Assembly: GCA_034667685.1 (NCBI GenBank)
Contig: JAXDQU010000021.1
Location: forward strand, 32,001 to 96,000
From: Thermoplasmata archaeon
GTDB lineage: Archaea > Thermoplasmatota > SW-10-69-26 > JACQPN01 > JAJPHT01
Length of the DNA: 64,000 bases
Direction of reading: 5' to 3'
Shown here: piece by piece, positions 1-64,000 of the stretch
How the letters are laid out: every line of letters starts with the position of its first letter
Position numbering within the stretch: the first letter of the stretch is position 1
Made by a program: the position numbers and the translations under genes
The notes under the pieces: model-generated
Told to the model about the DNA's origin: nothing
Database searches by the model: none
The model's input: only the letters and a program-made list of their open reading frames with translations

Positions 1-741
1 TTCGTCATCATCCGCGAGAACACGGAGGGCCTCTACACGCCCGCGCGCGGCTGGCTCAAGCGCGGCTACGGCGAAGGGCTCGAAGGCCTCGCGGAGGTCG
101 CGACCGACACGAACATCATCACGCGCAAGGGCGCCGAGCGCGTCAGCCGCAAGGCGTTCGAGCTCTCCATGCAGCGCGGCAAGGGCGCGCCCAAGGACGG
201 CAGGAAGCGCGTCACGTGCATCGACAAGGCCAACGTGCTGCGCGGCTCGCAGCTCTTCCGCGCCGTCTACGACGAGGTCGCCAAGGGCTTCCCCGCCGTC
301 GAGAAGGACTACGCCTACGTGGACGCCTTCACGCAGTGGATCGTCCGCAACCCCGAAGGGTACGACGTCGCGGTCGCGTCCAACATGCTCGGCGACATCG
401 TGACCGACCTTGCGGCGGTGCTCCAGGGCGGCATGGGCATGGCGGCCTCGGGCAACATCGGCGACAGGCACGCGATGTTCGAGCCCATCCACGGCAGCGC
501 GCCCAAGCACGCCGGCCAGTCGGTCAGCAACCCGATCGCCACCGTCGGCGCGGCGCAGATGATGCTCGAGTGGCTCGGCCACAAGCACGGCGACCGCAAG
601 ATGATCGACGCCGCCCACGCGCTCGACCGCGCCGTCGCGCACGTCGTCGCCGAGGGCAAGGCGCTCACCTACGACCTGGGCGGCTCCGCCAAGACGCACG
701 AGTGCGGCGAGGCGATCGCGAAGGCCGTTAGGGTAGCCTGA
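1..741 (+). CDS. Isocitrate/isopropylmalate dehydrogenase family protein (5'-truncated by window edge)
   Basis: IRENTEGLY, DKANVL, NMLGDIVTD, FEPIHGSAPK and TYDLGG motifs; frame open from base 1. Confidence 0.9.
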   Translation, partial: FVIIRENTEGLYTPARGWLKRGYGEGLEGLAEVATDTNIITRKGAERVSRKAFELSMQRGKGAPKDGRKRVTCIDKANVLRGSQLFRAVYDEVAKGFPAVEKDYAYVDAFTQWIVRNPEGYDVAVASNMLGDIVTDLAAVLQGGMGMAASGNIGDRHAMFEPIHGSAPKHAGQSVSNPIATVGAAQMMLEWLGHKHGDRKMIDAAHALDRAVAHVVAEGKALTYDLGGSAKTHECGEAIAKAVRVA

Positions 742-771
742 GCGAAAGCCGCGCCCCAGGGGTGCGCCATC

Positions 772-1431
772 ATGGTCAGCCACACGGTGCTGCAGGCGCC
801 CGGCGCTCGGCCGACGTGGACCGCCATCGTCACCGACGCCGAATGCCACGCGCATCTGCGGGCCCAGTGGGTGGGCGCGCTGGCCGACGGCCCTGCGAGC
901 CTGGTCGATCCGATCCTCAGCAAGCTCGGGGGCGCGTCGCCCGAGGTCAACGAGTCGGACGCCGCGGCCGCGCGCTCGGGAGATGGCCAACCCTCGGGTC
1001 GGGTGGCCCCGCGCGTCACGTCCTGCAAGTCGAGCGACGAGCACGTCTTCATGTATGGCGGCGGCGGACCCAGCGATTCCTTGACCCACAAGAACGGCTA
1101 CCTTGATTTTTGCTACGATGGCAGCACGGCATGGATCAGCGCGCAGTCCGGCAACTGCCAGGGATCGACGGAGCCCTGGTGGTCGTGGGTCGTGGACGCC
1201 TGCTATCTCGACCGGACGATCAACGGTCCCGACTACGCGGTGCGGGAAGGCCACGGGAACTACCACTGTGACCCGACCACGATCTCGCCGTGCAATTTCC
1301 ACAGCGAATACTACCACTCGCTTTACGACTCGGAGACGGGGCGCTGGGATGGCTACACGGCGTGCAGCTACAGTTGGACCGGAACCATTTCGTTCGGCGT
1401 GACGAATGAGTACCTCCAAGGTTGCCAGTGA
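772..1431 (+). CDS. Hypothetical protein with Cys/Trp/Tyr-rich C-terminal domain
   Basis: 219-aa ORF, 8 Cys in the C-terminal ~135 aa, less GC-biased codons than neighbours; start uncertain. Confidence 0.55.
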   Translation: MVSHTVLQAPGARPTWTAIVTDAECHAHLRAQWVGALADGPASLVDPILSKLGGASPEVNESDAAAARSGDGQPSGRVAPRVTSCKSSDEHVFMYGGGGPSDSLTHKNGYLDFCYDGSTAWISAQSGNCQGSTEPWWSWVVDACYLDRTINGPDYAVREGHGNYHCDPTTISPCNFHSEYYHSLYDSETGRWDGYTACSYSWTGTISFGVTNEYLQGCQ

Positions 1432-1829
1432 TGCGCCCTGCACTCTGGGTGACGGCGGCCGCAGGGGTCGCCGCCATCCTCCTCGCCCTTGTCTTCGTCG
1501 CCGTCGGGACCCCGGGCTCCTCCAGGACCGAGGGCGCGGGCGCTGGAGGAGTCGCCTGGCTGCGGTCGCCCGTGGCGCTCCTCCCCGGCGCGTGCGGCGC
1601 GGTCGTCCTCGCGGGCGTGTGGGCGAGGTCGCGTGCGCTGATGTGGCCCGGTGCGGCCGCGCTCCTCATCTTCTCCTTGGTCTTCTTCCTGGGGGTCGGC
1701 GCGTGGTTCCTCCCGTTCGCGCTCCTCGCGCTGGGCAGCCTCCTCCGCGAGACATGGGTCGAGGACGACGTGATGGCGCGCACCGCGAGGAAGCTTCGTC
1801 GGGGCGTGTCCGGCGGCCCACGACGCTGA
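1431..1829 (+). CDS. Small multi-pass membrane protein
   Basis: 3-4 hydrophobic segments; TGATG overlap with upstream ORF. Confidence 0.6.
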   Translation: MRPALWVTAAAGVAAILLALVFVAVGTPGSSRTEGAGAGGVAWLRSPVALLPGACGAVVLAGVWARSRALMWPGAAALLIFSLVFFLGVGAWFLPFALLALGSLLRETWVEDDVMARTARKLRRGVSGGPRR

Positions 1830-1869
1830 GCGCCCGTTTCCTTCATAGGGGCCCGTAGCCTCCCCGCTC

Positions 1870-2715
1870 GTGATGCGTCGGGTCGCCCTGTTGGCCCTCC
1901 TGCTCGCTGCCCCCGCCCTCCTCGCCGGCTGCTTCGGCGCCAGCGCCTCGCAGGTGGACGTCGCGCCCTACCTGCCGCTCAACGACGCGCAACCCGGCCG
2001 CGCCACCGAGGTCGCGCTCTTCCTGCGCAGCACGTCCTCGTTCAAGGAGCACTACGACGTGAAGCAGGACGGCATGCCCGCGGGCTGGACGTTCGAGCCC
2101 CACCCCAAGAGCCTCGACCTGGGCGGCGGCAAGACGTCGTTCCTCGTGGCGCGCGTGACGCCCGCGCTGGACGCCACGTACGGGCCGCACGCCTTCGACG
2201 TCATGGTGGGCGACACGCGCGCGACCGTCACGGTCAACGTGAAGGACCTCGGCCGCGAGCCGGCACGCGCGGGCGTCGGGGCGCAGGTCTACTACGTGCT
2301 CTTCGGCGACAACGGCACCGTGCTGGAGACCAACGAGCCCACGGTCAAGGACCAGCCCGGCGTCAAGCAGACGCCCCTCGACAACGGCACGCCCGACCTC
2401 ACGCCGCTGAAGGTCTACGTCGGCGGCCAGCGCGGCACGCCCCCGCCCGAGCCGTACAACTCCACCGGCTGCGCGGCGCCGCCGTGCTATCACCCTGTCA
2501 TCGAGGGTTTCGACGCGCGCCTGCGCGACGCGGGCGACGGCAACGGCATGGTCGCGGGCGACACGCTCGTCGCGCTCATCCCCAAGGAGCGCGCCTACAC
2601 CTACGCCGGCAACGAGCAGCACCCGCTCTACGGGCAGAACCTCAACTTCGTCATCCGCGTCGTGTCGGTGGACGACCTCGGGAAGTCGTGCCCGCTGCCC
2701 GTTTGCACGTCTTGA
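1870..2715 (+). CDS. Lipoprotein with Ig-like domain and C-terminal FKBP-type PPIase-like domain
   Basis: LLAGC lipobox; VIEGFD...GMVAGD...IPKERAY...HPLYGQNLNFVIRVVSV resembles the FKBP fold. Confidence 0.7.
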   Translation: MMRRVALLALLLAAPALLAGCFGASASQVDVAPYLPLNDAQPGRATEVALFLRSTSSFKEHYDVKQDGMPAGWTFEPHPKSLDLGGGKTSFLVARVTPALDATYGPHAFDVMVGDTRATVTVNVKDLGREPARAGVGAQVYYVLFGDNGTVLETNEPTVKDQPGVKQTPLDNGTPDLTPLKVYVGGQRGTPPPEPYNSTGCAAPPCYHPVIEGFDARLRDAGDGNGMVAGDTLVALIPKERAYTYAGNEQHPLYGQNLNFVIRVVSVDDLGKSCPLPVCTS

Positions 2716-2727
2716 GTCCTTCCCCCT

Positions 2728-2796
2728 CCAGCCACGGAGGACACAGAGGTCACAGAGGACAGTTCTTCCTTCGTCCTCTGTGTCCTCCGTGGCTGG
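2728..2796. repeat. Palindromic element, family A (CACAGAGGA-like 9-mer units)
   Basis: CCAGCCACGGAGGACACAGAGG...CCTCTGTGTCCTCCGTGGCTGG perfect 22-bp arms. Confidence 0.9.
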
Positions 2797-2843
2797 CCGC
2801 CAAGGGCGATACACCCAAGCGCGAAGGGAAAGCTCGCAGCATC

Positions 2844-3737
2844 GTGTTCGAGCAGGTCACGCCCACGGTCCGCTACGCGAAGGCGCCCACCGCGATCGGC
2901 GTGGCCACGCGCGGCGACGACGCGCTGCTCATCGACACGGGGCTCGACGAGAACCTCGTGCGCAAGGTCGTCAACGCCCTGGCGAACGAGGGCAAGACCG
3001 TCCGCGCCATCGTGAACACGCACGCGCACGCCGACCACATCGGCGGGAACGCGTTCGCGGTGAAGCGCACGGGCGCGAGGGTCGTGGCGCCGCACTACGA
3101 GCACTTCTTCGTGGAGCGGCCCGACCTGGAGCCGTGGACGCTCTTCGGCGCCGCCGCGCCCCACGCGCTCTCAGGGAAGTTCCTCCAGGCGCAGCCCAGC
3201 CGCGTCGACCACGCCGTCGTTGGCGAGGGGACGCAGGACGTCGCGGGCTTCCAGCTCGCGTTCCGCAGCCTGCCGGGGCACAGCGTCCACCAGATGGGCG
3301 TGGAGGTGGACGGCGTGCTCTTCGTGGGCGACGCGGTGCTGCCGCCCGACGTGCTATCGAAATACGGCCTCGTCTTCGCCGTCGACCCGATCGCGGCGCG
3401 CGCGAGCACCGAGCGCCTGCTGCAGCTCGCTCCCCCGCACGTCGTCGCCTACCACGGCGGCTACGTGCACGACCTCGCGGGCGCGGTGCGGGCGAACGCC
3501 GAGGCGATGCGCGAGGCCGAGGAGACCCTCCTGCGCGCGCTGGCGCGGGGGCCGGCGGGCGAGGACGACCTGCACGCGGCGCTGCTCGACCGCTTCCCGG
3601 CGACCGCGCGCTCGGTCGAGCTGCACGCGCTCCACCGCGCGACGGTCCGGGGCTATCTTTCCGCGCTGGAGCGGGCGGGGCGCGTCGAGGCGCTGCTCGA
3701 CGGGAGCCGTCTGCTCTGGCGCCTCCGCGAAAAATGA
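2844..3737 (+). CDS. MBL-fold metallo-hydrolase with C-terminal wHTH-like region
   Basis: LIDTG, THAHADHIGG, PGHS, GD and YHG motifs; GTG start chosen downstream of the palindrome. Confidence 0.85.
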   Translation: MFEQVTPTVRYAKAPTAIGVATRGDDALLIDTGLDENLVRKVVNALANEGKTVRAIVNTHAHADHIGGNAFAVKRTGARVVAPHYEHFFVERPDLEPWTLFGAAAPHALSGKFLQAQPSRVDHAVVGEGTQDVAGFQLAFRSLPGHSVHQMGVEVDGVLFVGDAVLPPDVLSKYGLVFAVDPIAARASTERLLQLAPPHVVAYHGGYVHDLAGAVRANAEAMREAEETLLRALARGPAGEDDLHAALLDRFPATARSVELHALHRATVRGYLSALERAGRVEALLDGSRLLWRLREK

Positions 3738-3743
3738 TCGCAC

Positions 3744-3749
3744 TATAAA
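3744..3749 (+). promoter_or_regulatory. Putative TATA box for the ABC substrate-binding gene
   Basis: TATAAA preceded by an A-rich BRE-like run; AGGAGA SD-like site before ATG 3828. Confidence 0.45.
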
Positions 3750-3827
3750 CCGGAACCTTCGCGGTCTCCCGCAATCCTCAAACCTCTATCACGGCGTCTG
3801 CGCGATCGGCATCCAGGAGATGCGATC

Positions 3828-5180
3828 ATGACTGTCTCGACTCGAATGCTCTTCATCGCCGTCCTCGCGCTCGTGGCGGCGCCGGTGCTCGCCGGCTGCG
3901 CCACCAACAACAACACCACGAGCACCTCCTCGACGCCCGCGAGCTCGACGGTCTCGTCGACGACGCCCTCCACGCCCTCGGGCGGCAACCAGTGCGTCGC
4001 GCCCGCGGCGGGCGCCGCGGTCCCCGGCGCGGTCGAGCTGCACCTGGGCATCATGATGCCGCTCACCGGCGGCCTCTCCAGCCTCGGCCCCGACATGTGC
4101 GGCGGCGCGCTGCTGGCCGTCAAGGAGATCAACGCGGCGAACCTGGGCGTCCACATCACCGCGGACGTCGCGGACGACAAGACCTCCAACAGCGCGGACG
4201 CGCCCAACACGTTCCAGCGCCTCGTGGGCGGCGGCGCCACCGCCATCGTGGGCCCCTGCTGCTCGGGCGTCACCAGCTCGATCCTCAGCGCGGCCGGCGA
4301 CGGCCAGGTCGTGGTCGCCTCCCCCTCCGCCACGGCGGTCTCGCTCGTGGACTCGGGCAACGGCTTCTTCTGGCGCATCTCGCCCTCCGACGCGATCCAG
4401 GGCCCCGTGCTCGCCAACGTCGTGAAGAACGACAGCGTGACGAGCGTCTCCATCATCGCGGTCAACAACGCCTACGGCCAGGGCCTCGTGGCGTCGTTCA
4501 CGCCCGCCTTCACCGCCAAGGGCGGCAGCGTCGTCACCACGCAGAAGTACGCCGAGACCGGCGCCTCCGACTTCTCCTCGCAGGTCACCGCGGCGTGCAA
4601 CGGCAACCCGCAGGCCGTCGTCATCTTCGGCTACATCGCCGAGGGCGCGCTGATCCTCAAGGAGATGCAGAAGGAGGGCTGCCTGAGCAAGGTCAAGCTC
4701 TACGGCAGCGAGGGCCTCTACGACTCCGACTCCAAGAAGGGCCTCCCCACGCAGGCCGGCCAGGACTCCGCGGGCCACTGGCTCGCCGCCGGCGCGAAGG
4801 GCACCAACCCGCAGTCGGGCAACTCGTCGGTCTTCAACACGAAGTTCAACGCCGCCTACGGCCACGACCCCTCGCAGTACAGCGCCGAGAGCTACGACGC
4901 CGTGATGTACATCGCGCTCGCGGCCCTGAAGGCGAACAGCGCGAAGGGCGCCGACATCAAGGCGAACCTGCTCGCCGTCGCCAACCCGCCGGGCCAGAAG
5001 TGCACCGAGTGGGCCGCCTGCGCCGCGCTCGCCAAGGCCGGCCAGGACCTGGACTACCAGGGCTACGCGCACGACTTCCAGTTCAGTGACAAGCACGAGC
5101 CCCAGAGCGGGTTCTACAGCGTCTGGAAGGTCGGCGACGACGGCAAGGTCGCCACCGTCGCCACCGACCAGACGGCGTAA
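3828..5180 (+). CDS. Branched-chain amino acid ABC transporter substrate-binding lipoprotein (LivJ/K-like)
   Basis: VLAGC lipobox, Ser/Thr linker, GIMMPLTG, SPSAT, RISPSD, NNAYGQG, ESYDA. Confidence 0.9.
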   Translation: MTVSTRMLFIAVLALVAAPVLAGCATNNNTTSTSSTPASSTVSSTTPSTPSGGNQCVAPAAGAAVPGAVELHLGIMMPLTGGLSSLGPDMCGGALLAVKEINAANLGVHITADVADDKTSNSADAPNTFQRLVGGGATAIVGPCCSGVTSSILSAAGDGQVVVASPSATAVSLVDSGNGFFWRISPSDAIQGPVLANVVKNDSVTSVSIIAVNNAYGQGLVASFTPAFTAKGGSVVTTQKYAETGASDFSSQVTAACNGNPQAVVIFGYIAEGALILKEMQKEGCLSKVKLYGSEGLYDSDSKKGLPTQAGQDSAGHWLAAGAKGTNPQSGNSSVFNTKFNAAYGHDPSQYSAESYDAVMYIALAALKANSAKGADIKANLLAVANPPGQKCTEWAACAALAKAGQDLDYQGYAHDFQFSDKHEPQSGFYSVWKVGDDGKVATVATDQTA

Positions 5181-5243
5181 GCTCTCGCCCCCGGGGCGCC
5201 CGGCGCCCATTTTCTTTTCTCTTTCCTTGCTCAGCGCGGGCTC

Positions 5244-5321
5244 AACACGAAGAGCACCAAGCCACGAAGGCACGAAGTCCCAGAAGCTTCGTGCTCTTCG
5301 TGGCTTGGTGCTCTTCGTGTT
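5244..5321. repeat. Palindromic element built of CACGAAG-type units
   Basis: AACACGAAGAGCACCAAGCCACGAAG and its exact reverse complement (26-bp arms) between convergent genes. Confidence 0.9.
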
Positions 5322-5332
5322 AGTCGGCTGCG

Positions 5333-5839
5333 TCAGCTCGCGTCCCGATCGTCGAGCGCGTGGCCATCGCCCGGGGACGCGAGGTCCTCCAGCTCCTTTC
5401 CCCCCAGCTCGTAGGGGATCCACGGCTGGCGGCGCGCGCCGAGCGCCTCGTAGAAGCGGTGCGCGTCGGCGTTCCAGTCGAGCACGACCCAGGCCATGCG
5501 CGCGCAGCCGCGGCGCATCGTCTCGCGGGCGAGCGTCGCGACGAGGGCGCGGGCGATCCCGTGGCGGCGCGCGGAGGCCGTGACGAACAGGTCCTCCAGG
5601 TAGAGCACCGGCCTCGCGCGGAACGTCGAGTACGTCTCGAAGAACGCCGCGTACGCGACGACCTTGCCCTCCAGCTCCGCGACGAGCAGCTCGACGCGCG
5701 GCCTTGCGCCGAACGCGTCCTCGCGCAGCCGCGGGGCGGCGTCGGCGGGCGGGCCCTCCATCTTCTCGAAGACGGCCAGCTCGCGCGTGAGGCCGACGAT
5801 GGCGGGGAGGTCCTCGGGGCGCGCGTGGCGGACGATCAT
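5333..5839 (-). CDS. GNAT acetyltransferase (spermidine/spermine N1-acetyltransferase-like)
   Basis: YLEDLFV...RRHGIAR, VLDWN...FYEALG; start at MIVRHARPED. Confidence 0.9.
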   Translation of the reverse strand: MIVRHARPEDLPAIVGLTRELAVFEKMEGPPADAAPRLREDAFGARPRVELLVAELEGKVVAYAAFFETYSTFRARPVLYLEDLFVTASARRHGIARALVATLARETMRRGCARMAWVVLDWNADAHRFYEALGARRQPWIPYELGGKELEDLASPGDGHALDDRDAS

Positions 5840-5876
5840 GCGCCGCGCAACCCACCGCGGGCGCAAAGCAGCTTTG

Positions 5877-6587
5877 ATGAGGCCTGCCGCGCGTGGCGCT
5901 CGCGTGCGAGGCTGGCCGTTCCCCTGGTTCAGCGTGGCGTGGCTGGCGCTCGTCAGCGTCGTCGTGATGGTCAAGAACGGCGCGGTGGGCATCCTGCCGC
6001 TGGACGTCCAGCACGCCGTGGGCTTCACGCCGACGGACTTCTACGCGCACCCGTGGGCCGCGCTGCGCTCGCCCCTCGCGCTGCTGTTCAACAACGACGC
6101 CGTGCAGTACAGCTACGTCACGGCCATCTTCATGCTCGCGGTGCCGGCGTTCGAGGTGCGCCACGGCTGGAAGCGCACGGCGTTCGTCTTCGGGGTGGGC
6201 GGCCTCGCGTCGGTCTTCCTCGTGACGCTGGCGATCCTCCTCCCCGCGTGGTGGCTGCTGCCGGATAACGCCGTCGTGCTCCACAGCGTCACGCGCCCGT
6301 ACATGGGCGACAGCACCGCCGTGTTCGCCATCGCGGGCGCGCTCGCGGCGACCCTGCCCAGCAGGCGCGCCCGCTGGGGCATCCTCGCGGGCGCCGTGGC
6401 GTGGGAGTCGTTCCTCTTCGGGTACTTCTTCCACTTCGCGGAGCTGATCTCGCTCTTCCACTACACGGCGCTCTTCCTGGGCTTCGGCCTCGCGCGCACG
6501 GCGTGGTTCACGCGCATCCCCGACGCGGAGGGAAAGCGCAGCGCGACGGGCGCCGCCGGCGACATCGAGGACGCGGAGCCGGCCTAG
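5877..6587 (+). CDS. Rhomboid-like intramembrane protein
   Basis: ~6 TM segments; MGDSTAVFAI (GxS) and a His in the last TM (SLFHY). Confidence 0.6.
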   Translation: MRPAARGARVRGWPFPWFSVAWLALVSVVVMVKNGAVGILPLDVQHAVGFTPTDFYAHPWAALRSPLALLFNNDAVQYSYVTAIFMLAVPAFEVRHGWKRTAFVFGVGGLASVFLVTLAILLPAWWLLPDNAVVLHSVTRPYMGDSTAVFAIAGALAATLPSRRARWGILAGAVAWESFLFGYFFHFAELISLFHYTALFLGFGLARTAWFTRIPDAEGKRSATGAAGDIEDAEPA

Positions 6588-6640
6588 GCGAATTTCGTTT
6601 CGAGGCGCTCCGGTCGCAAAAGGTCGTTTGCCGGCGCCTC

Positions 6641-6700
6641 TTTCCCAACACCGAGAATCCGCGTCATCCGCGGATGCCTCGGATGCGCGGTGTCGGGAAA
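6641..6700. repeat. Palindromic element (CATCCG/CGGATG units)
   Basis: TTTCCCAACACCG...CGGTGTCGGGAAA imperfect inverted repeat between convergent genes. Confidence 0.7.
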
Positions 6701-6710
6701 GGAGCGCCAC

Positions 6711-7790
6711 TCAACCGAGCTTGTGCAGCGCGCCCTCTTCGGCCCGCTTGCAGATCGCCGACTCGCGCTCCAGGTAGCGATTGATCCCGATCACCGCGAT
6801 CTCGCTGCCGTACTCCGCGATGCGGCGGATGGACCACGCGAGGCTGCGCAGGCTCGCGACGAGCGCGGGGTCCTCGTGGCGCTTCAGGATGTCCGTGAGG
6901 ATCTCCTCCTCGACGCGCTCGACCTCGGCCTGGGCTTCGAGCGCCTTGTTGGCGAGCTTCAGGTCGTGGGTGAAGATGCACGCGAGGCCGTCCTGCACGA
7001 TCTTGGCGGAGAGGTCGCTGACGCGCTGGATGCGCTTGAGCAGCGGCGCTTCGAGCGTGGCCTTCTGCTCCAGGATGTCGAGCACGCTCTTGGCGATGTT
7101 GTCGGCGTAGTCCGCGACGTGCTCCAGGTTCTTGCAGATGAGGCGGTTGCCCACGATGGGAAGCTGGTCGACGATGCCGATCTGCTCGGCGACCTGCGGG
7201 TCCACCTGCGCGGTGAGGAGGAGCCGGAGCGCGAGCCAGTAGACCTTGTCGGCCTCGTCCTCGCGGCCGCGCGCGTCCTCGGCCAGGCGCGCGTCGCGCG
7301 TGACGAGCGCCTCGATGGCCTCCTTCTGCATCGTCGCGCCGATGGTGTAGAGGCGCTTGATGACCGTCTCCATCGGGAAGCGCGCGGCGTCGATGCTGCA
7401 CTGCAGCTCGATCGTGTCGGGCGTCTCCAGCATGATGCCCATGCCCGTGAGGTTGGAGGCCGCGTCGCGCACCTCGCGGATCTGCTCGCTCTTGATGCGC
7501 GTCTTGCTCCGGATGACGAGGTGGCTGCGGCCGATGACGTAGTTGCCCACGACGATGCGCCCCAGCATGCCCTTGTCTGTGGCGAGGTCGGCGTTCACGA
7601 CGTACACCGCGTCCCGGATCTTCGGGCCGCCCAGCTTCGAGGGGGCGATGCGCAGGCTCCCGTCGCGCAGGTCCTCGAAGAGCAGGATGTCGCCCTTCTC
7701 GATGCCGGTGCGCTCGGCCCACTCTTTCGGGAGGCTGACGCTCAGGGTCGACGTGCCGACCTTCTGGACTTTCCGGCTCTCCACGGTCAT
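6711..7790 (-). CDS. phoU: Archaeal phosphate uptake regulator (AbrB-like N-terminal domain plus two PhoU domains)
   Basis: RKVQKVGTSTLSVSLPKEWA N-terminus; LEHVADYADNIA and IRRIAEYGSEIA PhoU repeats. Confidence 0.9.
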   Translation of the reverse strand: MTVESRKVQKVGTSTLSVSLPKEWAERTGIEKGDILLFEDLRDGSLRIAPSKLGGPKIRDAVYVVNADLATDKGMLGRIVVGNYVIGRSHLVIRSKTRIKSEQIREVRDAASNLTGMGIMLETPDTIELQCSIDAARFPMETVIKRLYTIGATMQKEAIEALVTRDARLAEDARGREDEADKVYWLALRLLLTAQVDPQVAEQIGIVDQLPIVGNRLICKNLEHVADYADNIAKSVLDILEQKATLEAPLLKRIQRVSDLSAKIVQDGLACIFTHDLKLANKALEAQAEVERVEEEILTDILKRHEDPALVASLRSLAWSIRRIAEYGSEIAVIGINRYLERESAICKRAEEGALHKLG

Positions 7791-7814
7791 GATGCGGTCA
7801 TTACAAGCGGCCGG

Positions 7815-7823
7815 AAATATATA
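7815..7823. promoter_or_regulatory. Putative TATA element between divergent phoU and thioredoxin-like genes
   Basis: AAATATATA in a GC-rich context, ~25 nt upstream of the phoU ATG. Confidence 0.5.
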
Positions 7824-7874
7824 CCTGCGCGTCGCCGCGTCAACCCTTATGGCGCGGCCGCGAGTGGGCCACCC

Positions 7875-8729
7875 GTGCTGCGCGCGGCGCTCGTGGGATT
7901 CCTCCTGCTCGCCCCGCTCGCGGCCGCGCAGACGCCCGTCATCGTGAACTACCACGTTTGGCCCGACCCGGAGGCGGGGAAGCCCGACGCCGATCCGTTC
8001 AGCGCGCCCGGCGTCGCGCCGCTGCCCGGCCTGCCCGGCGACCGGATGCCCGCGACGCGCGCGGACGCCGTCGAGGACGCCGACCCCGCGCCGGGAGGCA
8101 ACCCCGACAGCAGCGTCGCGCACCTGCAGGAATTCCAGCGCCTCCTCGCCCTGCGCGGCGCGACCGGCGCGGGCGCGACGATCGACGTGGAGGGCGCGGC
8201 GCAGCCCGGCGCGCTCCTCGTGCGCGTCAACGTGACCGCCACCGAGGCGCTCGGCGCGACCGAGACGCGCGTGGTGCTCGTGGAGGACGATGCCGGCCAC
8301 CGCTTCGCGGCCCGGAACGCGAGCGCCCCCCTCGCGGCGAACCTCAGCGCGGGCCAGTCGGCGTCCTTCGACGTGACGCTCCCGCTGGGCGCCGCGGACG
8401 CGCAGAAGGTCGGCGTGGTCGTCACGGTCCGCGCGCTCGACGCGGTCGGCCCGCGCCAGGCGGGCGAGGTCGTCAACGCCGCCTCGTGGTCCGTCAGGCA
8501 GGGTGCGCCCACGCGCCAGGTCGAGAAGGCGGTCCTCCTGGAGCACGTCACCGCGACGTGGTGCGAGCCGTGCGGCCCGAGCGACCAGGCGCTGGCGCTC
8601 CTCGCCGCGCGCACCGCGCCCCAGGAGAGCGGCGCGCGCTATCTCCAGCCGCCCACGCCGTGGACCGTCGCCGGCCTCGCGCTCGGCGCCGGCGCCCTCC
8701 TCCTCCTTGTCCGGAGGCGCGCGGCGTGA
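7875..8729 (+). CDS. Membrane-anchored Omp28-like thioredoxin/Ig protein (CxxC at the C-terminus)
   Basis: Signal peptide; KAVLLEHVTATWCEPC; C-terminal TM plus RRR; GTGA overlap with ccmF. Confidence 0.75.
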   Translation: MLRAALVGFLLLAPLAAAQTPVIVNYHVWPDPEAGKPDADPFSAPGVAPLPGLPGDRMPATRADAVEDADPAPGGNPDSSVAHLQEFQRLLALRGATGAGATIDVEGAAQPGALLVRVNVTATEALGATETRVVLVEDDAGHRFAARNASAPLAANLSAGQSASFDVTLPLGAADAQKVGVVVTVRALDAVGPRQAGEVVNAASWSVRQGAPTRQVEKAVLLEHVTATWCEPCGPSDQALALLAARTAPQESGARYLQPPTPWTVAGLALGAGALLLLVRRRAA

Positions 8730-11167
8730 CGCTGGGCGCGATCCTGCTGGCGCTCGCCGCGCTCCTCGCGCTCGCCGCGATGCTATCACCTGCCCGCTGG
8801 CGCCGCGCGCTGGCCGCCGCGCACGCGAGCGCCGTGCTCCTGGCCTTCGCGGTGATGCTCCTCGCGTTCCTCGGCACCGACCTCTCCTATGCCTACGTCT
8901 GGGACCACACGAACGCCAGCTATCCGTGGTCCTACAAGCTCGCGGGGCTCTGGGGCGGCGAGGAGGGCACGCTGCTCCTGTGGAACGCCGCGCTCGCCGC
9001 CTTCCTCGTGCCCGTGCTGCGCAAGGACCGCGTCGCGGGCGGCTTCCTCCTCGCCATGAGCGGCGGCCTCGCGCTCGTGAACCTGCTCGCGGGCGCGTTC
9101 GACGCCGCCGACCCCGCGCAGGTCGTCTTCGCGCCCGCGGGCCGCGGCCTCGCCGACGTGCTGCTCACGCCGCTCATGGTCATCCACCCGCCCGTGCAGT
9201 TCCTGGGCTACGCGCTCATGGCCGTGCCCGCCGCGTACATGCTCGCGGGCTGGTGGCGCCAGGATGTGCGCGGCGTCGCCCCGAGCGCCTACGCCTGGGC
9301 GCGCGTGGCGTGGCTCTTCGCGACGCTCGGCCTCGGCCTGGGCGCGCTCTGGGCCTACTACGTGCTATCGTTCGGCGGATACTGGGCGTGGGACCCCGTC
9401 GAGGTCTCGAACCTCCTGCCCTGGCTCGCGCTCACCGCGTTCCTCCACGCGGGCAAGGCGCTGCGCGACCGCGGCGACCACCCGCTCGCGGCGCCCACGC
9501 TCGCCTTCGGCGCGCACGCGCTCACGCTCTTCGCCACGTTCGCCACGCGCAGCGGCCTCTGGGTCAGCGTCCACGCCTTCACCGACCCGACGAACCGCTT
9601 CGAGCCCGACGCGGGCCTGCGCCTGCTCGCGATCCTCGCCGTCCACCCCGAGAGCCGGCTGCTCCTGGGCCTCCTGTCCGCGACGGTGCTATCAGGCTTC
9701 GCGCTCTTCGCCTGGAGCCACGCGAAGGGCATCCTCCTGCGCGCGTGGGCCGCCCTTCTCCTGCTGCTCGCGGGCATCGCGGCGCTCGACCCCGCCTTCG
9801 CGTGGGGGCTCGTCCTCCAGGCGGGCGCGATCGTCCCGTACGGCGCCGCGATCCTCCTGCTCGCGCTGCTGGGCGGCCCGCTCGCGCTCGCGTTCCTCGA
9901 CGCCGAGGAGGGGCGCCGCAAGCTCGCGCTCGACCCGCGGACTTTGCTATCAACGGCCGTCGTGCTCCTGGCGGTCGGCCTCGCCGTCGCGCTGCTCCTC
10001 GACCTCCAGGTCGTCAACGGCAGCGACCGCGCCCTCTTCGACGAACGCGCCCCCCTCGTCGTCATCCCGCTCGTGAGCGCGCTGACGCTCCTGCTGGCCC
10101 TCGGGCCGCTGGGCAAGCGCGGCGCGACGATTTTGGCGGGTGTGGGCCTCGCCGCGGGGCTCGCCGGCTTCGCCCTCTTCCCGCAGGCGCGCGTCGTCGC
10201 CCTCGCCGCCCCGCCCCTCGCCGCCGGCATCGCCGCCGCGCTGCTCAAGGTCGCGCAGGTGCAAGGCCCCGCAAGCGACGCGCGCCTCAAGGTCGCGGGC
10301 CTTTCCTCGGGCGCCGCCGCGCTGCTCGGCCTCGTCATGTGGGGCAACCCGCCCACGTGGGTCCTCCGCCTCGCCATCCCCCCAGGCGCCAGCCTCGCGC
10401 TCGGTTTCCTCGGAGTCGCGCTCGCGGCGCTGGGGCTCGCCGGCGCTTTCCTCGCCTGGCGCGGACGCGCGTTCGCATGGGCCCTCGCGGGCTCGCTCGC
10501 CGCCGCGCTCACGCTGGGCTACGGCGTCGGCCTCGTGCTGGGCCTCGTAGGCGCGGGGCTCGTCGCCATGCAGCGCGACCGCTTCGCCCCGCCCGCCGCT
10601 GCCCGCGCGCTGGGCCCGCGCCTGCGCGAGACGGGCATCTACGTCATCCACTTCGCGCTGCTCGTGGGGCTCCTGGGCTACGCCGCGAGCACGTACAGCC
10701 AGGACCGCGAGGTGTTCGCCGCCGAGCCGCCCGACGCCATCCTCCAGGCGGGCGGCCACTCGTTCGCGCTCCAGGGCGCGCAGCCCACGCTCGCCGAGGG
10801 CGGCATCCAGTCGCTCGTCGTCCCCATCCGCGTCGACGACGGCGGCGGCACCCCGCTGCGCTTCGGCTGGGCGGGCAACCACTACGCCGGCGCGCTGGAG
10901 GTCCGCCGCGCCCTCGCCGAGGACGTGTACGTCACGCCGCTCGCCTTCCACACGCCCGCCGGCTGGGTCGGCGCCAACAGCGTCGGCAGCATGGCGCCCG
11001 CCGGCCCGGTCGACGCCGTCTCGCTGAGCATCACCGTCCTGCCGCTCGTCGGCCTCGTCTGGAGCGGGCTCTGGGGCATGCTCCTCGGGATGCTGCTCGT
11101 GCTATCAGGCGTCGCGCTGGAGCGGCGCAGCGCTGAAATACCGCCGGGGGGTTCGCGCCGGACGTGA
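8726..11167 (+). CDS. ccmF: Cytochrome c biogenesis heme lyase CcmF
   Basis: WGGEEGTLLLW, HPP, GGYWAWDPVEVSNLLPWL...H, RSG..SVHAF. Confidence 0.92.
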   Translation: MTLGAILLALAALLALAAMLSPARWRRALAAAHASAVLLAFAVMLLAFLGTDLSYAYVWDHTNASYPWSYKLAGLWGGEEGTLLLWNAALAAFLVPVLRKDRVAGGFLLAMSGGLALVNLLAGAFDAADPAQVVFAPAGRGLADVLLTPLMVIHPPVQFLGYALMAVPAAYMLAGWWRQDVRGVAPSAYAWARVAWLFATLGLGLGALWAYYVLSFGGYWAWDPVEVSNLLPWLALTAFLHAGKALRDRGDHPLAAPTLAFGAHALTLFATFATRSGLWVSVHAFTDPTNRFEPDAGLRLLAILAVHPESRLLLGLLSATVLSGFALFAWSHAKGILLRAWAALLLLLAGIAALDPAFAWGLVLQAGAIVPYGAAILLLALLGGPLALAFLDAEEGRRKLALDPRTLLSTAVVLLAVGLAVALLLDLQVVNGSDRALFDERAPLVVIPLVSALTLLLALGPLGKRGATILAGVGLAAGLAGFALFPQARVVALAAPPLAAGIAAALLKVAQVQGPASDARLKVAGLSSGAAALLGLVMWGNPPTWVLRLAIPPGASLALGFLGVALAALGLAGAFLAWRGRAFAWALAGSLAAALTLGYGVGLVLGLVGAGLVAMQRDRFAPPAAARALGPRLRETGIYVIHFALLVGLLGYAASTYSQDREVFAAEPPDAILQAGGHSFALQGAQPTLAEGGIQSLVVPIRVDDGGGTPLRFGWAGNHYAGALEVRRALAEDVYVTPLAFHTPAGWVGANSVGSMAPAGPVDAVSLSITVLPLVGLVWSGLWGMLLGMLLVLSGVALERRSAEIPPGGSRRT

Positions 11168-11778
11168 ACCCGTTGACCATCGTGGGCGGCCTCGTGCTGC
11201 TCTTCCTGGCGCCCGGGTTCCTGCTTCTCGCCGCGCTCTTCCCGGGCCGGCGCTACTTCGACGCCTTCCACCCGATCGCGCTCCCCGCCCTCTCGGTCGT
11301 GGCGAGCGTCGCGATCCTCATCGTCGCGGGCACGATCCTCGGCTTCCTGCCCGGCGGCCCCGGCGGCCTGGGGTGGTTCCAGGGCAACCAGGACGGCGCG
11401 CCCGTGATCGAGCTGACGCTGGGCGGCCTCTGCGTCGTCCTCTTCGCGGTGGCATGGTGGCGCGGCGCCTTCCCGCTGCTGGGCCGCAGCGCCGAATACC
11501 CAAGCTGGACGGAGCGCGGCGAGCCCGAGGAGGTGACGCGCCTGCGCGGCCTGCGCCTGGAGGAGGAGCGCCTGCGCAAGGAGGCCATCCGCGTCCGGCG
11601 CCGCGCGCGCGAGAGCCGCGACGTGGGCGTGCGCACCGCGCTCAACGAGGCCGCCGACGAGCTGGACGCCGAGCGCAAGACGCTGGGCAGCAAGGCGCGC
11701 GCCGAGGAGGAGGCGGCCGGCGAGCGCCGCTACGGCAAGAAGGCGTCGAGCCAGCGCTGGCGCCTGACCCGCCGGTGA
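11164..11778 (+). CDS. Membrane protein (DUF1616-like N-terminus) with charged coiled-coil tail
   Basis: LLFLAPGF...ALFP motif, 3 TM segments, E/R-rich C-terminus; coupled to ccmF. Confidence 0.75.
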   Translation: MNPLTIVGGLVLLFLAPGFLLLAALFPGRRYFDAFHPIALPALSVVASVAILIVAGTILGFLPGGPGGLGWFQGNQDGAPVIELTLGGLCVVLFAVAWWRGAFPLLGRSAEYPSWTERGEPEEVTRLRGLRLEEERLRKEAIRVRRRARESRDVGVRTALNEAADELDAERKTLGSKARAEEEAAGERRYGKKASSQRWRLTRR

Positions 11779-11835
11779 AGCCGACGGGCTCCGCGCGCGC
11801 AAGCGTCTTGTCTCGGACGTCCGCTCTCCACGCGC

Positions 11836-12042
11836 ATGACCAGGTCCCTCCTGCTCCTCGCGCTCGTCCTCGTGCCGCTCGCGCTCACGCCGCTGGCCGT
11901 CGCCGCCGCGCCCGAGTCGCCCGCGTACTTCACCCGCTGCCAGACGGCCGTCGCGGGCCTCAACTGCATCACGCCCGACGGCTGGTACTGCTGGGTCTGG
12001 GTCGATGCCGGCGTCCAGCAGGTCTGCTACCGCCCGCTGTGA
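11836..12042 (+). CDS. Small secreted 4-Cys peptide
   Basis: Signal peptide followed by a ~44-aa mature region with 4 Cys and 3 Trp; typical codon usage. Confidence 0.65.
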   Translation: MTRSLLLLALVLVPLALTPLAVAAAPESPAYFTRCQTAVAGLNCITPDGWYCWVWVDAGVQQVCYRPL

Positions 12043-12050
12043 GCCGCGGT

Positions 12051-12148
12051 CCGCTCGCCGCTTCGCGGCGCCGCCAGCACGCCACGACGCCAAGGCCTCG
12101 TCGGTTGGCGTGTTGGCGTCGTGGCGTGCTGGCGGGGAAGCGGAGCGG
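12051..12148. repeat. Palindromic element, family C (ACGCCAxx 8-mer units)
   Basis: CCGCCAGCACGCCACGACGCCAA...TTGGCGTCGTGGCGTGCTGGCGG. Confidence 0.85.
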
Positions 12149-12226
12149 TGGGACACGCACCCTGATATCACGCGCCGGACGACTGGCCACGGGCGGCCCG
12201 CCTTCGTCCACCCTGGTGCGGCTGCC

Positions 12227-12643
12227 CTACATCTTCTCTGCCACAACTTCTCCGGGCGAGATTTCCTCGTGGCGCAGCGCCAGCCACGCGGCGTCGACGA
12301 CGTGCACGTGCGCCTCCTCGACCTCGGGCGGCACGGCGCGCACGTCCGGGTACGCGAGCTGCACCGCGACGTGGACGCGCTCGTGGCTGTCGACCATCGC
12401 GACAGCCTGCCCTTCGTCCAGCCCGAGGCGCGCGCCCAGCCGCAGCACCGCGGCGACGTCGAGGAGGGTTGCGTAGAGCGGCGCGCCGTCGGGCCGGTCG
12501 CCCAGGCGGAACGTCACGCCCACGAGCCCCGCCACGGCGTACTCGGGCGGCACGGGAGGCCGCAGGCCGAGATGATAGACCAGCGTGTGGCGCGGGAAGC
12601 GCTGCACGATGCCCTCGCGGCGCAGGCGCGCTTCCCAGTCCAT
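12227..12643 (-). CDS. Hypothetical protein with HExxH motif
   Basis: SHERVHV followed by a downstream EEAH. Confidence 0.65.
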   Translation of the reverse strand: MDWEARLRREGIVQRFPRHTLVYHLGLRPPVPPEYAVAGLVGVTFRLGDRPDGAPLYATLLDVAAVLRLGARLGLDEGQAVAMVDSHERVHVAVQLAYPDVRAVPPEVEEAHVHVVDAAWLALRHEEISPGEVVAEKM

Positions 12644-12646
12644 GAC

Positions 12647-12919
12647 TCAGGAGCACGTCCGCATCGCATCAATGGCGTTGCTCGTCGCGGGGGCGAGGTA
12701 GCCGGTGCTGGGGTCCGCGGTCACCGTCGCGGCGAAGAGGAAGCCGCCCACGCACACCGAGATCAGCGCGAACGCCAGCCACGTCATGGGCATCGCCGCA
12801 CGGGCGCGAAGCACCATGCCGCCGCCCACGAGCACCATGACGTAGCTGACGTCCAGCACCAGCCAGTCCCACGGAACCACCGGCCCGCACAAGCCCCCCC
12901 GCCTCTGCGCGTGGGGCAC
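12647..12919 (-). CDS. Small membrane hypothetical protein
   Basis: Two hydrophobic helices; start uncertain. Confidence 0.45.
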   Translation of the reverse strand: MPHAQRRGGLCGPVVPWDWLVLDVSYVMVLVGGGMVLRARAAMPMTWLAFALISVCVGGFLFAATVTADPSTGYLAPATSNAIDAMRTCS

Positions 12920-12935
12920 ATGATCCTTTCCTCGA

Positions 12936-13769
12936 TCAGCTCAAGACCAGGGGGATGGAGACCAGCAGGGTGGCGACGCCGGCCCACTGCCAGGGGCGCA
13001 GCCGCTCGTGGAGCACCAGCGCGGCCCACGCGACGGTCGAGGCCGGGTAGAGCGAGCTGAGCACCGCGGCGACGTCGAGCCTTCCGAGCCGCTGCGCGAC
13101 GAGGTAGAGCAGGTTGCCCCCGACGTCGCACGCCATCGCCAGGAGCGCCAGCGGAAGGATGGCCCGCGCGCCGCGCACCGGCCGACGCAGCACGAGCACG
13201 AGTACCGCCAGGAGCAGCGCCGAGACGCCGCGGCTGACCGCGAGGGGCCACCACGTCCCCGCGACGCTCGCCTCGTGGATGCACACGAGGAATCCGCCGA
13301 AGCCCAGCCCGGCCAGCGCGCCCAGGCCCACGCCGCGCGCCTCGCCCGGCTGCGCGGAGACGAGCGCCACGCCCGCGAGCGCCAGCGCGAAGCCCAGCCA
13401 CGCGAGCGCGCCGGGCGCCCCCTGCGTGAACGCGCCGTACGCCACCGGGACCATCGCCGTGACGACGGCGGCCACCGGCGCGACGGCGCCCATGCGCCCG
13501 ATCGACAATCCCTGGTAGAGCGCGGTCAGGCCCACGACGCTCGCCACCGCGCTGCCCAGCGTCCACGCCAGCGCCGCGCCCCCCGGAAGCCCCTCGCCCG
13601 CCGCGAGCGCGATGGCGACCAGCACGAGCGTGCCGCCGGCGAGCGAGATCAGGACCGTGGCCCAGACGGTGCCGCGGCGCGTCGAGAGACCGCCCACGAA
13701 GTCGCCCGTGCCCCACGACACGCCCGCCGCGAGGGCGACGAGGGCGCCGAGGAACGCGGTGGGGTCCAC
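12936..13769 (-). CDS. DMT/EamA family transporter
   Basis: WGTGDFVGG, SSLYPASTV, LHERL; ~10 TM segments. Confidence 0.88.
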   Translation of the reverse strand: MDPTAFLGALVALAAGVSWGTGDFVGGLSTRRGTVWATVLISLAGGTLVLVAIALAAGEGLPGGAALAWTLGSAVASVVGLTALYQGLSIGRMGAVAPVAAVVTAMVPVAYGAFTQGAPGALAWLGFALALAGVALVSAQPGEARGVGLGALAGLGFGGFLVCIHEASVAGTWWPLAVSRGVSALLLAVLVLVLRRPVRGARAILPLALLAMACDVGGNLLYLVAQRLGRLDVAAVLSSLYPASTVAWAALVLHERLRPWQWAGVATLLVSIPLVLS

Positions 13770-13778
13770 GCGGCGCGA

Positions 13779-13927
13779 ACCCCAGCCTCGGCCTTAGTCT
13801 TAGCCTCAGCCTTGCTCGCCTCCAGCCACAGAGGACACAAAGGTCACGGAGGAACGAGAAAAGTCGCCTCTGTGGCTGGAAGGGCTGGGGCGGAGGCTGA
13901 GGCTAAGACTAAGGCTGAGGCTGGGGT
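13779..13927. repeat. Nested palindrome: AGCCTC/AGCCTT hexamer arms enclosing a family A element (13821-13880)
   Basis: 34-bp outer arms with one mismatch; inner TCCAGCCACAGAGG...CCTCTGTGGCTGGA. Confidence 0.9.
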
Positions 13928-15057
13928 CAGCCGCGCTTCTCGATGGGCACGTACTCGGCCCGATCCAGCCCGACGTACTCGGCGTCGGGGCGGAAGAGCC
14001 GGTTGTCGGAGAGCTGCTCCATGACGTGCGCGCTCCAGCCGGCCACGCGGCTCAAGGCGAAGATGGGCGTGAACAGGTCCGTCGGGATGTTCATGCTGTG
14101 GTACGTGGACGCGCTGTAGAAGTCCACGTTGGCGTCGAGCCCCTTCATGGCCTTGACCTTGGCCTGGATCTTGGTGCTCATGTCGTACCACTGGAGGTTG
14201 CCGCCGCGCTGGCCGAGGCGGTGGCTCATCTCCTTCAGATACGGCGCGCGCGGGTCGAGGACCTTGTAGATGCGGTGGCCGAAGCCGGGGATCTTCTCCT
14301 TGGCGCTCAGCTTCTCGGCGATGTACTTCTCGGCCTTGTCCGCGTTGCCGATGTCCTCGAGCATGTGCATGACGGCCTCGTTGGCGCCGCCGTGCAGCGG
14401 GCCCTTGAGCGTGCCGATGGCGCTCGTGATCGCGCTGTGCATGTCGCTGAGCGTGCTGGCCGTGACACGCGCGCTGAACGTGCTCGCGTTGAACCCGTGG
14501 TCGGCGTGGAGGACGAGCGCCACGTCGAAGTCGCGCGCGATCTCCGCGTCGGGCTCCTGGCCCGAGAGCATGTAGAGGAAGTTGGCCGCGTGCGTCAGGT
14601 CCGCCTTGGGCGCGATGGGCTCCTGCCCCTCGCGGAGGCGGTGGTACGCCGCGATGATCGTCGCCGTCTTGGCCGTGATGCGGTGCGCCTTGCGCATGTT
14701 GCCCGCGGGGTCGTTCTTCTCGACGTCCGGATCGAACGTGGAGAGCGCGGAGACGCTGGTGCGCAGCGCGTCCATCGGGGGGGCGCGGCCGGCGAGCACG
14801 CGCAGCGCATCGAGCACCGGCGTGGCGAGGGCGCGCTCCTTGGCGAGCAGCTCCTTCGTGTGCGCCAGCTCGGTGCGCGTGGGGAGCTTGCCCTGCCAGA
14901 GCAGGTGCGCGACCTCCTCGAAGCCGCTGTTGCGGGCCAGGTCGCCGATGTCGATCCCGCGGTACGTGAGGCGCCCCTGCTGGCCGTCCACCATGGAGAG
15001 CGACGTCTTGCCCGCGACGACGCCTTCCAGGCCCGCCTTCCACGTGCCGCTCGCCAT
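13927..15057 (-). CDS. citZ: Citrate synthase (type I / 2-methylcitrate synthase family)
   Basis: GLEGV, LHADHGFNASTF, GPLHGGANE, GFGHRIY, NVDFYS. Confidence 0.93.
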   Translation of the reverse strand: MASGTWKAGLEGVVAGKTSLSMVDGQQGRLTYRGIDIGDLARNSGFEEVAHLLWQGKLPTRTELAHTKELLAKERALATPVLDALRVLAGRAPPMDALRTSVSALSTFDPDVEKNDPAGNMRKAHRITAKTATIIAAYHRLREGQEPIAPKADLTHAANFLYMLSGQEPDAEIARDFDVALVLHADHGFNASTFSARVTASTLSDMHSAITSAIGTLKGPLHGGANEAVMHMLEDIGNADKAEKYIAEKLSAKEKIPGFGHRIYKVLDPRAPYLKEMSHRLGQRGGNLQWYDMSTKIQAKVKAMKGLDANVDFYSASTYHSMNIPTDLFTPIFALSRVAGWSAHVMEQLSDNRLFRPDAEYVGLDRAEYVPIEKRG

Positions 15058-15114
15058 TCGAAAGAACCCCGCGTTTGGCGCCGGACAGCGGGTGGGGGTG
15101 AAGAATGTTTCTCA

Positions 15115-15197
15115 CCCGAGCCCGCTTTCGAGCCCGATTCCGAGCCCTGTTTGCGCGGCTCATCGGGCTAGGAATCGGGCTCGAAAGCGGGCTCGGG
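15115..15197. repeat. Palindromic element, family H (CCCGAGCCC..TTTCGAGCCC), overlapping the uvrC stop codon
   Basis: CCCGAGCCCGCTTTCGAGCCCGATTCC...GGAATCGGGCTCGAAAGCGGGCTCGGG. Confidence 0.9.
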
Positions 15198-17072
15198 ATT
15201 CCTCCGCCGTTTCCACGACGCCTCGTCCGCCGGCGCGATCCGCTCGGCCTCCTTCGCGGCGGCCGCCGGCTCCAGGATGGCCTTGGCCAGCTTGGGCCCG
15301 ATGCCGGGGACGCGGGCGAGGTCCTCCTCGCGGGCGCGCAGCACGTCGTCCACGCTGCCGAAGTGCGCGAGCAGGGCGCGCTTCTTGGCGGGGCCGAGGC
15401 CGGGCACGGCGTCGAGCGCGCTCTCGCGGAGCTGCTTGCGGCGGCTCGCCCTTTGATAGCTCACGGCGAAGCGGTGCGCCTCGTCGCGCACGCGCATCAG
15501 GGGGAGCAGCGCCTCGCTCGCGCGGCCCAGCTTGAGCGGACGGAGCAGGTTGGGCAGGTAGACCTCCTCCTCCTTCTTGGCGAGGCTCGCGAGCGGCTGC
15601 GCGTCGAGGCCCAGCTCGTGGAGCGCCTTGCGCGCGGCGTTCAATTGGCCCATGCCGCCGTCGATGAGCACGAGGTCGGGAAGGGGCTCGCCCTCGCGCT
15701 GGAGGCGGCTGTAGCGCCGGCGGACCACCTCCTCCATCGCGGCGAAGTCGTCGTTGCGCTCGGTGCTCACCTTGAAGCGGCGGTACTCGGAGGGCGTCGC
15801 GCGGCCGTCCACGAGTACGCTCATCGAGGCGACGACGCCGGTGCCGCCCAGGTGGCTGATATCAAAGCACTCGATGCGCCGCGGGAGCGCGGGCAGCTTG
15901 AGCGCGGCCTGGAGCGCGGCCAGCTCCTTGCGGTGCTCGTCCTCGCCGCGCTTGAGGCGCTCCTGGCCGAGGCGGAACTCGGCGTTGCGCTGCGCGTGGT
16001 CGAGCACCGCGCGCAGGTCGCCCTTCTGCGGCACGCGGATGTCCACCGGGCCGCCGCGCTTCTCCGCGAGCCAGGCCGCGAGGCTCTCCGACCCCGCGGG
16101 CAGGTCAGGAACGAGGACCTCGCGGGGCACGCTGGGCAGGTTCTCGTAGTAGCGCTGCACGAACTCCGCGAGCACCTCGGGCACCTCGTGCGCCTGCGCG
16201 TTCCGGAAGAAGAACGTCTCCTGGCCCGCGACCTGGCCGCGCCGCAGCAGCACGACGACGCCGGTCCACGCCGGGCCTTCGCGGTGCACGGTGAACACGT
16301 CGCGGTCCTCCTTGCCGCCCGCGAAGATGGCCTGGTGCTGGAGCGTCGTCGTCACCGCGGTCAGGCGATCGCGGAGCTGCGCGGCGCGCTCGAACTGCTC
16401 GTGCTGCGCGGCATCCTCCATCTGGCGCTGCAGCTCCTTCGTGAGGCGTTCCATGTCGCCCTTGAGGAACGCCTCGGCCTGCTGCGAGGCCTCCTGATAT
16501 CGCGCGATGGGATCGACGTCCGAGAGGCCCCGGTCCGCGGTCTTGCGGCGGCGCTCCTCCAGGTCGGTCATGCACGGCGCCCAGCAGAGCCGCATTTGAT
16601 AGCTCAGGCAGCCGCCCGGCAGCAGCTCCTTGCAGTCGCGCAGGCGGAACACCTCCTGCATCGTCTTCAGCGTCCGCCATGCCGCGCCCGCGTTGGGAAA
16701 CGGCCCGAAGAGCCGCCCGCGCGCCTTGGTGTCGCGCACGATGCGCGCTCGCGGGAACGGGTGGTCCGAGAGCAGGATGAACGGGTAGCGCTTGTCGTCG
16801 GTGAGCGTGACGTTGTAGCGCGGGTGGTTCGCCTTGATCAGCGAGCTTTCGAGGAGCAGCGCCTCCTTCTCGGAGGTCGTCAGGATCAGCTCGACGTTCG
16901 CCGCCTTCTCCAGCATGACCTCCTTGCGCGGGTCGAGGTTGCCGTGCCGGTAGCTCGACAGGCGCGTCCGGAGGCTGCCCGCCTTCCCGACGTACAGGAT
17001 GGTGCCCTGGTCGTCCTTGAAGAGATAGACGCCCGGCTCCTCCGGCACCGTGGCGAGGTCGACCTTGAGCAT
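15168..17072 (-). CDS. uvrC: Excinuclease ABC subunit C
   Basis: PGVYLF..YVGKA GIY-YIG domain, UVR coil, IECFDISH, DLVLIDGG, RDEAHRFA, HhH motifs. Confidence 0.96.
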   Translation of the reverse strand: MLKVDLATVPEEPGVYLFKDDQGTILYVGKAGSLRTRLSSYRHGNLDPRKEVMLEKAANVELILTTSEKEALLLESSLIKANHPRYNVTLTDDKRYPFILLSDHPFPRARIVRDTKARGRLFGPFPNAGAAWRTLKTMQEVFRLRDCKELLPGGCLSYQMRLCWAPCMTDLEERRRKTADRGLSDVDPIARYQEASQQAEAFLKGDMERLTKELQRQMEDAAQHEQFERAAQLRDRLTAVTTTLQHQAIFAGGKEDRDVFTVHREGPAWTGVVVLLRRGQVAGQETFFFRNAQAHEVPEVLAEFVQRYYENLPSVPREVLVPDLPAGSESLAAWLAEKRGGPVDIRVPQKGDLRAVLDHAQRNAEFRLGQERLKRGEDEHRKELAALQAALKLPALPRRIECFDISHLGGTGVVASMSVLVDGRATPSEYRRFKVSTERNDDFAAMEEVVRRRYSRLQREGEPLPDLVLIDGGMGQLNAARKALHELGLDAQPLASLAKKEEEVYLPNLLRPLKLGRASEALLPLMRVRDEAHRFAVSYQRASRRKQLRESALDAVPGLGPAKKRALLAHFGSVDDVLRAREEDLARVPGIGPKLAKAILEPAAAAKEAERIAPADEASWKRRRNPEPAFEPDS

Positions 17073-17131
17073 CCGACAGGAACGACGGGGCGTCTCCGGC
17101 TTGAGGATTTGCGGGGCGTCGGCCCCCTGGC

Positions 17132-17214
17132 GTGACCCCACCAGAAACCCGAGGACCCGAAAACCCGAGAACCCGAGCCAAGGAATCGGGTTCTCGGGTT
17201 TCTGGTGGGGTCAC
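17132..17214. repeat. Palindromic element, family D (ACCCGAGA 8-mer units, GTGACCC/GGGTCAC ends)
   Basis: GTGACCCCACCAGAAACCCGAG...CTCGGGTTTCTGGTGGGGTCAC between divergent genes. Confidence 0.9.
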
Positions 17215-17315
17215 AAACCCGGCCAAGCGGAGAGGTGGGGAGGCCAAATGTGGAGGCTTTCTTTCAATGACCCCACTCCCTGAGGCTCTTTCGCCTGGCC
17301 GCCTGCCGGAGTCCC

Positions 17316-18017
17316 ATGCTCGGTGACGCGGTTGCGCCCCTCACGGCCCCCAGCCCTCTTTCGAGCCCCAGCCCGAGCCCTGCTTGCGCGTGGCAGCAGG
17401 GCTCGGGCTGGGGCTCGAAAGAGGGCTCGGGACGGCTACGCATCGGCCTCTCCGCCCAGGAATGGGCCGAGCCCGGACGGCTCACCCTCGTCGTCGCCCC
17501 GCCGCGCTGGCTAAGCGGCCTCGAATCGCGCCTCCTGCTGGACACCATCGCCACCGGCCGCGACGCCTTCCTGGTAAGCGGCGACAACCGCCTCGACGCC
17601 TACGCCCTCCTCGCCCAAGCCCGCGCAAAAGGGCTGGAGACCGAGCTGGCCGACGGCGTCTGGATCACGCGCGCCTTCACCGTCCACCAGCTCGTCGCGC
17701 TCCTCGAAGAAGCGCTCCCCCTCGCCAGCCGCCAACACCCGCTGGGCCTCGCCCTCGCCACCGGCCTCCTGGAGATGTTCCTCGACGAGGACGTTCAACC
17801 CCACGAAGCCCGCGCCCTCTTCACCCGCAGCGTGCGCCGCCTCGACGCCTGGGCCCGGACGCGCGACTTCCCCGTCATCGCCACCCTCGCGCAAGCTACC
17901 GGCGCGCGGGCCGAAGCGCTGCTCGCGGAGGTGCAGGGGCGGGAGCCACCGCGCGCCGCGCCGTCCCAGCTAGATCTGGCCAGATCTAGCCGCCAAGCCA
18001 CGCTGGAGGTGGCCTGA
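17316..18017 (+). CDS. Inactivated RadA/RecA-like protein of the PolB2 operon
   Basis: GDNRLDAY, ITRAFTVHQL and FLDEDV motifs, no Walker A; upstream of polB2. Confidence 0.8.
   Translation: MLGDAVAPLTAPSPLSSPSPSPACAWQQGSGWGSKEGSGRLRIGLSAQEWAEPGRLTLVVAPPRWLSGLESRLLLDTIATGRDAFLVSGDNRLDAYALLAQARAKGLETELADGVWITRAFTVHQLVALLEEALPLASRQHPLGLALATGLLEMFLDEDVQPHEARALFTRSVRRLDAWARTRDFPVIATLAQATGARAEALLAEVQGREPPRAAPSQLDLARSSRQATLEVA
17348..17431. repeat. Family H palindrome lying in-frame inside the RadA-like CDS
   Basis: 37-bp arms with one mismatch; 84 nt total. Confidence 0.9.
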
Positions 18018-18260
18018 GTGGGCCGCACGCTTCCGACGTCGCGCCACGTCCTCGACGCGCTGGAGCTCGAGTGGCAGGATTACCGCCGCGGCCTGACGGA
18101 GGCGGAGCAGCGCCGCTTCGACGCGCTCTGGCAGAAGGCGCGCGCGCACGCCAGCGCGATGGCGAACCAGTCGCCGTTGGATCCGATGCAGGCGGCGCTG
18201 CTCGGGATGATCCTGGAGATGCAGGGCGAGATCGACCGGTTGCGGGGCCTGCGGGCGTGA
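18018..18260 (+). CDS. Small PolB2-associated helical protein (arCOG07300-like)
   Basis: MGRTLPT...EW..YRRGL...FDALW..AR.HASA; position between the radA-like gene and polB2. Confidence 0.85.
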   Translation: MGRTLPTSRHVLDALELEWQDYRRGLTEAEQRRFDALWQKARAHASAMANQSPLDPMQAALLGMILEMQGEIDRLRGLRA

Positions 18261-18282
18261 TCGTGGTTGGGCGCAGTCTCCA

Positions 18283-18349
18283 CCAGCCACAGAGGACACG
18301 GAGGAACGAAAGAAGCCGCCTCTGTGGCCTCCATGTCCTCTGTGGCGGG
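18283..18349. repeat. Palindromic element, family A
   Basis: CCAGCCACAGAGGACACGGAGG...CCTCCATGTCCTCTGTGGCGGG. Confidence 0.85.
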
Positions 18350-18384
18350 AGTGGGCACGGACGCCGCGCGATGAGGACGCGGGC

Positions 18385-20751
18385 ATGATCGACGGCTTCA
18401 TCCTCGACGTGACGCCGGACCCGACGAAGGCGCAGATGGTCCTGTGGATCAAGACGCCGGAGGGCAGGGTCGTGCCGTGGCGCGCGCCGTTCACGCCGGC
18501 GTTCTACGTGGCGGGGCCGCAGCCCGCGCTCGACGAGCTCACGACGACGTTGCCGCTGCTGCCGGGCGTGGGCGCGCTCTCCTTCGAGGTGCGCAGGCTG
18601 GGTTTGGGCGGGCGGCGGCGCGTGCTGAAGGTGCCGGTGCGCGACACGAAGCGCCTGATGGCCGTCGCGAAGATGGTGGACGCGCGCGGCGGGCACCGCG
18701 ACCTGGACCTCTACGACGTGGACCTGCGCGCCAGCCAGCGCTTCTTCTTCGATCGCGGTCTCTTCCCCTTCGCGCGCGTGCGGGCCGGCGCCCAGGATGA
18801 TATCACGGCGCTGGACAAGGCGTGGGACCTGGAGTACGTGCGCCCGCCACTCTCGGAGGCGAGCCTGCGCGTGGAGGCGCGGCGGCGCGGGGCGCGCGTC
18901 GAGCCGGAGGATCCGGTGACGCGCGTGGTCCTCGGGCCGGGGGCCGGGAGCTTCGACAAGGAGGGCGAGCTCGTGCCCCATCCGGACGACGTCGCGCTCG
19001 AAGGCGACGAGGAGGACGTGCTGCGCGAGACGATGCGCCTCGTGCGCGAGCGCGATCCGGACGTGCTCTACACGTGGGGCGGCGACCGCTGGGGGCTGCG
19101 GCATCTTGCGGCGCGCGCCCAGGCGTTGGGCCTCGCGGGCTGGACGCTCGCGCGCGGGGAGGGCGAGGTGGCGCAGCCGCCCACGCGCAAGGCGCGGAGC
19201 TTCTTCCAGTACGGCCACATCCGCTACAGCGCGCCCACGTACCCGCTCGCGGGGCGCATGCACGTGGACCTGCGCGAGAGCTTCTTCTTCGGCGAGTCGA
19301 GGCTGGCGGGCGTCATCGACCTCTCGCGCCTCTCGGGCATCCCCGTCTCGGAGCTGGCGCGCCTGGAGGCCGGCACGGCGGTCACGGCCATCGAGATCGA
19401 CTTCGCGAAGCGCCAGGGGCGCCTGATCCCGTGGAAGAAGAACATGCCCGAGAAGCCCAAGACGCTGCGCAGCCTGGTGCGCGCGGACCGGGGCGGCTAC
19501 ATCTTCGACCCGCGCGTGGGCCTCTACGACGATGTCATCGAGCTGGACTTCGGGTCGCTCTACCCCGCGCTCATCGCGAACCACAACCTGGGCTCCGAGG
19601 CGATCCTGTGCGCGTGCTGCGACCCGGAGAAGCTGCCGCCCGAGCGCTTCGTGCCGCAGATCGGCTACCACGTCTGCGACAAGCCCGCCGTCGTGCCGCA
19701 GGTGCTCAAGAGCCTGGTCAAGCGGCGCATGGACATCAAGAAGATGCGCAACGCCGCAACGGACGAGGCGCTCTTCCACGAATACAAGGGGCGCGTGGAC
19801 GCGCTCAAGTGGCTCAACGTCGTCGCGTTCGGCTATCAGGGCTACAAGAACGCGCGCTTCGGCTGCATCGAGGCGCACGAGGCCACCTGCGCGTGGTCGC
19901 GCGAGGCGCTGCTCCGGGCCAAGGAGATCGCGCATGACGCGGGCTACGAGTTCCTGCACGGCATCGTCGACTCGCTCTGGCTGCAGAAGGTCGGGACCGC
20001 GAGCTGCTCCGCGGAGCAGCTCGCGGCGCGGGTCGAGGCCGAGGTCGGCATCCCCTTCGAGCCGCAGGGGCGCTACAAGTGGATCGTCTTCCTGCCCACG
20101 CGCTCGCACGACGCCCAGGGCGCTCCGCGGATCGGCGCGCCGAACCGCTTCTACGGCTGCTTCGACAAGGCCCCGCGCGTGCTGGGGCGCAGCCAGGCGG
20201 GGCAGCCCCTCGACGACATCGCCGGGGGCGCGATGAAGGTGCGCGGCGTCGAGTACCGGCAGGACTCGTGCCCGCCCGTCCTGGCCTGGATGCAGCACGA
20301 CATGCTGGAGGTCCTGGCGAAGGCCGACGACGCGCCGCAGTTCCGCGCGCGCATCCCGGAGGCGCTGGAGACGGCGAGGGGCTTCGCGCGGCGCGTGCGC
20401 GCGGGCGCGTGCGGGCCCGAGGAGCTCTGGATCGACCTGCGCGTCACGCGCGGCCTCGAGGGGCGCACGCAGATGAACCACGGCCACGCGGCGCTCAGGC
20501 AGCTCGCGGCCCAGGGGGAGGTCGTCGCGCCGGGCGATCGCGTGCGCTTCGTCATCACCGACGCCGCGAGCCGCGACCCGGCGCAGCGCGTGCGCGAGAA
20601 GCGGCTCGGGCCTCCCGACCATTATGATATCGAGGCCTACGAAACGCTGCTCGCGCGCGGCGTCGCGTCGCTGCTGCTGCCCTTCGGCTACGACGAGGCG
20701 AAGGCGCTGGCCGCGCTGCGCGGGGAGCCCATGCAGACGTGCCTGGCGTGA
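18385..20751 (+). CDS. polB2: Family B DNA polymerase, PolB2 subfamily
   Basis: DFGSLYP (motif A), LKWLNVVAFGYQG (motif B), HGIVDSLW replacing YGDTDS (motif C); degenerate exonuclease domain. Confidence 0.92.
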   Translation: MIDGFILDVTPDPTKAQMVLWIKTPEGRVVPWRAPFTPAFYVAGPQPALDELTTTLPLLPGVGALSFEVRRLGLGGRRRVLKVPVRDTKRLMAVAKMVDARGGHRDLDLYDVDLRASQRFFFDRGLFPFARVRAGAQDDITALDKAWDLEYVRPPLSEASLRVEARRRGARVEPEDPVTRVVLGPGAGSFDKEGELVPHPDDVALEGDEEDVLRETMRLVRERDPDVLYTWGGDRWGLRHLAARAQALGLAGWTLARGEGEVAQPPTRKARSFFQYGHIRYSAPTYPLAGRMHVDLRESFFFGESRLAGVIDLSRLSGIPVSELARLEAGTAVTAIEIDFAKRQGRLIPWKKNMPEKPKTLRSLVRADRGGYIFDPRVGLYDDVIELDFGSLYPALIANHNLGSEAILCACCDPEKLPPERFVPQIGYHVCDKPAVVPQVLKSLVKRRMDIKKMRNAATDEALFHEYKGRVDALKWLNVVAFGYQGYKNARFGCIEAHEATCAWSREALLRAKEIAHDAGYEFLHGIVDSLWLQKVGTASCSAEQLAARVEAEVGIPFEPQGRYKWIVFLPTRSHDAQGAPRIGAPNRFYGCFDKAPRVLGRSQAGQPLDDIAGGAMKVRGVEYRQDSCPPVLAWMQHDMLEVLAKADDAPQFRARIPEALETARGFARRVRAGACGPEELWIDLRVTRGLEGRTQMNHGHAALRQLAAQGEVVAPGDRVRFVITDAASRDPAQRVREKRLGPPDHYDIEAYETLLARGVASLLLPFGYDEAKALAALRGEPMQTCLA

Positions 20752-21414
20752 TCATTCGGCGTCGGGCGCCGCCACGATCTCTTCAGCAGGCATGGCAGCC
20801 ACCGCACCCGGCCAGACGCGGCGCGAGAAGGCGCTGACGTAGAACGCGGCGCCGCCCACGAAGAAGAGCGCGAGCGAGAGCCAGGGCGTGACGAAGGCGG
20901 CCGCGACCGAGAGCAGGCTGATCGCCACGAGGCTGAGGATCGCGTAGTGCGTCGCGCGGATCGCCGCGTCGGAGAGGTCGGGCCCCACGAGGCGGCGGCC
21001 CGCGGTCACGTAGCTCCAGCGCGCCCAGAGGCAGAGGAAGTAGACCAGCGCCGAGAGCGCGGGGACCATGACGCCCAGAGGCGTGCCGAGGTTCTGGCCG
21101 AAGAGGCGCGCGGCGAAGGGCTGCAGCGTCGCGACGAAGAGAAGCGGCAGGTTGAGCAGCGCGAGGTTGCGGTCCATCCTGCGCACGTAGCGCAGGTCGA
21201 CGTGGAACGCGTACCAGAGCGTGCCCAGCAGGCCGAACGTCGTGACGTAGGCGAAGAACGCCGGCCACTGGCCGCGCAGGTTCTCCAGCACGTCGCCCAT
21301 CTGGCCGGTGGGCGCGAAGGGGGCGACGGCGAGCAGCGTCATCGAGAAGCCGAACACGTTGTCGCCGATGCTCTTCACGCTCTCCAGCGAGAGCGGGAGG
21401 TAGCGCTGCGTCAT
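20752..21414 (-). CDS. TMEM175-family (DUF1211) channel-like membrane protein
   Basis: IGDNVFGFSMTLL N-terminal helix, W..FH, LLNL..L..PF; 6 TM segments. Confidence 0.75.
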   Translation of the reverse strand: MTQRYLPLSLESVKSIGDNVFGFSMTLLAVAPFAPTGQMGDVLENLRGQWPAFFAYVTTFGLLGTLWYAFHVDLRYVRRMDRNLALLNLPLLFVATLQPFAARLFGQNLGTPLGVMVPALSALVYFLCLWARWSYVTAGRRLVGPDLSDAAIRATHYAILSLVAISLLSVAAAFVTPWLSLALFFVGGAAFYVSAFSRRVWPGAVAAMPAEEIVAAPDAE

Positions 21415-22712
21415 CCCCGCGGCGCCTCCGGCGCGACGAAGCGGCCCGCGCCCGCAGGGCCCACGAGCCTGCCTTCCTCGACCACGAGCGATCCGCGCAG
21501 CGCGACGTGCGTGGGGAAGACGGCCGGCATCCCCTCGAAGGGCGTCCAGCCGGCGCGGCTCGCCATCTCGGAGGCGCGGACCGGGCGCTCGGCGGCCAGG
21601 TCGTACACCGCGAAGTCGGCGTCGTGGCCCGGCGATAGCATTCCCTTGCGCGGGATGCCGAAGAGGCGCGCGCCCGCGACGCTCGCGTCGAGGAGGCGCG
21701 GCAGCGCGATCCGGCCCCGCTTCGCGAAGGGGAGCAGGACCGGAAGGAGGGTCTGCACGCCGGGCACGCCGGAGGGGCAGCCGGCCTGCGAGGGGACGTC
21801 CTTCTCGGCGGGCGTGTGCGGCGCGTGGTCGCTGGCGATGGCCGCGATGCGCCCGTCGCCCAGGGCGCGCCAGAGCGCCTCGGCGTCCTCCTGCGCGCGC
21901 AGGGGCGGGTTCATCTTGAAGCGGCCGCCCTGGGAGAGCCTCTGCTCCGTCAGGAGCAGATGGTGCGGGCAGACCTCGGCGCTGAACGGCGTGCCACGCA
22001 TCGCCTCGAGCCCCGCGGCGGTGGAGAGGTGCGCGATGTGCACGCGCGCGCCGGTGCCGGCCGCCGCCTCCACGAGGGACTGGATCGCCTCGGCCTCGCA
22101 TTCGGGCGGGCGCGACGCGGCGTGGCTGGGGAACGTCGCGTCGACGAGGTGCGCGTGGCGCTCCAGGCAGGCTTGGCTCTCGGCGTGGAACGCGACGGTG
22201 CGGCCGCGCTTCGCCGCCTCCACGAGCGCGCGGCGCACAAGGCCGTGGTCGCGCACGAGCAGGTGCCCGGTGGTGGCGCCGAGGTAGACCTTCATCGCGC
22301 TCGCGAAGGGCAGGACGTCGAGCGCCTCGCCACGCTCGTCCAGGCCGCAGTAGAGGCCGAAGTCGACGTGCGCCTTGGCGGCCGCGATGGCGAGCTTGCC
22401 GTCGAACGCCTCGCGCGTGAAGACGGGCGGCACGGTGTTGGGCATGTCCATGACGGTGGTCACGCCGCCCAGCGCCGCCGCCGCGGTGCCGCTGCCGAAG
22501 TCCTCCTTCTGCGGGTGGCCCGGGTCGCGGAAGTGGACGTGCGCGTCCACGGCGCCGGGCGCGACGAGCCGCTCGCCGAAGTCCAGCGTCCGGAGCGCGG
22601 GCTCCTCGCGCATCGCGGCGATCCGGCCCTCGCGGACGCTGAACGCGCCCCGGGCGAGCGTGCCATCCGGCTGGAAGAGCGTGCCCTTGACCACGAGGTC
22701 GGCGCGGGCCAT
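21411..22712 (-). CDS. pyrC: Dihydroorotase (amidohydrolase family)
   Basis: DAHVHFRDPG, DMPNT, HIAHLST, PHHL, KMNPPLR, SDHAPH. Confidence 0.9.
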   Translation of the reverse strand: MARADLVVKGTLFQPDGTLARGAFSVREGRIAAMREEPALRTLDFGERLVAPGAVDAHVHFRDPGHPQKEDFGSGTAAAALGGVTTVMDMPNTVPPVFTREAFDGKLAIAAAKAHVDFGLYCGLDERGEALDVLPFASAMKVYLGATTGHLLVRDHGLVRRALVEAAKRGRTVAFHAESQACLERHAHLVDATFPSHAASRPPECEAEAIQSLVEAAAGTGARVHIAHLSTAAGLEAMRGTPFSAEVCPHHLLLTEQRLSQGGRFKMNPPLRAQEDAEALWRALGDGRIAAIASDHAPHTPAEKDVPSQAGCPSGVPGVQTLLPVLLPFAKRGRIALPRLLDASVAGARLFGIPRKGMLSPGHDADFAVYDLAAERPVRASEMASRAGWTPFEGMPAVFPTHVALRGSLVVEEGRLVGPAGAGRFVAPEAPRG

Positions 22713-22752
22713 CGCGGCGCGATGCTGGGGCTTCCGCTTAACGGTTCGTCGT

Positions 22753-22863
22753 TCCCGCTGGGGCTTCGCCCCAGACCCCAAACACCACCGAATCCACGAA
22801 TCATCGCGACGCGGATTCGTGGATTCGGTGGTGTTTGGGGTCTGGGGCAAAGCCCCAGCGGGA
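22753..22863. repeat. Long palindrome with terminal GGGGCTTCGCCCC hairpins and GAATCCAC units
   Basis: Near-perfect ~48-bp arms, TCCCGCTGGGGCTTCGCCCCAGACCCCAAACACCACCGAATCCACGAATC. Confidence 0.9.
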
Positions 22864-22990
22864 GCACCATGATATCAAACGAGGCGCCTTCCCGAGCCGA
22901 TCAAATGACGGAGAGATAGGGCTCCGCGAGAGAAGGCGTGTCACGCGGAACCACGATAGGCTCATGACCCGAAGCGGGGGTGGCGCCCCA

Positions 22991-24145
22991 ATGGTCGACC
23001 AGGCCCGCCGGATGCGCGACCTGCCCCTCTCGGGGATCCGCAAGATGTTCGAGATGGCGGGGAAGGACGCCATCAACTTCGGCATCGGGGAGCCTGACTT
23101 CCAGCCCCCGGGCTACGTCATCGACGCCTACCACCGCGCGATGCGCGAGGGCAAGAACAACTACGGCCCCAGCAGCGGCATCCCGGAGCTGCGCGCCGCC
23201 ATCGCGCAGAAGGAGCGCCACCGGCTTCCGGGCATCGACGCGAGCCACGTCATCGTGACGACCGGCTCGACCTCGGGGCTGTACGCGACCATCGCCTCGT
23301 TCATCGACCCGGGCGACGAGGTGCTCATGCCCAACCCGGGCTTCGTGCTCTACCGTCCGCACACGGTGCTCGTGGGCGGCGTGCCGGTCTACTACCCGCT
23401 GCGCAAGGAGTTCCACTACCGGCCGCGCGTGGACGACCTGCGCGCGCTCGTGACGCCGAAGACCAAGGCCATCATCGTCAACTCGCCCTCCAACCCGACC
23501 GGCGCGTGCCTGCGCGAGAAGGACGTCGACTACATCGTCGAGTTCGCGCGCGAGCACGGCCTGCTCCTGATCACCGACGAGGCGTACGACACGATCACGT
23601 ACGACCGCCCGCACGCCAGCTTCCTGGGCAAGTACGAGAGCACGGTCTACCTCAACACGTTCAGCAAGGCGTACGCGATGACCGGCTGGCGCATCGGCTA
23701 CATCGTCGCCGACCCCGCGCTCGCCGAGCCGATCAAGCGCATGAACTACCACCTGGTGGCCTGCCCCGCGACGCCCACGCAGTACGCGTGCCTCGCCGCG
23801 CTGGAGGGTCCGCAGGACTTCGTGCACGGCATGGTCCAGACGTTCAAGGAGCGCCGCGACCTCATCGTGAAGCTGGTCAAGGAGGTCCCCGGCCTCGACA
23901 TCGTGAAGCCCGAGGGCGCCTTCTACGCGTTCTGCTCCTACGAGCACGACGTGGACTGCAACGAGCTGGCGCTCCATCTGCTCAAGCGCCGCAACGTCGT
24001 CGTGACGCCCGGCTCCGCGTTCGGCTCGCTGGGCGCGGGCCACATCCGCCTCTCGTACTCGACCGACGAGGGCACGATCCGCGAGGGGATGGGTCGCATC
24101 CGCGCCGCCTTCGAAGAATTGGCCGCAGGCAAGAAGCTCTCCTGA
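22991..24145 (+). CDS. PLP-dependent class I aminotransferase (aspartate aminotransferase-like)
   Basis: GEPDF, NSPSNPTG, DEAY, SKAYAMTGWRIG. Confidence 0.92.
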   Translation: MVDQARRMRDLPLSGIRKMFEMAGKDAINFGIGEPDFQPPGYVIDAYHRAMREGKNNYGPSSGIPELRAAIAQKERHRLPGIDASHVIVTTGSTSGLYATIASFIDPGDEVLMPNPGFVLYRPHTVLVGGVPVYYPLRKEFHYRPRVDDLRALVTPKTKAIIVNSPSNPTGACLREKDVDYIVEFAREHGLLLITDEAYDTITYDRPHASFLGKYESTVYLNTFSKAYAMTGWRIGYIVADPALAEPIKRMNYHLVACPATPTQYACLAALEGPQDFVHGMVQTFKERRDLIVKLVKEVPGLDIVKPEGAFYAFCSYEHDVDCNELALHLLKRRNVVVTPGSAFGSLGAGHIRLSYSTDEGTIREGMGRIRAAFEELAAGKKLS

Positions 24146-24165
24146 TATCAGATCTTCTCGCCCCA

Positions 24166-24246
24166 CTCCCGCCACGGAGGACACAGAGGTCACAGAGGAC
24201 GGTTCTTCTCGTTCCTGCGTGTCCGCTGTGTCCTCCGTGGCTGGAG
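24166..24246. repeat. Palindromic element, family A
   Basis: GCCACGGAGGACACAGAGGTCACAGAGGAC left arm identical to the copy at 2731. Confidence 0.9.
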
Positions 24247-24282
24247 GCGGAGCTTATCCGACCTTCGGAGGATGTGCGCCAC

Positions 24283-24741
24283 ATGCCCCGCCCCGTGAAC
24301 GTCAAGATCACGCGCGAGATCCCGATGCCGGTCCCGCAGGCCTTCGCGTGGCTCACCGACTTCCAGGACGATGACGCCCAGCGCGCCGGAGCGGTCGTCG
24401 CGCGCCGCAAGGTCGTCGAGCGCAGCGCGACCCGGAGCGTCTACGAAGGCGAGACCGAGGTGCTGGGCCGCCGCAACCCCGCGACCACGGAGGTCCGGCT
24501 CCACCCGCCCGACGCCTGGGAGGCGCGCGTGGTCGCCGGCCCGCGCACGGGAAGCTGGACCACGTACAAGCTGACGCCCTCCGGGACCGGCTCGCGCCTC
24601 GCGCTGCACTACCGCTTCACGCACGAGAAGCCCATGACGCGCGTGCTGATGCGGCTGGTCAAGCCGAAGATCCGCGCCGAGCTGGTCAAGATGTGGGAAG
24701 GCTACGAGGCGGACATGCGGCGCGAGATCGCGAAGGCCTAA
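24283..24741 (+). CDS. SRPBCC/START-fold protein
   Basis: PVPQAFAWLTDF N-terminus, beta-rich core, C-terminal amphipathic helix. Confidence 0.75.
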   Translation: MPRPVNVKITREIPMPVPQAFAWLTDFQDDDAQRAGAVVARRKVVERSATRSVYEGETEVLGRRNPATTEVRLHPPDAWEARVVAGPRTGSWTTYKLTPSGTGSRLALHYRFTHEKPMTRVLMRLVKPKIRAELVKMWEGYEADMRREIAKA

Positions 24742-24754
24742 GGTTCCCGGGGCG

Positions 24755-25441
24755 TCAGGTCCCGCGCGCGTGGCCCCGTGGGCCGGCGGCGGCGTCCGCG
24801 CCCTTCGCGTAGGCCGCGCGGCGCAGCCACGCGAGCGTCGCCACGGCCCACGCGACGAACACGAGCATGCCCAGGAGGCGCACGGCGCTGGGCAGCCCCA
24901 GCGTTCCCTCCAGGACGAGCGGCACGTGGGCGACGCCCGCCGCGACGCCAAGCCAACCCGCGACTCGCGCCTCGCGCGCCGCCAGGAGGGCGACGCCGAA
25001 GAGCAGCGCCGCGCCGCCTTCGAGCGCGTCGGCGCCGCTGTTGTAGAGCACGTCGTAGAGCCGGTACGTCGCCATGATGGGCGCGCCGGCCATCGCGGCG
25101 TCGACGAGCGGCGCGGTGAGCGCCGCGCACGCCACGAAGAGCGCGGCGAGGGCGAGGAAGAGGCCGAAGGCGAGCCGCGCCCAGGGCGCGCCCTCCGTCC
25201 CGGCAAGGCGCTCCGCGAGGGCCGCCGTGAACGCGGCGCCCAGGAGCGCGGCGGGGAATTGCCACATGGCCAGGGGCGCCAGCGCCGCGTGCGCGAAGTA
25301 CGCGCGCACCGCCGGCTCGGGCGCGTTGGCCGCGAGCGGCTGGCCGGCGACGAGCGTCGCGCCAAGGATGCCGAATGAGATCACGGCGAGGAGCATGAGC
25401 ACGCCGGAGACGAAGCCGAACCGCAGGAACGCGCGAGTCAT
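24755..25441 (-). CDS. Multi-pass membrane hypothetical protein
   Basis: ~6 TM segments; ATGA overlap with upstream regulator. Confidence 0.7.
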   Translation of the reverse strand: MTRAFLRFGFVSGVLMLLAVISFGILGATLVAGQPLAANAPEPAVRAYFAHAALAPLAMWQFPAALLGAAFTAALAERLAGTEGAPWARLAFGLFLALAALFVACAALTAPLVDAAMAGAPIMATYRLYDVLYNSGADALEGGAALLFGVALLAAREARVAGWLGVAAGVAHVPLVLEGTLGLPSAVRLLGMLVFVAWAVATLAWLRRAAYAKGADAAAGPRGHARGT

Positions 25442-26400
25442 CGCGCCCGACGAGCGCGCGACGGGGATATGCCGGCGCGCATCGGCGGGTTGTGACGGCG
25501 CGACACGTGCGCGGCCAGCCATGGCTCGTGCGCCTCGTTGTAAAGGACGTCGCGGTAGAGGAGCACCTCGACGCGCTCCACGCCGGGGCGTCCCTCGACG
25601 CTCGCGGCCGCGCGGTCCGCCTCGTCCAGGTTCTCGACGAGGATGGCGACGCCCGCGTTCACTCCGTTTCCCCACGGGCCGGCGAGGCGCTCGGGGAACG
25701 CCGCGGCCAGCGAGCCCGGACCGCGAGCGTCCCCGACGGCGAGACGCAGGTGCGCGACGATCGCGCCTTCGATGCGCGCGGGACGGAGGCGCGGGAACAT
25801 CCCGCCCGCGCGCGCCTCGAAGAGGCGCTTGGCGCGCCGCTCCACCGTACGCGTGGTGGCGCCGGCCGCGCGCGCGATGCCGGCGAGGCTCGCGCCGGCC
25901 GGGGCGCGCAAGGCCAGCGCGATGCGCAGGTCCAGCGGCGTCGCCTCGATCGCGTCGGCCGGCGCCGGTGGGAAATCGGACGAGGTGAAGTGGCGCTCCA
26001 GGCGCGCGGCGCCGACCTCGCGCGCGAACCGCGCGGCGACGCCCTGGGCCGCCGCGTCGTCGGTCGTCCAGACGTGGAGGAACGCCCAGTCGAGGCCCAC
26101 GACGGCGTTGGCGACCTCGGGGAACGAAGCAAGCCGGCTCTCCGTCTCGCGGCCCCGGAAGCCGGACACCATCCAGCCCGCGTGGACGAGGCCGACGAGG
26201 CGCGGCCAGGGCTCGAAGTACGCGCCTTCGAGCACGCCGCCTTTCCCCAGCGCGACCAGGCGCGCGCGGACCGTGTTCGGGTGCGCGCCCGTGCGCTTCG
26301 CCAGGTCGCGGACGGGGAGCCGCAGCGCGCCCTCGGGCTGGTTGCCCTGCCAGCGCAGCAGCTCGCGCAGCAGATGGCGGTCGATGGGCTTCAGGCGCAC
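25438..26400 (-). CDS. Tandem-HTH Lrp/AsnC-like transcriptional regulator
   Basis: Two HTH segments (VRDLAKRTGAHPNTVRARL; LAGIARAAGATTRTVERRAKRL). Confidence 0.78.
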   Translation of the reverse strand: MRLKPIDRHLLRELLRWQGNQPEGALRLPVRDLAKRTGAHPNTVRARLVALGKGGVLEGAYFEPWPRLVGLVHAGWMVSGFRGRETESRLASFPEVANAVVGLDWAFLHVWTTDDAAAQGVAARFAREVGAARLERHFTSSDFPPAPADAIEATPLDLRIALALRAPAGASLAGIARAAGATTRTVERRAKRLFEARAGGMFPRLRPARIEGAIVAHLRLAVGDARGPGSLAAAFPERLAGPWGNGVNAGVAILVENLDEADRAAASVEGRPGVERVEVLLYRDVLYNEAHEPWLAAHVSRRHNPPMRAGISPSRARRAR

Positions 26401-26423
26401 CGGCTTGCACCGGCGCCGGGAGC

Positions 26424-26430
26424 CTTTAAG
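26424..26430. promoter_or_regulatory. Putative bidirectional TATA (CTTTAAG) for asnS and the divergent regulator
   Basis: Centred ~25 nt from both GTG starts (26400 and 26455), consistent with leaderless archaeal transcripts. Confidence 0.55.
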
Positions 26431-26454
26431 GCCGAAGGCTCGTGTCCTGCCCCC

Positions 26455-27816
26455 GTGAGCCCGCCCTTCGTCTCGATCCGCAGCATCCTCGCCGGCCAGC
26501 ACACGGGCCAGAAGGTGCACCTGCGCGGCTGGATCCACCGCTACCGCACGAGCGGCAAGATCGTCTTCGCCACGCTGCGCGACGCGACGGGCACGATCCA
26601 GACGACGACGAAGAAGGGAGTCGCGGACGATGCGTCATTCGAGGAAGCGCTGAAGGGCAGCATCGAGGCCTCGGTCGAGCTGGTCGGCACGGTCAAGGCG
26701 GACGAGCGCGCGCCGGGCGGCTTCGAGCTGGGCGTCGACCAGTTCCACCTCGTGGGCGCCTCGCACGACTTCCCCATCTACGAGAGCACGGTGGACGCCG
26801 ACGCGCAGGAGACGCTGCTCGACAAGCGCCACCTGTTCCTGCGCAGCCGCCACCTGACGAACGCCATGATCCTGCGCGCCAAGACGCTCAAGGCGTTCCG
26901 CGAGTGGTTCGACGAGCACGGCTTCTACGAGACCACGCCCAGCGTCATCACGACGAACAACTGCGAGGGGGGCAGCGAGGTCTTCGAGTTCGACTACTTC
27001 GGCCAGAAGGCGTTCCTCTCGCAGTCCTCGCAGCTCTACCTGGAGGCGCTCATCTACGGCATGGAGCGCGTCTACTGCCTGCTGCCCAGCTTCCGCGCCG
27101 AGAAGAGCCGCACCCGGAAGCACTTGACCGAGTTCCAGCACCTCGAGGCCGAGGAGGCGTGGATGGACAACAAGGGCAACATGGAGATCCAGGAGCAGCT
27201 CGTCTCCTACGTCGCGCGCCGCGTCGCCGACACCGCGCAGGAGCAGCTCGTCGCGCTGGGCCGCGAGCCGGCCGACCTGAAGAAGGTCACGACGCCGTTC
27301 AAGCGCTACACGTACGACGAGGCGATCCAGATCCTCCGCAAGAAGGACTACGACCGCGGCCGCGACGCCAAGGGGCGCCGCCGCGAGGGCATCGAGTGGG
27401 GCGAGGACCTGGGCGCGCCCGACGAGCGCGCGCTGGTCGAGGGCGAGGAGAAGCCCGTCTTCGTCATGAACTGGCCCGCCGACATGAAGGCGTTCTACAT
27501 GCACGACAACGGCGACGGCACGGTCGCCAACGCCGACCTCATCGCGCCCGAAGGCTACGGCGAGATCATCGGCGGCTCGCAGCGCAGCACGGACGTCGCG
27601 TGGATGGAGCAGCGCCTCGTCGCCCAGGCGAAGCGCGACGGCACGCCGCTTGATCTCAAGGCCTACGAGTGGTACTTCGACCTGCGGCGCTACGGCAGCG
27701 TGCCGCACGCGGGCTTCGGCCTTGGCACCGAGCGCGTGACGACGTGGCTCGGGAAGCTGGAGCACATCCGGGACGCGACGCCCTTCCCGCGCACGCCGAG
27801 CCGGGCGTACCCGTAG
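26455..27816 (+). CDS. asnS: Asparagine--tRNA ligase
   Basis: OB fold; LSQSSQLYLE, FRAEKSRTRKHLTEF, EIIGGSQR, WYFDLRRYGSVPHAGFGLGTER. Confidence 0.92.
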   Translation: MSPPFVSIRSILAGQHTGQKVHLRGWIHRYRTSGKIVFATLRDATGTIQTTTKKGVADDASFEEALKGSIEASVELVGTVKADERAPGGFELGVDQFHLVGASHDFPIYESTVDADAQETLLDKRHLFLRSRHLTNAMILRAKTLKAFREWFDEHGFYETTPSVITTNNCEGGSEVFEFDYFGQKAFLSQSSQLYLEALIYGMERVYCLLPSFRAEKSRTRKHLTEFQHLEAEEAWMDNKGNMEIQEQLVSYVARRVADTAQEQLVALGREPADLKKVTTPFKRYTYDEAIQILRKKDYDRGRDAKGRRREGIEWGEDLGAPDERALVEGEEKPVFVMNWPADMKAFYMHDNGDGTVANADLIAPEGYGEIIGGSQRSTDVAWMEQRLVAQAKRDGTPLDLKAYEWYFDLRRYGSVPHAGFGLGTERVTTWLGKLEHIRDATPFPRTPSRAYP

Positions 27817-27850
27817 TCGGATCGTCCCAGCGGCGCGCTGCGCGGCCGTT

Positions 27851-27919
27851 CCCGAGGCACCCGAGTCAACCCGAGGTGGGGAAGGCGCGGGTCCCCTCGG
27901 GTGCCACGGGCGCCTCGGG
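27851..27919. repeat. Imperfect palindrome of CCCGAGGCA-type units
   Basis: CCCGAGGCACCCGAG...CTCGGGTGCC...GCCTCGGG between convergent genes. Confidence 0.65.
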
Positions 27920-27940
27920 GTCGGCCCGCCGCAGGCGCGG

Positions 27941-28816
27941 TCACTTCGCGAGGAGTTTCGCGAGCTTGTCGAAGCCTTGGCCCCACCCGACGGTCGCCAT
28001 CTGGTGGTACTCGGGCGGCACGCCGGTCACCTCGACGATGAGGCGCGTGCGCTTGCCCTCGGGCACGATGCGCACGTCGAGCAGGAACGACTTGTCGGGG
28101 CTGCCGGTAACAAGGTGCGTGGGCGGCGCGAGGACGTGGAAGACGCCCTCCTGCGGGTTGCGGTTGCCGCCGGGCTGCGGCATGTCGAAGCGCACGCGGC
28201 CGCCCACGCGGACGTCGTACTCGTGGATCACGAGGTCCATGCCGGGCGCGGGGTTGAACCACTTCGCGTACTGCGCGGGATCGACCCACGCGTCCCAAAG
28301 CTCCTGCGGCGTCGCGTCGAACGCGCGCTCCAGGCGTAGCGCCTTGGCGTGCGGCTTGCGCTCCACGAGGCGCGCGATCTTGTCGGAGGCGGCCGTGAAG
28401 CCCTGCCTGGCCATGTCGAGCGGCACCGCGGCGGGCAGGCCGGTCTGCGTGAGCGTCATCTTCGTGCTGGGGCCGACGGCCTCCAGCCTCACCGTGATCG
28501 TCATCGGGTGGTCCGCGAAGACGTCGCTGCGCCCCTTGTTGTCCTGGTACTGCACCAGCTCGCGCGGAGGGTCGAGCTTGACGAACCAGAGCGTCTCCTC
28601 CGGGAGGGGCGTGCCGTCGGGCGCGTACATGGTGAAGCGGACCTTGCCGCCCACGCGCGCGTCGAGCTCGTGCACCTTCGCCTCGCCGAACGGGTTGATC
28701 CACTGCGCGAACGCCTCGGCGCGCGTGAACGCGTCCCAGACCTGCTGGGGCGTGGCGTCGAAGACGCGTTCGAGGTGGAGCGTCTGGCTTCCGGGTCGGG
28801 GTTGCGCGATCTGCAT
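27941..28816 (-). CDS. Tandem AHSA1/SRPBCC domain protein
   Basis: Two copies of LERxFDATPQxxWDA...D.RVGG. Confidence 0.9.
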   Translation of the reverse strand: MQIAQPRPGSQTLHLERVFDATPQQVWDAFTRAEAFAQWINPFGEAKVHELDARVGGKVRFTMYAPDGTPLPEETLWFVKLDPPRELVQYQDNKGRSDVFADHPMTITVRLEAVGPSTKMTLTQTGLPAAVPLDMARQGFTAASDKIARLVERKPHAKALRLERAFDATPQELWDAWVDPAQYAKWFNPAPGMDLVIHEYDVRVGGRVRFDMPQPGGNRNPQEGVFHVLAPPTHLVTGSPDKSFLLDVRIVPEGKRTRLIVEVTGVPPEYHQMATVGWGQGFDKLAKLLAK

Positions 28817-28817
28817 G

Positions 28818-29135
28818 TCACTTCACGTTCCTTCTCTGCTTCTCGAGGTGGGCCGCGAGCTTGTCGAAGCGCGCGTCCCAGATTGCGCGGTAGTCGTCCA
28901 TCCAGTCCACCAGCTCGCGGAACGGCTCGGGCCGCAGGGCGTAGTAGCGCCGCTGCGCCTCCTGCCGCACGCTCACGAACCCGGCCTCGTGCAGGATGCG
29001 GAGCTGCTTGGAGACGCCCGGCTGGTTGATGTCGACCTCGTCGACGAGGTCGTTGACGGAGCGTTCCCCGTCGCGCATCGCCCGGATCAGGCGCCTGCGG
29101 GTCGGGTCCGCCAGGATCTCGAAGAGATCGGCCAC
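28818..29135 (-). CDS. ArsR/SmtB family transcriptional regulator
   Basis: LADPTRRRLI...SVNDLV...QPGVSKQLRILHEAG. Confidence 0.92.
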   Translation of the reverse strand: MADLFEILADPTRRRLIRAMRDGERSVNDLVDEVDINQPGVSKQLRILHEAGFVSVRQEAQRRYYALRPEPFRELVDWMDDYRAIWDARFDKLAAHLEKQRRNVK

Positions 29136-29183
29136 AGCCCCCTATTATCGCTCATCAGGCATATTCCTTTCGAGCAATACTGA

Positions 29184-31865
29184 TCAGGCGAGCCGCACCG
29201 CGACGTTCCCGCCGTGCAGCACCGCGTCGTCGGGGACGTCCACGAGCGCCTGGTGGCCCCCGCCGGCGTCCACGAGCACCTGCGAGGTGGGCACGACGAT
29301 CGTGTTCGTGCCGCCGTGCTTCGCGTCGAGGAAGCCCACCGTGCCGTAGGGGAACACGAGGTCGAACGCGCCGTCGGGGCCCGCCGTGGTCGAGACGTGC
29401 GCCTGGAAGGGGCGCGTGACGTTGCCCGGCTGGCGCACCTGGAGGTTGATCGCGGCCGTGACGCGCGCGCCCGGCGTCGCCGTGCCGGTGAGGTGCGCGC
29501 CCGCCACGCGCTCGAAGAGCTTCAGGCGCGACTGCACGTTGAGGTCGTAGGCGTTGGTGTCGGAGGCGACGCTGAGCACCGTGCCGGGCTGATAGCGCGA
29601 CGCGGCGACGGGATCGATGTTCACGGGGCAGCTCCCACTCCGCACGATGTCGTGGAAGCAGCGCACCTGGCCGTTCTGGTCCACCACGTCGCCCATGAGG
29701 TTGTAGCCCGGGTCCTCCCAGACGAGGCGGTAGTGCGAGAGGTCCGCGCCGTCCTGGTCGTAGAGCCGGCCCATCATGCTCTCGGTGTACTCGGGGCCGG
29801 GCGTGTAGAGCTGTTTGCTGGTGCCATCCGCCATCTGATAGCTTTTCTGCGTGACGAACCCGCCGTCGGCCCACTGGTCGCGGCTCGCGTTGTTCGTGTG
29901 GGCCCAGACGGTGATCGCGCCGAACTTGCCGGTCGCCATCTCGTCGTCGATGAACACGTAGCGCACGGGCGGCTTGCCCTGCTCCCAGTCGGTGAGCAGC
30001 TTCTCGGCCTGCGCGGGGTCGCGCTCGGTGAACCAGATGGACGCGAAGGGCGCGGCCTGCTGGAAGGGGTTCGCGACGGGCGGGCGCTCGGCGAGCGTCT
30101 CGATCCAGAAGCCGTAGTCCCACCATGATAGCACGCCGTAGGCGTTGGGTGGATAGTCGGGCAGCGCGCCCAGGGGCGGCGTCGGGTAGACCTTGCCCAG
30201 GTCGACGCCAGCATCGGGCGTGTTGTCGCGCATCCATTCGAGCGCGGGCTGCCACTTCCACAGGTCGCCCGGGCTCGCGGCGGCCGCCGCCACCTGCCAG
30301 CCGGGCACCGCGCCGTTGGAGGCGAACACGTTGCCCGGAAGCACGAGAAGGAGCACCGCGGCGACGCAGAGGGCGCGCAGGGGCGTCACGCCGGTGCTGC
30401 GCGCGCTGGCCGCCTTGGCCTTGCGTCCGCGCGCGGGCTTGCCGGCCGCCTTCGTGGCCGCCTCGTCCTCGGACGGCGTCAGGCCCACGGCCTCGCCGAT
30501 GCGCGCGGCGAGCCAGCCGGTGAGCAGCGCGAGGCTGATGGCGAGGTAGTGCGCGAAGTGCGCCTGCGTCGCGGTGGCCTGGAAGATGAGCGCGCTCCAG
30601 ACGAGGAGCAGCACGTCGGCCGGCCGCCGCTTCCAGAGGGTCCAGAGCAGGAGCAGCGCGAGGATGACCACGCCCAGGTACGTGAGCGGGCCGTAGTTCG
30701 CCGCGAGGCAGCTCTGGGTCCGCGTCGGGTCGCAGAAGAACTCCGCGCTGCGCGCCTCGCTGATGGTGAGCGTCGTGCGCGTCACGCCGATGCCGGAGAC
30801 CCAGCTCAAGCCCCAGCGGATGCTGCCCAGGAAGTTCGAGGGGATCGTGAAGATCGCGACGACGGCCGCCACGAAGATGCCGGCGAATCCGGCGGGGACG
30901 GCCCAGCGCGGCCAGCCCGCGTCGCGCGCGCGCCGCGAGGCGACGTAGATCACCAGGACGCCGATCGCGCTCGCGAAGCACGCCAGCGGGTGGAGGATGC
31001 CGTACGTCGTGAACTCGCCCAGGTACGTCGACTCGATGACGGGGACCATCAGCGCGCCGGTGATCGCGAGCACGAGCGCGCCGCCCGCGGCGTAGCCCAG
31101 CGCGTCCTGCCCCTGCGCCTCCTTGAGCAGCACGACGACGCCCAGCCAGACCGCGGCGATGGCGACGAAGAGGATGCCCGGGGGCCACACGTAGAGGTTC
31201 GCCGCGAACGCGACGCCGCCCACGAGCGTCCAGAGCAGCGGCAGGCGCAGCGCGCGCCAGTCGCGGGCCCGCAGCGCGTCGCGCGCGGCGTGCATGCGCT
31301 CGACGGCGATGAGGAGGCCGAGCATGGCGAGGATCGCGGCGAGGTCCTGCGGGCCGTCGTGGTCGGTCGAGCCGATGATGCTGCGGTAGAGGAAGTCGCC
31401 CGGCAGGACCGCGAGCGTCAGCGTGGCGACGATGGCGCCGGGCCGTCCCATCAGGCGGCGCGCCAGGTAGTAGAACGGGATGATGAGCAGCGAGCCGATG
31501 ATCGGCGGCGCCCACGCCAGGTCGCGCGCGATGATCAAGTCGGGCGCGCCCTTCCCGCCGTCGAAGAGCACGACGAACGCCGCCACGAGCCAGTCGTAGA
31601 GCGTGCCGAACTGCCCGGTGGTCGTGCCGTGCGGGTAGAACGTCCACGGGTCGAAGCGCGGGATCGCGGGGAACGCGCGCACGGCGCCCACCGTCTCGCG
31701 GAAGTGGTAGATGTCGTCCGGGTCCTGGCCCAGCGGGATGCCCCCGCCGCTGAACAGGATGTCATGGCCCAGCGTGCGGATCCAGAGCATGAAGAGCGCC
31801 AGGACGACCAGCAGCGGGATCTCCCAGACGATCGGTCGGCGCAGCCACGCGGGGGCCTCGGCCAT
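29184..31865 (-). CDS. aglB: Archaeal oligosaccharyltransferase (STT3 homologue)
   Basis: DDIYH, DHD, TISE, SWWDYG, VANPFQQ; multi-TM N-terminus. Confidence 0.95.
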   Translation of the reverse strand: MAEAPAWLRRPIVWEIPLLVVLALFMLWIRTLGHDILFSGGGIPLGQDPDDIYHFRETVGAVRAFPAIPRFDPWTFYPHGTTTGQFGTLYDWLVAAFVVLFDGGKGAPDLIIARDLAWAPPIIGSLLIIPFYYLARRLMGRPGAIVATLTLAVLPGDFLYRSIIGSTDHDGPQDLAAILAMLGLLIAVERMHAARDALRARDWRALRLPLLWTLVGGVAFAANLYVWPPGILFVAIAAVWLGVVVLLKEAQGQDALGYAAGGALVLAITGALMVPVIESTYLGEFTTYGILHPLACFASAIGVLVIYVASRRARDAGWPRWAVPAGFAGIFVAAVVAIFTIPSNFLGSIRWGLSWVSGIGVTRTTLTISEARSAEFFCDPTRTQSCLAANYGPLTYLGVVILALLLLWTLWKRRPADVLLLVWSALIFQATATQAHFAHYLAISLALLTGWLAARIGEAVGLTPSEDEAATKAAGKPARGRKAKAASARSTGVTPLRALCVAAVLLLVLPGNVFASNGAVPGWQVAAAAASPGDLWKWQPALEWMRDNTPDAGVDLGKVYPTPPLGALPDYPPNAYGVLSWWDYGFWIETLAERPPVANPFQQAAPFASIWFTERDPAQAEKLLTDWEQGKPPVRYVFIDDEMATGKFGAITVWAHTNNASRDQWADGGFVTQKSYQMADGTSKQLYTPGPEYTESMMGRLYDQDGADLSHYRLVWEDPGYNLMGDVVDQNGQVRCFHDIVRSGSCPVNIDPVAASRYQPGTVLSVASDTNAYDLNVQSRLKLFERVAGAHLTGTATPGARVTAAINLQVRQPGNVTRPFQAHVSTTAGPDGAFDLVFPYGTVGFLDAKHGGTNTIVVPTSQVLVDAGGGHQALVDVPDDAVLHGGNVAVRLA

Positions 31866-31911
31866 CGCGCGGCGACCCGCCCCGGGCCGTTTCAGGGTTT
31901 CCGTTGAGATT

Positions 31912-32152
31912 CCCGAGCCCTCTTCGAGCCCAAGCCTCAGCCTCAGCCTCAGCCTCAGCCTCAGCCTCAGCCTCAGCCTCCATCCTTTCAGCCACAGAGG
32001 ACACAGAGGTCACGGAGGAACGAGAAAAAAAAATCGCCTCTGTGACCTCTGTGTCCTCTGTGGCTGGAGGAGTCAGGGCAACAGGCTAGGGCTGAGGCTG
32101 AGGCTGAGGCTGAAGGCTCGGGCTAAGGCTAAGGCGGAGGCTGGGGCTCGGG
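31912..32152. repeat. Triple-nested palindrome: family H ends, (AGCCTC)8/(GAGGCT)n arms and a family A core (31989-32066)
   Basis: Read directly; lies between divergent aglB and the HD-domain gene. Confidence 0.9.
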
Positions 32153-32157
32153 TGCGC

Positions 32158-32712
32158 ATGGACGAGGGCCTGCTCGCCTTCCTGCTGCGCGCCGAGGGGA
32201 TCAAGGACCGGCCGCGCCGCGGTTGGCTGCGGGCCGGCGTCGCGCGCCCCGAGAGCGTGGCGGACCATGCGTGGGGCGTCGCGATGCTGGCGCTCCTGGC
32301 GCCCGCGCCGGGCGTCGACCGCGCGCGGGCCGTGGAGCTGGCGCTGCTGCACGACGTCTGCGAGGCGGCGGTGGGCGACCTGGTGCCGGGCGAGTACGCG
32401 AGCCGCGAGGCGAAGCTGGCGGTGGAGCGCGCTGGTCTGGAGGAGATGCTGCGCGGAGCGCCTTCGGCCCTCCGTGCGCGGGTCCTCGATGCGTTCGATG
32501 AGCTGGCGCGCGACGCGACGCCCGAGGCGCGCTTCGTCCACGCGATGGACAAGGTGGAGATGGCGCTCCAGGCGCGGCGCTACGAGGATCGCGGCGTCGC
32601 GTCCGACGCGCTCGCATCCTTCCGGGCGAGCGCCCGCGCCAGCGCGCCCGGGCACGCCGAGGCGCTCGACGCGCTCGTCCGAGGATCCGGCCAGAAGGCC
32701 GACCTACCATGA
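32158..32712 (+). CDS. HD-domain hydrolase (YfbR/5'-deoxynucleotidase-like)
   Basis: RRGW...ESVADH, LLHD..E...GD, DKVE. Confidence 0.88.
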   Translation: MDEGLLAFLLRAEGIKDRPRRGWLRAGVARPESVADHAWGVAMLALLAPAPGVDRARAVELALLHDVCEAAVGDLVPGEYASREAKLAVERAGLEEMLRGAPSALRARVLDAFDELARDATPEARFVHAMDKVEMALQARRYEDRGVASDALASFRASARASAPGHAEALDALVRGSGQKADLP

Positions 32713-32897
32713 GCGGCCCCCGGGGGCGCATGACCGAGCGCGAGAGCAAGAGCGGCTACGGCGAGAAGGGGCGCGACTTCCTGGAGAAGGAGATCAAGCA
32801 CCACGTCGAGGACAAGGGCATGCCCCAGGACCAGGCCGTCGCTGCGGCGATGAGCGAGGCCCGCAAGAAGGGGTACAAGGTCCCGGACGAGAAGTAG
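32709..32897 (+). CDS. Small basic protein (DUF6496-like)
   Basis: QAVAAAMSEARKKGYKVP C-terminal motif. Confidence 0.65.
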   Translation: MSGPRGRMTERESKSGYGEKGRDFLEKEIKHHVEDKGMPQDQAVAAAMSEARKKGYKVPDEK

Positions 32898-33067
32898 ACC
32901 GCTTTCGGTGGGCCCGAAGGGTCCTGCTGCCGCCGCCTGGAGCGTGAGGCGCTGAAGCTCACGCCCGAGGGCGGCCACGTCACGCTCCGCGCGCCAGGAC
33001 GGGGAGGGCGCCCTTCCCGCAAGACGCGGCCGAATGGCTCATGGGGCCCCCGCCCGATCCGCGCCGC

Positions 33068-34249
33068 ATGACGTCCGACCTGGCCCCGCGCCTCTCGCAG
33101 CGCGCCGGCCTCTTCCCCGAGAGCGTGATCCGCGAGATGACGCGCCACGCGAACGCGCACGGTGCGGTCAACCTCGCGCAGGGCTTCCCGGACTGGAATC
33201 CGCCCGCGGAGGTCGTCGCCGCCGCGAAGGAGGCGCTCGACGGCCCGTTCAACCAGTACGCGATCACGTGGGGCGCGCCGCCGCTGCGCCAGGCCATCGC
33301 GCAGAAGATGAAGTGGTTCAACGCCGTGGACGTGGACCCCGAGACCGAGATCGTCGTCACGTGCGGCGCCACCGAGGCGATGATGGCGATCATGCTCGCG
33401 ATCGTGGACCCGGGCGACGAGGTCATCGTCTTCGAGCCCTTCTACGAGAACTACGGGCCCGACGCGGTGCTCTCAGGCGCGTCGCTCCGCTTCGTGCCGC
33501 TCCGGCCCGAGCGCGGCTTCCGCTTCGACCCCGAGGAATTGAAGGCCGCGTTCACGAGCAGGACGAAGGCGATCATCGTCAACACGCCCGCGAACCCCGC
33601 CGGCACCGTGTTCACGAAGGAGGAGCTGACGCTCATCGGCGACCTTTGCCGCCAGCACCGCGCGTTCCTCGTCACCGACGAGATCTACGAGCACATCCTC
33701 TATGACGACCGCAAGCACGTGGCGCCCATCGGCCTGCCCGGCCTGCGCGACGTCGTCATCATGGTCAGCGGCGCGTCGAAGACGTACAGCATGACCGGCT
33801 GGCGCGTCGCGTGGGTCGTCGCGCGCCCCGAGGTGATCCAGGCCGTGCGCCGCACGCACGACTTCCTCACCGTGGGCGCGCCGCACCCCTTGCAGATGGG
33901 CGTCGCCAAGGCGCTGGCGCTCCCGCCGGCCTACTACGAGCAGCTCGCGAAGGACTATGGCGCGAAGCGCGAGTTCCTCGTGGGCGCGCTGCGCAAGGCC
34001 GGGTTCCAGGTGGAGAAGCCCGAGGGCGCGTACTACGTCATGGCCGACTTCCGCGCGCTGGCTCCCCAGAAGGACATGGACGACCGCGGGTTCGCCATGT
34101 GGCTCGTCAAGGACGTGGGCCTGGCGGGCGTCCCGGCCTCCTCGTTCTTCTCGCGCAAGGCGCTCGGCCGGAACCACATCCGATTCCACTTCGCCAAGAG
34201 CATGCCCACGCTGGAGGCCGGCGCGGCCAGGCTCGCCAAGCTCGCTTAA
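33068..34249 (+). CDS. PLP-dependent class I aminotransferase (YbdL/kynurenine aminotransferase-like)
   Basis: NLAQGFPD, NTPANPAG, DEIYEH, SKTYSMTGWRV, RFHFAK. Confidence 0.92.
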   Translation: MTSDLAPRLSQRAGLFPESVIREMTRHANAHGAVNLAQGFPDWNPPAEVVAAAKEALDGPFNQYAITWGAPPLRQAIAQKMKWFNAVDVDPETEIVVTCGATEAMMAIMLAIVDPGDEVIVFEPFYENYGPDAVLSGASLRFVPLRPERGFRFDPEELKAAFTSRTKAIIVNTPANPAGTVFTKEELTLIGDLCRQHRAFLVTDEIYEHILYDDRKHVAPIGLPGLRDVVIMVSGASKTYSMTGWRVAWVVARPEVIQAVRRTHDFLTVGAPHPLQMGVAKALALPPAYYEQLAKDYGAKREFLVGALRKAGFQVEKPEGAYYVMADFRALAPQKDMDDRGFAMWLVKDVGLAGVPASSFFSRKALGRNHIRFHFAKSMPTLEAGAARLAKLA

Positions 34250-34273
34250 ACCTCGTCGGGGCGATGCGGGCCC

Positions 34274-35113
34274 ATGCCCTCCAACGGCAAGACCGCCCTC
34301 GTCACGGGCGCGGCGTCCGGCATCGGCAAGGCGACGGCGACCGGCCTCGCGCGCGACGGCTACCACGTCGTGCTCGTGGTGCGCAACGCGAAGCGCGGCG
34401 ACGAAGCGACCCGCGACCTCAAGGCCGCCGTCCCGGGCGCCTCGGTCGAGGTCCTCGCGTGCGACCTCTCCTCCCAGGCGTCGATCCGCGAGGCGGCCTC
34501 CGCGTTCCTGCAGCGCCACGACAAGCTCCACGTCCTCGTGAACGCCGCCGGCGTCTTCCGCAAGGAGCGCCACGTCACGCCCGACGGCCTGGAGGAGACG
34601 TTCGCGACGAACTACATGGCCTACTTCCTGCTCACGAACCTGCTCCAGGACGCGCTGAAGCGCGGCGCCCCCTCGCGCGTCGTCAACGTCTCGTCGCGCT
34701 ACGGCGGGACCAAGCTCGACTTCGACGACCTCCAGACGGCCAAGGGCAAGTACTCGTTCATGCGCTCGACGCCCCGGACGATGCTCGCGCGCGTGCTCTT
34801 CACGCAAGCGATGGCCGAGCGCCTGAAGGGCAAGGGCGTCACGGTCAACACGCTCCACCCCGGCCTCGTGAAGAACACCGTCCTCCTGAACGACGTGGGC
34901 GGCTTCTTCCGCTGGGTCACGAACATGCTCGGCAAGCCCGCCGAGGTCGGCGCGGACACCGTGCTCTGGCTCGCCACCTCCTCCGAGGTCGAAGGCGTGA
35001 CGGGCAAGATGTTCGCCAACCGCAAGGAGATCGCCACCCCCGGCATGGGCAGCGACCCCGCGGCGCGCCAGCGGCTCTGGGACGAGAGCGTGAAGCTCGC
35101 GAAAATGGCATGA
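34274..35113 (+). CDS. Retinol-dehydrogenase-like SDR lacking the canonical YxxxK
   Basis: TGAASGIG, CDLSS, NAAG, VVNVSS, LHPGLV; STPRTMLAR where AYxxSKLAN is expected. Confidence 0.85.
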   Translation: MPSNGKTALVTGAASGIGKATATGLARDGYHVVLVVRNAKRGDEATRDLKAAVPGASVEVLACDLSSQASIREAASAFLQRHDKLHVLVNAAGVFRKERHVTPDGLEETFATNYMAYFLLTNLLQDALKRGAPSRVVNVSSRYGGTKLDFDDLQTAKGKYSFMRSTPRTMLARVLFTQAMAERLKGKGVTVNTLHPGLVKNTVLLNDVGGFFRWVTNMLGKPAEVGADTVLWLATSSEVEGVTGKMFANRKEIATPGMGSDPAARQRLWDESVKLAKMA

Positions 35114-35718
35114 GCCTCGCGGAACGATATCAGGACGTCGCGCGCCGCGTGGACGGCCGCGCCCGCCTCGTTGCCGTGGGCAAGAGCCATCCCGTCTCTG
35201 CGCTCCAGGAACTCTACGCCCTGGGCCAGCGCGACTTCGGCGAGAACCGCGTCGACGAGCTGCGCGCCAAGGCGCAGGCGCTGCCGCCCGACGCGCGCTG
35301 GCACTTCCTGGGCAACCTCCAGCGCAACAAGCTCAAGGTCCTCCTGGAGACGGGCGCGCTGATCCACAGCTTCGACCGCGACGAGCTCGCGCCGCTCCTG
35401 CGCGACCACCCCGTCCTCGTGCAGGTCGACTTCGGCACCGGACGCAACGGCGTCGCGCCCGAGCGCATCGAGGAGACGCTGCTCGCCCTCTCGCACGCCG
35501 GCGTCCCCGCCGTGGGCCTCATGCTGCTCCCGCCGCGCGGCGAGGACCCGCAGCCCCACTTCCGGCGCCTGCGCGCGCTGCGCGACGAGCTGCTGCCACG
35601 CTGGCCGTTCCTCGTCGAATTGTCGATGGGGATGAGCGAGGACTTCGAGGCGGCGCTGGAGGAGGGCGCGACGATGGTGCGCGTGGGGCGGGCGATCTTC
35701 GGCGAGCGCGGCGCCTGA
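35110..35718 (+). CDS. yggS: YggS-family pyridoxal phosphate homeostasis protein
   Basis: LVAVGK, FGENRV, WHFLGNLQRNK, LSMGMSEDF..A..EGATMVRVGRAIFG. Confidence 0.92.
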   Translation: MSLAERYQDVARRVDGRARLVAVGKSHPVSALQELYALGQRDFGENRVDELRAKAQALPPDARWHFLGNLQRNKLKVLLETGALIHSFDRDELAPLLRDHPVLVQVDFGTGRNGVAPERIEETLLALSHAGVPAVGLMLLPPRGEDPQPHFRRLRALRDELLPRWPFLVELSMGMSEDFEAALEEGATMVRVGRAIFGERGA

Positions 35719-35772
35719 GCTTCTTGCACGAAAGCCGGCGGTCGAAGCCTCCGACGCTTTTGCACGTTGGCT

Positions 35773-35865
35773 TGGGCCGCCTCCGGCGGGGAAAGACGGA
35801 ATCTCCGAATCTCGGAATCCCCGCAAGAAAGTCTTGGCGGAGATTCCGCGATTCGGAGATTCCGT
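35773..35865. repeat. Palindromic element, family E (GAATCTCC units) with TGGGCCGCCTCCGGCGG leader
   Basis: ACGGAATCTCCGAATC...GATTCGGAGATTCCGT; 17-mer leader shared with the copy at 45703. Confidence 0.85.
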
Positions 35866-35947
35866 TGTTTTCCGTGCGGAGCGCGTCCACAACCAGAGGG
35901 CAGCTTCGGAGGGTTCGGCCGTCGGCCCTCGTGCAGAGGCGCGCAGA

Positions 35948-36166
35948 TCAGCCCGTGTCGTCGTCCTCGCGCCGCGCGATGGCGTCCTTCACGCGCGAAG
36001 GAACGCCCGGCCGCGAGCCGCCGATCTGCTCCTCGGCCGGGTACTGCGTGGGTGGCGGCGCCTGCGTCTCGTCGGCGGCAGCTCGCTCGTCCTGGACGCT
36101 CGCGCGGCGCGCGTGCTCCATGTCGCCGATCTTTCCTTCGGGGCGGTGCGGGTTGTGTCCGGGCAT
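35948..36166 (-). CDS. Small hydrophilic hypothetical protein
   Basis: 72-aa ATG ORF with typical codon usage filling the gap. Confidence 0.5.
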   Translation of the reverse strand: MPGHNPHRPEGKIGDMEHARRASVQDERAAADETQAPPPTQYPAEEQIGGSRPGVPSRVKDAIARREDDDTG

Positions 36167-36211
36167 GGGGCGCGGATGGCCGCGCGCGGGGACCTCGCTT
36201 CTGGCCGGCGG

Positions 36212-37213
36212 CTAGATGCCGCGGAGCTTCATGACGGCTTGGTCGTGGTACTGGTGGTCGGCCACGGCCCAGGCGCCCTGCGCGTCGTAATCGGGGAGCG
36301 TGCCGGCCGCCGCGTGCGCCTGGAGGGCGGGCCACTGCGCGTTGAGCAGGAAGCCCATGCCTTCGCGCGCGTAGGGGCTCGTGACGCTGTTGCTCGCGCT
36401 GAAGAGGATCAGGTCGTAGACGTGGTCGCGGTCCGCGGGCTGGCCGTTGGCGCGCGCGATCTCGATGGCCTTGCCCGCCATGCCCGCGACGAGGGGCGCC
36501 GCGAAGCTCGTGCCGCTCTCCTGGACGTAGCCCGCCGTGTTGGCCTTCGCGATGCAGACGTTGTCGCTCCAGCTCGTGACGTCGGGGTCCGTGTTGCCGG
36601 TGGTCGAACCCACGGTGCCGCCGCCGCGGTTGCCGCCGCCCACCGAGAGGACGTTGGGGTCGTCGGCGAAGGACGAGAGCCACGAGGGGTAGGGCGCGGT
36701 GCCGTAGTTGAGCAGTCCGTTGCCCGCGGAGACGACCACGAGCACGCCGGCCGCGCGGGCGTCGCGGATCGCGGGGTCGGGCGAGCTGGGCAGCGGGACG
36801 CTCGTGCCGATGCTGATGCTGATGACGTCGGCGTCCTGCGCCACGGCCCAGCGGATCGCGTCGTCGATGCTTCCGACGATGCTGCCCGCGTCGTTGCCCA
36901 CGCGCGCGATGACGAGCGAGGCGCCCGGCGCGAAGGAGAGCTTGCGCAGCCCGCCGCACCCGCCCACGTCGAGGCCCGCCACGAGGCTCGCGGTGCCCGT
37001 GCCGTGGCCGAAGCCGTCCTTGGGCGTCGGGCTCGCCTCGGGCGTGAAGTCCTTCCACGCCACGACCTGCCCGGGCGCGAACTCGGGGTGCGCCGCGTCG
37101 ATGCCCGTGTCCACCAGCGCGATGCGCAGCGGCTTGGGCGTGGTGACGGCGCCGCCCGGCGGGACGCACAGGCTGGCGAGGAGGAGCACGGCGAGGACGA
37201 GGACGGCCCGCAT
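36212..37213 (-). CDS. Secreted S8 subtilisin-like serine peptidase
   Basis: VDTGID, GHGTGTA, SAGN, SGTSFAAP; signal peptide. Confidence 0.92.
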   Translation of the reverse strand: MRAVLVLAVLLLASLCVPPGGAVTTPKPLRIALVDTGIDAAHPEFAPGQVVAWKDFTPEASPTPKDGFGHGTGTASLVAGLDVGGCGGLRKLSFAPGASLVIARVGNDAGSIVGSIDDAIRWAVAQDADVISISIGTSVPLPSSPDPAIRDARAAGVLVVVSAGNGLLNYGTAPYPSWLSSFADDPNVLSVGGGNRGGGTVGSTTGNTDPDVTSWSDNVCIAKANTAGYVQESGTSFAAPLVAGMAGKAIEIARANGQPADRDHVYDLILFSASNSVTSPYAREGMGFLLNAQWPALQAHAAAGTLPDYDAQGAWAVADHQYHDQAVMKLRGI

Positions 37214-37257
37214 GGCGCTCCATCCCTTCGCGCGGGGATGAAGGCGTTCCCGAATCC

Positions 37258-37407
37258 CTATCGGACGAGCGTGGGCCCCTCGACGAGCCGCGCCCCCTTC
37301 GCCGCGGCGTTGCGCTCCGCCCGCGCCGCCTCGCCGTTGCCGGCCGCGAGGACGTTGGTCTCGCGCGAGCCGTCCGGCCGCTGGGTCATGTAGCGCCAAA
37401 GGGCCAT
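37258..37407 (-). CDS. Possible 49-aa protein
   Basis: ATG ORF (MALWRYMTQRPDG...) filling the space between two co-oriented peptidase genes. Confidence 0.35.
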   Translation of the reverse strand: MALWRYMTQRPDGSRETNVLAAGNGEAARAERNAAAKGARLVEGPTLVR

Positions 37408-37412
37408 CGGGC

Positions 37413-39266
37413 TCAGTCCGTCGTCGCCCCGCCCGCCCCGAGGATCGTCGGGAGCCACAGGTCCGTGTCCCAGCGCGTCGGGGTGCCATCGCGGACGACG
37501 GTGGGCAGCGTGAACGTGGTCGCCTTGTCGCCGTAGGTCACGGTGACGGGCGCGGTCTGCGCGCTGGGGAGCACGTCGCTGCCGCCCTGCTCCTGGGTGA
37601 GCGCGAGGCGGATGCGCGAGCCGGGCAGGATGTGCGCGTCCAGGGGGTAGAACTCCATCTTGGCGACGATCGGCTGGCCGGGCGTGACGGTCTGCGGCTC
37701 CATGCCGCCATCCGCGTAGCGGAGGTCCATCTGCGCGCGGCCGATCCAGAGGTCGGTGCCGTTTGATAGCACCTCGTGCAGCTCGGCCCACAGCAGGCCG
37801 CCCGACGAGGTGGGCGTGACCGTGACGTGGAGCGTCGGCAGGCCTTCGATGCGCGTGCCGTTGGGGAGCGGGTCGGTCACGAACGAGAGGACGTTCTTCG
37901 TGCCCGGGAGCGAGGCGGGCGCGCCGGCGCCGGCCGTGGGCGCGTAGAGCATGTCGCTGCCCTCCTGCGCCTTCGCGACGAGCTTGCCGTCGGCCTCGGG
38001 GTGGAGCACGAGCGGCGTCGCGTCGAGCGGCGGGTAGGCGTTCTCCGGCTCGGTGGTCCAGTGGCCGTGCGTGTCCTCGACCTGCACCGCGGGGCCCGTG
38101 TCGGTCTTCGCGCCCTTCAGCTCCTGGTCGAACCAGCGCAGCAGCATCTCGGCCCAGTCCATGCGCACGTTGGGGTGCTCGCTGGCGCGGTCGGCGTGCA
38201 CGTGCGCCCACTCGCCCACGAGCATCTTCTTGGCGCCGGGGAACTGGTTGTAGATGTCGATGCCCTGCGAGGGCTTCACGTTCCAGTCCTGGAAGCCGTG
38301 GATGTAGAAGAGCGAGCCGTGGAAATTCTTCAGCGCGCGGTCGCGGTAGTCGCGGGCCGTCCAGTAGTCCGCCTGCGGGCCCATGTCGAGCGGCGTGCTG
38401 GTCTGGCCGCCGCCGGTCGCGTAGCCGTACGCGCCCTCGGGCGCGTGGAAGGGGCCGCTGAACGGATCGGGGCAGGCGACGCGCGCCGCGGTCTGCGGGT
38501 CGTCGGGCGTCGAGCCCATGCCCTGCGTCGCGCCGTAGCTGTAGTACGACTCGCCCAGGATCAGGCTGCGCGTCTCCGCCGACCCGTTGCGGAAGTGGAG
38601 CTGCTGCATGCTGTCGATGCCCTCGATGGGCACGATCGTCTTGAGGTACTTGTTGCCCGTCGTCGCGGCCTCCCACGCGGTGGTTCCGTCGTACGACTTG
38701 CCGATGACGGCGACCGCGCCGCTCGACCACGGAGCTTCGCCCAGGTACGTCAGGAGCACGTCGATGTCGTGCTGCTCGGTGGCGCCCAGGTAGTCGTTGC
38801 ACCCCTCGCTCTGGCCCGTGCCGCGCACACTGGCCTGCACGACCGCGTAGCCGTGCGGCACGAGGTTGTCGATGAGGAACTTGCCCAGCCGCACGTGCGC
38901 GGGCGTGCCGACGTCGTCGTCCAGCTCGCCGTAGTAGGGGCCGACGTCCATGAGCACGGGGACCTTGGTGCCGTTGGGCACGTCGGGGAGGTAGATGCCC
39001 AGCGCGAGCTTCACCCCGTCGAAGCTGGGCACCTTCACGACCTTCGCGGGCAGCACGGCGTAGGTCCCCTTCTCGACGGGGTGGCTCCAGTCGAGCGGCT
39101 TGCCCTCCGGCGTGTTGATATCAAACGCGGAGGCGGGCGGGAAGGGCAGGCCCGCGGTCGTGGCAGGCGTCGCGCCCAGCGCCGCGGCGGGCGGCTGCTT
39201 CGAGGCCGAGAGACAGCCCGCGACGAGGAGGAGCCCGACGAGGGCGAAGGCCAGGAAGGCGCGCAT
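37413..39266 (-). CDS. CocE/NonD (S15, Xaa-Pro dipeptidyl-peptidase-like) lipoprotein
   Basis: LVAGC lipobox; RGTGQSEG, GKSYDG nucleophile motif, HGFQDWNV. Confidence 0.9.
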   Translation of the reverse strand: MRAFLAFALVGLLLVAGCLSASKQPPAAALGATPATTAGLPFPPASAFDINTPEGKPLDWSHPVEKGTYAVLPAKVVKVPSFDGVKLALGIYLPDVPNGTKVPVLMDVGPYYGELDDDVGTPAHVRLGKFLIDNLVPHGYAVVQASVRGTGQSEGCNDYLGATEQHDIDVLLTYLGEAPWSSGAVAVIGKSYDGTTAWEAATTGNKYLKTIVPIEGIDSMQQLHFRNGSAETRSLILGESYYSYGATQGMGSTPDDPQTAARVACPDPFSGPFHAPEGAYGYATGGGQTSTPLDMGPQADYWTARDYRDRALKNFHGSLFYIHGFQDWNVKPSQGIDIYNQFPGAKKMLVGEWAHVHADRASEHPNVRMDWAEMLLRWFDQELKGAKTDTGPAVQVEDTHGHWTTEPENAYPPLDATPLVLHPEADGKLVAKAQEGSDMLYAPTAGAGAPASLPGTKNVLSFVTDPLPNGTRIEGLPTLHVTVTPTSSGGLLWAELHEVLSNGTDLWIGRAQMDLRYADGGMEPQTVTPGQPIVAKMEFYPLDAHILPGSRIRLALTQEQGGSDVLPSAQTAPVTVTYGDKATTFTLPTVVRDGTPTRWDTDLWLPTILGAGGATTD

Positions 39267-39368
39267 CGCATGGGACCTCCGGACCCGGCCCTTCAGGATT
39301 GTGGTGCCGCGGGTGTGCACCCGATCCCGGGCGCGTTCTGGGCCGCGGCAGTCTTGACCGGCTTGACT

Positions 39369-39449
39369 GCGCTTCGCTTGCCGCCAACACGCCATGACGC
39401 CATCACCTCGCGTGTTGGCGTGGTCGCGTGTTGGCGGCAAGCGAAGCGC
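39369..39449. repeat. Palindromic element, family C
   Basis: GCGCTTCGCTTGCCGCCAACACGC...GCGTGTTGGCGGCAAGCGAAGCGC. Confidence 0.88.
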
Positions 39450-39499
39450 GGTGAGGCGCGCGAGCCGAAGAACCGCGCGGCAGAGCCCACGGCCCAGGG

Positions 39500-41599
39500 C
39501 TAGGTCTTGCGGACGAGCGCCACCGCGATGCCCACCGCCGCCGCGCCCAGGAGTGCGAGGAGGGTGGCGGCGACGCCGAGCCCCGCGACGCCCTTGCCGG
39601 CGGGCGCGCCCGCGAGCGCCAGCGGGCCCACGAGCGTCTGCGCGGCGGCGAACTGGAGCTTGGCGGTCGCCGCGCCGGTGGCGGCGGGGCCGGGGTTCGT
39701 CGCGTGGACGACGTAGACCTTGGTGCCGTTCGCGTCCTGGGTCTCGGTGGTGAGCGTGACGCCGGGCTGGTCGGAGGCCAGCGTCAGCGTGGGGGCGGGC
39801 GCGCCGGCCGCGGCGGGGAAGGCGTAGACGCCGACGATCGCGCCGGCGGGCGCCTGCGGGATCTCCAGCGCGTCGTGGATCTCGTAGGTCTGCGCGACGG
39901 TCGTCGTGTTCGCGCCCACTCCGAAGGTGAACGCGCGCACGGTCGGGGAGAAGGCGAGGCCGGGGAGCGTGGGCTCGACGTAGACGAAGGCGCGGTAGAC
40001 GCCGGCCTCCGGCGCGGAGAAGCTCGCCGTGCCGCCGCGCAGGCCCGAGGCGTAGGCGAGCGCGCCCTGCGGGCCGAAGACCGTGATATCATAGCGCGCG
40101 TTGGCCATGCCTTCCAGCTTGGGCGTGACGTCGCCCGGCTTCCAGGGCGCCAGCGCCGCGAAGGGGAGCGTGACGTTGTGCCCCGCGCCGGTGAGCGTCT
40201 GGGCCGTCCAGTCGGGCGCGCCGTCGGCGTGGTTGCGCGTCTGCGGCGCGGTGGCGTAGGCGACCTCGATCTTCGTGTCCCACGCGCTGCCCGCCGGGAC
40301 GCCGGCGCCCTGCACGCGGATGGTGTACCAGCCCTCGACGGGGACGCTGCCCACGCGGAGCGGCTTGGAGGGCGTCTGCACGGGGTCGACCGACGCGGTC
40401 TGGAGGACCTTGCCCTCGGGGTCGAGGAGCTGCATGTTGAGGCTCGCGGCGCCGCGGTCGAGCGACTGGCCGGGCGTCTCCAGCGTCAGCGTGGCGGTCA
40501 CGGCCTGCGCGCTGTCGAAGACGAAGAAGGGCACGTCGCGCTGGAACTGGTTGAGCGCGTTGAGCGCGTCGGCGCTGCCGCCGGGCGCGGGCACCAGGCC
40601 CTGGTCGACGACGGCGTAGTCCTTGGGGAAGCTGAACCCCTCGGGCTTGACGTCGCCCGCGACGAAGCTCACCGGGATCGTGACGGGCGGCGTCGCGCCC
40701 TTGGCGTCGGGGAGGAGCGTGAACGTCGCGGTGGTGAGGCCGGGCCGCGCGAGCGTGGCGGTGAACTGCACCTTGCCGCCGGCGGCGTCCATCGGCTGCG
40801 TGGCGTAGACGAGGTCGCCCGCCTCGTCGTGGAGCGCGGCGACGACCTTGCCCGCGGGCGCGGGGTCGATCTGCGCGCTGAAGACCTGCGGGACCCAGAA
40901 GCTCGTCTTGGCGGGCGGCGTGAGCGTGACCTTCTCGCCGGCGGCCTGTCCGGTGGCGGGGGCCGCGGTGAAGTTGGCGACGGGCGTGACCGCGTACACG
41001 TCGGGCGTCAGGTCGCCGTCGTGGAGCGGGTTCTCGGGCGCGACGCGGAACTCCTTGATGCCGTAGCCCGACTGGTAGAGGCTGTTCTCGCTGCTCTTGG
41101 CGAAGACGAGGAGCTTGGCGTAGTCGTAGCCGTCGCGCAGCACGGCGCGGTCGACGAGCGTGATGCTCACCGTGACGTCGAACTGCTGGTCGTACATCGC
41201 CTCGGGACCCGCGGCGTTGGTGGGGTCCGGCTGCACGCTCGTGGGGTTCTGCGTGTTCACGGTGAGCGCGTCGGGCTGGACCTTCATGTCGACCCACGCG
41301 GGCTTGCGCGGGAACTCGAACGTGATCTGGATGGGGTCGGTGGGCGCGACGGGGGCGTAGCCGTCGCCGAGCATGCGGAAGCTCCAGTCGACCTTGGCGT
41401 GGATCTGCACGGTCTTGTTCGCCGTCAGGTTCGTCATCGACGGGCCTGCGGACGTGATCGTGATGACGGGGTAGATGCGGCCGCAGGGGACGCCGCCGAG
41501 CGAGACGCCCGAGGTCGCGCAGGCCGACGCGGCGGGGACCAGGGACGCCAGCGGCGCGGCCAGGAGAAGCGCAAGGACCAGGAGCGCGGCGCGTGACAC
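39500..41599 (-). CDS. Large secreted beta-rich surface protein with C-terminal membrane anchor
   Basis: Signal peptide VSRAALLVLALLL, Ig-like composition, C-terminal TM plus RKT. Confidence 0.8.
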   Translation of the reverse strand: MSRAALLVLALLLAAPLASLVPAASACATSGVSLGGVPCGRIYPVITITSAGPSMTNLTANKTVQIHAKVDWSFRMLGDGYAPVAPTDPIQITFEFPRKPAWVDMKVQPDALTVNTQNPTSVQPDPTNAAGPEAMYDQQFDVTVSITLVDRAVLRDGYDYAKLLVFAKSSENSLYQSGYGIKEFRVAPENPLHDGDLTPDVYAVTPVANFTAAPATGQAAGEKVTLTPPAKTSFWVPQVFSAQIDPAPAGKVVAALHDEAGDLVYATQPMDAAGGKVQFTATLARPGLTTATFTLLPDAKGATPPVTIPVSFVAGDVKPEGFSFPKDYAVVDQGLVPAPGGSADALNALNQFQRDVPFFVFDSAQAVTATLTLETPGQSLDRGAASLNMQLLDPEGKVLQTASVDPVQTPSKPLRVGSVPVEGWYTIRVQGAGVPAGSAWDTKIEVAYATAPQTRNHADGAPDWTAQTLTGAGHNVTLPFAALAPWKPGDVTPKLEGMANARYDITVFGPQGALAYASGLRGGTASFSAPEAGVYRAFVYVEPTLPGLAFSPTVRAFTFGVGANTTTVAQTYEIHDALEIPQAPAGAIVGVYAFPAAAGAPAPTLTLASDQPGVTLTTETQDANGTKVYVVHATNPGPAATGAATAKLQFAAAQTLVGPLALAGAPAGKGVAGLGVAATLLALLGAAAVGIAVALVRKT

Positions 41600-41701
41600 G
41601 GCAGAGTCCCGGGTCGCGCGAGCGGGAGGGCTCCTTAAAGGCGTTGCTGCAAACCCCTGCTGCAAGAAGCGCCAAATACGCCGCGCCCGGCTCGGGGGGC
41701 C

Positions 41702-43093
41702 GTGCGCGCCCTTGCCCTCGCCTTCGTCCTCGCCCTCCTCGCGGGCTGCGTCTCCACCGTGCCGGGCTCGACGCCCGCACCGGGCCCCGCCGCGGGGCAG
41801 GACGTGACGCTGGGCGCCACGCGCGTGCACGTCGAGGCGCACGCGGCCGGCATCTCGCGCATCCTCCTGGCCGAGGGGAGCGCCGCGCAGGTCACGTTCC
41901 CCGAAGGCTACCTCGTCCAGGACGAGAAGGGGGAGCTTCACCCCGCCAAGGGCGCGGTGGACGTGACGCCCGGCAAGGCCGTGCGCTTCCTCCCGCCCTG
42001 GAACGTGACGGGCCTGCCGGTGCCCACGCTCTCCGCCGACGGGAAGACGGCGCCGCTCGACCTCGCGTTCGACGAGGGGCACCACCTCGCCTCGGGCGAG
42101 GAGGCCATCGCGCTGGAGAAGGTGCAGCGCGCGCAGTTCCCGCACCGCACGCCCGGCATGCCCAACTACGCCAAGGCCGAGGCCTACTTCGCCGACTTCT
42201 TCAAGAAGCTCAACTACACCGTCGAGGTCAACGCGTACCCCGGCGACGACCAGAAGATCCCCCTGGGCGACCAGCCGGGCCCCGGCAGCGCGGAGAGCGT
42301 GCTCGGTTACAAGATGGGCACGACGAAGGCGGATCGCTATCTCGTCTTCGGCGGCCACTTCGACGTCGTCGAGGGGACGACGGAAGGCGCGTTCGACAAC
42401 ACGGCGGGCGCGGTCGCCACGCTCGCGATGGCGGAGGCGTTCGCCAACCTCACCACCGAGCACAGCATCGTCTTCGCCGAGTGGGGCGGCGAGGAGGACG
42501 GCACCGTGGGCAGCGCCGCGTGGCTCGCCGCGCACCCGCAGATGGTCCCGCAGATCGACGGCTACGTGAACTTCGACGTCGTGGCGCTCGCGTACCCCGC
42601 GCCCAAGCCCGAGCCCGCGCCCATCGTCGTGACCGCCGCGCCCGACGGCCCCGTCGCCGACGCGCTCCACGCCGACGCGGCCATGATCGAGAAGACCTAC
42701 GCCCGCACCGGCGCCAAGCTCATCATGGAGGACTGGGCGAAGAACCAGGCCACCGGCACGCTGGGCCTGGGCGGCGCGGGCGTCAACGCGCAGAGCGACC
42801 ACACGCCCTTCGCCGCGCACGGCATCCCGAGCTTCTTCCTCTTCACGAGCCGCGTGCCCGACGTCTTCGCCATCATCCACAGCCCCAAGGACACGCTCGA
42901 CAACATGACGCGTTACTCGCTCCTGGGCATCCAGGGCATCGGCCAGGAGCTGACGCCCGCCGAGACGGCCGAGGGCGAGGCGCTCCTCGCGCGCAGCTTC
43001 GAGGCGCAGATGGTCCCCATGTTCGACTGGGTCGTGCTCGTGGACGACGGGACGATCGCGTTGCCCGTGGCCGCTCCGGGCTTGCAGGTCTGA
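41702..43093 (+). CDS. M28 family metallopeptidase lipoprotein
   Basis: LLAGC lipobox; GGHFD, GAFDNTAG, GEEDG, NFD, SDH, IHSPKD. Confidence 0.9.
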   Translation: MRALALAFVLALLAGCVSTVPGSTPAPGPAAGQDVTLGATRVHVEAHAAGISRILLAEGSAAQVTFPEGYLVQDEKGELHPAKGAVDVTPGKAVRFLPPWNVTGLPVPTLSADGKTAPLDLAFDEGHHLASGEEAIALEKVQRAQFPHRTPGMPNYAKAEAYFADFFKKLNYTVEVNAYPGDDQKIPLGDQPGPGSAESVLGYKMGTTKADRYLVFGGHFDVVEGTTEGAFDNTAGAVATLAMAEAFANLTTEHSIVFAEWGGEEDGTVGSAAWLAAHPQMVPQIDGYVNFDVVALAYPAPKPEPAPIVVTAAPDGPVADALHADAAMIEKTYARTGAKLIMEDWAKNQATGTLGLGGAGVNAQSDHTPFAAHGIPSFFLFTSRVPDVFAIIHSPKDTLDNMTRYSLLGIQGIGQELTPAETAEGEALLARSFEAQMVPMFDWVVLVDDGTIALPVAAPGLQV

Positions 43094-43105
43094 TGGTTCC
43101 GACTG

Positions 43106-43181
43106 CCAGCCACAGAGGACACGGAGGACACAGAGGCGGCTTTTCTCCGTCCTCCGTGACCTCCGTGTCCTCTGTGGCTGG
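43106..43181. repeat. Palindromic element, family A
   Basis: CCAGCCACAGAGGACACGGAGG...CCTCCGTGTCCTCTGTGGCTGG. Confidence 0.9.
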
Positions 43182-43231
43182 AGAAGGCGCGTTCACAATC
43201 TGATATCACCCTCGCAGGCTCCTCGGAGCAC

Positions 43232-43474
43232 GTGTCCACCCGCGACCGCGTCCGCGCGCTGCTCCTCGAACGGCCGGGCCTGACCACCACCGAGGCCGCG
43301 CGGGCGCTCGCGCTCGACCGCACGACGGCGCGCTATCATCTGCGGCAGCTGGCGAGGGAGCGCCACGCCGTCGCGAGCGGGCTGAGGTGGTTCCCGCCGA
43401 GGCAGGCGCTCGGCCGTCGGGACTCCGGGCTCCGGGCTCTGGACTCTGGACTCCCGGCGAGTCCTGAGCCCTGA
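43232..43474 (+). CDS. Small winged-helix protein (C-terminus supplied by a repeat)
   Basis: TRDRV..LL.ERPGLTTTEAARALALDRTTARYHLRQL HTH. Confidence 0.6.
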   Translation: MSTRDRVRALLLERPGLTTTEAARALALDRTTARYHLRQLARERHAVASGLRWFPPRQALGRRDSGLRALDSGLPASPEP

Positions 43475-43496
43475 GCCCACAGCCCGGAGCCCTGGA
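43419..43496. repeat. Heptamer-unit palindrome (GGACTCT/GAGCCCT-type)
   Basis: GGACTCC GGGCTCC GGGCTCT GGACTCT followed by GAGTCCT GAGCCCT GAGCCC. Confidence 0.75.
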
Positions 43497-43561
43497 TCGG
43501 CTCCCGAAAGGCTCTTCCGGAGGACGACCCGTGGGCGACCCGCCACGAGGCCAGCGCCCCC

Positions 43562-44992
43562 ATGTACGTCATCCTCGGCTGCGGGTCCGTCGGCTTCAAC
43601 GCCGCGCGCCTGCTCAAGTCGCGCGACGAGGACCTCCTCGTCATCGACCGCTCCAAGAAGCGCGTCGAGGACCTGCGCGACGCCGGGTACACCGCCGTCA
43701 CGGGCGACATGGAGAACCTGGAGGCCTTCCGCCCCGAGTTCGAGCGCGCGAGCGCGTTCCTGCTCCTGAGCAGCAACATGGAGGCCAACCTCTCGGGCCT
43801 GAAGCACCTCAAGCGCGAGTACGCGCACGCCTTCGTGATCGTGCGCGCGATCGACCCGGTCTCGGCCGAGGCGTTCGAGAAGGCGGGCGCGGACCGCGTC
43901 ATCACGCCCAGCGACGTCATCGCCCGCAGCGTGCTGCGCGAGCTCTCCGAGTTCGAGGTGCGCAGGACGGGCGGCGCGCTCATCGCCATCATCCAGGCCG
44001 CCAAGTCGGTCGCCATCTTCCTCCAGAGCAACCCGGACCCCGACGCGCTGGGCAGCGGCCTGGCGCTCAAGGCCATCTGCGAGCACTTCGGCGCGAAGTC
44101 CACGCTCTACTACGGCGGCGCGATCGGCCACCAGGAGAACCGCGCCTTCGTGAATCTCCTGGAGATCCAGCTCGTGCAGGTGGGCCCGCGCGACGACGTC
44201 CACGACATCGTGGCGCAGCACGACTGCGTGGCGCTCGTCGAGGCCTCGCTGCCCGGGAAGAACAACGTGCTCCCGCTCGACGTCACGCCGGACATCGTGT
44301 TCGACCACCACCTCGTCGAGGAGGCGGACATCCGCGCGCGCTTCCACGACGTGCGCCAGGAGATCGGCGCCACGAGCACGATCCTCACGCAGTACCTCAA
44401 GCAGCTGGGCGTCCCCGTCGACGCGAAGCTCGCCGTCGCGCTCCTGTACGGCATCCGGACCGACACGAAGTCCTTCTCGCGCGACGTGACGCCCGCCGAC
44501 ATGGAGGCGGCCACCTTCCTCTCGCAGCACGCCGATCCGGAACTGCTGGAGAAGATCGAGACGCCGCCCATGGCCGCCGAGACGGTGGACACGCTGGGCA
44601 AGGCGATCCGCAACCGCGAGCAGTACGGCTCGTTCATCCTCACGAGCGTGGACTTCATCCGCGACCGCGACACGCTGCCGCAGGCCGCCGACTTCCTCCT
44701 GAAGCTGGAAGGCGTGAACACGGTGATCGCGTTCGGCATCGTCGAGGACGTCATCCACATCAGCGCGCGCACCAACGACGTGCGCGTGAACTTGGGCGAG
44801 GCGCTGGAGAAGGCGTTCGGCAAGCAGAACGCCGGGGGCCACGCCAAGATGGCGGGCGGCCAGATCCGGCTGGGCATCTTCGGCGACGTGGACGAGAAGG
44901 AGGCGCTTCTCCGGCTCGCCCGCGACGCCGTGCGCAAGCAGGTGCTCAACGTGCTCGGCCTCGAAGAGCGGGCCAAGCGCGAAGAGGAATAG
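43562..44992 (+). CDS. TrkA-N (RCK) domain plus DHH/DHHA1 phosphoesterase
   Basis: ILGCGSVG Rossmann motif; NPDPDALGS, FDHH, TDT, SAR, AGGH. Confidence 0.9.
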   Translation: MYVILGCGSVGFNAARLLKSRDEDLLVIDRSKKRVEDLRDAGYTAVTGDMENLEAFRPEFERASAFLLLSSNMEANLSGLKHLKREYAHAFVIVRAIDPVSAEAFEKAGADRVITPSDVIARSVLRELSEFEVRRTGGALIAIIQAAKSVAIFLQSNPDPDALGSGLALKAICEHFGAKSTLYYGGAIGHQENRAFVNLLEIQLVQVGPRDDVHDIVAQHDCVALVEASLPGKNNVLPLDVTPDIVFDHHLVEEADIRARFHDVRQEIGATSTILTQYLKQLGVPVDAKLAVALLYGIRTDTKSFSRDVTPADMEAATFLSQHADPELLEKIETPPMAAETVDTLGKAIRNREQYGSFILTSVDFIRDRDTLPQAADFLLKLEGVNTVIAFGIVEDVIHISARTNDVRVNLGEALEKAFGKQNAGGHAKMAGGQIRLGIFGDVDEKEALLRLARDAVRKQVLNVLGLEERAKREEE

Positions 44993-45019
44993 CGCACCGG
45001 TTTCCTGCGTGCGGGAAGC

Positions 45020-45111
45020 GCGACCCGTCCAAAACCCGACGACCCGAGAACCCGACGGACCAACTCGGGTAGTCGGGTGCTCGGGTCCCTCGGGTTTTCT
45101 CGGAGGGTCAC
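45020..45111. repeat. Palindromic element, family D
   Basis: GCGACCC..AAAACCCGACGACCCGAGAACCCGAC...GTCGGGTGCTCGGGTCCCTCGGGTTTT..GGGTCAC. Confidence 0.82.
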
Positions 45112-45178
45112 ACGCCCAGCCACGATCGGACGGTAGTGACGGAACCTTTTTCCCAGCCGCTCGGCGTGCGCGCCACGC

Positions 45179-45652
45179 ATGAAGGCCTTCGGCTTCCTCC
45201 TGCTCCTCTCCGGTCTCGTCCTCGCGGCCGTCCCGGTCCACGCCCAGTCGAGCCAGACCACGTTCAACCTCGTGGGCAAGGCCAACGGCGGCTCCTACGC
45301 GTGGTACCTCGACGGCGCCGGCAGCCCGAACCCCGACCTCAACGTCCCGGCCAACACGCAGATCACCATCACCTGGTCGAGCGCGGACGACGTCCCCCAC
45401 ACGCTCAAGGTCGGCTCGAACGCCGTCTGCGGCGGCAACGGCAAGTCGAACAGCGACGGCCCCCAGACCTGCACGTTCAACTCGGGCAGCGCCAACATGG
45501 ACTACGCCTGCACGATCCACCCCGACATGAAGGGCAGCGTCAAGGTCGCGGGCGCGGCCGAGCCGGCGAAGAAGTCGCCCGGCACGCAGGTGCTCGGCGT
45601 CGGTCTCGCGTTCGTGGGCGCCGCGCTGCTGGCGTCCCGTCGCCAGAAGTAG
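45179..45652 (+). CDS. Cupredoxin (plastocyanin/halocyanin-like) with C-terminal sorting-like anchor
   Basis: Signal peptide; PHT and CTIHPDM type-1 copper ligands; KKSPG-TM-RRQK tail. Confidence 0.85.
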   Translation: MKAFGFLLLLSGLVLAAVPVHAQSSQTTFNLVGKANGGSYAWYLDGAGSPNPDLNVPANTQITITWSSADDVPHTLKVGSNAVCGGNGKSNSDGPQTCTFNSGSANMDYACTIHPDMKGSVKVAGAAEPAKKSPGTQVLGVGLAFVGAALLASRRQK

Positions 45653-45702
45653 GGTCCCTCCTTCCCAAGACGCCCGAGCGGCCCCCGGAGCCAAGCTTCG
45701 CA

Positions 45703-45795
45703 TGGGCCGCCTCCGGCGGAGGAAATCCCGAATCACGAATCTCCGAATCACGAACAGCAGATCCTCGTGATTCGAGATTCGTGATTCGGGATTCC
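45703..45795. repeat. Palindromic element, family E
   Basis: TGGGCCGCCTCCGGCGG then AATCCCGAATCACGAATCTC...GAGATTCGTGATTCGGGATT. Confidence 0.88.
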
Positions 45796-45885
45796 CCGCG
45801 CGGAGCGCGCCGGGGCTGTCGGTTCAGCCTGGAATCCAAGGGTCCAAATCCTTATCCCCGCGGTCGTGGTCGCGCGGCTGTTCGC

Positions 45886-47052
45886 ATGCAGGTCGAGCTC
45901 CCGGGCATCACGCTGGTCGGCACGGCCCACGTCTCGGCCGAGAGCGTGGCCGAGGTGCGCGACGTCGTGGCGCGCGTGAAGCCGGCCGTCGTCGCCGTCG
46001 AGCTCGACGAGAACCGCAAGCGCGCGATCGTGGACAAGAAGCGCTTCGAGGAGACGCCGATCACGGACCTCCTGCGCAGCGGCAAGTCCTCCTTCATCCT
46101 CGCGCAGAGCCTCCTCGCGAGCTATCAACGCCGCATGGGCGCCAAGTACGGCGTCGAGCCGGGCGCCGAGATGGTCGCCGCGATCCACGCGGCCGAGGCC
46201 AGCGGCGCGAAGCTCGCGCTCGTCGACCGCGACATCGGCGTCACGCTGCGCCGCGCGTACGCCAAGATGGGCTTCGGCGAGCGCATCCGCCTCGCGTGGG
46301 AGCTGATCAAGTCGCTCGCGGGCGCGGGCGACGACGAGGAGATCGACGTCGAGGAGATCCTGCAGGAGGACGTCCTCACCGCGATGATGGGCGAGCTCTC
46401 CGCCATGGCGCCCACCGTCGCCGACGTGCTGATCCACGAGCGCGACGCCTACCTCGCCGCGCACATCCGCGAGGCCGCGAAGGACGGCCACGTCGTCGCC
46501 GTGCTGGGCGCGGGCCACCTGGCCGGCGTCGAGAAGTACCTGCGCGCGCCCGACACCATCCCCGACACGAAGCCGCTCGAGGTCATCCCAAAGCGCTTCC
46601 CGTGGGGGCTCGTCGTCACGATCCTCCTGTCGCTCGTCATCGCAGGCTACTTCGCGTTCAGCTTCTACAAGGGCGTGACGACGGGCGACTTCAGCGACTT
46701 CACGCGCCACCTCAAGGAGTACGTCATCGTCATGGGCGGCATGTGCGCGCTGGGCGCCCTCGCCGCCGCCGCGAACCCGCTCGCGATCCTGACGGCCTTC
46801 GTCGCCGCGCCCACCAAGATCATCCATCCCTTCGTGGGCTCGGGCATCTTCCCGGGGCTCGTCCAGGCCAAGATGAACAAGCCCACGATGAAGGACTTCC
46901 AGGGCATCAGCCACCTCCAGGCGATGCGCGACCTCTACCGCAACAAGCTCACGCACGTGCTGCTCGTGGCGAGCCTCTCGCAGCTCTTCGCGGACGTCGG
47001 GCTGCTGCTCCTTCCCATCGTGTTCCGCACCGGGCTCCCCTTCGTCCACTGA
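45886..47052 (+). CDS. TraB/PrgY/GumN family protein
   Basis: LVGTAHVS, VAVELD, PGAEM, LVDRDI, HERD, VLGAGH; C-terminal TMs. Confidence 0.9.
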   Translation: MQVELPGITLVGTAHVSAESVAEVRDVVARVKPAVVAVELDENRKRAIVDKKRFEETPITDLLRSGKSSFILAQSLLASYQRRMGAKYGVEPGAEMVAAIHAAEASGAKLALVDRDIGVTLRRAYAKMGFGERIRLAWELIKSLAGAGDDEEIDVEEILQEDVLTAMMGELSAMAPTVADVLIHERDAYLAAHIREAAKDGHVVAVLGAGHLAGVEKYLRAPDTIPDTKPLEVIPKRFPWGLVVTILLSLVIAGYFAFSFYKGVTTGDFSDFTRHLKEYVIVMGGMCALGALAAAANPLAILTAFVAAPTKIIHPFVGSGIFPGLVQAKMNKPTMKDFQGISHLQAMRDLYRNKLTHVLLVASLSQLFADVGLLLLPIVFRTGLPFVH

Positions 47053-47077
47053 GGGCGCGCCGAGCTCCAGGGTCAAC

Positions 47078-47083
47078 TTTAAG
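47078..47083 (+). promoter_or_regulatory. Putative TATA (TTTAAG) for the tandem-cupredoxin gene
   Basis: ~24 nt upstream of GTG 47107. Confidence 0.5.
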
Positions 47084-47106
47084 GGGGGCCTCCCAATTCC
47101 CGCCGC

Positions 47107-48228
47107 GTGCGCGCCCTCCTGGTCCTGGCCTTCCTGCCTGTTCTTCTCGCGGGCGCGGCCTTCGCGCAGAACGCGACGGACAACAGCACGGCCACCGGCA
47201 ACGCCACGGCGACCAGCAGTGGGCCTACCGCGGCGTCCGTGACGATGCACGCGCACGTCGAGGGCGACACCTACTACTGGACGCAGGGCTCGGACGCGCA
47301 GCGCAACCCGACGCTCTCCTTCGCGCCCGGCACGCAGGTGACGGTCACCGTCGTCGACGAGAGCGACCAGACGCACAACTTCGCCGTGGCGCCCGACGCG
47401 AAGGGCAGCCCCTACGTGAACGGCCAGGGTGACCAGACGACGTACACGTTCACGATGCCCAGCTCCGACACGACGTACTTCTGCGTGCCGCACAAGAGCC
47501 TGGGCATGGGCGGCAAGATCACCGTCGCGGGCGCCTCCACGGGCGGCGCCGCGGCGGGCGGCAACGCGAGCGCGCCGGCCCCCACGCCCGCGCCGACCTC
47601 GTTCACCATCGTCGCGCACGCCGAGGGCGACTCCTACTTCTGGACGCTCGAAGGCCAGACGCAGCACAACCCGACCATCACCGTGGCGCCCGACACGACC
47701 ATCACGGTCACCGTGAAGAACTCGGGCGACGTCACGCACAACTTCGCCGTGGGCGACGACAAGAAGGGGAGCGCGTACCTCGCCTCGCCCGCCGACGTCG
47801 TCACCTACACGTTCCAGAGCGGCCACGAGGGCGAGTCGTCCATCTACTTCTGCGTCCCCCACGGCAGCCTGGGCATGAAGGGCACGCTCAAGTTCGCCAA
47901 GGAGATCGCCCCGCCCACCTCCAGCGGCGGGGGCGGCGCCACCAGCGGCGTCCTGGGCACCGGCTCGATCAACGGCGACGCGGTGGACCTCGGCCAGGCC
48001 AGCGGCGACGGCAAGTGCGGCGGCATGCAGATTCCCGCGCCCGTCGCCGACAAGCAGGTCGGCGGCCCCACCGTCGCGGACTACCAGAAGCGCTGCGACG
48101 AGGGCGGCGCGCCCCAGGAGGGCCTCGTCACCCCCTCCAACGCCGACTACGTGATCCCGGTCTCGCTGGGCGTCATCGGGCTGGGCGTCGTGGGCGTCGT
48201 CTGGGTTCACAAGTTTTACAGGCCCTAA
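47107..48228 (+). CDS. Membrane-anchored protein with two cupredoxin domains
   Basis: Two THNF...YFCVPHxSLGM copper-ligand sets; signal peptide and C-terminal TM. Confidence 0.88.
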   Translation: MRALLVLAFLPVLLAGAAFAQNATDNSTATGNATATSSGPTAASVTMHAHVEGDTYYWTQGSDAQRNPTLSFAPGTQVTVTVVDESDQTHNFAVAPDAKGSPYVNGQGDQTTYTFTMPSSDTTYFCVPHKSLGMGGKITVAGASTGGAAAGGNASAPAPTPAPTSFTIVAHAEGDSYFWTLEGQTQHNPTITVAPDTTITVTVKNSGDVTHNFAVGDDKKGSAYLASPADVVTYTFQSGHEGESSIYFCVPHGSLGMKGTLKFAKEIAPPTSSGGGGATSGVLGTGSINGDAVDLGQASGDGKCGGMQIPAPVADKQVGGPTVADYQKRCDEGGAPQEGLVTPSNADYVIPVSLGVIGLGVVGVVWVHKFYRP

Positions 48229-48244
48229 CGCGGCTCGCGGCACG

Positions 48245-49000
48245 ATGGCGGTGCGCGACGACGAGCATGGGCCGCGCATCTTCTTCTCCTGGGAGGAGAT
48301 CGGGCACCTCGCGCTGGGCTCCACGGTGCTCACGCTCGCCTTCGCGCTCGTCCTGGGCATCCGCACCGGCGGCGCCTTCGTCCTGCCGCCGGGCTTCGAC
48401 TTCAGCGACGCGCCGCGCCTGCTCTTCTTCAGCGCCATCGTCGTGCTCCCGGCCTTCGTGCTCCACGAGATCGCGCACAAGATCGTCGCGCAGCGCAAGG
48501 ACATGTGGGCCGAGTTCCGCGCGAGCATCAAGGGGCTCGTGGTCGGCTTCATCCTGACCGCCGGCATTGGCTTCCTCGCGCTGGTCCCCGGCGCCGTGCA
48601 GATCTACGGCAAGGGGCGCGACCAGGCGCTCTACGAGCTGCGCGAGGCGCGCCTCCACGGCGACGCGAGCGAGGTCGCCTTCGCCACCGCCGAGCTGCGC
48701 GACGCCGCGCGCAACGAGGGCATCATCAGCGTCGTGGGGCCCATCCTCAACCTCGTGCTGGGCTACGGCGCGCTGCTCCTCGAGCCCGTCGTCGGCCCCA
48801 TCCGCGTCTCGCGCGACTTCGGCAACCTCCTCGAGGTCATCGTGCTGCTCAACGGCATCCTCGCCGCGTTCAACATGCTGCCCATCGGGCCGCTCGACGG
48901 CCGCAAGGTGTGGCACTGGAGCAAGCTCGCCTTCGTGGGCATGTGGGCGATGATCGTGGCGCTCGCGCTGCTGATCCTCCAGAGCGCGTACACGATCTAG
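48245..49000 (+). CDS. M50 site-2 intramembrane metalloprotease
   Basis: HEIAH, GP..N, FNMLPIGPLDG. Confidence 0.92.
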   Translation: MAVRDDEHGPRIFFSWEEIGHLALGSTVLTLAFALVLGIRTGGAFVLPPGFDFSDAPRLLFFSAIVVLPAFVLHEIAHKIVAQRKDMWAEFRASIKGLVVGFILTAGIGFLALVPGAVQIYGKGRDQALYELREARLHGDASEVAFATAELRDAARNEGIISVVGPILNLVLGYGALLLEPVVGPIRVSRDFGNLLEVIVLLNGILAAFNMLPIGPLDGRKVWHWSKLAFVGMWAMIVALALLILQSAYTI

Positions 49001-49060
49001 AACCGGTTTCGCAACCTCCTTCATTTGTTGTGGGATCTTTTTCTTTTCATCTTCCGCGTG

Positions 49061-49128
49061 GCCGCCATCACGCCAAGACGCCAACACGCCGCGTGTTGGC
49101 GTCTTGGCGTGATGGCGGCAAGCGAAGC
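49061..49128. repeat. Palindromic element, family C
   Basis: GCCGCCATCACGCCAAGACGCCAACACGC / GCGTGTTGGCGTCTTGGCGTGATGGCGGC followed by AAGCGAAGC. Confidence 0.9.
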
Positions 49129-49172
49129 CGGGACCCAAGCAAGGCACTGCGACAGAGGTCATGGAATTGGTT

Positions 49173-49568
49173 CTACGCGCGGAGCTTGAGGCGGGCCCAT
49201 TCGAGGAACCGCACCGCCTGCTTCTCAATGCGCGCGGCCGACTTCTCGTCGAAGTCCACGTCCTCGTACTCGACGACGTTCTTCTCGTGGATCACCTGCG
49301 CAGCCTGCTGCGCCCGCTCCTTCGCGTCGTCGAGGGGAAGCTGCCGCAGGAGGGCGATCACGTCGAGGTGCGAACCGCCCACCGAGCGCTCCCCCAGGTA
49401 GAACGCGGTCATGGCATCGGCCGCGCTGATGACAGCGTGGACCGCGTTGAGCCCGACGGCGTTCCAGTCCTCGCGCAGGGCGGCGTCCCCCATGCTCCGC
49501 TCGAACTCGGCGGCCTTCTTGAGATAGACCGCGTGGCGGGCGGGGGCAAGCTTCCGCGTCTTGGTCAC
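49173..49568 (-). CDS. HEPN domain protein
   Basis: Helical; HAVISAADA, SH, EKNVVEY (RxxxxH/Y-like); coupled to MNT. Confidence 0.8.
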   Translation of the reverse strand: MTKTRKLAPARHAVYLKKAAEFERSMGDAALREDWNAVGLNAVHAVISAADAMTAFYLGERSVGGSHLDVIALLRQLPLDDAKERAQQAAQVIHEKNVVEYEDVDFDEKSAARIEKQAVRFLEWARLKLRA

Positions 49569-50161
49569 GGCATGTCGCCCCGGAGCACGCGCCCCTCGGC
49601 GCGGACGTTGCCCAGGAGCGCAGTCTTGCGCAGCCGGGGCAGGTCGGACTCGGGGTGCACGATCGCCGAAAGCTGCGCGCCGAACCTCTCGCCCAGCCGG
49701 ATCGCCAGGTGATCCAGGCGCTTGCGCACGTCCTCCACGTCCGAGGCGCGCCGGGTGAGGACCAGGAGGTCCACGTCGCTTCGCGCGGTCTCGTCGCCGC
49801 GCGCGAACGAGCCGAAGAGGATGGCGCGCGTGACGCGCTCGTCCCGCACGCCCTTCCTCAGCGTGGCGAGCATGACGCCGGGCAGGTCGCGCTCGGCTTC
49901 GAACGCGGGTCTCAGGAGGCGAAACACCACGTGCTCGCGGTTCGCGCGCCAGGCATGGGTGCGGCCGTGGGTCTGGCGCGTGACGATCCCCGCCTCGCGC
50001 AGCCGGCCAAGCTCCTGGATGACCTTCGAGGGCGCGCCGCCGGCCATCTGCGCGAGCTGGCGCCCGGTGAACTCCTTCTCGGGGAAGAGGCTGAGCACGC
50101 GCAGGACGCGCACGCTGGTCTTGCCGCCGATGACGTCATCGAGCGGCGCAGAGGCCGTCAT
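49565..50161 (-). CDS. wHTH plus minimal nucleotidyltransferase (MNT)
   Basis: N-terminal HTH; LFGSFARGDE...SDVDLLV. Confidence 0.88.
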   Translation of the reverse strand: MTASAPLDDVIGGKTSVRVLRVLSLFPEKEFTGRQLAQMAGGAPSKVIQELGRLREAGIVTRQTHGRTHAWRANREHVVFRLLRPAFEAERDLPGVMLATLRKGVRDERVTRAILFGSFARGDETARSDVDLLVLTRRASDVEDVRKRLDHLAIRLGERFGAQLSAIVHPESDLPRLRKTALLGNVRAEGRVLRGDMP

Positions 50162-50185
50162 GGAGAGGACAATGTTCCCATTTAT

Positions 50186-51064
50186 TCATATATGTTCCCG
50201 ATCGGGGACAGACGGCTCCCGCGCCGCGATCAGCCCCATCGCCACGACGGCGCAGAGCAGCAGCGCCGCGCCCACGAGCTCCACGGCGCCGAACGTCTCG
50301 CGCTTGATCGCGAGCGAGACGAGGCTCGCCACGAGGATCTCCCAGAGCAGCAGGAGGGCGCTGGCGCTGGGGCGGATGCCGCGCAGCCCGTACGTCCAGA
50401 GCCCGTAGGCGGCGGCCGTGGTGACGACGCCCGCATAGAGGACGGCCGCGGCGCCCGGCGCGCTCCACGCGAGCGGCTGCGGGTCGAGGAGGAGCACGGG
50501 CAGCGCGAGGAGGCTGGAGAGGAGGAACGTCCACGCGGTGACGGCGACGGGGTCGCGCGTCGCGATGGCGCGGTCGTTCAGGACGAAGTAGACGCTCCAC
50601 GCGAGGCCCGCGCCGAGCTCCAGCAGGTCGCCCACGAGCTGGCCGCCGCGGAGGCGCGAGGGGTCCTCGCCCACGATGAGCACGACGGCGCCCGCGCAGC
50701 CCGCGAGGATCGCCGCGACGCGCGCCCAGCCCAGGCGCTTGCGCAGGACGTAGCGCTCCACGAGCGCGACGGCGAAGGCGCTCGTGTTCACGAAGAGCGC
50801 GGTGCGCGCGGGTGTCGTGAGCGTCTGGCCGTAGTATTGCAGGAGGAAGCCGGTCGCGTTGGCGGCGGCGAGCGCCCAGATGAAGGGATCGCGCGGCAGG
50901 CGCAGGTCGAGGCGGCGCAGGACAAGCGCGACGGCGGCGACGACGAGCCCGCCCACGGCGAAGCGCAGCACGACGAACCAGCCGGGCCCGACGTAGGCGA
51001 GCCCGCGGTCGTTGACGCTGAAGCTCGTGCCCCAGAGCGTGGCGGCGAGGAGCGTCGCCGTCAC
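50186..51064 (-). CDS. DMT/EamA family transporter
   Basis: LWGTSF, LRF, GDLL; ~10 TM segments. Confidence 0.85.
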   Translation of the reverse strand: MTATLLAATLWGTSFSVNDRGLAYVGPGWFVVLRFAVGGLVVAAVALVLRRLDLRLPRDPFIWALAAANATGFLLQYYGQTLTTPARTALFVNTSAFAVALVERYVLRKRLGWARVAAILAGCAGAVVLIVGEDPSRLRGGQLVGDLLELGAGLAWSVYFVLNDRAIATRDPVAVTAWTFLLSSLLALPVLLLDPQPLAWSAPGAAAVLYAGVVTTAAAYGLWTYGLRGIRPSASALLLLWEILVASLVSLAIKRETFGAVELVGAALLLCAVVAMGLIAAREPSVPDREHI

Positions 51065-51130
51065 TGCCGCTTTCGCGCCCGGTGCCTTCGGCTTGGAGCC
51101 GTCTCGCCGCGCCGCAGCGCGGCGACTCCG

Positions 51131-51235
51131 CGGGGGTTTCAGGGGGCAGAGCCCCCTGACGTCTTCGTCTTGAGGATACCATGCAAGGGGAGCTTCTTGC
51201 TTAACGTCGGGGGGCTCCGCCCCCCGAGCCCCCCG
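51131..51235. repeat. Palindrome with GGGGGCAGAGCCCCC / GGGGGCTCCGCCCCC hairpins
   Basis: Related to the terminal hairpins of 22753-22863 but in the opposite arrangement. Confidence 0.7.
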
Positions 51236-51297
51236 CGTGTGCGCGCGCTGCGGCGCGCGCGGACGTGCTTGACCGCGCCGACCTTCTTCGCCATGCC

Positions 51298-52314
51298 TCA
51301 CGTCCGCGTGACGACCCAGTCGAAGCCGAGCGCGCCATCGGGCCCGGTGAAGGAGACGTGGCGCGTGGTCGCCGGCGGGCCCTCGCCACGCGCGGTGGTG
51401 CCGGCCACGAGGTCGAGGCGGAGGTACGCGCCGCGCGGGTCGTCGAAGAAGTCCAGCGTGCGGCCGTCGGCCCCGTCGCGCGCGGAGAGGATCAGGATCG
51501 CGCCCAGCGAGCCGCGCCGCGGCGTGCTGTCGTTGACGCCGAGGTCGGCCGCGTGGCCGGGGCTCGCCTGGCCGACCGCGAAGCCGTCGTTGAGATCGAG
51601 GCGGACCGCGGTGCCGTTGCCCGAGACGGTGACGTTCTCGACGCGCAGGCCGAGGTCCCAGAGCGGGTCCGCGTCGTTCCCGTCGGGGACGCCGTCGCGG
51701 TCCGTGTCGGCGCTGCGCGGGTCGGTGCCCAGCGTCTTCTCGGCGTCGTCGGAGAGCCCGTCGCGGTCGGTGTCGGGGACGCACGGGTCGGACGTGACGT
51801 GGAGCGGGACGCCGCGCAGGGTCGCGTTCCAGCCGAGGACCTCCTCGCCGTCGGAGAGCTTGTCGCCGTCGGTCGAGCCGCGCACGGCGGAGAGCGAGCA
51901 CGCGGGCGTCGCGTCCATCTCGCCCACGAACTTGCCGCTCCCCGGCGGAAGCTCGACGACGCCGCGGGCGCGCCACGCCTTCGCCGCGTCGGAGTCGGGC
52001 GCCAGCGTCACGTTGTGGCCGTCGAGCAGCCCGTCATGGTCCGTGTCGACGTCGCGCGGGTCGGTCTTGAAGCCGTACTCGCTGGTGTCGGAGAGGCCGT
52101 CGCCGTCGGTGTCGGCGTGGTGCGGATCGCTCGTGGCGGCGCGCGGCTCGACGGTGCCGTTGGCGTAGACGATGCTGATCAGGTTGGGCGCCGTCTCCTG
52201 GTCGTCGGGGAGGCCGTCGCCGTCCGAGTCGCGCGCGCCGTTGCCCTGGCCCACGCAGCCCGATAGCAAAGGGAGGGCGAGGAAGAGGGCGAGGGCAAGG
52301 GCGGGGGCTTTCAT
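51298..52314 (-). CDS. Lipoprotein with DxDxDG Ca-binding (thrombospondin type-3-like) repeats
   Basis: LLSGC lipobox; DSDGDGLPD, DTDGDGLSD, DTDHDGLLD, DTDRDGLSD, DTDRDGVPD. Confidence 0.85.
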   Translation of the reverse strand: MKAPALALALFLALPLLSGCVGQGNGARDSDGDGLPDDQETAPNLISIVYANGTVEPRAATSDPHHADTDGDGLSDTSEYGFKTDPRDVDTDHDGLLDGHNVTLAPDSDAAKAWRARGVVELPPGSGKFVGEMDATPACSLSAVRGSTDGDKLSDGEEVLGWNATLRGVPLHVTSDPCVPDTDRDGLSDDAEKTLGTDPRSADTDRDGVPDGNDADPLWDLGLRVENVTVSGNGTAVRLDLNDGFAVGQASPGHAADLGVNDSTPRRGSLGAILILSARDGADGRTLDFFDDPRGAYLRLDLVAGTTARGEGPPATTRHVSFTGPDGALGFDWVVTRT

Positions 52315-53036
52315 GGGATCGAGATCCAGTTGAACGGGGGCTGGGAGTTGGACATCGCGGGGTCGGGCGGCACCTGCACGTTGTCGACCGCCTCGTGGTT
52401 GTGGAAGACGGCCTCGAAGGAGTACCAGCCGGTGCCCTGGTCGAAGCGCGCCTTGTCGACGTCGAAGTCGGTGGCCGTGTTGCCGTGGCTCGTCTCGACG
52501 GAGAACTGCGCGACGTTGACGTCGCCGGTGCCGTCCTTGCCGTGGTACTTCAGCGTCAGCACCAGCTCGCCCTCCGCGAGCACGCGGTCCTCGGCGTTGC
52601 CGCCGCTGGCGGACTGGAGCGCGGCCTCGACGGTGACGTGGTCGCCGCGGTCGAAGGGGTGCAGGTAGACGTAGCTGACCCACTTGTCGACGTGCACGCG
52701 CGAGCGCGCCTCGACGCCCGCGTAGCGCACGAGCACGTCGTACTCGCCGTTGCCCACGACGAAGTGGTCGTAGGGGACGAACACGTTGCCGGTGCGCCCG
52801 CTCACCTCGAACGTCCCGCCCTTGCCCGCCGGAGGGTAGGCGATCTGGTCGCCGTAGTAGATGACGTACTCCGCGTTCCCGCCGGAGAGGCGCGCGAGCA
52901 CGCTCTTGTCCGCGGCGAGGAAGATCGTCATCCCGCTGGCGGACTTGGGCGCGGAGGCGGCGATGATGAGGTCGGTGGGCGTGATGCAGCCGGGAAGCGT
53001 CAGGAGCGCCGCGAGCGCGAGAGGGAGCGCACGCAC
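52311..53036 (-). CDS. Hypothetical lipoprotein (beta-rich)
   Basis: TLPGC lipobox; operonic with neighbours. Confidence 0.8.
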   Translation of the reverse strand: MRALPLALAALLTLPGCITPTDLIIAASAPKSASGMTIFLAADKSVLARLSGGNAEYVIYYGDQIAYPPAGKGGTFEVSGRTGNVFVPYDHFVVGNGEYDVLVRYAGVEARSRVHVDKWVSYVYLHPFDRGDHVTVEAALQSASGGNAEDRVLAEGELVLTLKYHGKDGTGDVNVAQFSVETSHGNTATDFDVDKARFDQGTGWYSFEAVFHNHEAVDNVQVPPDPAMSNSQPPFNWISIP

Positions 53037-53039
53037 GCG

Positions 53040-54461
53040 CTATTCTCCCTTCTTCTTCGCCGCCTTCTTCGCCGCGCGGGCCGCCTGCTTCGCGGCCTTC
53101 GCGTCGAGCTTCGCCTGCTTCTTGGCGGCCTTGGCCTCCTTCTTCGCGAGCTTGGCCTGCTGCTTCCCGAGCCTGCTGCGCGCGCGCTTGAGCTCCTTCT
53201 CCTTGGCCTTGCGCTCCTTCGCCTCGCGCGCCTCGAGGATCCTGGCCTCCTTGCGCTCGCGCGCGGCCTGCGTGCGCAGCGCCTTGCGCTCGGCCGCCTG
53301 GCGCTTGCGCGCGGCGCGGAACTCGGCGGCGGCGAGCTTCGACTCCTCGCGGTCGCGCGCGCGGCGCTCCTTGCTGATGGACTTGTACTCGCCCCGGCGC
53401 TGCGCGTAGAGCGCGTCGAGCTGCGCCTTGCGCTGCGCGTACGCCTCGGGGTCGGTGCGCTTCAGCTCCGCGAGCAGGACGGCCTGGCGCGGCGTGGGCT
53501 GCACGCGCTCGGGCGCGCCGCGCTCCATGCGCCTCGCCGCGGCGGTCTCGCGCGCCCGACGCGCGACGATGGTGGCGCTGACGACGCCCAGGAGCGCCAT
53601 CGGGATCCACGAGACGGGGAGGTAGAAGCCCGTGACGCGGAGGATGCCCACGGCGGTGTACGTCGCGGGGCTGAAGGTGCTCGTGACGGTGGCCGTGAAC
53701 GCGGCGCTGTGGCCCAGCTCGTAGAGCGTGCCCTTCGGCGTGAGGACGGTGAAGGTGAGCTGCTTGGTCTGGTGGGGCGGGACGTAGACGCCCGCGGGCT
53801 GCGCGATCTCGAACGTGGGGTCGTTGGACACGACGCGCACGTGGAAGTAGTCGGGGTAGACGCCGTCGTTGCGCACGTCCAGCGTGTACGTCACCTCCTG
53901 GTTCTGCGAGGCCTTCTGCGAGAGGCTGCGCTGGTCCATCTCGACGAAGCCCTGCGCGTAGGGGTTGACCTGCGCGACGAGGTGGACGGTCTGGTTCTGA
54001 GTCTGCCCGTTCTCGGCCGTGTAGTTCGCCAGGAGGTCGAAGCGGAACACGGCGGTCTGGATGAGCGGGAGCACGGTGATGTGCACGCCGAAGTTGGCGG
54101 AGCCCGTGCCGGCGAGCTGCACGAAGGGCACGGTGGGGTAGGCCTGCCAGCCCAGCGTCTCGTTGGGAAGGCCCACCGGCGCGACGCGCAGCGACACGAC
54201 GTGCGGGGGCCCCACGGGCGACGAGCCCGACGTGCCCACGGCGTCGTAGGTGAGGTCGACGACGGTGCAGAGCGCGTCGCCCGCGCCAGGCGGCGCCGTG
54301 ACGATGGCGTAGCTCTGCGAGCAGGAGACGGCGAACTTGAACACCGACGACTGCGGGTCCACGGGCAAGGGGCTCTGCGCGCTCGCCAGGGGCGAGACGA
54401 GCAGGAGAAGAAGGAGCACGGCCCCGGCGGCCATGCGAAGCGCCGGGGCGCGCGGAGACAT
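53040..54461 (-). CDS. Type I membrane protein: Ig-like ectodomain, TM and Lys/Ala/Arg-rich cytoplasmic tail
   Basis: Signal peptide, TM near GFYLPVSWIPMALLGVV, tail ending KAAKQAARAAKKAAKKKGE. Confidence 0.85.
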   Translation of the reverse strand: MSPRAPALRMAAGAVLLLLLLVSPLASAQSPLPVDPQSSVFKFAVSCSQSYAIVTAPPGAGDALCTVVDLTYDAVGTSGSSPVGPPHVVSLRVAPVGLPNETLGWQAYPTVPFVQLAGTGSANFGVHITVLPLIQTAVFRFDLLANYTAENGQTQNQTVHLVAQVNPYAQGFVEMDQRSLSQKASQNQEVTYTLDVRNDGVYPDYFHVRVVSNDPTFEIAQPAGVYVPPHQTKQLTFTVLTPKGTLYELGHSAAFTATVTSTFSPATYTAVGILRVTGFYLPVSWIPMALLGVVSATIVARRARETAAARRMERGAPERVQPTPRQAVLLAELKRTDPEAYAQRKAQLDALYAQRRGEYKSISKERRARDREESKLAAAEFRAARKRQAAERKALRTQAARERKEARILEAREAKERKAKEKELKRARSRLGKQQAKLAKKEAKAAKKQAKLDAKAAKQAARAAKKAAKKKGE

Positions 54462-54476
54462 CGCGGGTCCCTCGGC

Positions 54477-55409
54477 TCACGCCTTGCGGCGGCGGATGCC
54501 GATGACCAGGGCGACGCCCGCGAGCGCGGCGAAGAGCACGCCGGGCTCGAAGCCGGGCACGTAGAAGCCGCGCGTCGTGAGGACGACCGAGATGACGGAC
54601 GAGTCGCCCGTCAGCTTGGGGTCCAGCGCGTACGCCGAGGTGACCTTGTACGTGACCGTGCCGACCTGGTTGAGGTAGCCGTTGTGGTAGGGCGTCTGCA
54701 CCGTCAGCTGGATGTCCTGGCTGATCTGCGAGCCGCCGGCCTGCTTGGACTGCAGGATCGAGGGCTGGGGCGCGGGCGCCGTGAGGTCGCCGGTGACCGT
54801 GTCGGGCGTGATGGTGACCTTCGTGTTCGCGTTGCCCAGGTTCGTGATCTTCACGGGGAAGACGACGGGGGTCTGGGGGCGGTCCACCTTGACGGCCTCC
54901 TGGAGGTTCACGTCGATGATGCTGAAGTAGTCCGCGCCGATCTGGAACGCGGTGCCGCCGGTGACGGCGCCGCCGGACTGGCCGGTCGTGGTGCCGGAGA
55001 CGGCGACCTGGTCGTTGCTGAACGCGGGCGCCTGGTCGGTCGTCGAGATGCAGATCTGGAGCGGCGTCGTGCCCGAGAAGGTCGGGCTGGCGGCGCCGGC
55101 GCCGGCCTGGATCGGGAAGATGGCCGTCGTCGGGGAGAGGACGACGGTGGCCCACGCGGGCTGCTTGGTGACCGAGAACGTGACGGGCACGCCGATGAGG
55201 CCCGAGTAGGAGTCCGCCGAGGCCGTGATGGTGACCGTGGAGGTCTGGCACACCGCGGGGCGGAGGGGCTTGATCGGGTCCGCGAACGAGACGGGCGAGA
55301 ACGTGAGCTGGCCCGTCTTCTGCGCGCTGGCGTCGGGGACGAAGACGGCGAGCGCGCCGAGCACGAGGCTCGCGACGAGCAGGATGTTCAGGATGGTCTT
55401 GATGCGCAT
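54477..55409 (-). CDS. Secreted Ig-like surface protein with PGF-CTERM sorting signal
   Basis: Signal peptide; C-terminal VPGFEP-TM-RRRKA; GGAGAGG SD-like site upstream. Confidence 0.85.
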   Translation of the reverse strand: MRIKTILNILLVASLVLGALAVFVPDASAQKTGQLTFSPVSFADPIKPLRPAVCQTSTVTITASADSYSGLIGVPVTFSVTKQPAWATVVLSPTTAIFPIQAGAGAASPTFSGTTPLQICISTTDQAPAFSNDQVAVSGTTTGQSGGAVTGGTAFQIGADYFSIIDVNLQEAVKVDRPQTPVVFPVKITNLGNANTKVTITPDTVTGDLTAPAPQPSILQSKQAGGSQISQDIQLTVQTPYHNGYLNQVGTVTYKVTSAYALDPKLTGDSSVISVVLTTRGFYVPGFEPGVLFAALAGVALVIGIRRRKA

Positions 55410-55570
55410 GGCTGTAACCTCTCCAACGAGGCGGACGACCCACCTTTCGGGGGCGTATTTAGAGCCTCGGTTTTGGAATCCCGCAACGGGGACGCGACGA
55501 CACTCCCAAGGTGGTCTTATAGACTTATTGGATGCAGCGTTTTTCAGAGGGCCACCGGGAAAGAGTGGTG

Positions 55571-57049
55571 CTAGGGATGCCGCGGCGCCGGCGGGAGCAC
55601 GCTGGCGAGCACCGCCGGGATCGCCTCCACCACGTCGGTCGCCACCAGGCCCCACGACCTCTGCGCCGCCGCCCGCTCCCCGGCCTCGCCCGTGAGGCGC
55701 GCCCCGACGCGCGCGGCGTCGAAGGGCGCCATGCCCTTGGCGAGGAGCGCGGCCACCACGCCCGAGAGCGCGTCGCCCGTGCCGCCCACGCTCATGGCGG
55801 GGTGGCCCGTGGCGTTGAGCTTCACGCGCTCGCCCTCCGCGATCGCGTCGATGGGCCCCTTGAGGAGCCACGTGCCGCCCAGCTCCCGCGCCGCCCCGAG
55901 CGCCGCCTTCTCGCGCCCGTCCGGATCGGTGGGCGCGTCGCGGCCGGTGAGCGTGCGGAACTCGCGCGCGTGGGGCGTGAGCACGGTGCGCGGCCCGACG
56001 AGATCCTTGCGCTCCGCGAGGGCGGTGAGCGCGTCCGCGTCGACCACCACCGGGAGCCCCTCGCGCGCCGCGCGTTCGAGCGCATGGTGGACGGCCTTCT
56101 GCGCCTGGCCGAAGAGCCCCGCGCCGGGCCCCACGACGACGCTGTCGGCCTTCTTGAGCCACGTGTTGAGCGTGACGCGGTTGGCGGGGTCGTCGAAGTT
56201 GAGGTCGTCGCCGTTGAGCGGCCGCACGACCACGTTGGGCGAGTAGGACGCCACGACCTGCCAGGCGCGCTGCGGCGTGAGCACGATCGCGAGGTCCGCG
56301 CCCGCCCGCAGCGCCGCCATCGCGCACACCGCCGGCGCGCCCGTGTAGGGGCCCCCGCCAATGACGAGCACGATGCCGCCCTCGCCCTTGTGCTGCTCCC
56401 ACCGTCCCTGCGGATAGAGCAGGTACTCGCCCGGCCCCGTGTAGCGCGCCGCGTCGCGCGGGATGCCGATGTCCACGACGCGGACGCGCCCGCACGTCGC
56501 CTCGCTCATCCCGTCCTTGATATCATGGAACGTGACCGTCTCGCGCGGGACGTAGGTCGTCGCGCCGCCGAAGCCCGTGGGCACGTCCACCGCGACGACG
56601 CGCGCCTTCGTCCGTGATAGCACCTCGACGATGCCGCGGTACGGCTCGCGCAGCTCGCCCGAGAGGCCCGCGCCCAGGAGCGCGTCGAGCACGACCGGCC
56701 CGCGCGCGAGCGCACGCTCGACGTCGGCGGCCGTCGCGTTGAACTTCACCGGGACCTGCGGCGGAAGCTGGCCGAACGCGCCGCGCGCCAGCGCCGTCCG
56801 CCACCCGCCGGGCGAGACGGGCGTGACGACCTCGACCGCGATGCGCTGCGCCGCGAGGTGCCGCGCCGCCACGAGCCCGTCGCCCCCGTTGTTGCCCGGC
56901 CCCGCGAGGACGAGCACGCCGGCCTGTTGCGCGAGCGGCGCGCAGTGCTCGGCCAACGCGCGCCCCGCGTTCTCCATGAGCTGCGCGGTGGGCACGCCCA
57001 GCGCCTCGGCGTTCAGGTCCAGGACGCGGACCTCCGGGAGCGGGATCAC
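55571..57049 (-). CDS. nnr: Bifunctional NAD(P)H-hydrate epimerase/dehydratase
   Basis: LMENAG, GPGNNGGDG, DALLGAG, VDVPTG; HKG, VVDADAL, TPHAREF, GGTGD. Confidence 0.93.
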   Translation of the reverse strand: MIPLPEVRVLDLNAEALGVPTAQLMENAGRALAEHCAPLAQQAGVLVLAGPGNNGGDGLVAARHLAAQRIAVEVVTPVSPGGWRTALARGAFGQLPPQVPVKFNATAADVERALARGPVVLDALLGAGLSGELREPYRGIVEVLSRTKARVVAVDVPTGFGGATTYVPRETVTFHDIKDGMSEATCGRVRVVDIGIPRDAARYTGPGEYLLYPQGRWEQHKGEGGIVLVIGGGPYTGAPAVCAMAALRAGADLAIVLTPQRAWQVVASYSPNVVVRPLNGDDLNFDDPANRVTLNTWLKKADSVVVGPGAGLFGQAQKAVHHALERAAREGLPVVVDADALTALAERKDLVGPRTVLTPHAREFRTLTGRDAPTDPDGREKAALGAARELGGTWLLKGPIDAIAEGERVKLNATGHPAMSVGGTGDALSGVVAALLAKGMAPFDAARVGARLTGEAGERAAAQRSWGLVATDVVEAIPAVLASVLPPAPRHP

Positions 57050-57091
57050 GCGCCACGACCGGCCAACCGCGGTATGGACGTTGCGCGAGGA

Positions 57092-57219
57092 AACCCGAGT
57101 CCGATTCCGATTCCTCTTCCCCGAGTCCGATTCCGATTCCTCTTCCGATTCCGAACGGGACTCGGAAGAGGAATCGGAATCGGAATCGGAAGAGGCGACG
57201 ATCGGCATCGGACTCGGTT
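57092..57219. repeat. Hexamer-unit palindrome (CCGATT/CCGAGT units)
   Basis: CCGAGTCCGATTCCGATTCCTCTT duplicated on the left arm and mirrored by GAAGAGGAATCGGAATCGGAATCGG. Confidence 0.88.
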
Positions 57220-57257
57220 CCGGAAGCCTCAAGCCCGGACCCCCTTCTCGTCGAGCA

Positions 57258-57644
57258 ATGTTCCCCGGCATGGGCGGTCGCGGCGTCGACCCGAAGCGTC
57301 TCCAGGCGATGATGCGCCAGATGGGCATCAAGATGGAGGACATCGAGGACGTCGAGGAGGTCGTCATCCGGACGAAGGACAAGGAGTACGTCTTCGCCGA
57401 CGCCGAGGTCAGCAAGATGACCGCGCAGGGGCAGGTCACGTGGCAGCTGGCCGGCGAGCCGACCATCCGCCCTCGCGCCCCCGCCGAGCCGGTGAAGATC
57501 GGCTACAGCGACGAGGACGTCAAGCTCGTCATGGAGCAGGCGAAGGTCAGCGAGAAGCAGGCGCGCGACGCGCTCGACGCGGCCAACGGCCAGCCTGCGG
57601 AAGCGATCATGAAGCTGATCGAGGAAGACGCGGACGCGGCCTAG
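57258..57644 (+). CDS. nac: Archaeal nascent polypeptide-associated complex protein
   Basis: DPKRLQAMMRQMGI NAC domain; EDVKLVMEQ...AEAIMKL UBA domain. Confidence 0.93.
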   Translation: MFPGMGGRGVDPKRLQAMMRQMGIKMEDIEDVEEVVIRTKDKEYVFADAEVSKMTAQGQVTWQLAGEPTIRPRAPAEPVKIGYSDEDVKLVMEQAKVSEKQARDALDAANGQPAEAIMKLIEEDADAA

Positions 57645-57832
57645 AGCTTCAGCATCGTGCGCAGCAGGTCCGAGAGGCGGGCCGGGCGCACTTCCTTCTT
57701 CATGTCCTTCGCCAGCGCCTCGTAGTAGAGCACCTGGCGCTCGACCTTCGCAAGCTCGGCGCGCAGCTCGTCCTGGCGGCGACGCCACCGGTCGAGCTCG
57801 TCCAAGGTCTTGAGGATCGCTTGGTCGCGCAT
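57641..57832 (-). CDS. Small coiled-coil hypothetical protein
   Basis: 63-aa ORF with a TATA-like element upstream. Confidence 0.65.
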   Translation of the reverse strand: MRDQAILKTLDELDRWRRRQDELRAELAKVERQVLYYEALAKDMKKEVRPARLSDLLRTMLKL

Positions 57833-57922
57833 CGTCCGAGCCAGACCGGCCGTCGTCCATATAGTTTGTGAACGTCCGGTCGGGCACGCTGCGGCGCAGC
57901 CGTTCCACTGCGCGTTGGCATG

Positions 57923-57996
57923 TGGGCCCCACCCGATTTGAACGGGTGACCAACGGGTTATGAGCCCGGCGCTCTACCAGACTAAGCTAGGGGCCC
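57923..57996 (-). tRNA. tRNA with CAT anticodon, most likely tRNA-Ile2 (agmatidine type)
   Basis: Full cloverleaf GGGCCCC...CTCATAA...TTCAAAT...GGGGCCCA; GGGCCC acceptor typical of archaeal Ile rather than Met tRNAs. Confidence 0.9.
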
Positions 57997-58018
57997 GCAC
58001 GCCGCCGAACTCGGTCAT

Positions 58019-58108
58019 GGGTTATGAGCCCGGCGCTCCCGAGCGAGCGCAGCGAGCGAGGCGCGGCCGACCGCAGTCGGCCAGCGTACCAGACTAAGCT
58101 AGGGGCCC
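58019..58108 (-). pseudogene. Interrupted partial copy of the 5' part of the tRNA(CAT)
   Basis: Exact tRNA nt 1-22 (58087-58108), 48-nt insert, exact next 20 nt (58019-58038); no T arm. Confidence 0.85.
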
Positions 58109-58172
58109 GCGCTTGCGCCAACCCACGCGGCTCGAATGAGACTTTGCCGGGCGGCGTCGGAGGGGAAGATTC

Positions 58173-58790
58173 ATGCCCGCCCCGCGCGACTCCCCCGACA
58201 ATCGCAAGGTGGTGTCCCTGGAAGCGCAGCGCGCCTTGGCCGATGGCCAGCTGTTCGTGAAGAACGCGGAGGAAGAGATGGACCGGAAGATCCTCCGCGA
58301 GGACCAGCTGTACTTCATCGACAACCAGGTGGAGGCCATCGACACGTTCCTCGCCGACACCGAAGACCTCAACGGGAACCACGACGTGAAGTCGCTGCGC
58401 GACAACCTGCGCACGATGAAGCAGAAGCTCGAGAAGAAGAGCATGGAGTTCCTCGCGCAGCAGGAGGGCGGCGACCTTCCCGAGGACCTGCCGCCCGCCG
58501 AGATGGCCGAGGCGATGGTCGCCTACGGCAAGGACTTCATCGAGATGGCCGACGAGGCCCTGAAGACCAAGGTCAAGGCCGTCGACCAGGTCGCCGCGTG
58601 GGAGGACCCGCTCGCCACGCTCAACAGCTTCCTCGCCGACAGCGAGACGCTCGTGACGCACCACAAGCCCCTCGCCAAGGTCCGCGAGGACGTCCGCGCC
58701 CGCAAGATGGAGCTCCAGAAGCGCATCGCCGACGTCGTGCAGGCCTGGCGCCAGAGCGACCTGGCCGGCGGCGCCGACGAGGACGACTGA
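58173..58790 (+). CDS. Acidic alpha-helical hypothetical protein
   Basis: 205-aa ORF with typical codon usage; abuts the MTAP gene. Confidence 0.8.
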   Translation: MPAPRDSPDNRKVVSLEAQRALADGQLFVKNAEEEMDRKILREDQLYFIDNQVEAIDTFLADTEDLNGNHDVKSLRDNLRTMKQKLEKKSMEFLAQQEGGDLPEDLPPAEMAEAMVAYGKDFIEMADEALKTKVKAVDQVAAWEDPLATLNSFLADSETLVTHHKPLAKVREDVRARKMELQKRIADVVQAWRQSDLAGGADEDD

Positions 58791-59522
58791 GTGGCCCGCG
58801 TCGCCATCCTCGGCGGCACCGGCGCCGCCTTCGGCGACCTCGAGCGCATCCTCGTCGAGACGCCCTTCGGCGACGTCGAGGTCCTGCGCGACCGTGATAT
58901 CATCCTTCTCCCGCGCCACGGCACGCAGCGCCTGCCCGCGCACCGCGTCAACCACAAGGCCAATGTCGAGGCGCTGGCCCGGTGCAAGGTGGACGCCGTC
59001 CTCGCGCTCAACAGCGTGGGCGCGCTCCACGACGCGATCCCCACCGGCGCGCTCCTCGTCCCGCACGACCAGCTCGACATGCGCTCGCGCCAGAGCTTCT
59101 TCGACGACATGCCGGTCCACGTCGCCTTCGATGAGCCCTACTGCGCCGACCTGCGCGCCCTTCTGACCGCAGCCGCGCCAAGCGCCATCCCGCGCGGCGT
59201 CTACGCCGCCACCGAAGGCCCGCGCCTGGAGACGCCCGCCGAGGTGCGCGCGCTGCGGACGCTGGGCGGCGACGTGGTGGGCATGACCGGCGCGCCCGAA
59301 GCCGCCCTCGCCCGCGAGCGCGGCCTCTGCTACGCGAGCCTCTGCCTCGTCACCAACCCCGCCGCGGGCGTCGGCGGCGCGCGCGTGAGCGCCACGCAGA
59401 TCCGCGACGCGGCCGCCAAGCTCCACCACGAAGCCCTGCGCGCCGCGCGCGAAGCCGCCGGGCGGGTGCGCGCGCCGCGGACGTGCGCGTGCGCGCGGGC
59501 GGCGCGCGACGGGAGCATCTGA
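58791..59522 (+). CDS. mtnP: MTAP-family purine nucleoside phosphorylase
   Basis: ILGGTG, TPFG, PRHG, NSVGAL, EGPRLETPAE, VGMT, VTN. Confidence 0.9.
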   Translation: MARVAILGGTGAAFGDLERILVETPFGDVEVLRDRDIILLPRHGTQRLPAHRVNHKANVEALARCKVDAVLALNSVGALHDAIPTGALLVPHDQLDMRSRQSFFDDMPVHVAFDEPYCADLRALLTAAAPSAIPRGVYAATEGPRLETPAEVRALRTLGGDVVGMTGAPEAALARERGLCYASLCLVTNPAAGVGGARVSATQIRDAAAKLHHEALRAAREAAGRVRAPRTCACARAARDGSI

Positions 59523-59565
59523 GCGCGCACCTGACCTTGGGATCAGGTGCGCGCTCAGATGCCCC

Positions 59566-59844
59566 TCAACGCAGCGTCGCCACGAGAAGCGCCACGCTCG
59601 CCGCCGTCTGCAGGCCTTCGCGCACGAGCGCCAGCCACGCGTTGCCGCCGAGCATCATCATGGTCCAGGCGTCGTAGAGGACCATCGCGTTGTTCACGAG
59701 AAGGAACGCCGCGAAGAGCAGGAGGCCCAGCGTGAAGGGGGAGCGGAGCTGGCGGTGGTTGCGCCAGTAGACGGCGCCCAGGGCGAGCGCCAGGAGGCAG
59801 TTCGCGCCCGCGAGCGCGAGGTCGATCGCCTCGATGGCGCTCAC
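59566..59844 (-). CDS. Small 3-TM membrane protein
   Basis: VYWRN...SPFTLGLLLFA; coupled to the wHTH gene. Confidence 0.75.
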   Translation of the reverse strand: MSAIEAIDLALAGANCLLALALGAVYWRNHRQLRSPFTLGLLLFAAFLLVNNAMVLYDAWTMMMLGGNAWLALVREGLQTAASVALLVATLR

Positions 59845-60149
59845 GGCGTCCGGCCCTCCTCGTCCTTCAGGATGCGCGCGGCGATGAGGTCAAAGTCGGG
59901 CAAGCTCTCCTCCATGTCGGGCGTCAGGATGTAGACGGCGCCGTACTTCGCGCCGGCGGGCGACACGATGCGGTTCTCGGTGAGCACGCGCAGGTGGTGC
60001 TCGGCGGTCTTGTAGTCGATCTTCAGCATCGCGCTGACCTGGTTCGTGTTGTACGGCCGGTCGCGCAGCAGCGCGAGGATGCGGATGCGCATCGGCCCGC
60101 CGCGGGTGCCCCCGAGGAGGTGCCAGAGCACGCGCTTGAGGTTCGCCAT
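59841..60149 (-). CDS. ArsR-like winged-helix regulator
   Basis: LWHLLGGTRGGPMRIRIL...YNTNQ...DYKTAEHHLRVL...KYG. Confidence 0.88.
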   Translation of the reverse strand: MANLKRVLWHLLGGTRGGPMRIRILALLRDRPYNTNQVSAMLKIDYKTAEHHLRVLTENRIVSPAGAKYGAVYILTPDMEESLPDFDLIAARILKDEEGRTP

Positions 60150-60266
60150 GCCGGCCGGGCGCGAAGCTCATGGTGGGAGCCTTGTAGATGTCGAAGCCTC
60201 TCGCTGCCCCAGATTCGACCCCGAAATCGTCATATAGCGCCCCCTGGATGGGCCCATCCCAGCCCC

Positions 60267-60340
60267 GGGCTCATGGTCTAGCTGGTTATGACGGCGCTTT
60301 CACACAGCGCAGATCTCCGGTTCGAATCCGGATGAGCCCA
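60267..60340 (+). tRNA. tRNA-Val(CAC)
   Basis: Cloverleaf GGGCTCA...GCGCT TTCACAC AGCGC...TCCGG TTCGAAT CCGGA TGAGCCCA; CATATA ~30 nt upstream. Confidence 0.95.
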
Positions 60341-60474
60341 TGATTGCGCCAGCGAAGCTGGCGCGAGCATGGGCAGGAGCCGCGCAGCGGCGCCGGTCAT
60401 CCGGATGAAGCCGAAAGGGCGCGCAGCGCCCGGTCGCGCCGCAGCGCGATTCGGCTGAAATCCGGATGAGCCCA
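60341..60474. repeat. Mini-hairpin cassette ending in a 16-bp copy of the tRNA-Val 3' end
   Basis: AATCCGGATGAGCCCA at 60325-60340 and at 60459-60474. Confidence 0.85.
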
Positions 60475-60552
60475 CGTCGAATCGATCAGAATGAGTGGAT
60501 CATTCTTTTCACGACCGATGCCTTCTTGCTGTCTCTTGTTACTCGTCGCACG

Positions 60553-60918
60553 ATGAGCCCCGCTGGCCGTGGCCGTTGCGTGATCGCCCTCGCCTTCGTC
60601 GGCCTGCTTCTGCCCGCGTTTCCCACCCACGCGGCGGCCTCGCAGCCCGCCATCGATCCCACCACGCTCTCGTTCGTTCCCTCGCCCGTCGTCCAGTCGA
60701 CCTTCGCGCCGCGCGGCGTGGCGTCCTGCTCCGGCGCCGGAAGCATCGGCACGGGGTCCCATCCCGCGGCCGAGACCGTTTCCGTGATGGTGCGGACCCA
60801 CGGGTGCCACGTCGCCAGCGCCACCGTCACCTGGACCATCTCAGGCAAGACGTATGCCGCGAGCGTTGACCCGATCACGGGCAGGTTGGGCCTGATCCAC
60901 CGGGTCGGGAGCGCCTGA
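60553..60918 (+). CDS. Hypothetical secreted protein
   Basis: Signal-like segment IALAFVGLLLPAFPTHAAA; start uncertain. Confidence 0.4.
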   Translation: MSPAGRGRCVIALAFVGLLLPAFPTHAAASQPAIDPTTLSFVPSPVVQSTFAPRGVASCSGAGSIGTGSHPAAETVSVMVRTHGCHVASATVTWTISGKTYAASVDPITGRLGLIHRVGSA

Positions 60919-60990
60919 AGGCAAGCGCCCATTCCATCCTGCGTTCCAGAAAGACGACGAGCGGATGCTCTCGTACGCTCCTCGCGTCGC

Positions 60991-61185
60991 ATGCATCCCG
61001 CCTTGGTCCAGGGTCGCGCGTGGGTCGGCGCCGAGCTGGCGGTGGCCGTCGCGTGGGCGGCGCACCTGCGCGCGGAGGGGCCGCAGCAGCGCTTCTCGAC
61101 GGCCGCGCGGTTGCACGCGCTGGAGGCGGAGCGGCGCCGGCTGCGCGAGGAGCTGAGCCTGCGCCGCAAGCGGCCGCGGTCCTGA
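60991..61185 (+). CDS. Small hypothetical protein
   Basis: 64-aa ATG ORF with coiled-coil C-terminus. Confidence 0.4.
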   Translation: MHPALVQGRAWVGAELAVAVAWAAHLRAEGPQQRFSTAARLHALEAERRRLREELSLRRKRPRS

Positions 61186-61202
61186 TGTCGGGGCGCGGCC
61201 GC

Positions 61203-61676
61203 CTAGGCCGGCGGTCCTTGTCGGGCGCGGCGCAGCTCCTCGTTGAGCGCGTTGAGCCCGCGCGCGAAGGCCGCGGCGCGGTTCGCGTCGGCGCGCCGTT
61301 CGTCGAGGGCGCCGCGCAGCGCTTCGACGAAGGCGGCGGTGGAGATCGGCTTCGTGAGGAAGCGGTCGACGCGCGCGTCGTTGATGCCGCGGATGGCGGC
61401 GTCCTGCTCGGGGTAGGCGGTGAGGAGGATGCGCACGGTGGTGGGCCGCTTGGCGCGGACGTGCTCGAGGAACGCGATGCCGTCCTCGCCGGGCATGCGG
61501 TAGTCGGAGACGGTCAGGTCGTACTCGTGGCGGCCGACGAGGGCCATGGCTTCGGCGGCGTCGCGCGCCATGTCGACGCTGACCTCGGGCATCGCGCGGC
61601 GGATCACGGCGCCCAGGGCGGCAAGGATCTGCGGCTCGTCGTCGACCAGCAGGATGCGAGGGTGGGTGGCGCTCAT
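61203..61676 (-). CDS. Response regulator receiver protein
   Basis: ILLVDDEP, SDYRMPGEDG, LLTAY, FLTKP. Confidence 0.92.
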   Translation of the reverse strand: MSATHPRILLVDDEPQILAALGAVIRRAMPEVSVDMARDAAEAMALVGRHEYDLTVSDYRMPGEDGIAFLEHVRAKRPTTVRILLTAYPEQDAAIRGINDARVDRFLTKPISTAAFVEALRGALDERRADANRAAAFARGLNALNEELRRARQGPPA

Positions 61677-61741
61677 GCTGCTCGGTCTTGGACGTTGGAG
61701 CACTTGGCGGAGCGTCCTCCGGCCGCGGACGGACAGCCCGG

Positions 61742-63601
61742 CTAACGAGACAGGTTCAGGGTCGCGAGGACCGGCGCGTGGTCGCTGGCCGCCACGACGT
61801 CCGCACTGCGGATCACGTCCACGGACCGGGCGTCCCATTCGGCGCTCATCCAGACCTGGTCGATGCGCTCCTGCGGGTCGAAGCTGGCGTACGTGTTCCC
61901 GGCGGTGTCGTTGGCGCCGTGGCCGCTGGCGACCCATGCGTCGCGGAAGGGCGAGGCCGCGAGCGTGCCGTAGACGTGGCCGCCGTCCTCGTCCTCGCAC
62001 GTCGTGGGGCACGAGTTGAAGTCGCCCACCAGGAGGCGCGGTCCGTTCCGCGTGGCGGCGCGGGCGAGGAGCGCGTCGATCTGCGCGGCGCGGTCGTTGA
62101 TGCCGAGGCCGAAGTGGACGCCGTAGAGCCAGACGTCGCGCCCGGCCACGGTGAGGCGCGTCTCGGTGACGTAGCGGTTGTCCTTCGTCGTGGGGAGCGC
62201 GAACCAGCTCGTCTCCTGCACGGGCGCGCGTGATAGCACCGCGCCGGCGAACCCTTCGGCCGAGGTGGCCGGGCCGTAGACGACGTGATAGCCCAGCCGG
62301 TCCGCGAGGATGCGCAAGAGGTCCAGGTTGCCGCTCGACATGCGCGTCGCGTCGTACTCCTGCGCCACGAGCACGTCGGGCTTCGCATCGCCGACGATCT
62401 TCACGAAGATCCCCGGATCGAGCGCGCCCGCGTTGTCGAACCCCTGGTGCAGGTTGAACGTCATCACGCGCAGCGTCGGCGACTGCGTCTCGGGCACCGC
62501 CGCCACGGGCAGCGCGAGGGGCGCCACCGCGAGGACCACGAGGAGCGCGGCCACGATCGGCCCGGCGCGCGGCGTGGGCAGCCGGGCGGCGAGGCGCGGC
62601 GCGGCGAGGAGGGCGGGGATCGCCACGAGGAGGACCGCGAGCGGCGCGACCCAGGCCTGGTCGCCCTTCCAGAGCGCGCTTCCGGGCACGTAGGCGAAGA
62701 CGAACCCGAACACGGCGAAGAACTGGAGGAGGATCATGACGAGCGCGGTCAGGCCCATCGTGCGCGCGCTGGCGGCGAAGGGGCGCGACGCGAGCGGGCC
62801 CACGAGCGCGACGAGGTCGGCGCCCATCGCGAGCTGCGCGAGGAACGCGCCCAGCGGGACCAGCGAGCTGTGGAGGAGCGCGTGGTCGAAGGCGAAGAGG
62901 AGCGCAGCGCCATTGAGCGCCAGGAGCGGCGCGCGGGGGGCCAGCCGCGGGGCCAGGAGCGCGCCCGCCGCGAGGCCCAGCGCGTCGGCGACGAGCACGA
63001 GCTTGAGATCAGCCTCGTTCCAGCGCGCGAGGCCGAACGGGTTGGCGAGGATCGCGGTCTCCAGGAAGAGCCACGCGCCAAGCCCGAGCGCGGCGAACCG
63101 GAGGCGGGGCGCTTCGCCTGCCGGAGCGGGCCGGAGCGGCCACGCGAGCGCGACGAGAAGGACCGCCAGGGGCGCCACGAGGACCGGGCTCGCGAGCGTG
63201 GCGTCCCACGAGCGCCCCCACGCGACGAGCGCGACGTCGGCCGCGAAGCCCGCGACGATGCCGCACGCGACGAGCGTATCGGCACCAGAGAGGAGCGCCG
63301 CGAGCGTCACGAGGGCGGCGAGCGTCGCGAGGCCCGAGACGACGAGGTAGGCGTTGCCCGCGGGGACCCACGGCAGCGCGATGCGGCCCAGCGCGAGCGC
63401 CACGGCGCCGGCGCGCAGCCAGGGGCGCGCCTCGCCGCGCAGCGCCACGGGCAGCACCAGCAGGAGCGGAAGCGCGGCGGTCCACGTGAGGCCCAGCGCG
63501 TTGAGGTTGCCGTTGTAGACGCCCGAGACGAAGGCGCGCAGCGCGCCGGCGAAGAGCATCGTGGCGAGCAAGGCCGCGGCGGGGCGGCGCCAATCCTGCA
63601 T
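61742..63601 (-). CDS. Multi-TM protein with C-terminal endonuclease/exonuclease/phosphatase domain (CWH43-like)
   Basis: ~11 TM segments; MTFNLHQG, QE, VH, GDFN, RIDQ, SDH. Confidence 0.88.
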   Translation of the reverse strand: MQDWRRPAAALLATMLFAGALRAFVSGVYNGNLNALGLTWTAALPLLLVLPVALRGEARPWLRAGAVALALGRIALPWVPAGNAYLVVSGLATLAALVTLAALLSGADTLVACGIVAGFAADVALVAWGRSWDATLASPVLVAPLAVLLVALAWPLRPAPAGEAPRLRFAALGLGAWLFLETAILANPFGLARWNEADLKLVLVADALGLAAGALLAPRLAPRAPLLALNGAALLFAFDHALLHSSLVPLGAFLAQLAMGADLVALVGPLASRPFAASARTMGLTALVMILLQFFAVFGFVFAYVPGSALWKGDQAWVAPLAVLLVAIPALLAAPRLAARLPTPRAGPIVAALLVVLAVAPLALPVAAVPETQSPTLRVMTFNLHQGFDNAGALDPGIFVKIVGDAKPDVLVAQEYDATRMSSGNLDLLRILADRLGYHVVYGPATSAEGFAGAVLSRAPVQETSWFALPTTKDNRYVTETRLTVAGRDVWLYGVHFGLGINDRAAQIDALLARAATRNGPRLLVGDFNSCPTTCEDEDGGHVYGTLAASPFRDAWVASGHGANDTAGNTYASFDPQERIDQVWMSAEWDARSVDVIRSADVVAASDHAPVLATLNLSR

Positions 63602-63625
63602 GCGCGCCGATCGGTTTCACAGCGT

Positions 63626-64000
63626 TTAGCTGATGCGAGATTCCTCGACGCGCGGCGGGGCGGCGGGCGCGGTCACGACGAGGGCGACGGCGGCGACGAT
63701 CAGCGCGGTCGCCACGAGCGTCATGGGCCCGACGGCCTCGCCCGCGAGCAGCACGCCCAGCGCCACCGCGACGATGGGGTTCACGAACGCGTACGTGGCG
63801 ACGAGCTCGGGGCGCGAGACCTTCAGCAGCCAGACGTAGGCGCTGTAGGCGACGATGCTGCCGAAGACCACGAGGAAGCCCAGCGAGAGCCACGCGCGCG
63901 GGCCGATGGCCGCGACCTGGAGTTGCGACGCCTCGCCGCGCGCCAGGCCGAGAAGCGCTAGGAGCGCGCCGCCCGCGAGCATCTCCATCGCCGCGCCCAG
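63626..64000 (-). CDS. EamA/DMT transporter (YedA-like), truncated by window edge
   Basis: LVVFGSIVAYSAYVWLL...TYAFVNPIVAVALG. Confidence 0.88.
   Translation of the reverse strand: MGAAMEMLAGGALLALLGLARGEASQLQVAAIGPRAWLSLGFLVVFGSIVAYSAYVWLLKVSRPELVATYAFVNPIVAVALGVLLAGEAVGPMTLVATALIVAAVALVVTAPAAPPRVEESRIS

Follow-up and report, generated by a model that had tools for sequence, protein, structure and literature searches.

The uptake sequences of Pasteurellaceae (USS) and Neisseriaceae (DUS) are short, lineage-restricted, non-palindromic DNA words of 9-12 nt that occur in hundreds to thousands of copies, at a density of about 1 per kb, in competent bacteria carrying ComEC and DprA. They are found inside genes on either strand and in several reading frames, with an excess also of variants that differ by one letter. 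In PMC2817400 it was reported that uptake sequences "approximately doubled" the encoded tripeptides, that frames with preferred codons are favoured for USS, and that recently acquired genes, for which relatives have no homologues, do not contain uptake sequences. The cyanobacterial word HIP1 (GCGATCGC) and the alternate HIPs are palindromic octamers that rank as top 8-mer of the genome. The respective publications describe HIP1 as over-represented 15- to 300-fold (PMC5861425), as dispersed in coding and non-coding DNA, spread by point substitutions and tolerant of deviations at the first and last letter (PMC4390886), and as boosting transformation efficiency (10.1101/2024.09.10.611283). HIP1 is GC-rich and phylum-wide, has the cognate methyltransferases DmtA and DmtC, and was reported to be conserved between genomes and quasi-periodic.

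Chi sequences, read by RecBCD or AddAB, are over-represented words of 5-8 nt that mark 'self' DNA inside genes; they are asymmetric and polar with replication, and their excess is modest, amounting to a few-fold in E. coli. Neither RecBCD nor AddAB is known from archaea. The parS, Noc NBS, SlmA SBS and matS sites are short scattered palindromes read by dimeric proteins, and these systems comprise tens of sites with regional patterns.

We found no archaeal precedent for such a word in the literature, in agreement with the initial annotation of the DNA studied here, and neither transformation nor sequence-selective DNA exchange is known in this lineage. The word described below, TGMTATCA with the perfect form TGATATCA, is an 8-bp quasi-palindrome restricted to one archaeal genus, AT-rich in a genome of 71% GC. 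Judged by comparison, it carries signatures of both bacterial uptake sequences and cyanobacterial HIP1; with Chi it shares the over-representation inside genes, and with the parS-type sites the form of a short scattered palindrome.

The octamer in a 64-kb window

In the window, i.e., the whole stretch of 64 kb that was analysed, the initial annotation had listed ten copies of a palindrome and nine copies of a variant, with well under one copy of each expected. TGATATCA was found at exactly these ten positions with 0.04 copies expected, and TGCTATCA/TGATAGCA at exactly these nine with 0.16 expected; none of 100 dinucleotide-preserving shuffles reached ten or nine copies, respectively. Allowing up to one mismatch from the palindrome, the window contains 25 sites compared to 2.55 expected. 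The eight one-mismatch variants listed between 3352 and 62286 (TGCTATCG, TGATAGCT three times, CGATAGCA twice, AGCTATCA and TGATAGCC) exist as well, and their single mismatch is relative to the second word rather than to the palindrome.

It had also been proposed that the word is written into genes through rare codons, and this was confirmed; the gene names given hold at the level of domains. Six of the ten palindromes are located in genes, all in the Asp-Ile frame nnT-GAT-ATC-Ann: at 15857-15864 in uvrC (15168-17072, minus strand), at 18798-18805 in the family-B DNA polymerase gene (18385-20751, plus strand), at 39116-39123 in the S15 peptidase gene (37413-39266, minus strand), at 40084-40091 in a gene without Pfam match (39500-41599, minus strand), at 56518-56525 in nnr (YjeF_N and Carb_kinase; 55571-57049, minus strand) and at 58895-58902 in the PNP_UDP_1 phosphorylase gene (58791-59522, plus strand). 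The uvrC site reads TTT-GAT-ATC-AGC (Phe-Asp-Ile-Ser), the relatives G001 and G004 read TTC-GAC-ATC-AGC, and related metagenome contigs mostly have G at 15861 and 15864. The other four palindromes lie outside genes according to our ad hoc gene calls. Three are intergenic, at 12163-12170 (123 nt past the end of a plus-strand gene and 64 nt before the stop of a minus-strand gene), at 22870-22877 (with divergent genes starting 158 nt and 121 nt away on either side) and at 43201-43208 (110 nt beyond the M28 peptidase gene 41702-43093), and the fourth, at 24143-24150, supplies with its first three letters the TGA stop codon of an aminotransferase gene (22991-24145, plus strand).

Eight of the nine variant copies read nTG-CTA-TCA on the coding strand. 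Four are in the cytochrome-c assembly protein gene (8726-11167, plus strand), at 8781-8788 (ATG-CTA-TCA, Met-Leu-Ser), 9687-9694 (GTG-CTA-TCA, kept in the related genome G003), 9945-9952 (TTG-CTA-TCA, with CTTCTCTCC in G003) and 11100-11107 (GTG-CTA-TCA). Four have the minus strand as coding strand, at 30126-30133 in aglB (AglB/STT3; 29184-31865), at 37764-37771 in the S15 peptidase gene, at 56615-56622 in nnr and at 62231-62238 in an Exo_endo_phos gene (61742-63601). The ninth, at 2485-2492 in a plus-strand gene (1873-2715), reads TGC-TAT-CAC (Cys-Tyr-His), and the same word is present in G003 and G002. Of a proposed extension of the flanks toward TTTGATATCAAA only a weak trace was recovered: the full 10-mer TTGATATCAA occurs at 20 of the 378 genomic sites, and the flanks show no bias other than that C is avoided directly 5' and G directly 3' of the word.

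Genome-wide excess and coding contexts

The genome is a metagenome-assembled draft of 3.48 Mb in 124 contigs. TGATATCA is present throughout, in 378 copies compared to about 4.0 expected, and is the most over-represented 8-mer of the genome among those with at least 40 copies. In genes, as defined by the ad hoc caller made for the present analysis, 304 copies were observed compared to 5.5-6.4 in shuffles preserving protein and codon usage (mean 5.5, sd 1.9, maximum 9 in 30 shuffles that kept amino-acid sequence and per-gene codon usage). TGCTATCA and its complement together occur 302 times in genes compared to 9 after synonymous-codon shuffles, and by this measure both words hold ranks 1 and 2 of 65,536. 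Of the two outcomes that the initial annotation had named as refuting, no enrichment over such a shuffle or absence from the rest of the genome, neither was seen. Together the two words amount to about 700 copies, about 1 site per 5 kb, and are thus sparser than USS/DUS. The excess of 47-94x falls within the range given for HIP1 in PMC5861425. That the excess is artificial and stems from composition, from codon usage, from repeated gene families or from the assembly is negligibly likely in our estimation. The draft state of the assembly could suggest an artefact, and a maximal-order Markov model that takes its expectation from the 7-mers within the word would 'account' for the excess; however, the excess withstands dinucleotide shuffles as well as shuffles preserving amino acids and codon usage, the site flanks show no conserved sequence beyond codon periodicity, an equal excess is found in four other assemblies of the genus, and the window is matched without differences by contigs from two separate soil studies over the pieces listed.

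Copies of the word are read in several frames and from either strand, and others are located at gene junctions or in intergenic DNA. In genes, nnT-GAT-ATC-Ann accounts for 295 sites, nTG-CTA-TCA for 200 and the complement nnT-GAT-AGC-Ann for 66, NGC-TAT-CAn being a further frame that carries sites, and another 76 sites are intergenic or located at the ends of genes, including 14 exact TGA-TATC-ATG stop-start junctions. Of 1195 TATCA pentamers in genes, 1103 are part of NGMTATCA. The word fills 295 of 649 Asp-Ile-(A..) contexts, 30 of 32 Cys-Tyr-Gln/His contexts and 100 of 145 Ser-Tyr-Gln/His contexts, and in 46 of 165 contexts even the rare Arg codon ending in A is used (CGA-TAT-CAn). It needs rare codons in every frame, in contrast to the USS as described in PMC2817400. 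The letters do not act independently: at Asp-Ile-(A..) the preceding letter and Asp codon are T,GAT in 295 cases, non-T,GAT in 67, T,GAC in 34 and non-T,GAC in 236, which shows strong epistasis between letters in favour of the complete word.

Beyond codons, amino acids were reshaped by the word. The tripeptides DII, DIT, DIK and DIN are over-represented 1.9-2.8x, DII being the most over-represented tripeptide of the proteome, and after Asp-Ile the residues Thr, Ile, Lys and Asn are about doubled, while Gly is halved and Ala reduced to about two thirds. This rough doubling of encoded tripeptides corresponds to that of uptake sequences. Not every frame agrees with the model of a pure DNA word, as only 4 of 1009 Ala-Ile contexts (nnT-GCT-ATC-Ann) are filled compared to 13-94% in four other frames, and a general avoidance of T-A codon junctions explains this gap in part only.

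As an alternative, the initial annotation had raised a C-to-T mutational footprint driven by methylation (GACA to GATA). In G003 and in the comparison genome G007, many of the orthologous states belong to the family YGAYRTCR (CGACGTCG, CGACATCA, TGATGTCG), from which the palindrome is reachable by transitions alone. Three observations led us to reject this footprint. The TGCTATCA sites took the place of sequences of the type TGCTCTCG or TGCTCTCC, a change that requires a transversion from C to A. The half-finished word TGACATCA shows no enrichment (47 compared to 33.8 expected in the codon-preserving shuffle), and neither does CGATATCG. Finally, where the next codon starts with A but is neither ATC nor AGC, GAT is depleted instead of enriched (74 of 5527, 1.3% compared to about 8.5% elsewhere). 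Sites arise via transitions, transversions and amino-acid changes and turn over among species, which excludes a C-to-T footprint. Any context-specific mutational footprint without a reader, e.g., by deamination of methylated cytosine, is very improbable, as the four Asp-Ile states reflect co-operativity and not independent hits, the rare Arg codon is taken up, and a sister genus is without sites although it equals this genus in GC content and shares its conserved methyltransferases.

Phylogenetic range, turnover and spacing

TGATATCA has 53-378 copies in five species of one genus of uncultured soil archaea, 2-5 copies in four sister genera and 0-7 copies in the remainder of the order, which shows that the word is restricted to one genus. 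The variant follows the same phylogenetic pattern, and the ratio of palindrome to variant differs among species in a dialect-like manner, as is known for USS/DUS. The comparison of orthologues covered 400 kb of G003 (about 3.8 Mb in total) and 266 kb of G007 (about 3.1 Mb in total). With G003, 5 of 32 sites are shared, and in gapless alignments 5 of 28 compared to 28% for control 8-mers; with G007 it is 0 of 20, and none of the three words occurs in its 266 kb at 71.3% GC. Motif 8-mers differ from the G003 orthologue in 2.6-2.8 letters (control 1.5) and from the G007 orthologue in 3.7-4.3 letters (control 2.0). In contrast to HIP1, exact sites are therefore not shared beyond the control. The alignment of the genome studied here (G000) with G003, 254 kb long, contains no 500-nt window above 94.6% identity, and thus gives no sign of recent exchange between both genomes.

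Along the genome, spacing looks Poisson-like (CV 1.00, variance/mean 0.98), whereas HIP1 is reported to be quasi-periodic, and context occupancy is flat at 0.45-0.57 whatever the distance to the next site, from which it follows that no site depends on another. In DNA below 68% GC occupancy is 12%, and it rises to 61-64% in the most GC-rich DNA; the word is depleted in low-GC islands, in analogy to the absence of uptake sequences from recently acquired genes. The word continues to accumulate in the resident DNA of high GC content. Some of the described systems proposed in the initial annotation do not fit this distribution. About 700 Poisson-scattered copies, filling about half of the possible coding contexts, are unlike a parS-, Noc- or matS-like site, and a Chi- or KOPS-like polar signal is at odds with a palindromic word; the asymmetric variant does prefer one strand, in accordance with the orientation of the gene and with codon constraints.

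Each copy might be under selection as a binding site of a protein that is abundant all along the chromosome, and every site would add a small independent benefit without any transfer-linked drive. The protein could be an organiser of the nucleoid or SMC type; alternatively, the palindrome might label 'self' DNA and stop an end-resection nuclease or a defence nuclease in a Chi-like manner. We regard this as a doubtful though serious alternative. Neither even spacing nor repulsion between sites is seen, and the filling of about half of the possible contexts, with proteins altered for more, is far above any density requirement. The excess is stronger than that of Chi in E. coli, a palindrome is unable to give polarity, and exact sites are less shared than control 8-mers. 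On the other hand, the whole word is recognised with near-symmetric tolerated changes, the depletion in low-GC islands is expected of a 'self' mark, and sharing with G003 is frequent where the context is kept (5 among 11 sites with conserved Asp-Ile). For HIP1, Xu et al. conclude that there is selection and a nucleoid role (PMC5861425), and the transformation preprint suggests a Chi-like effect (10.1101/2024.09.10.611283).

Putative reader and proposed per-site drive

The core of the initial interpretation, a genome-wide DNA-level signal of the HIP1/DUS kind written through rare codons, was borne out. With moderate confidence we favour that TGMTATCA is a lineage-specific hyper-iterated double-stranded DNA word of the USS/DUS/HIP1 kind, with a reader and a per-site drive that we infer from this pattern. 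The ancestor of the genus would have acquired or retuned a factor, in the simplest case a symmetric dimer, that reads the 8-bp quasi-palindrome in full. Word-bearing DNA molecules or alleles would then be preferentially kept or incorporated during uptake, exchange, recombination or repair, so that every word-completing mutation would have a raised chance of fixation wherever coding allows. This would constitute a per-site molecular drive or an equivalent additive advantage per site, and not a set of positioned functional sites. The bias of the putative protein reader may act at the step of uptake, recombination, repair or protection; the static pattern is the same under per-site functional selection and under drive, and these cannot be told apart from it.

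Family searches for 11 families, which do not prove absence, in genomes of which several are 72-88% complete, identified no reader gene. ComEC and DprA, present in the competent bacteria with USS/DUS, were detected in none of the nine genomes of the family, and a VirD4-like coupling protein showed no pattern following the word. Among the four main DNA-methyltransferase families no genus-specific member was found: PF01555 and PF00145 orthologues extend across the whole family or order, and no genus-specific change was seen in the variable region of the C5 methyltransferase. A counterpart of DmtA and DmtC matching the archaeal word was thus not found.

These findings bear on a further explanation, in which the word would be a by-product of methyltransferase-linked, sequence-directed repair bias as in Elhai's HIP model. 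An orphan methyltransferase would mark the word or its GATATC core, and a methyl- or site-directed nickase would resolve nearby mismatches toward the site-completing strand. As given in PMC4390886, this model was proposed for HIP1 and the alternate HIPs, each with a methyltransferase of the right specificity. The archaeal genome carries conserved orphan-like methyltransferases and the mismatch endonuclease NucS; however, no searched methyltransferase family tracks the genus, and NucS is also present in sister genera without the word. Vsr was not found in G000, which is 99% complete, and MutS domain V gave only weak matches of 27.6-33.6 bits in all five genomes searched, three of these at or just above the cut-off of 30.2 bits and that of G000 below it. 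Moreover, Vsr-type repair drives T:G to C:G, whereas here six of eight letters are A or T and were gained at 71% GC. We therefore consider such a repair bias unlikely, although a ratchet of this kind would naturally yield epistasis favouring the full word. It would also agree with the one-off variants of the archaeal word, which are biased to the outer positions 1 and 8, as tolerated in HIP1, and to position 3.

Abundance of the octamer in the window and the genome

The ten copies of the perfect palindromic octamer TGATATCA located by the initial annotation are all present in the window, where 0.04 are expected, and none of 100 dinucleotide-preserving shuffles attained ten. Its asymmetric one-letter variant TGCTATCA and the complement TGATAGCA are likewise found at all nine positions reported (0.16 expected; nine attained in 0 of 100 shuffles). 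At one mismatch or less from the palindrome, 25 window sites were counted with 2.55 expected. Eight sites presented as one-mismatch examples do exist; they are one letter away from the second word and not from the palindrome. The names given to the host genes were recovered at domain level by Pfam, which matched 10 of 12 proteins from the window: UvrC, family-B polymerase, AglB/STT3, PNP_UDP_1 phosphorylase, a cytochrome-c assembly protein with four sites and Nnr with two sites were identified. The AglB and PolB domains are in accord with an archaeal source.

The draft of the source genome (G000), in which the window is C21:32001-96000, comprises 3,481,428 bases in 124 contigs (longest 167 kb) with 71.1% GC. 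It contains 378 copies of TGATATCA versus a zero-order expectation of 4.0, which is the top observed/expected ratio among 8-mers with at least 40 copies, and 173 and 156 copies of TGCTATCA and TGATAGCA, respectively (each 9.9 expected). Genes were called with our own codon-usage log-odds caller, validated on the window genes alone, resulting in 3435 genes and 86% coding DNA, and synonymous codons were permuted inside each gene, which preserves protein and codon usage. A shuffle of this type, holding amino acids and codon usage, had been proposed beforehand as the one under which a spurious enrichment should disappear. The excess persists, with 304 copies of TGATATCA in genes versus 5.5 (sd 1.9, maximum 9, 30 codon shuffles; 6.4 expected in a run of 40 shuffles), and with 302 copies of TGCTATCA plus complement versus 9.0. 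Following 40 codon shuffles, TGATATCA and TGCTATCA plus complement occupy ranks 1 and 2 of all 65,536 8-mers, and TGATATCA is the sole enriched palindromic 8-mer. The control words TGACATCA (47 versus 33.8) and GGATATCC (5 versus 13.1) stay flat, and CGATATCG, which represents GATATC outside the 8-mer, is neutral (32 versus 23.5-24.6).

A comparison with four metagenome runs showed that pieces of contigs from two public metagenome sets are identical to the window. Most related metagenome contigs carry, among the differences listed and for the site at uvrC only, G at 15861 and 15864. Shuffles, flanks, other genomes and metagenome contigs together rule out that the excess stems from base composition, codon usage, repeated gene families or the assembly. 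The genome-wide signal proposed initially is, with its 378 copies, real and very strong, and it is of the kind of an iterated palindrome (HIP1-like) or an uptake-sequence-like word (DUS-like).

Tolerated letters, reading frames and effects on proteins

A single-letter scan revealed tolerance of A to C at position 3, equivalent to T to G at position 6, partial tolerance at positions 1 and 8 (T > A > C > G for position 1), and no tolerance at positions 2, 4, 5 and 7. The pattern NGMTATCA (M: A or C) holds 1103 of the 1195 in-gene TATCA pentamers. The doubly variant TGCTAGCA has only 3 copies in the source genome, probably because it contains CTAG, which is strongly avoided by this genome (768 copies versus about 9,000 by zero-order expectation, our own arithmetic from base composition). 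The flanks show codon periodicity plus a mild avoidance of C before and G after the word, and nothing else.

Most palindromes, 295 of 378, are located in genes in the frame nnT-GAT-ATC-Ann, encoding Asp-Ile, while 7 are read as nTG-ATA-TCA and none in the TGA-reading frame. A further 45 of the 378 lie across a gene end and 31 between genes. Fourteen of these 76 sites not inside genes are exact junctions of neighboring genes, bridged by TGATATCATG and composed of the stop TGA, the four letters TATC and the start ATG, for example at G000:C6:22781, C111:8588 and C124:69689. Forty-two genes, collected as possible cases of an autoregulatory operator, have an intergenic site at most 160 nt upstream. 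On the coding strand, TGCTATCA is mainly found as nTG-CTA-TCA (200 copies), encoding Leu-Ser by two of the rarest codons, and as TGC-TAT-CAn (30), its complement occurs as nnT-GAT-AGC-Ann (66), and AGC-TAT-CAn contributes 100 further sites. The asymmetric variant prefers one orientation on the coding strand (234:68), in line with the codon-based expectations of 7.6 and 1.1.

On the coding strand, this variant is enriched in either orientation (30x and 59x); therefore double-stranded DNA is read, and not RNA or codons. An RNA-level motif was rejected on the same grounds, and more generally an RNA or peptide signal was excluded because the word is found on both strands, in multiple frames and outside genes. 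It was also considered that the word supplies off-frame 'hidden stops'. The lack of enrichment of TGACATCA, in which both TGA triplets are also present, excluded this.

The amino-acid contexts able to encode the word are filled to different extents. The share that actually carries the word is 94% for TGC-TAT-CAn (30 of 32), 69% for AGC-TAT-CAn (100 of 145), 45% for nnT-GAT-ATC-Ann (295 of 649), 28% for CGA-TAT-CAn (46 of 165), 18% for nTG-CTA-TCA (200 of 1114) and 13% for nnT-GAT-AGC-Ann (66 of 500). The baseline usage of the codons involved is low, i.e., 8.4% for GAT, 8.3% for TAT, 0.6% for CTA and 1.2% for TCA, and most occurrences of TAT, CTA and TCA in these genomes are due to the word, which is of use for annotation. 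ATA is nearly absent from the source genome (0.2% of Ile codons), and the frames of the word that require ATA are hardly used (9 of 261 and 1 of 824 contexts). Occupancy is uniform along the gene length and, by gene GC3, amounts to 0.38 in the highest quartile versus 0.54-0.60 elsewhere.

For Asp-Ile followed by an A-starting codon, the combination of a preceding third base T with GAT was counted 295 times and that of another third base with GAC 236 times, while the mixed states, another base with GAT and T with GAC, were found 67 and 34 times. The complete word is strongly favored and half-made words hardly so. The initial annotation had offered a methylation-driven C-to-T mutational footprint as an alternative to a selected signal. 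This reading is excluded because transversions are required, intermediate words lack enrichment and GAT is depleted elsewhere, being used in 74 of 5527 cases (1.3%) before A-starting codons other than ATC and AGC, versus about 8.5% before C-, G- and T-starting codons. T/A codon junctions are generally avoided in this genome.

The effect extends to the amino acids. An A-starting codon follows Asp-Ile in 38% of cases versus 15-24% for nine control dipeptides, and compared to the proteome Thr, Ile, Lys and Asn are about two-fold more frequent after Asp-Ile, Gly is halved and Ala reduced to about two thirds. Among tripeptides with 40 or more copies in the proteome, DII (2.8x) is the most over-represented, and DIT (2.2x), DIK (2.2x) and DIN (1.9x) are over-represented as well. 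Protein sequences are altered along with the word, and not codons alone. As a separate observation, Asn-X-Thr sequons head the over-represented tripeptides (NAT 543 versus 216, NGT 396 versus 167, NLT 326 versus 126). This is consistent with heavy N-glycosylation, and the window contains a gene for AglB (29184-31865).

Distribution along the chromosome and turnover within the genus

The three words are scattered without short-range order, showing a coefficient of variation of the spacing of 1.00 and a variance/mean of the counts per 10 kb of 0.98, with spacings below 100 bp somewhat scarce (0.8% versus 2.4% expected). Context occupancy is independent of the nearest other site (0.45-0.57 across six distance classes). 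DNA of less than 68% GC holds 0.33-0.36 sites per 10 kb, versus 2.2 in the bulk, and the occupancy of the Asp-Ile context climbs with local GC from 12% below 68% GC to 50-64% in the core. The AT-rich word is thus scarcest in the most AT-rich DNA, which was probably acquired, and most frequent in the most native DNA. Two low-GC contigs, C118 (81 kb, 67.4% GC; 7 copies versus 16.5 expected) and C42 (63 kb, 66.4% GC; 3 versus 12.7), are strongly depleted and probably represent acquired islands.

The accumulation is confined to one genus. Four further species of the genus contain 111, 141, 210 and 53 copies of TGATATCA, while four sister genera of the family have 2, 3, 5 and 2, and 0-7 are found in the remainder of the order. 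Higher raw counts were obtained for distant members of the phylum, which have 42-53% GC and whose excess is only few-fold by our own arithmetic. TGCTATCA, counted on both strands, amounts to 72, 229, 151 and 63 copies in the genus versus 5 in a sister genus (G007), and in one species (G002) the variant is more numerous than the palindrome. The palindrome likewise ranks first among the 8-mers in 400 kb of another species of the genus (G003; 26 versus 0.37). The 266 kb of G007 analyzed (71.3% GC) contain no copy of any of the three words.

Individual sites turn over rapidly. In an alignment of the source genome with G003, covering 254 kb at 78% identity, 5 of 32 palindromes are common to both, the others reading CGACGTCG, CGACATCA, TGATGTCG and similar in G003. 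The G003 orthologues of TGCTATCA sites are mostly TGCTCTCG, and the G007 orthologue is the motif at 0 of 20 aligned sites. Motif 8-mers differ from their G003 orthologue by 2.6-2.8 letters versus 1.5 for control 8-mers, and from the G007 orthologue by 3.7-4.3 versus 2.0. On these alignments, the difference between motif and orthologue appears to be directional change rather than conservation. Identical gapless sites number 5 of 28 in G003, which is below the 28% of control 8-mers and far above neutral saturated AT-rich third positions, and 0 of 18 in G007 (68 kb aligned). In place of Asp-Ile, the orthologues frequently carry Asp-Val or Asp-Leu (9 of 24 in G003, 3 of 8 in G007). Asp-Ile itself is retained in G003 at 11 of 24 motif sites versus 69 of 115 non-motif Asp-Ile sites, and in G007 at 2 of 8 versus 15 of 34, which are trends in small samples. 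Regarding recent gene flow between the source genome and G003, no 500-nt window of the 254 kb aligned exceeds 94.6% identity.

Likeness to known iterated words and the putative reader

Hyper-iterated words are known from few bacterial groups, i.e., HIP1 of cyanobacteria and the uptake sequences of Neisseriaceae and Pasteurellaceae, and whether they originate by drive or selection is still debated. HIP palindromes are the most over-represented genomic words, by tens- to hundreds-fold, and the same applies to TGATATCA with 378 versus 4.0 copies; the size of the excess matches that of HIP1 (Xu et al., 2018, PMC5861425), whose sites are reported to be conserved between genomes beyond expectation. 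In HIPs a methyltransferase recognizes a site inside the word and the presence of the enzyme tracks the word, as described by Elhai (2015, PMC4390886), whereas no such methyltransferase was found for this word in the four families searched. HIP spacing is reported to be quasi-periodic over 10-90 kb. In the 124 contigs, the spacing of this word is Poisson-like at short range. For HIP1, recent studies report a methylation-dependent increase of transformation (bioRxiv 10.1101/2024.09.10.611283) and propose a role as uptake sequence (PMC13756078).

Uptake sequences (USS/DUS) are hyper-abundant, lineage-specific and present in both orientations, and so is this word, which occurs in both orientations with one-off variants enriched as well. 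According to PMC2817400, the tripeptides encoded by uptake sequences are 'approximately doubled' and genes without homologues in relatives are without uptake sequences; similarly, DII is 2.8-fold over-represented here and occupancy falls to 12% at GC below 68%. Seven features, namely that the word is favored as a whole, that its sites are independent and half-saturated, that tripeptides are doubled, that acquired DNA is without it, that it is bound to a lineage and that it turns over fast, have all been reported for bacterial uptake sequences. DNA carrying USS/DUS is taken up preferentially by a competence machinery. ComEC and DprA, the bacterial competence proteins, were found in 0 of 9 genomes of this family, and any archaeal route would have to differ in kind. 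Matches to a VirD4-type coupling protein are weak and occur without pattern in 3 of 9 genomes.

Other classes, some of them suggested at the outset, do not fit. For parS-, Noc- or matS-type sites, copy number and scatter do not fit, and Chi- or KOPS-type signals are polar, being asymmetric and replication-oriented, which is not compatible with a main form that is palindromic. A restriction-modification target is avoided in its host, whereas this word is enriched; restriction avoidance would result in the opposite pattern.

As the most probable mechanism, a lineage-specific reader of double-stranded DNA would target the word and would be coupled to a fixation bias at each site, arising either as molecular drive via exchange, recombination or repair or as an equivalent additive advantage. 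We infer both the existence and the nature of this reader. Against a reader of double-stranded DNA stands the Ala-Ile frame nnT-GCT-ATC-Ann, in which the same double-stranded word fills 4 of 1009 contexts versus 13-94% in four frames, and GCT-ATC encodes 12 of 5170 Ala-Ile pairs. The avoidance of T/A junctions together with the creation of contexts by amino-acid change explain part, not all, of this deficit.

Also counting against this reading, phyletic patterns of the 11 Pfam families searched yielded no reader candidate, the bacterial competence genes are absent, and recent exchange between the source genome and G003 is not visible. Of the methyltransferase families PF02086, PF01555, PF00145 and PF02384, none has a member shared by all five species of the genus yet missing outside it. 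Conserved methyltransferases span the whole family or order, and not the genus alone. The N6/N4 methyltransferase is family-wide, N6_Mtase gave weak matches only, and the D12 methyltransferase is represented by a single weak match in the source genome only, in a 1090-aa open frame on the low-GC contig C118 that the other genomes of the genus lack. For a C5 cytosine methyltransferase (314 aa; G000:C63:5378-6319), orthologues with 44-92% identity were identified in 14 of the order's 15 genomes, and their variable region shows neither indels nor a genus-specific change. The remaining C5 genes vary from species to species. In G003, the C5 genes at G003:C8:39295-40792 and G003:C27:116672-118609 each adjoin a gene for a Vsr-type mismatch endonuclease, which has 0 matches in the source genome. 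MutS domain V gave weak matches in 5 of 5 genomes searched, and NucS is present in 7 of 9 genomes, sister genera included.

In the literature searched, no archaeal iterated palindrome or uptake sequence was found, and this iterated palindrome or uptake-sequence-like word is the first in an archaeon therein. Young and limited to a single genus, it is an AT-rich word in a GC-rich genome and represents an independent archaeal case of a hyper-iterated word. As the word opposes the genome composition, its cost becomes visible in rare codons, altered amino acids and reshaped tripeptides. A more specific and rather unlikely proposal is that TGATATCA would be the first archaeal 'self-DNA' tag, enhancing uptake or recombination through a non-bacterial exchange machinery in wall-less soil Thermoplasmata. 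If true, an uncultured archaeal genus would perform sequence-selective genetic exchange, and drive of the uptake-sequence type could take an AT-rich word to half-saturation against a codon bias of 71% GC. If the reader belonged to a DNA-exchange or repair system, it would give first access to a system of this kind in Thermoplasmata. The five species, with an about six-fold range of density and beside sister genera without the accumulation, form a natural series for phyletic profiling of the reader, which also suits the direct measurement of fixation bias in soil metagenomes. The word further serves as a sharp marker of native versus acquired DNA.

In coding DNA of the source genome, GC-rich palindromes are under-represented 3-6x compared to codon-preserving shuffles, i.e., CCTCGAGG (171 versus 589), GCTCGAGC (84 versus 322), CCAGCTGG (47 versus 202), CCCCGGGG (29 versus 177), GGAGCTCC (68 versus 261) and GGGGCCCC (49 versus 156). 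This deficit, with the cores CTCGAG, CAGCTG and GAGCTC, looks like restriction-site avoidance.
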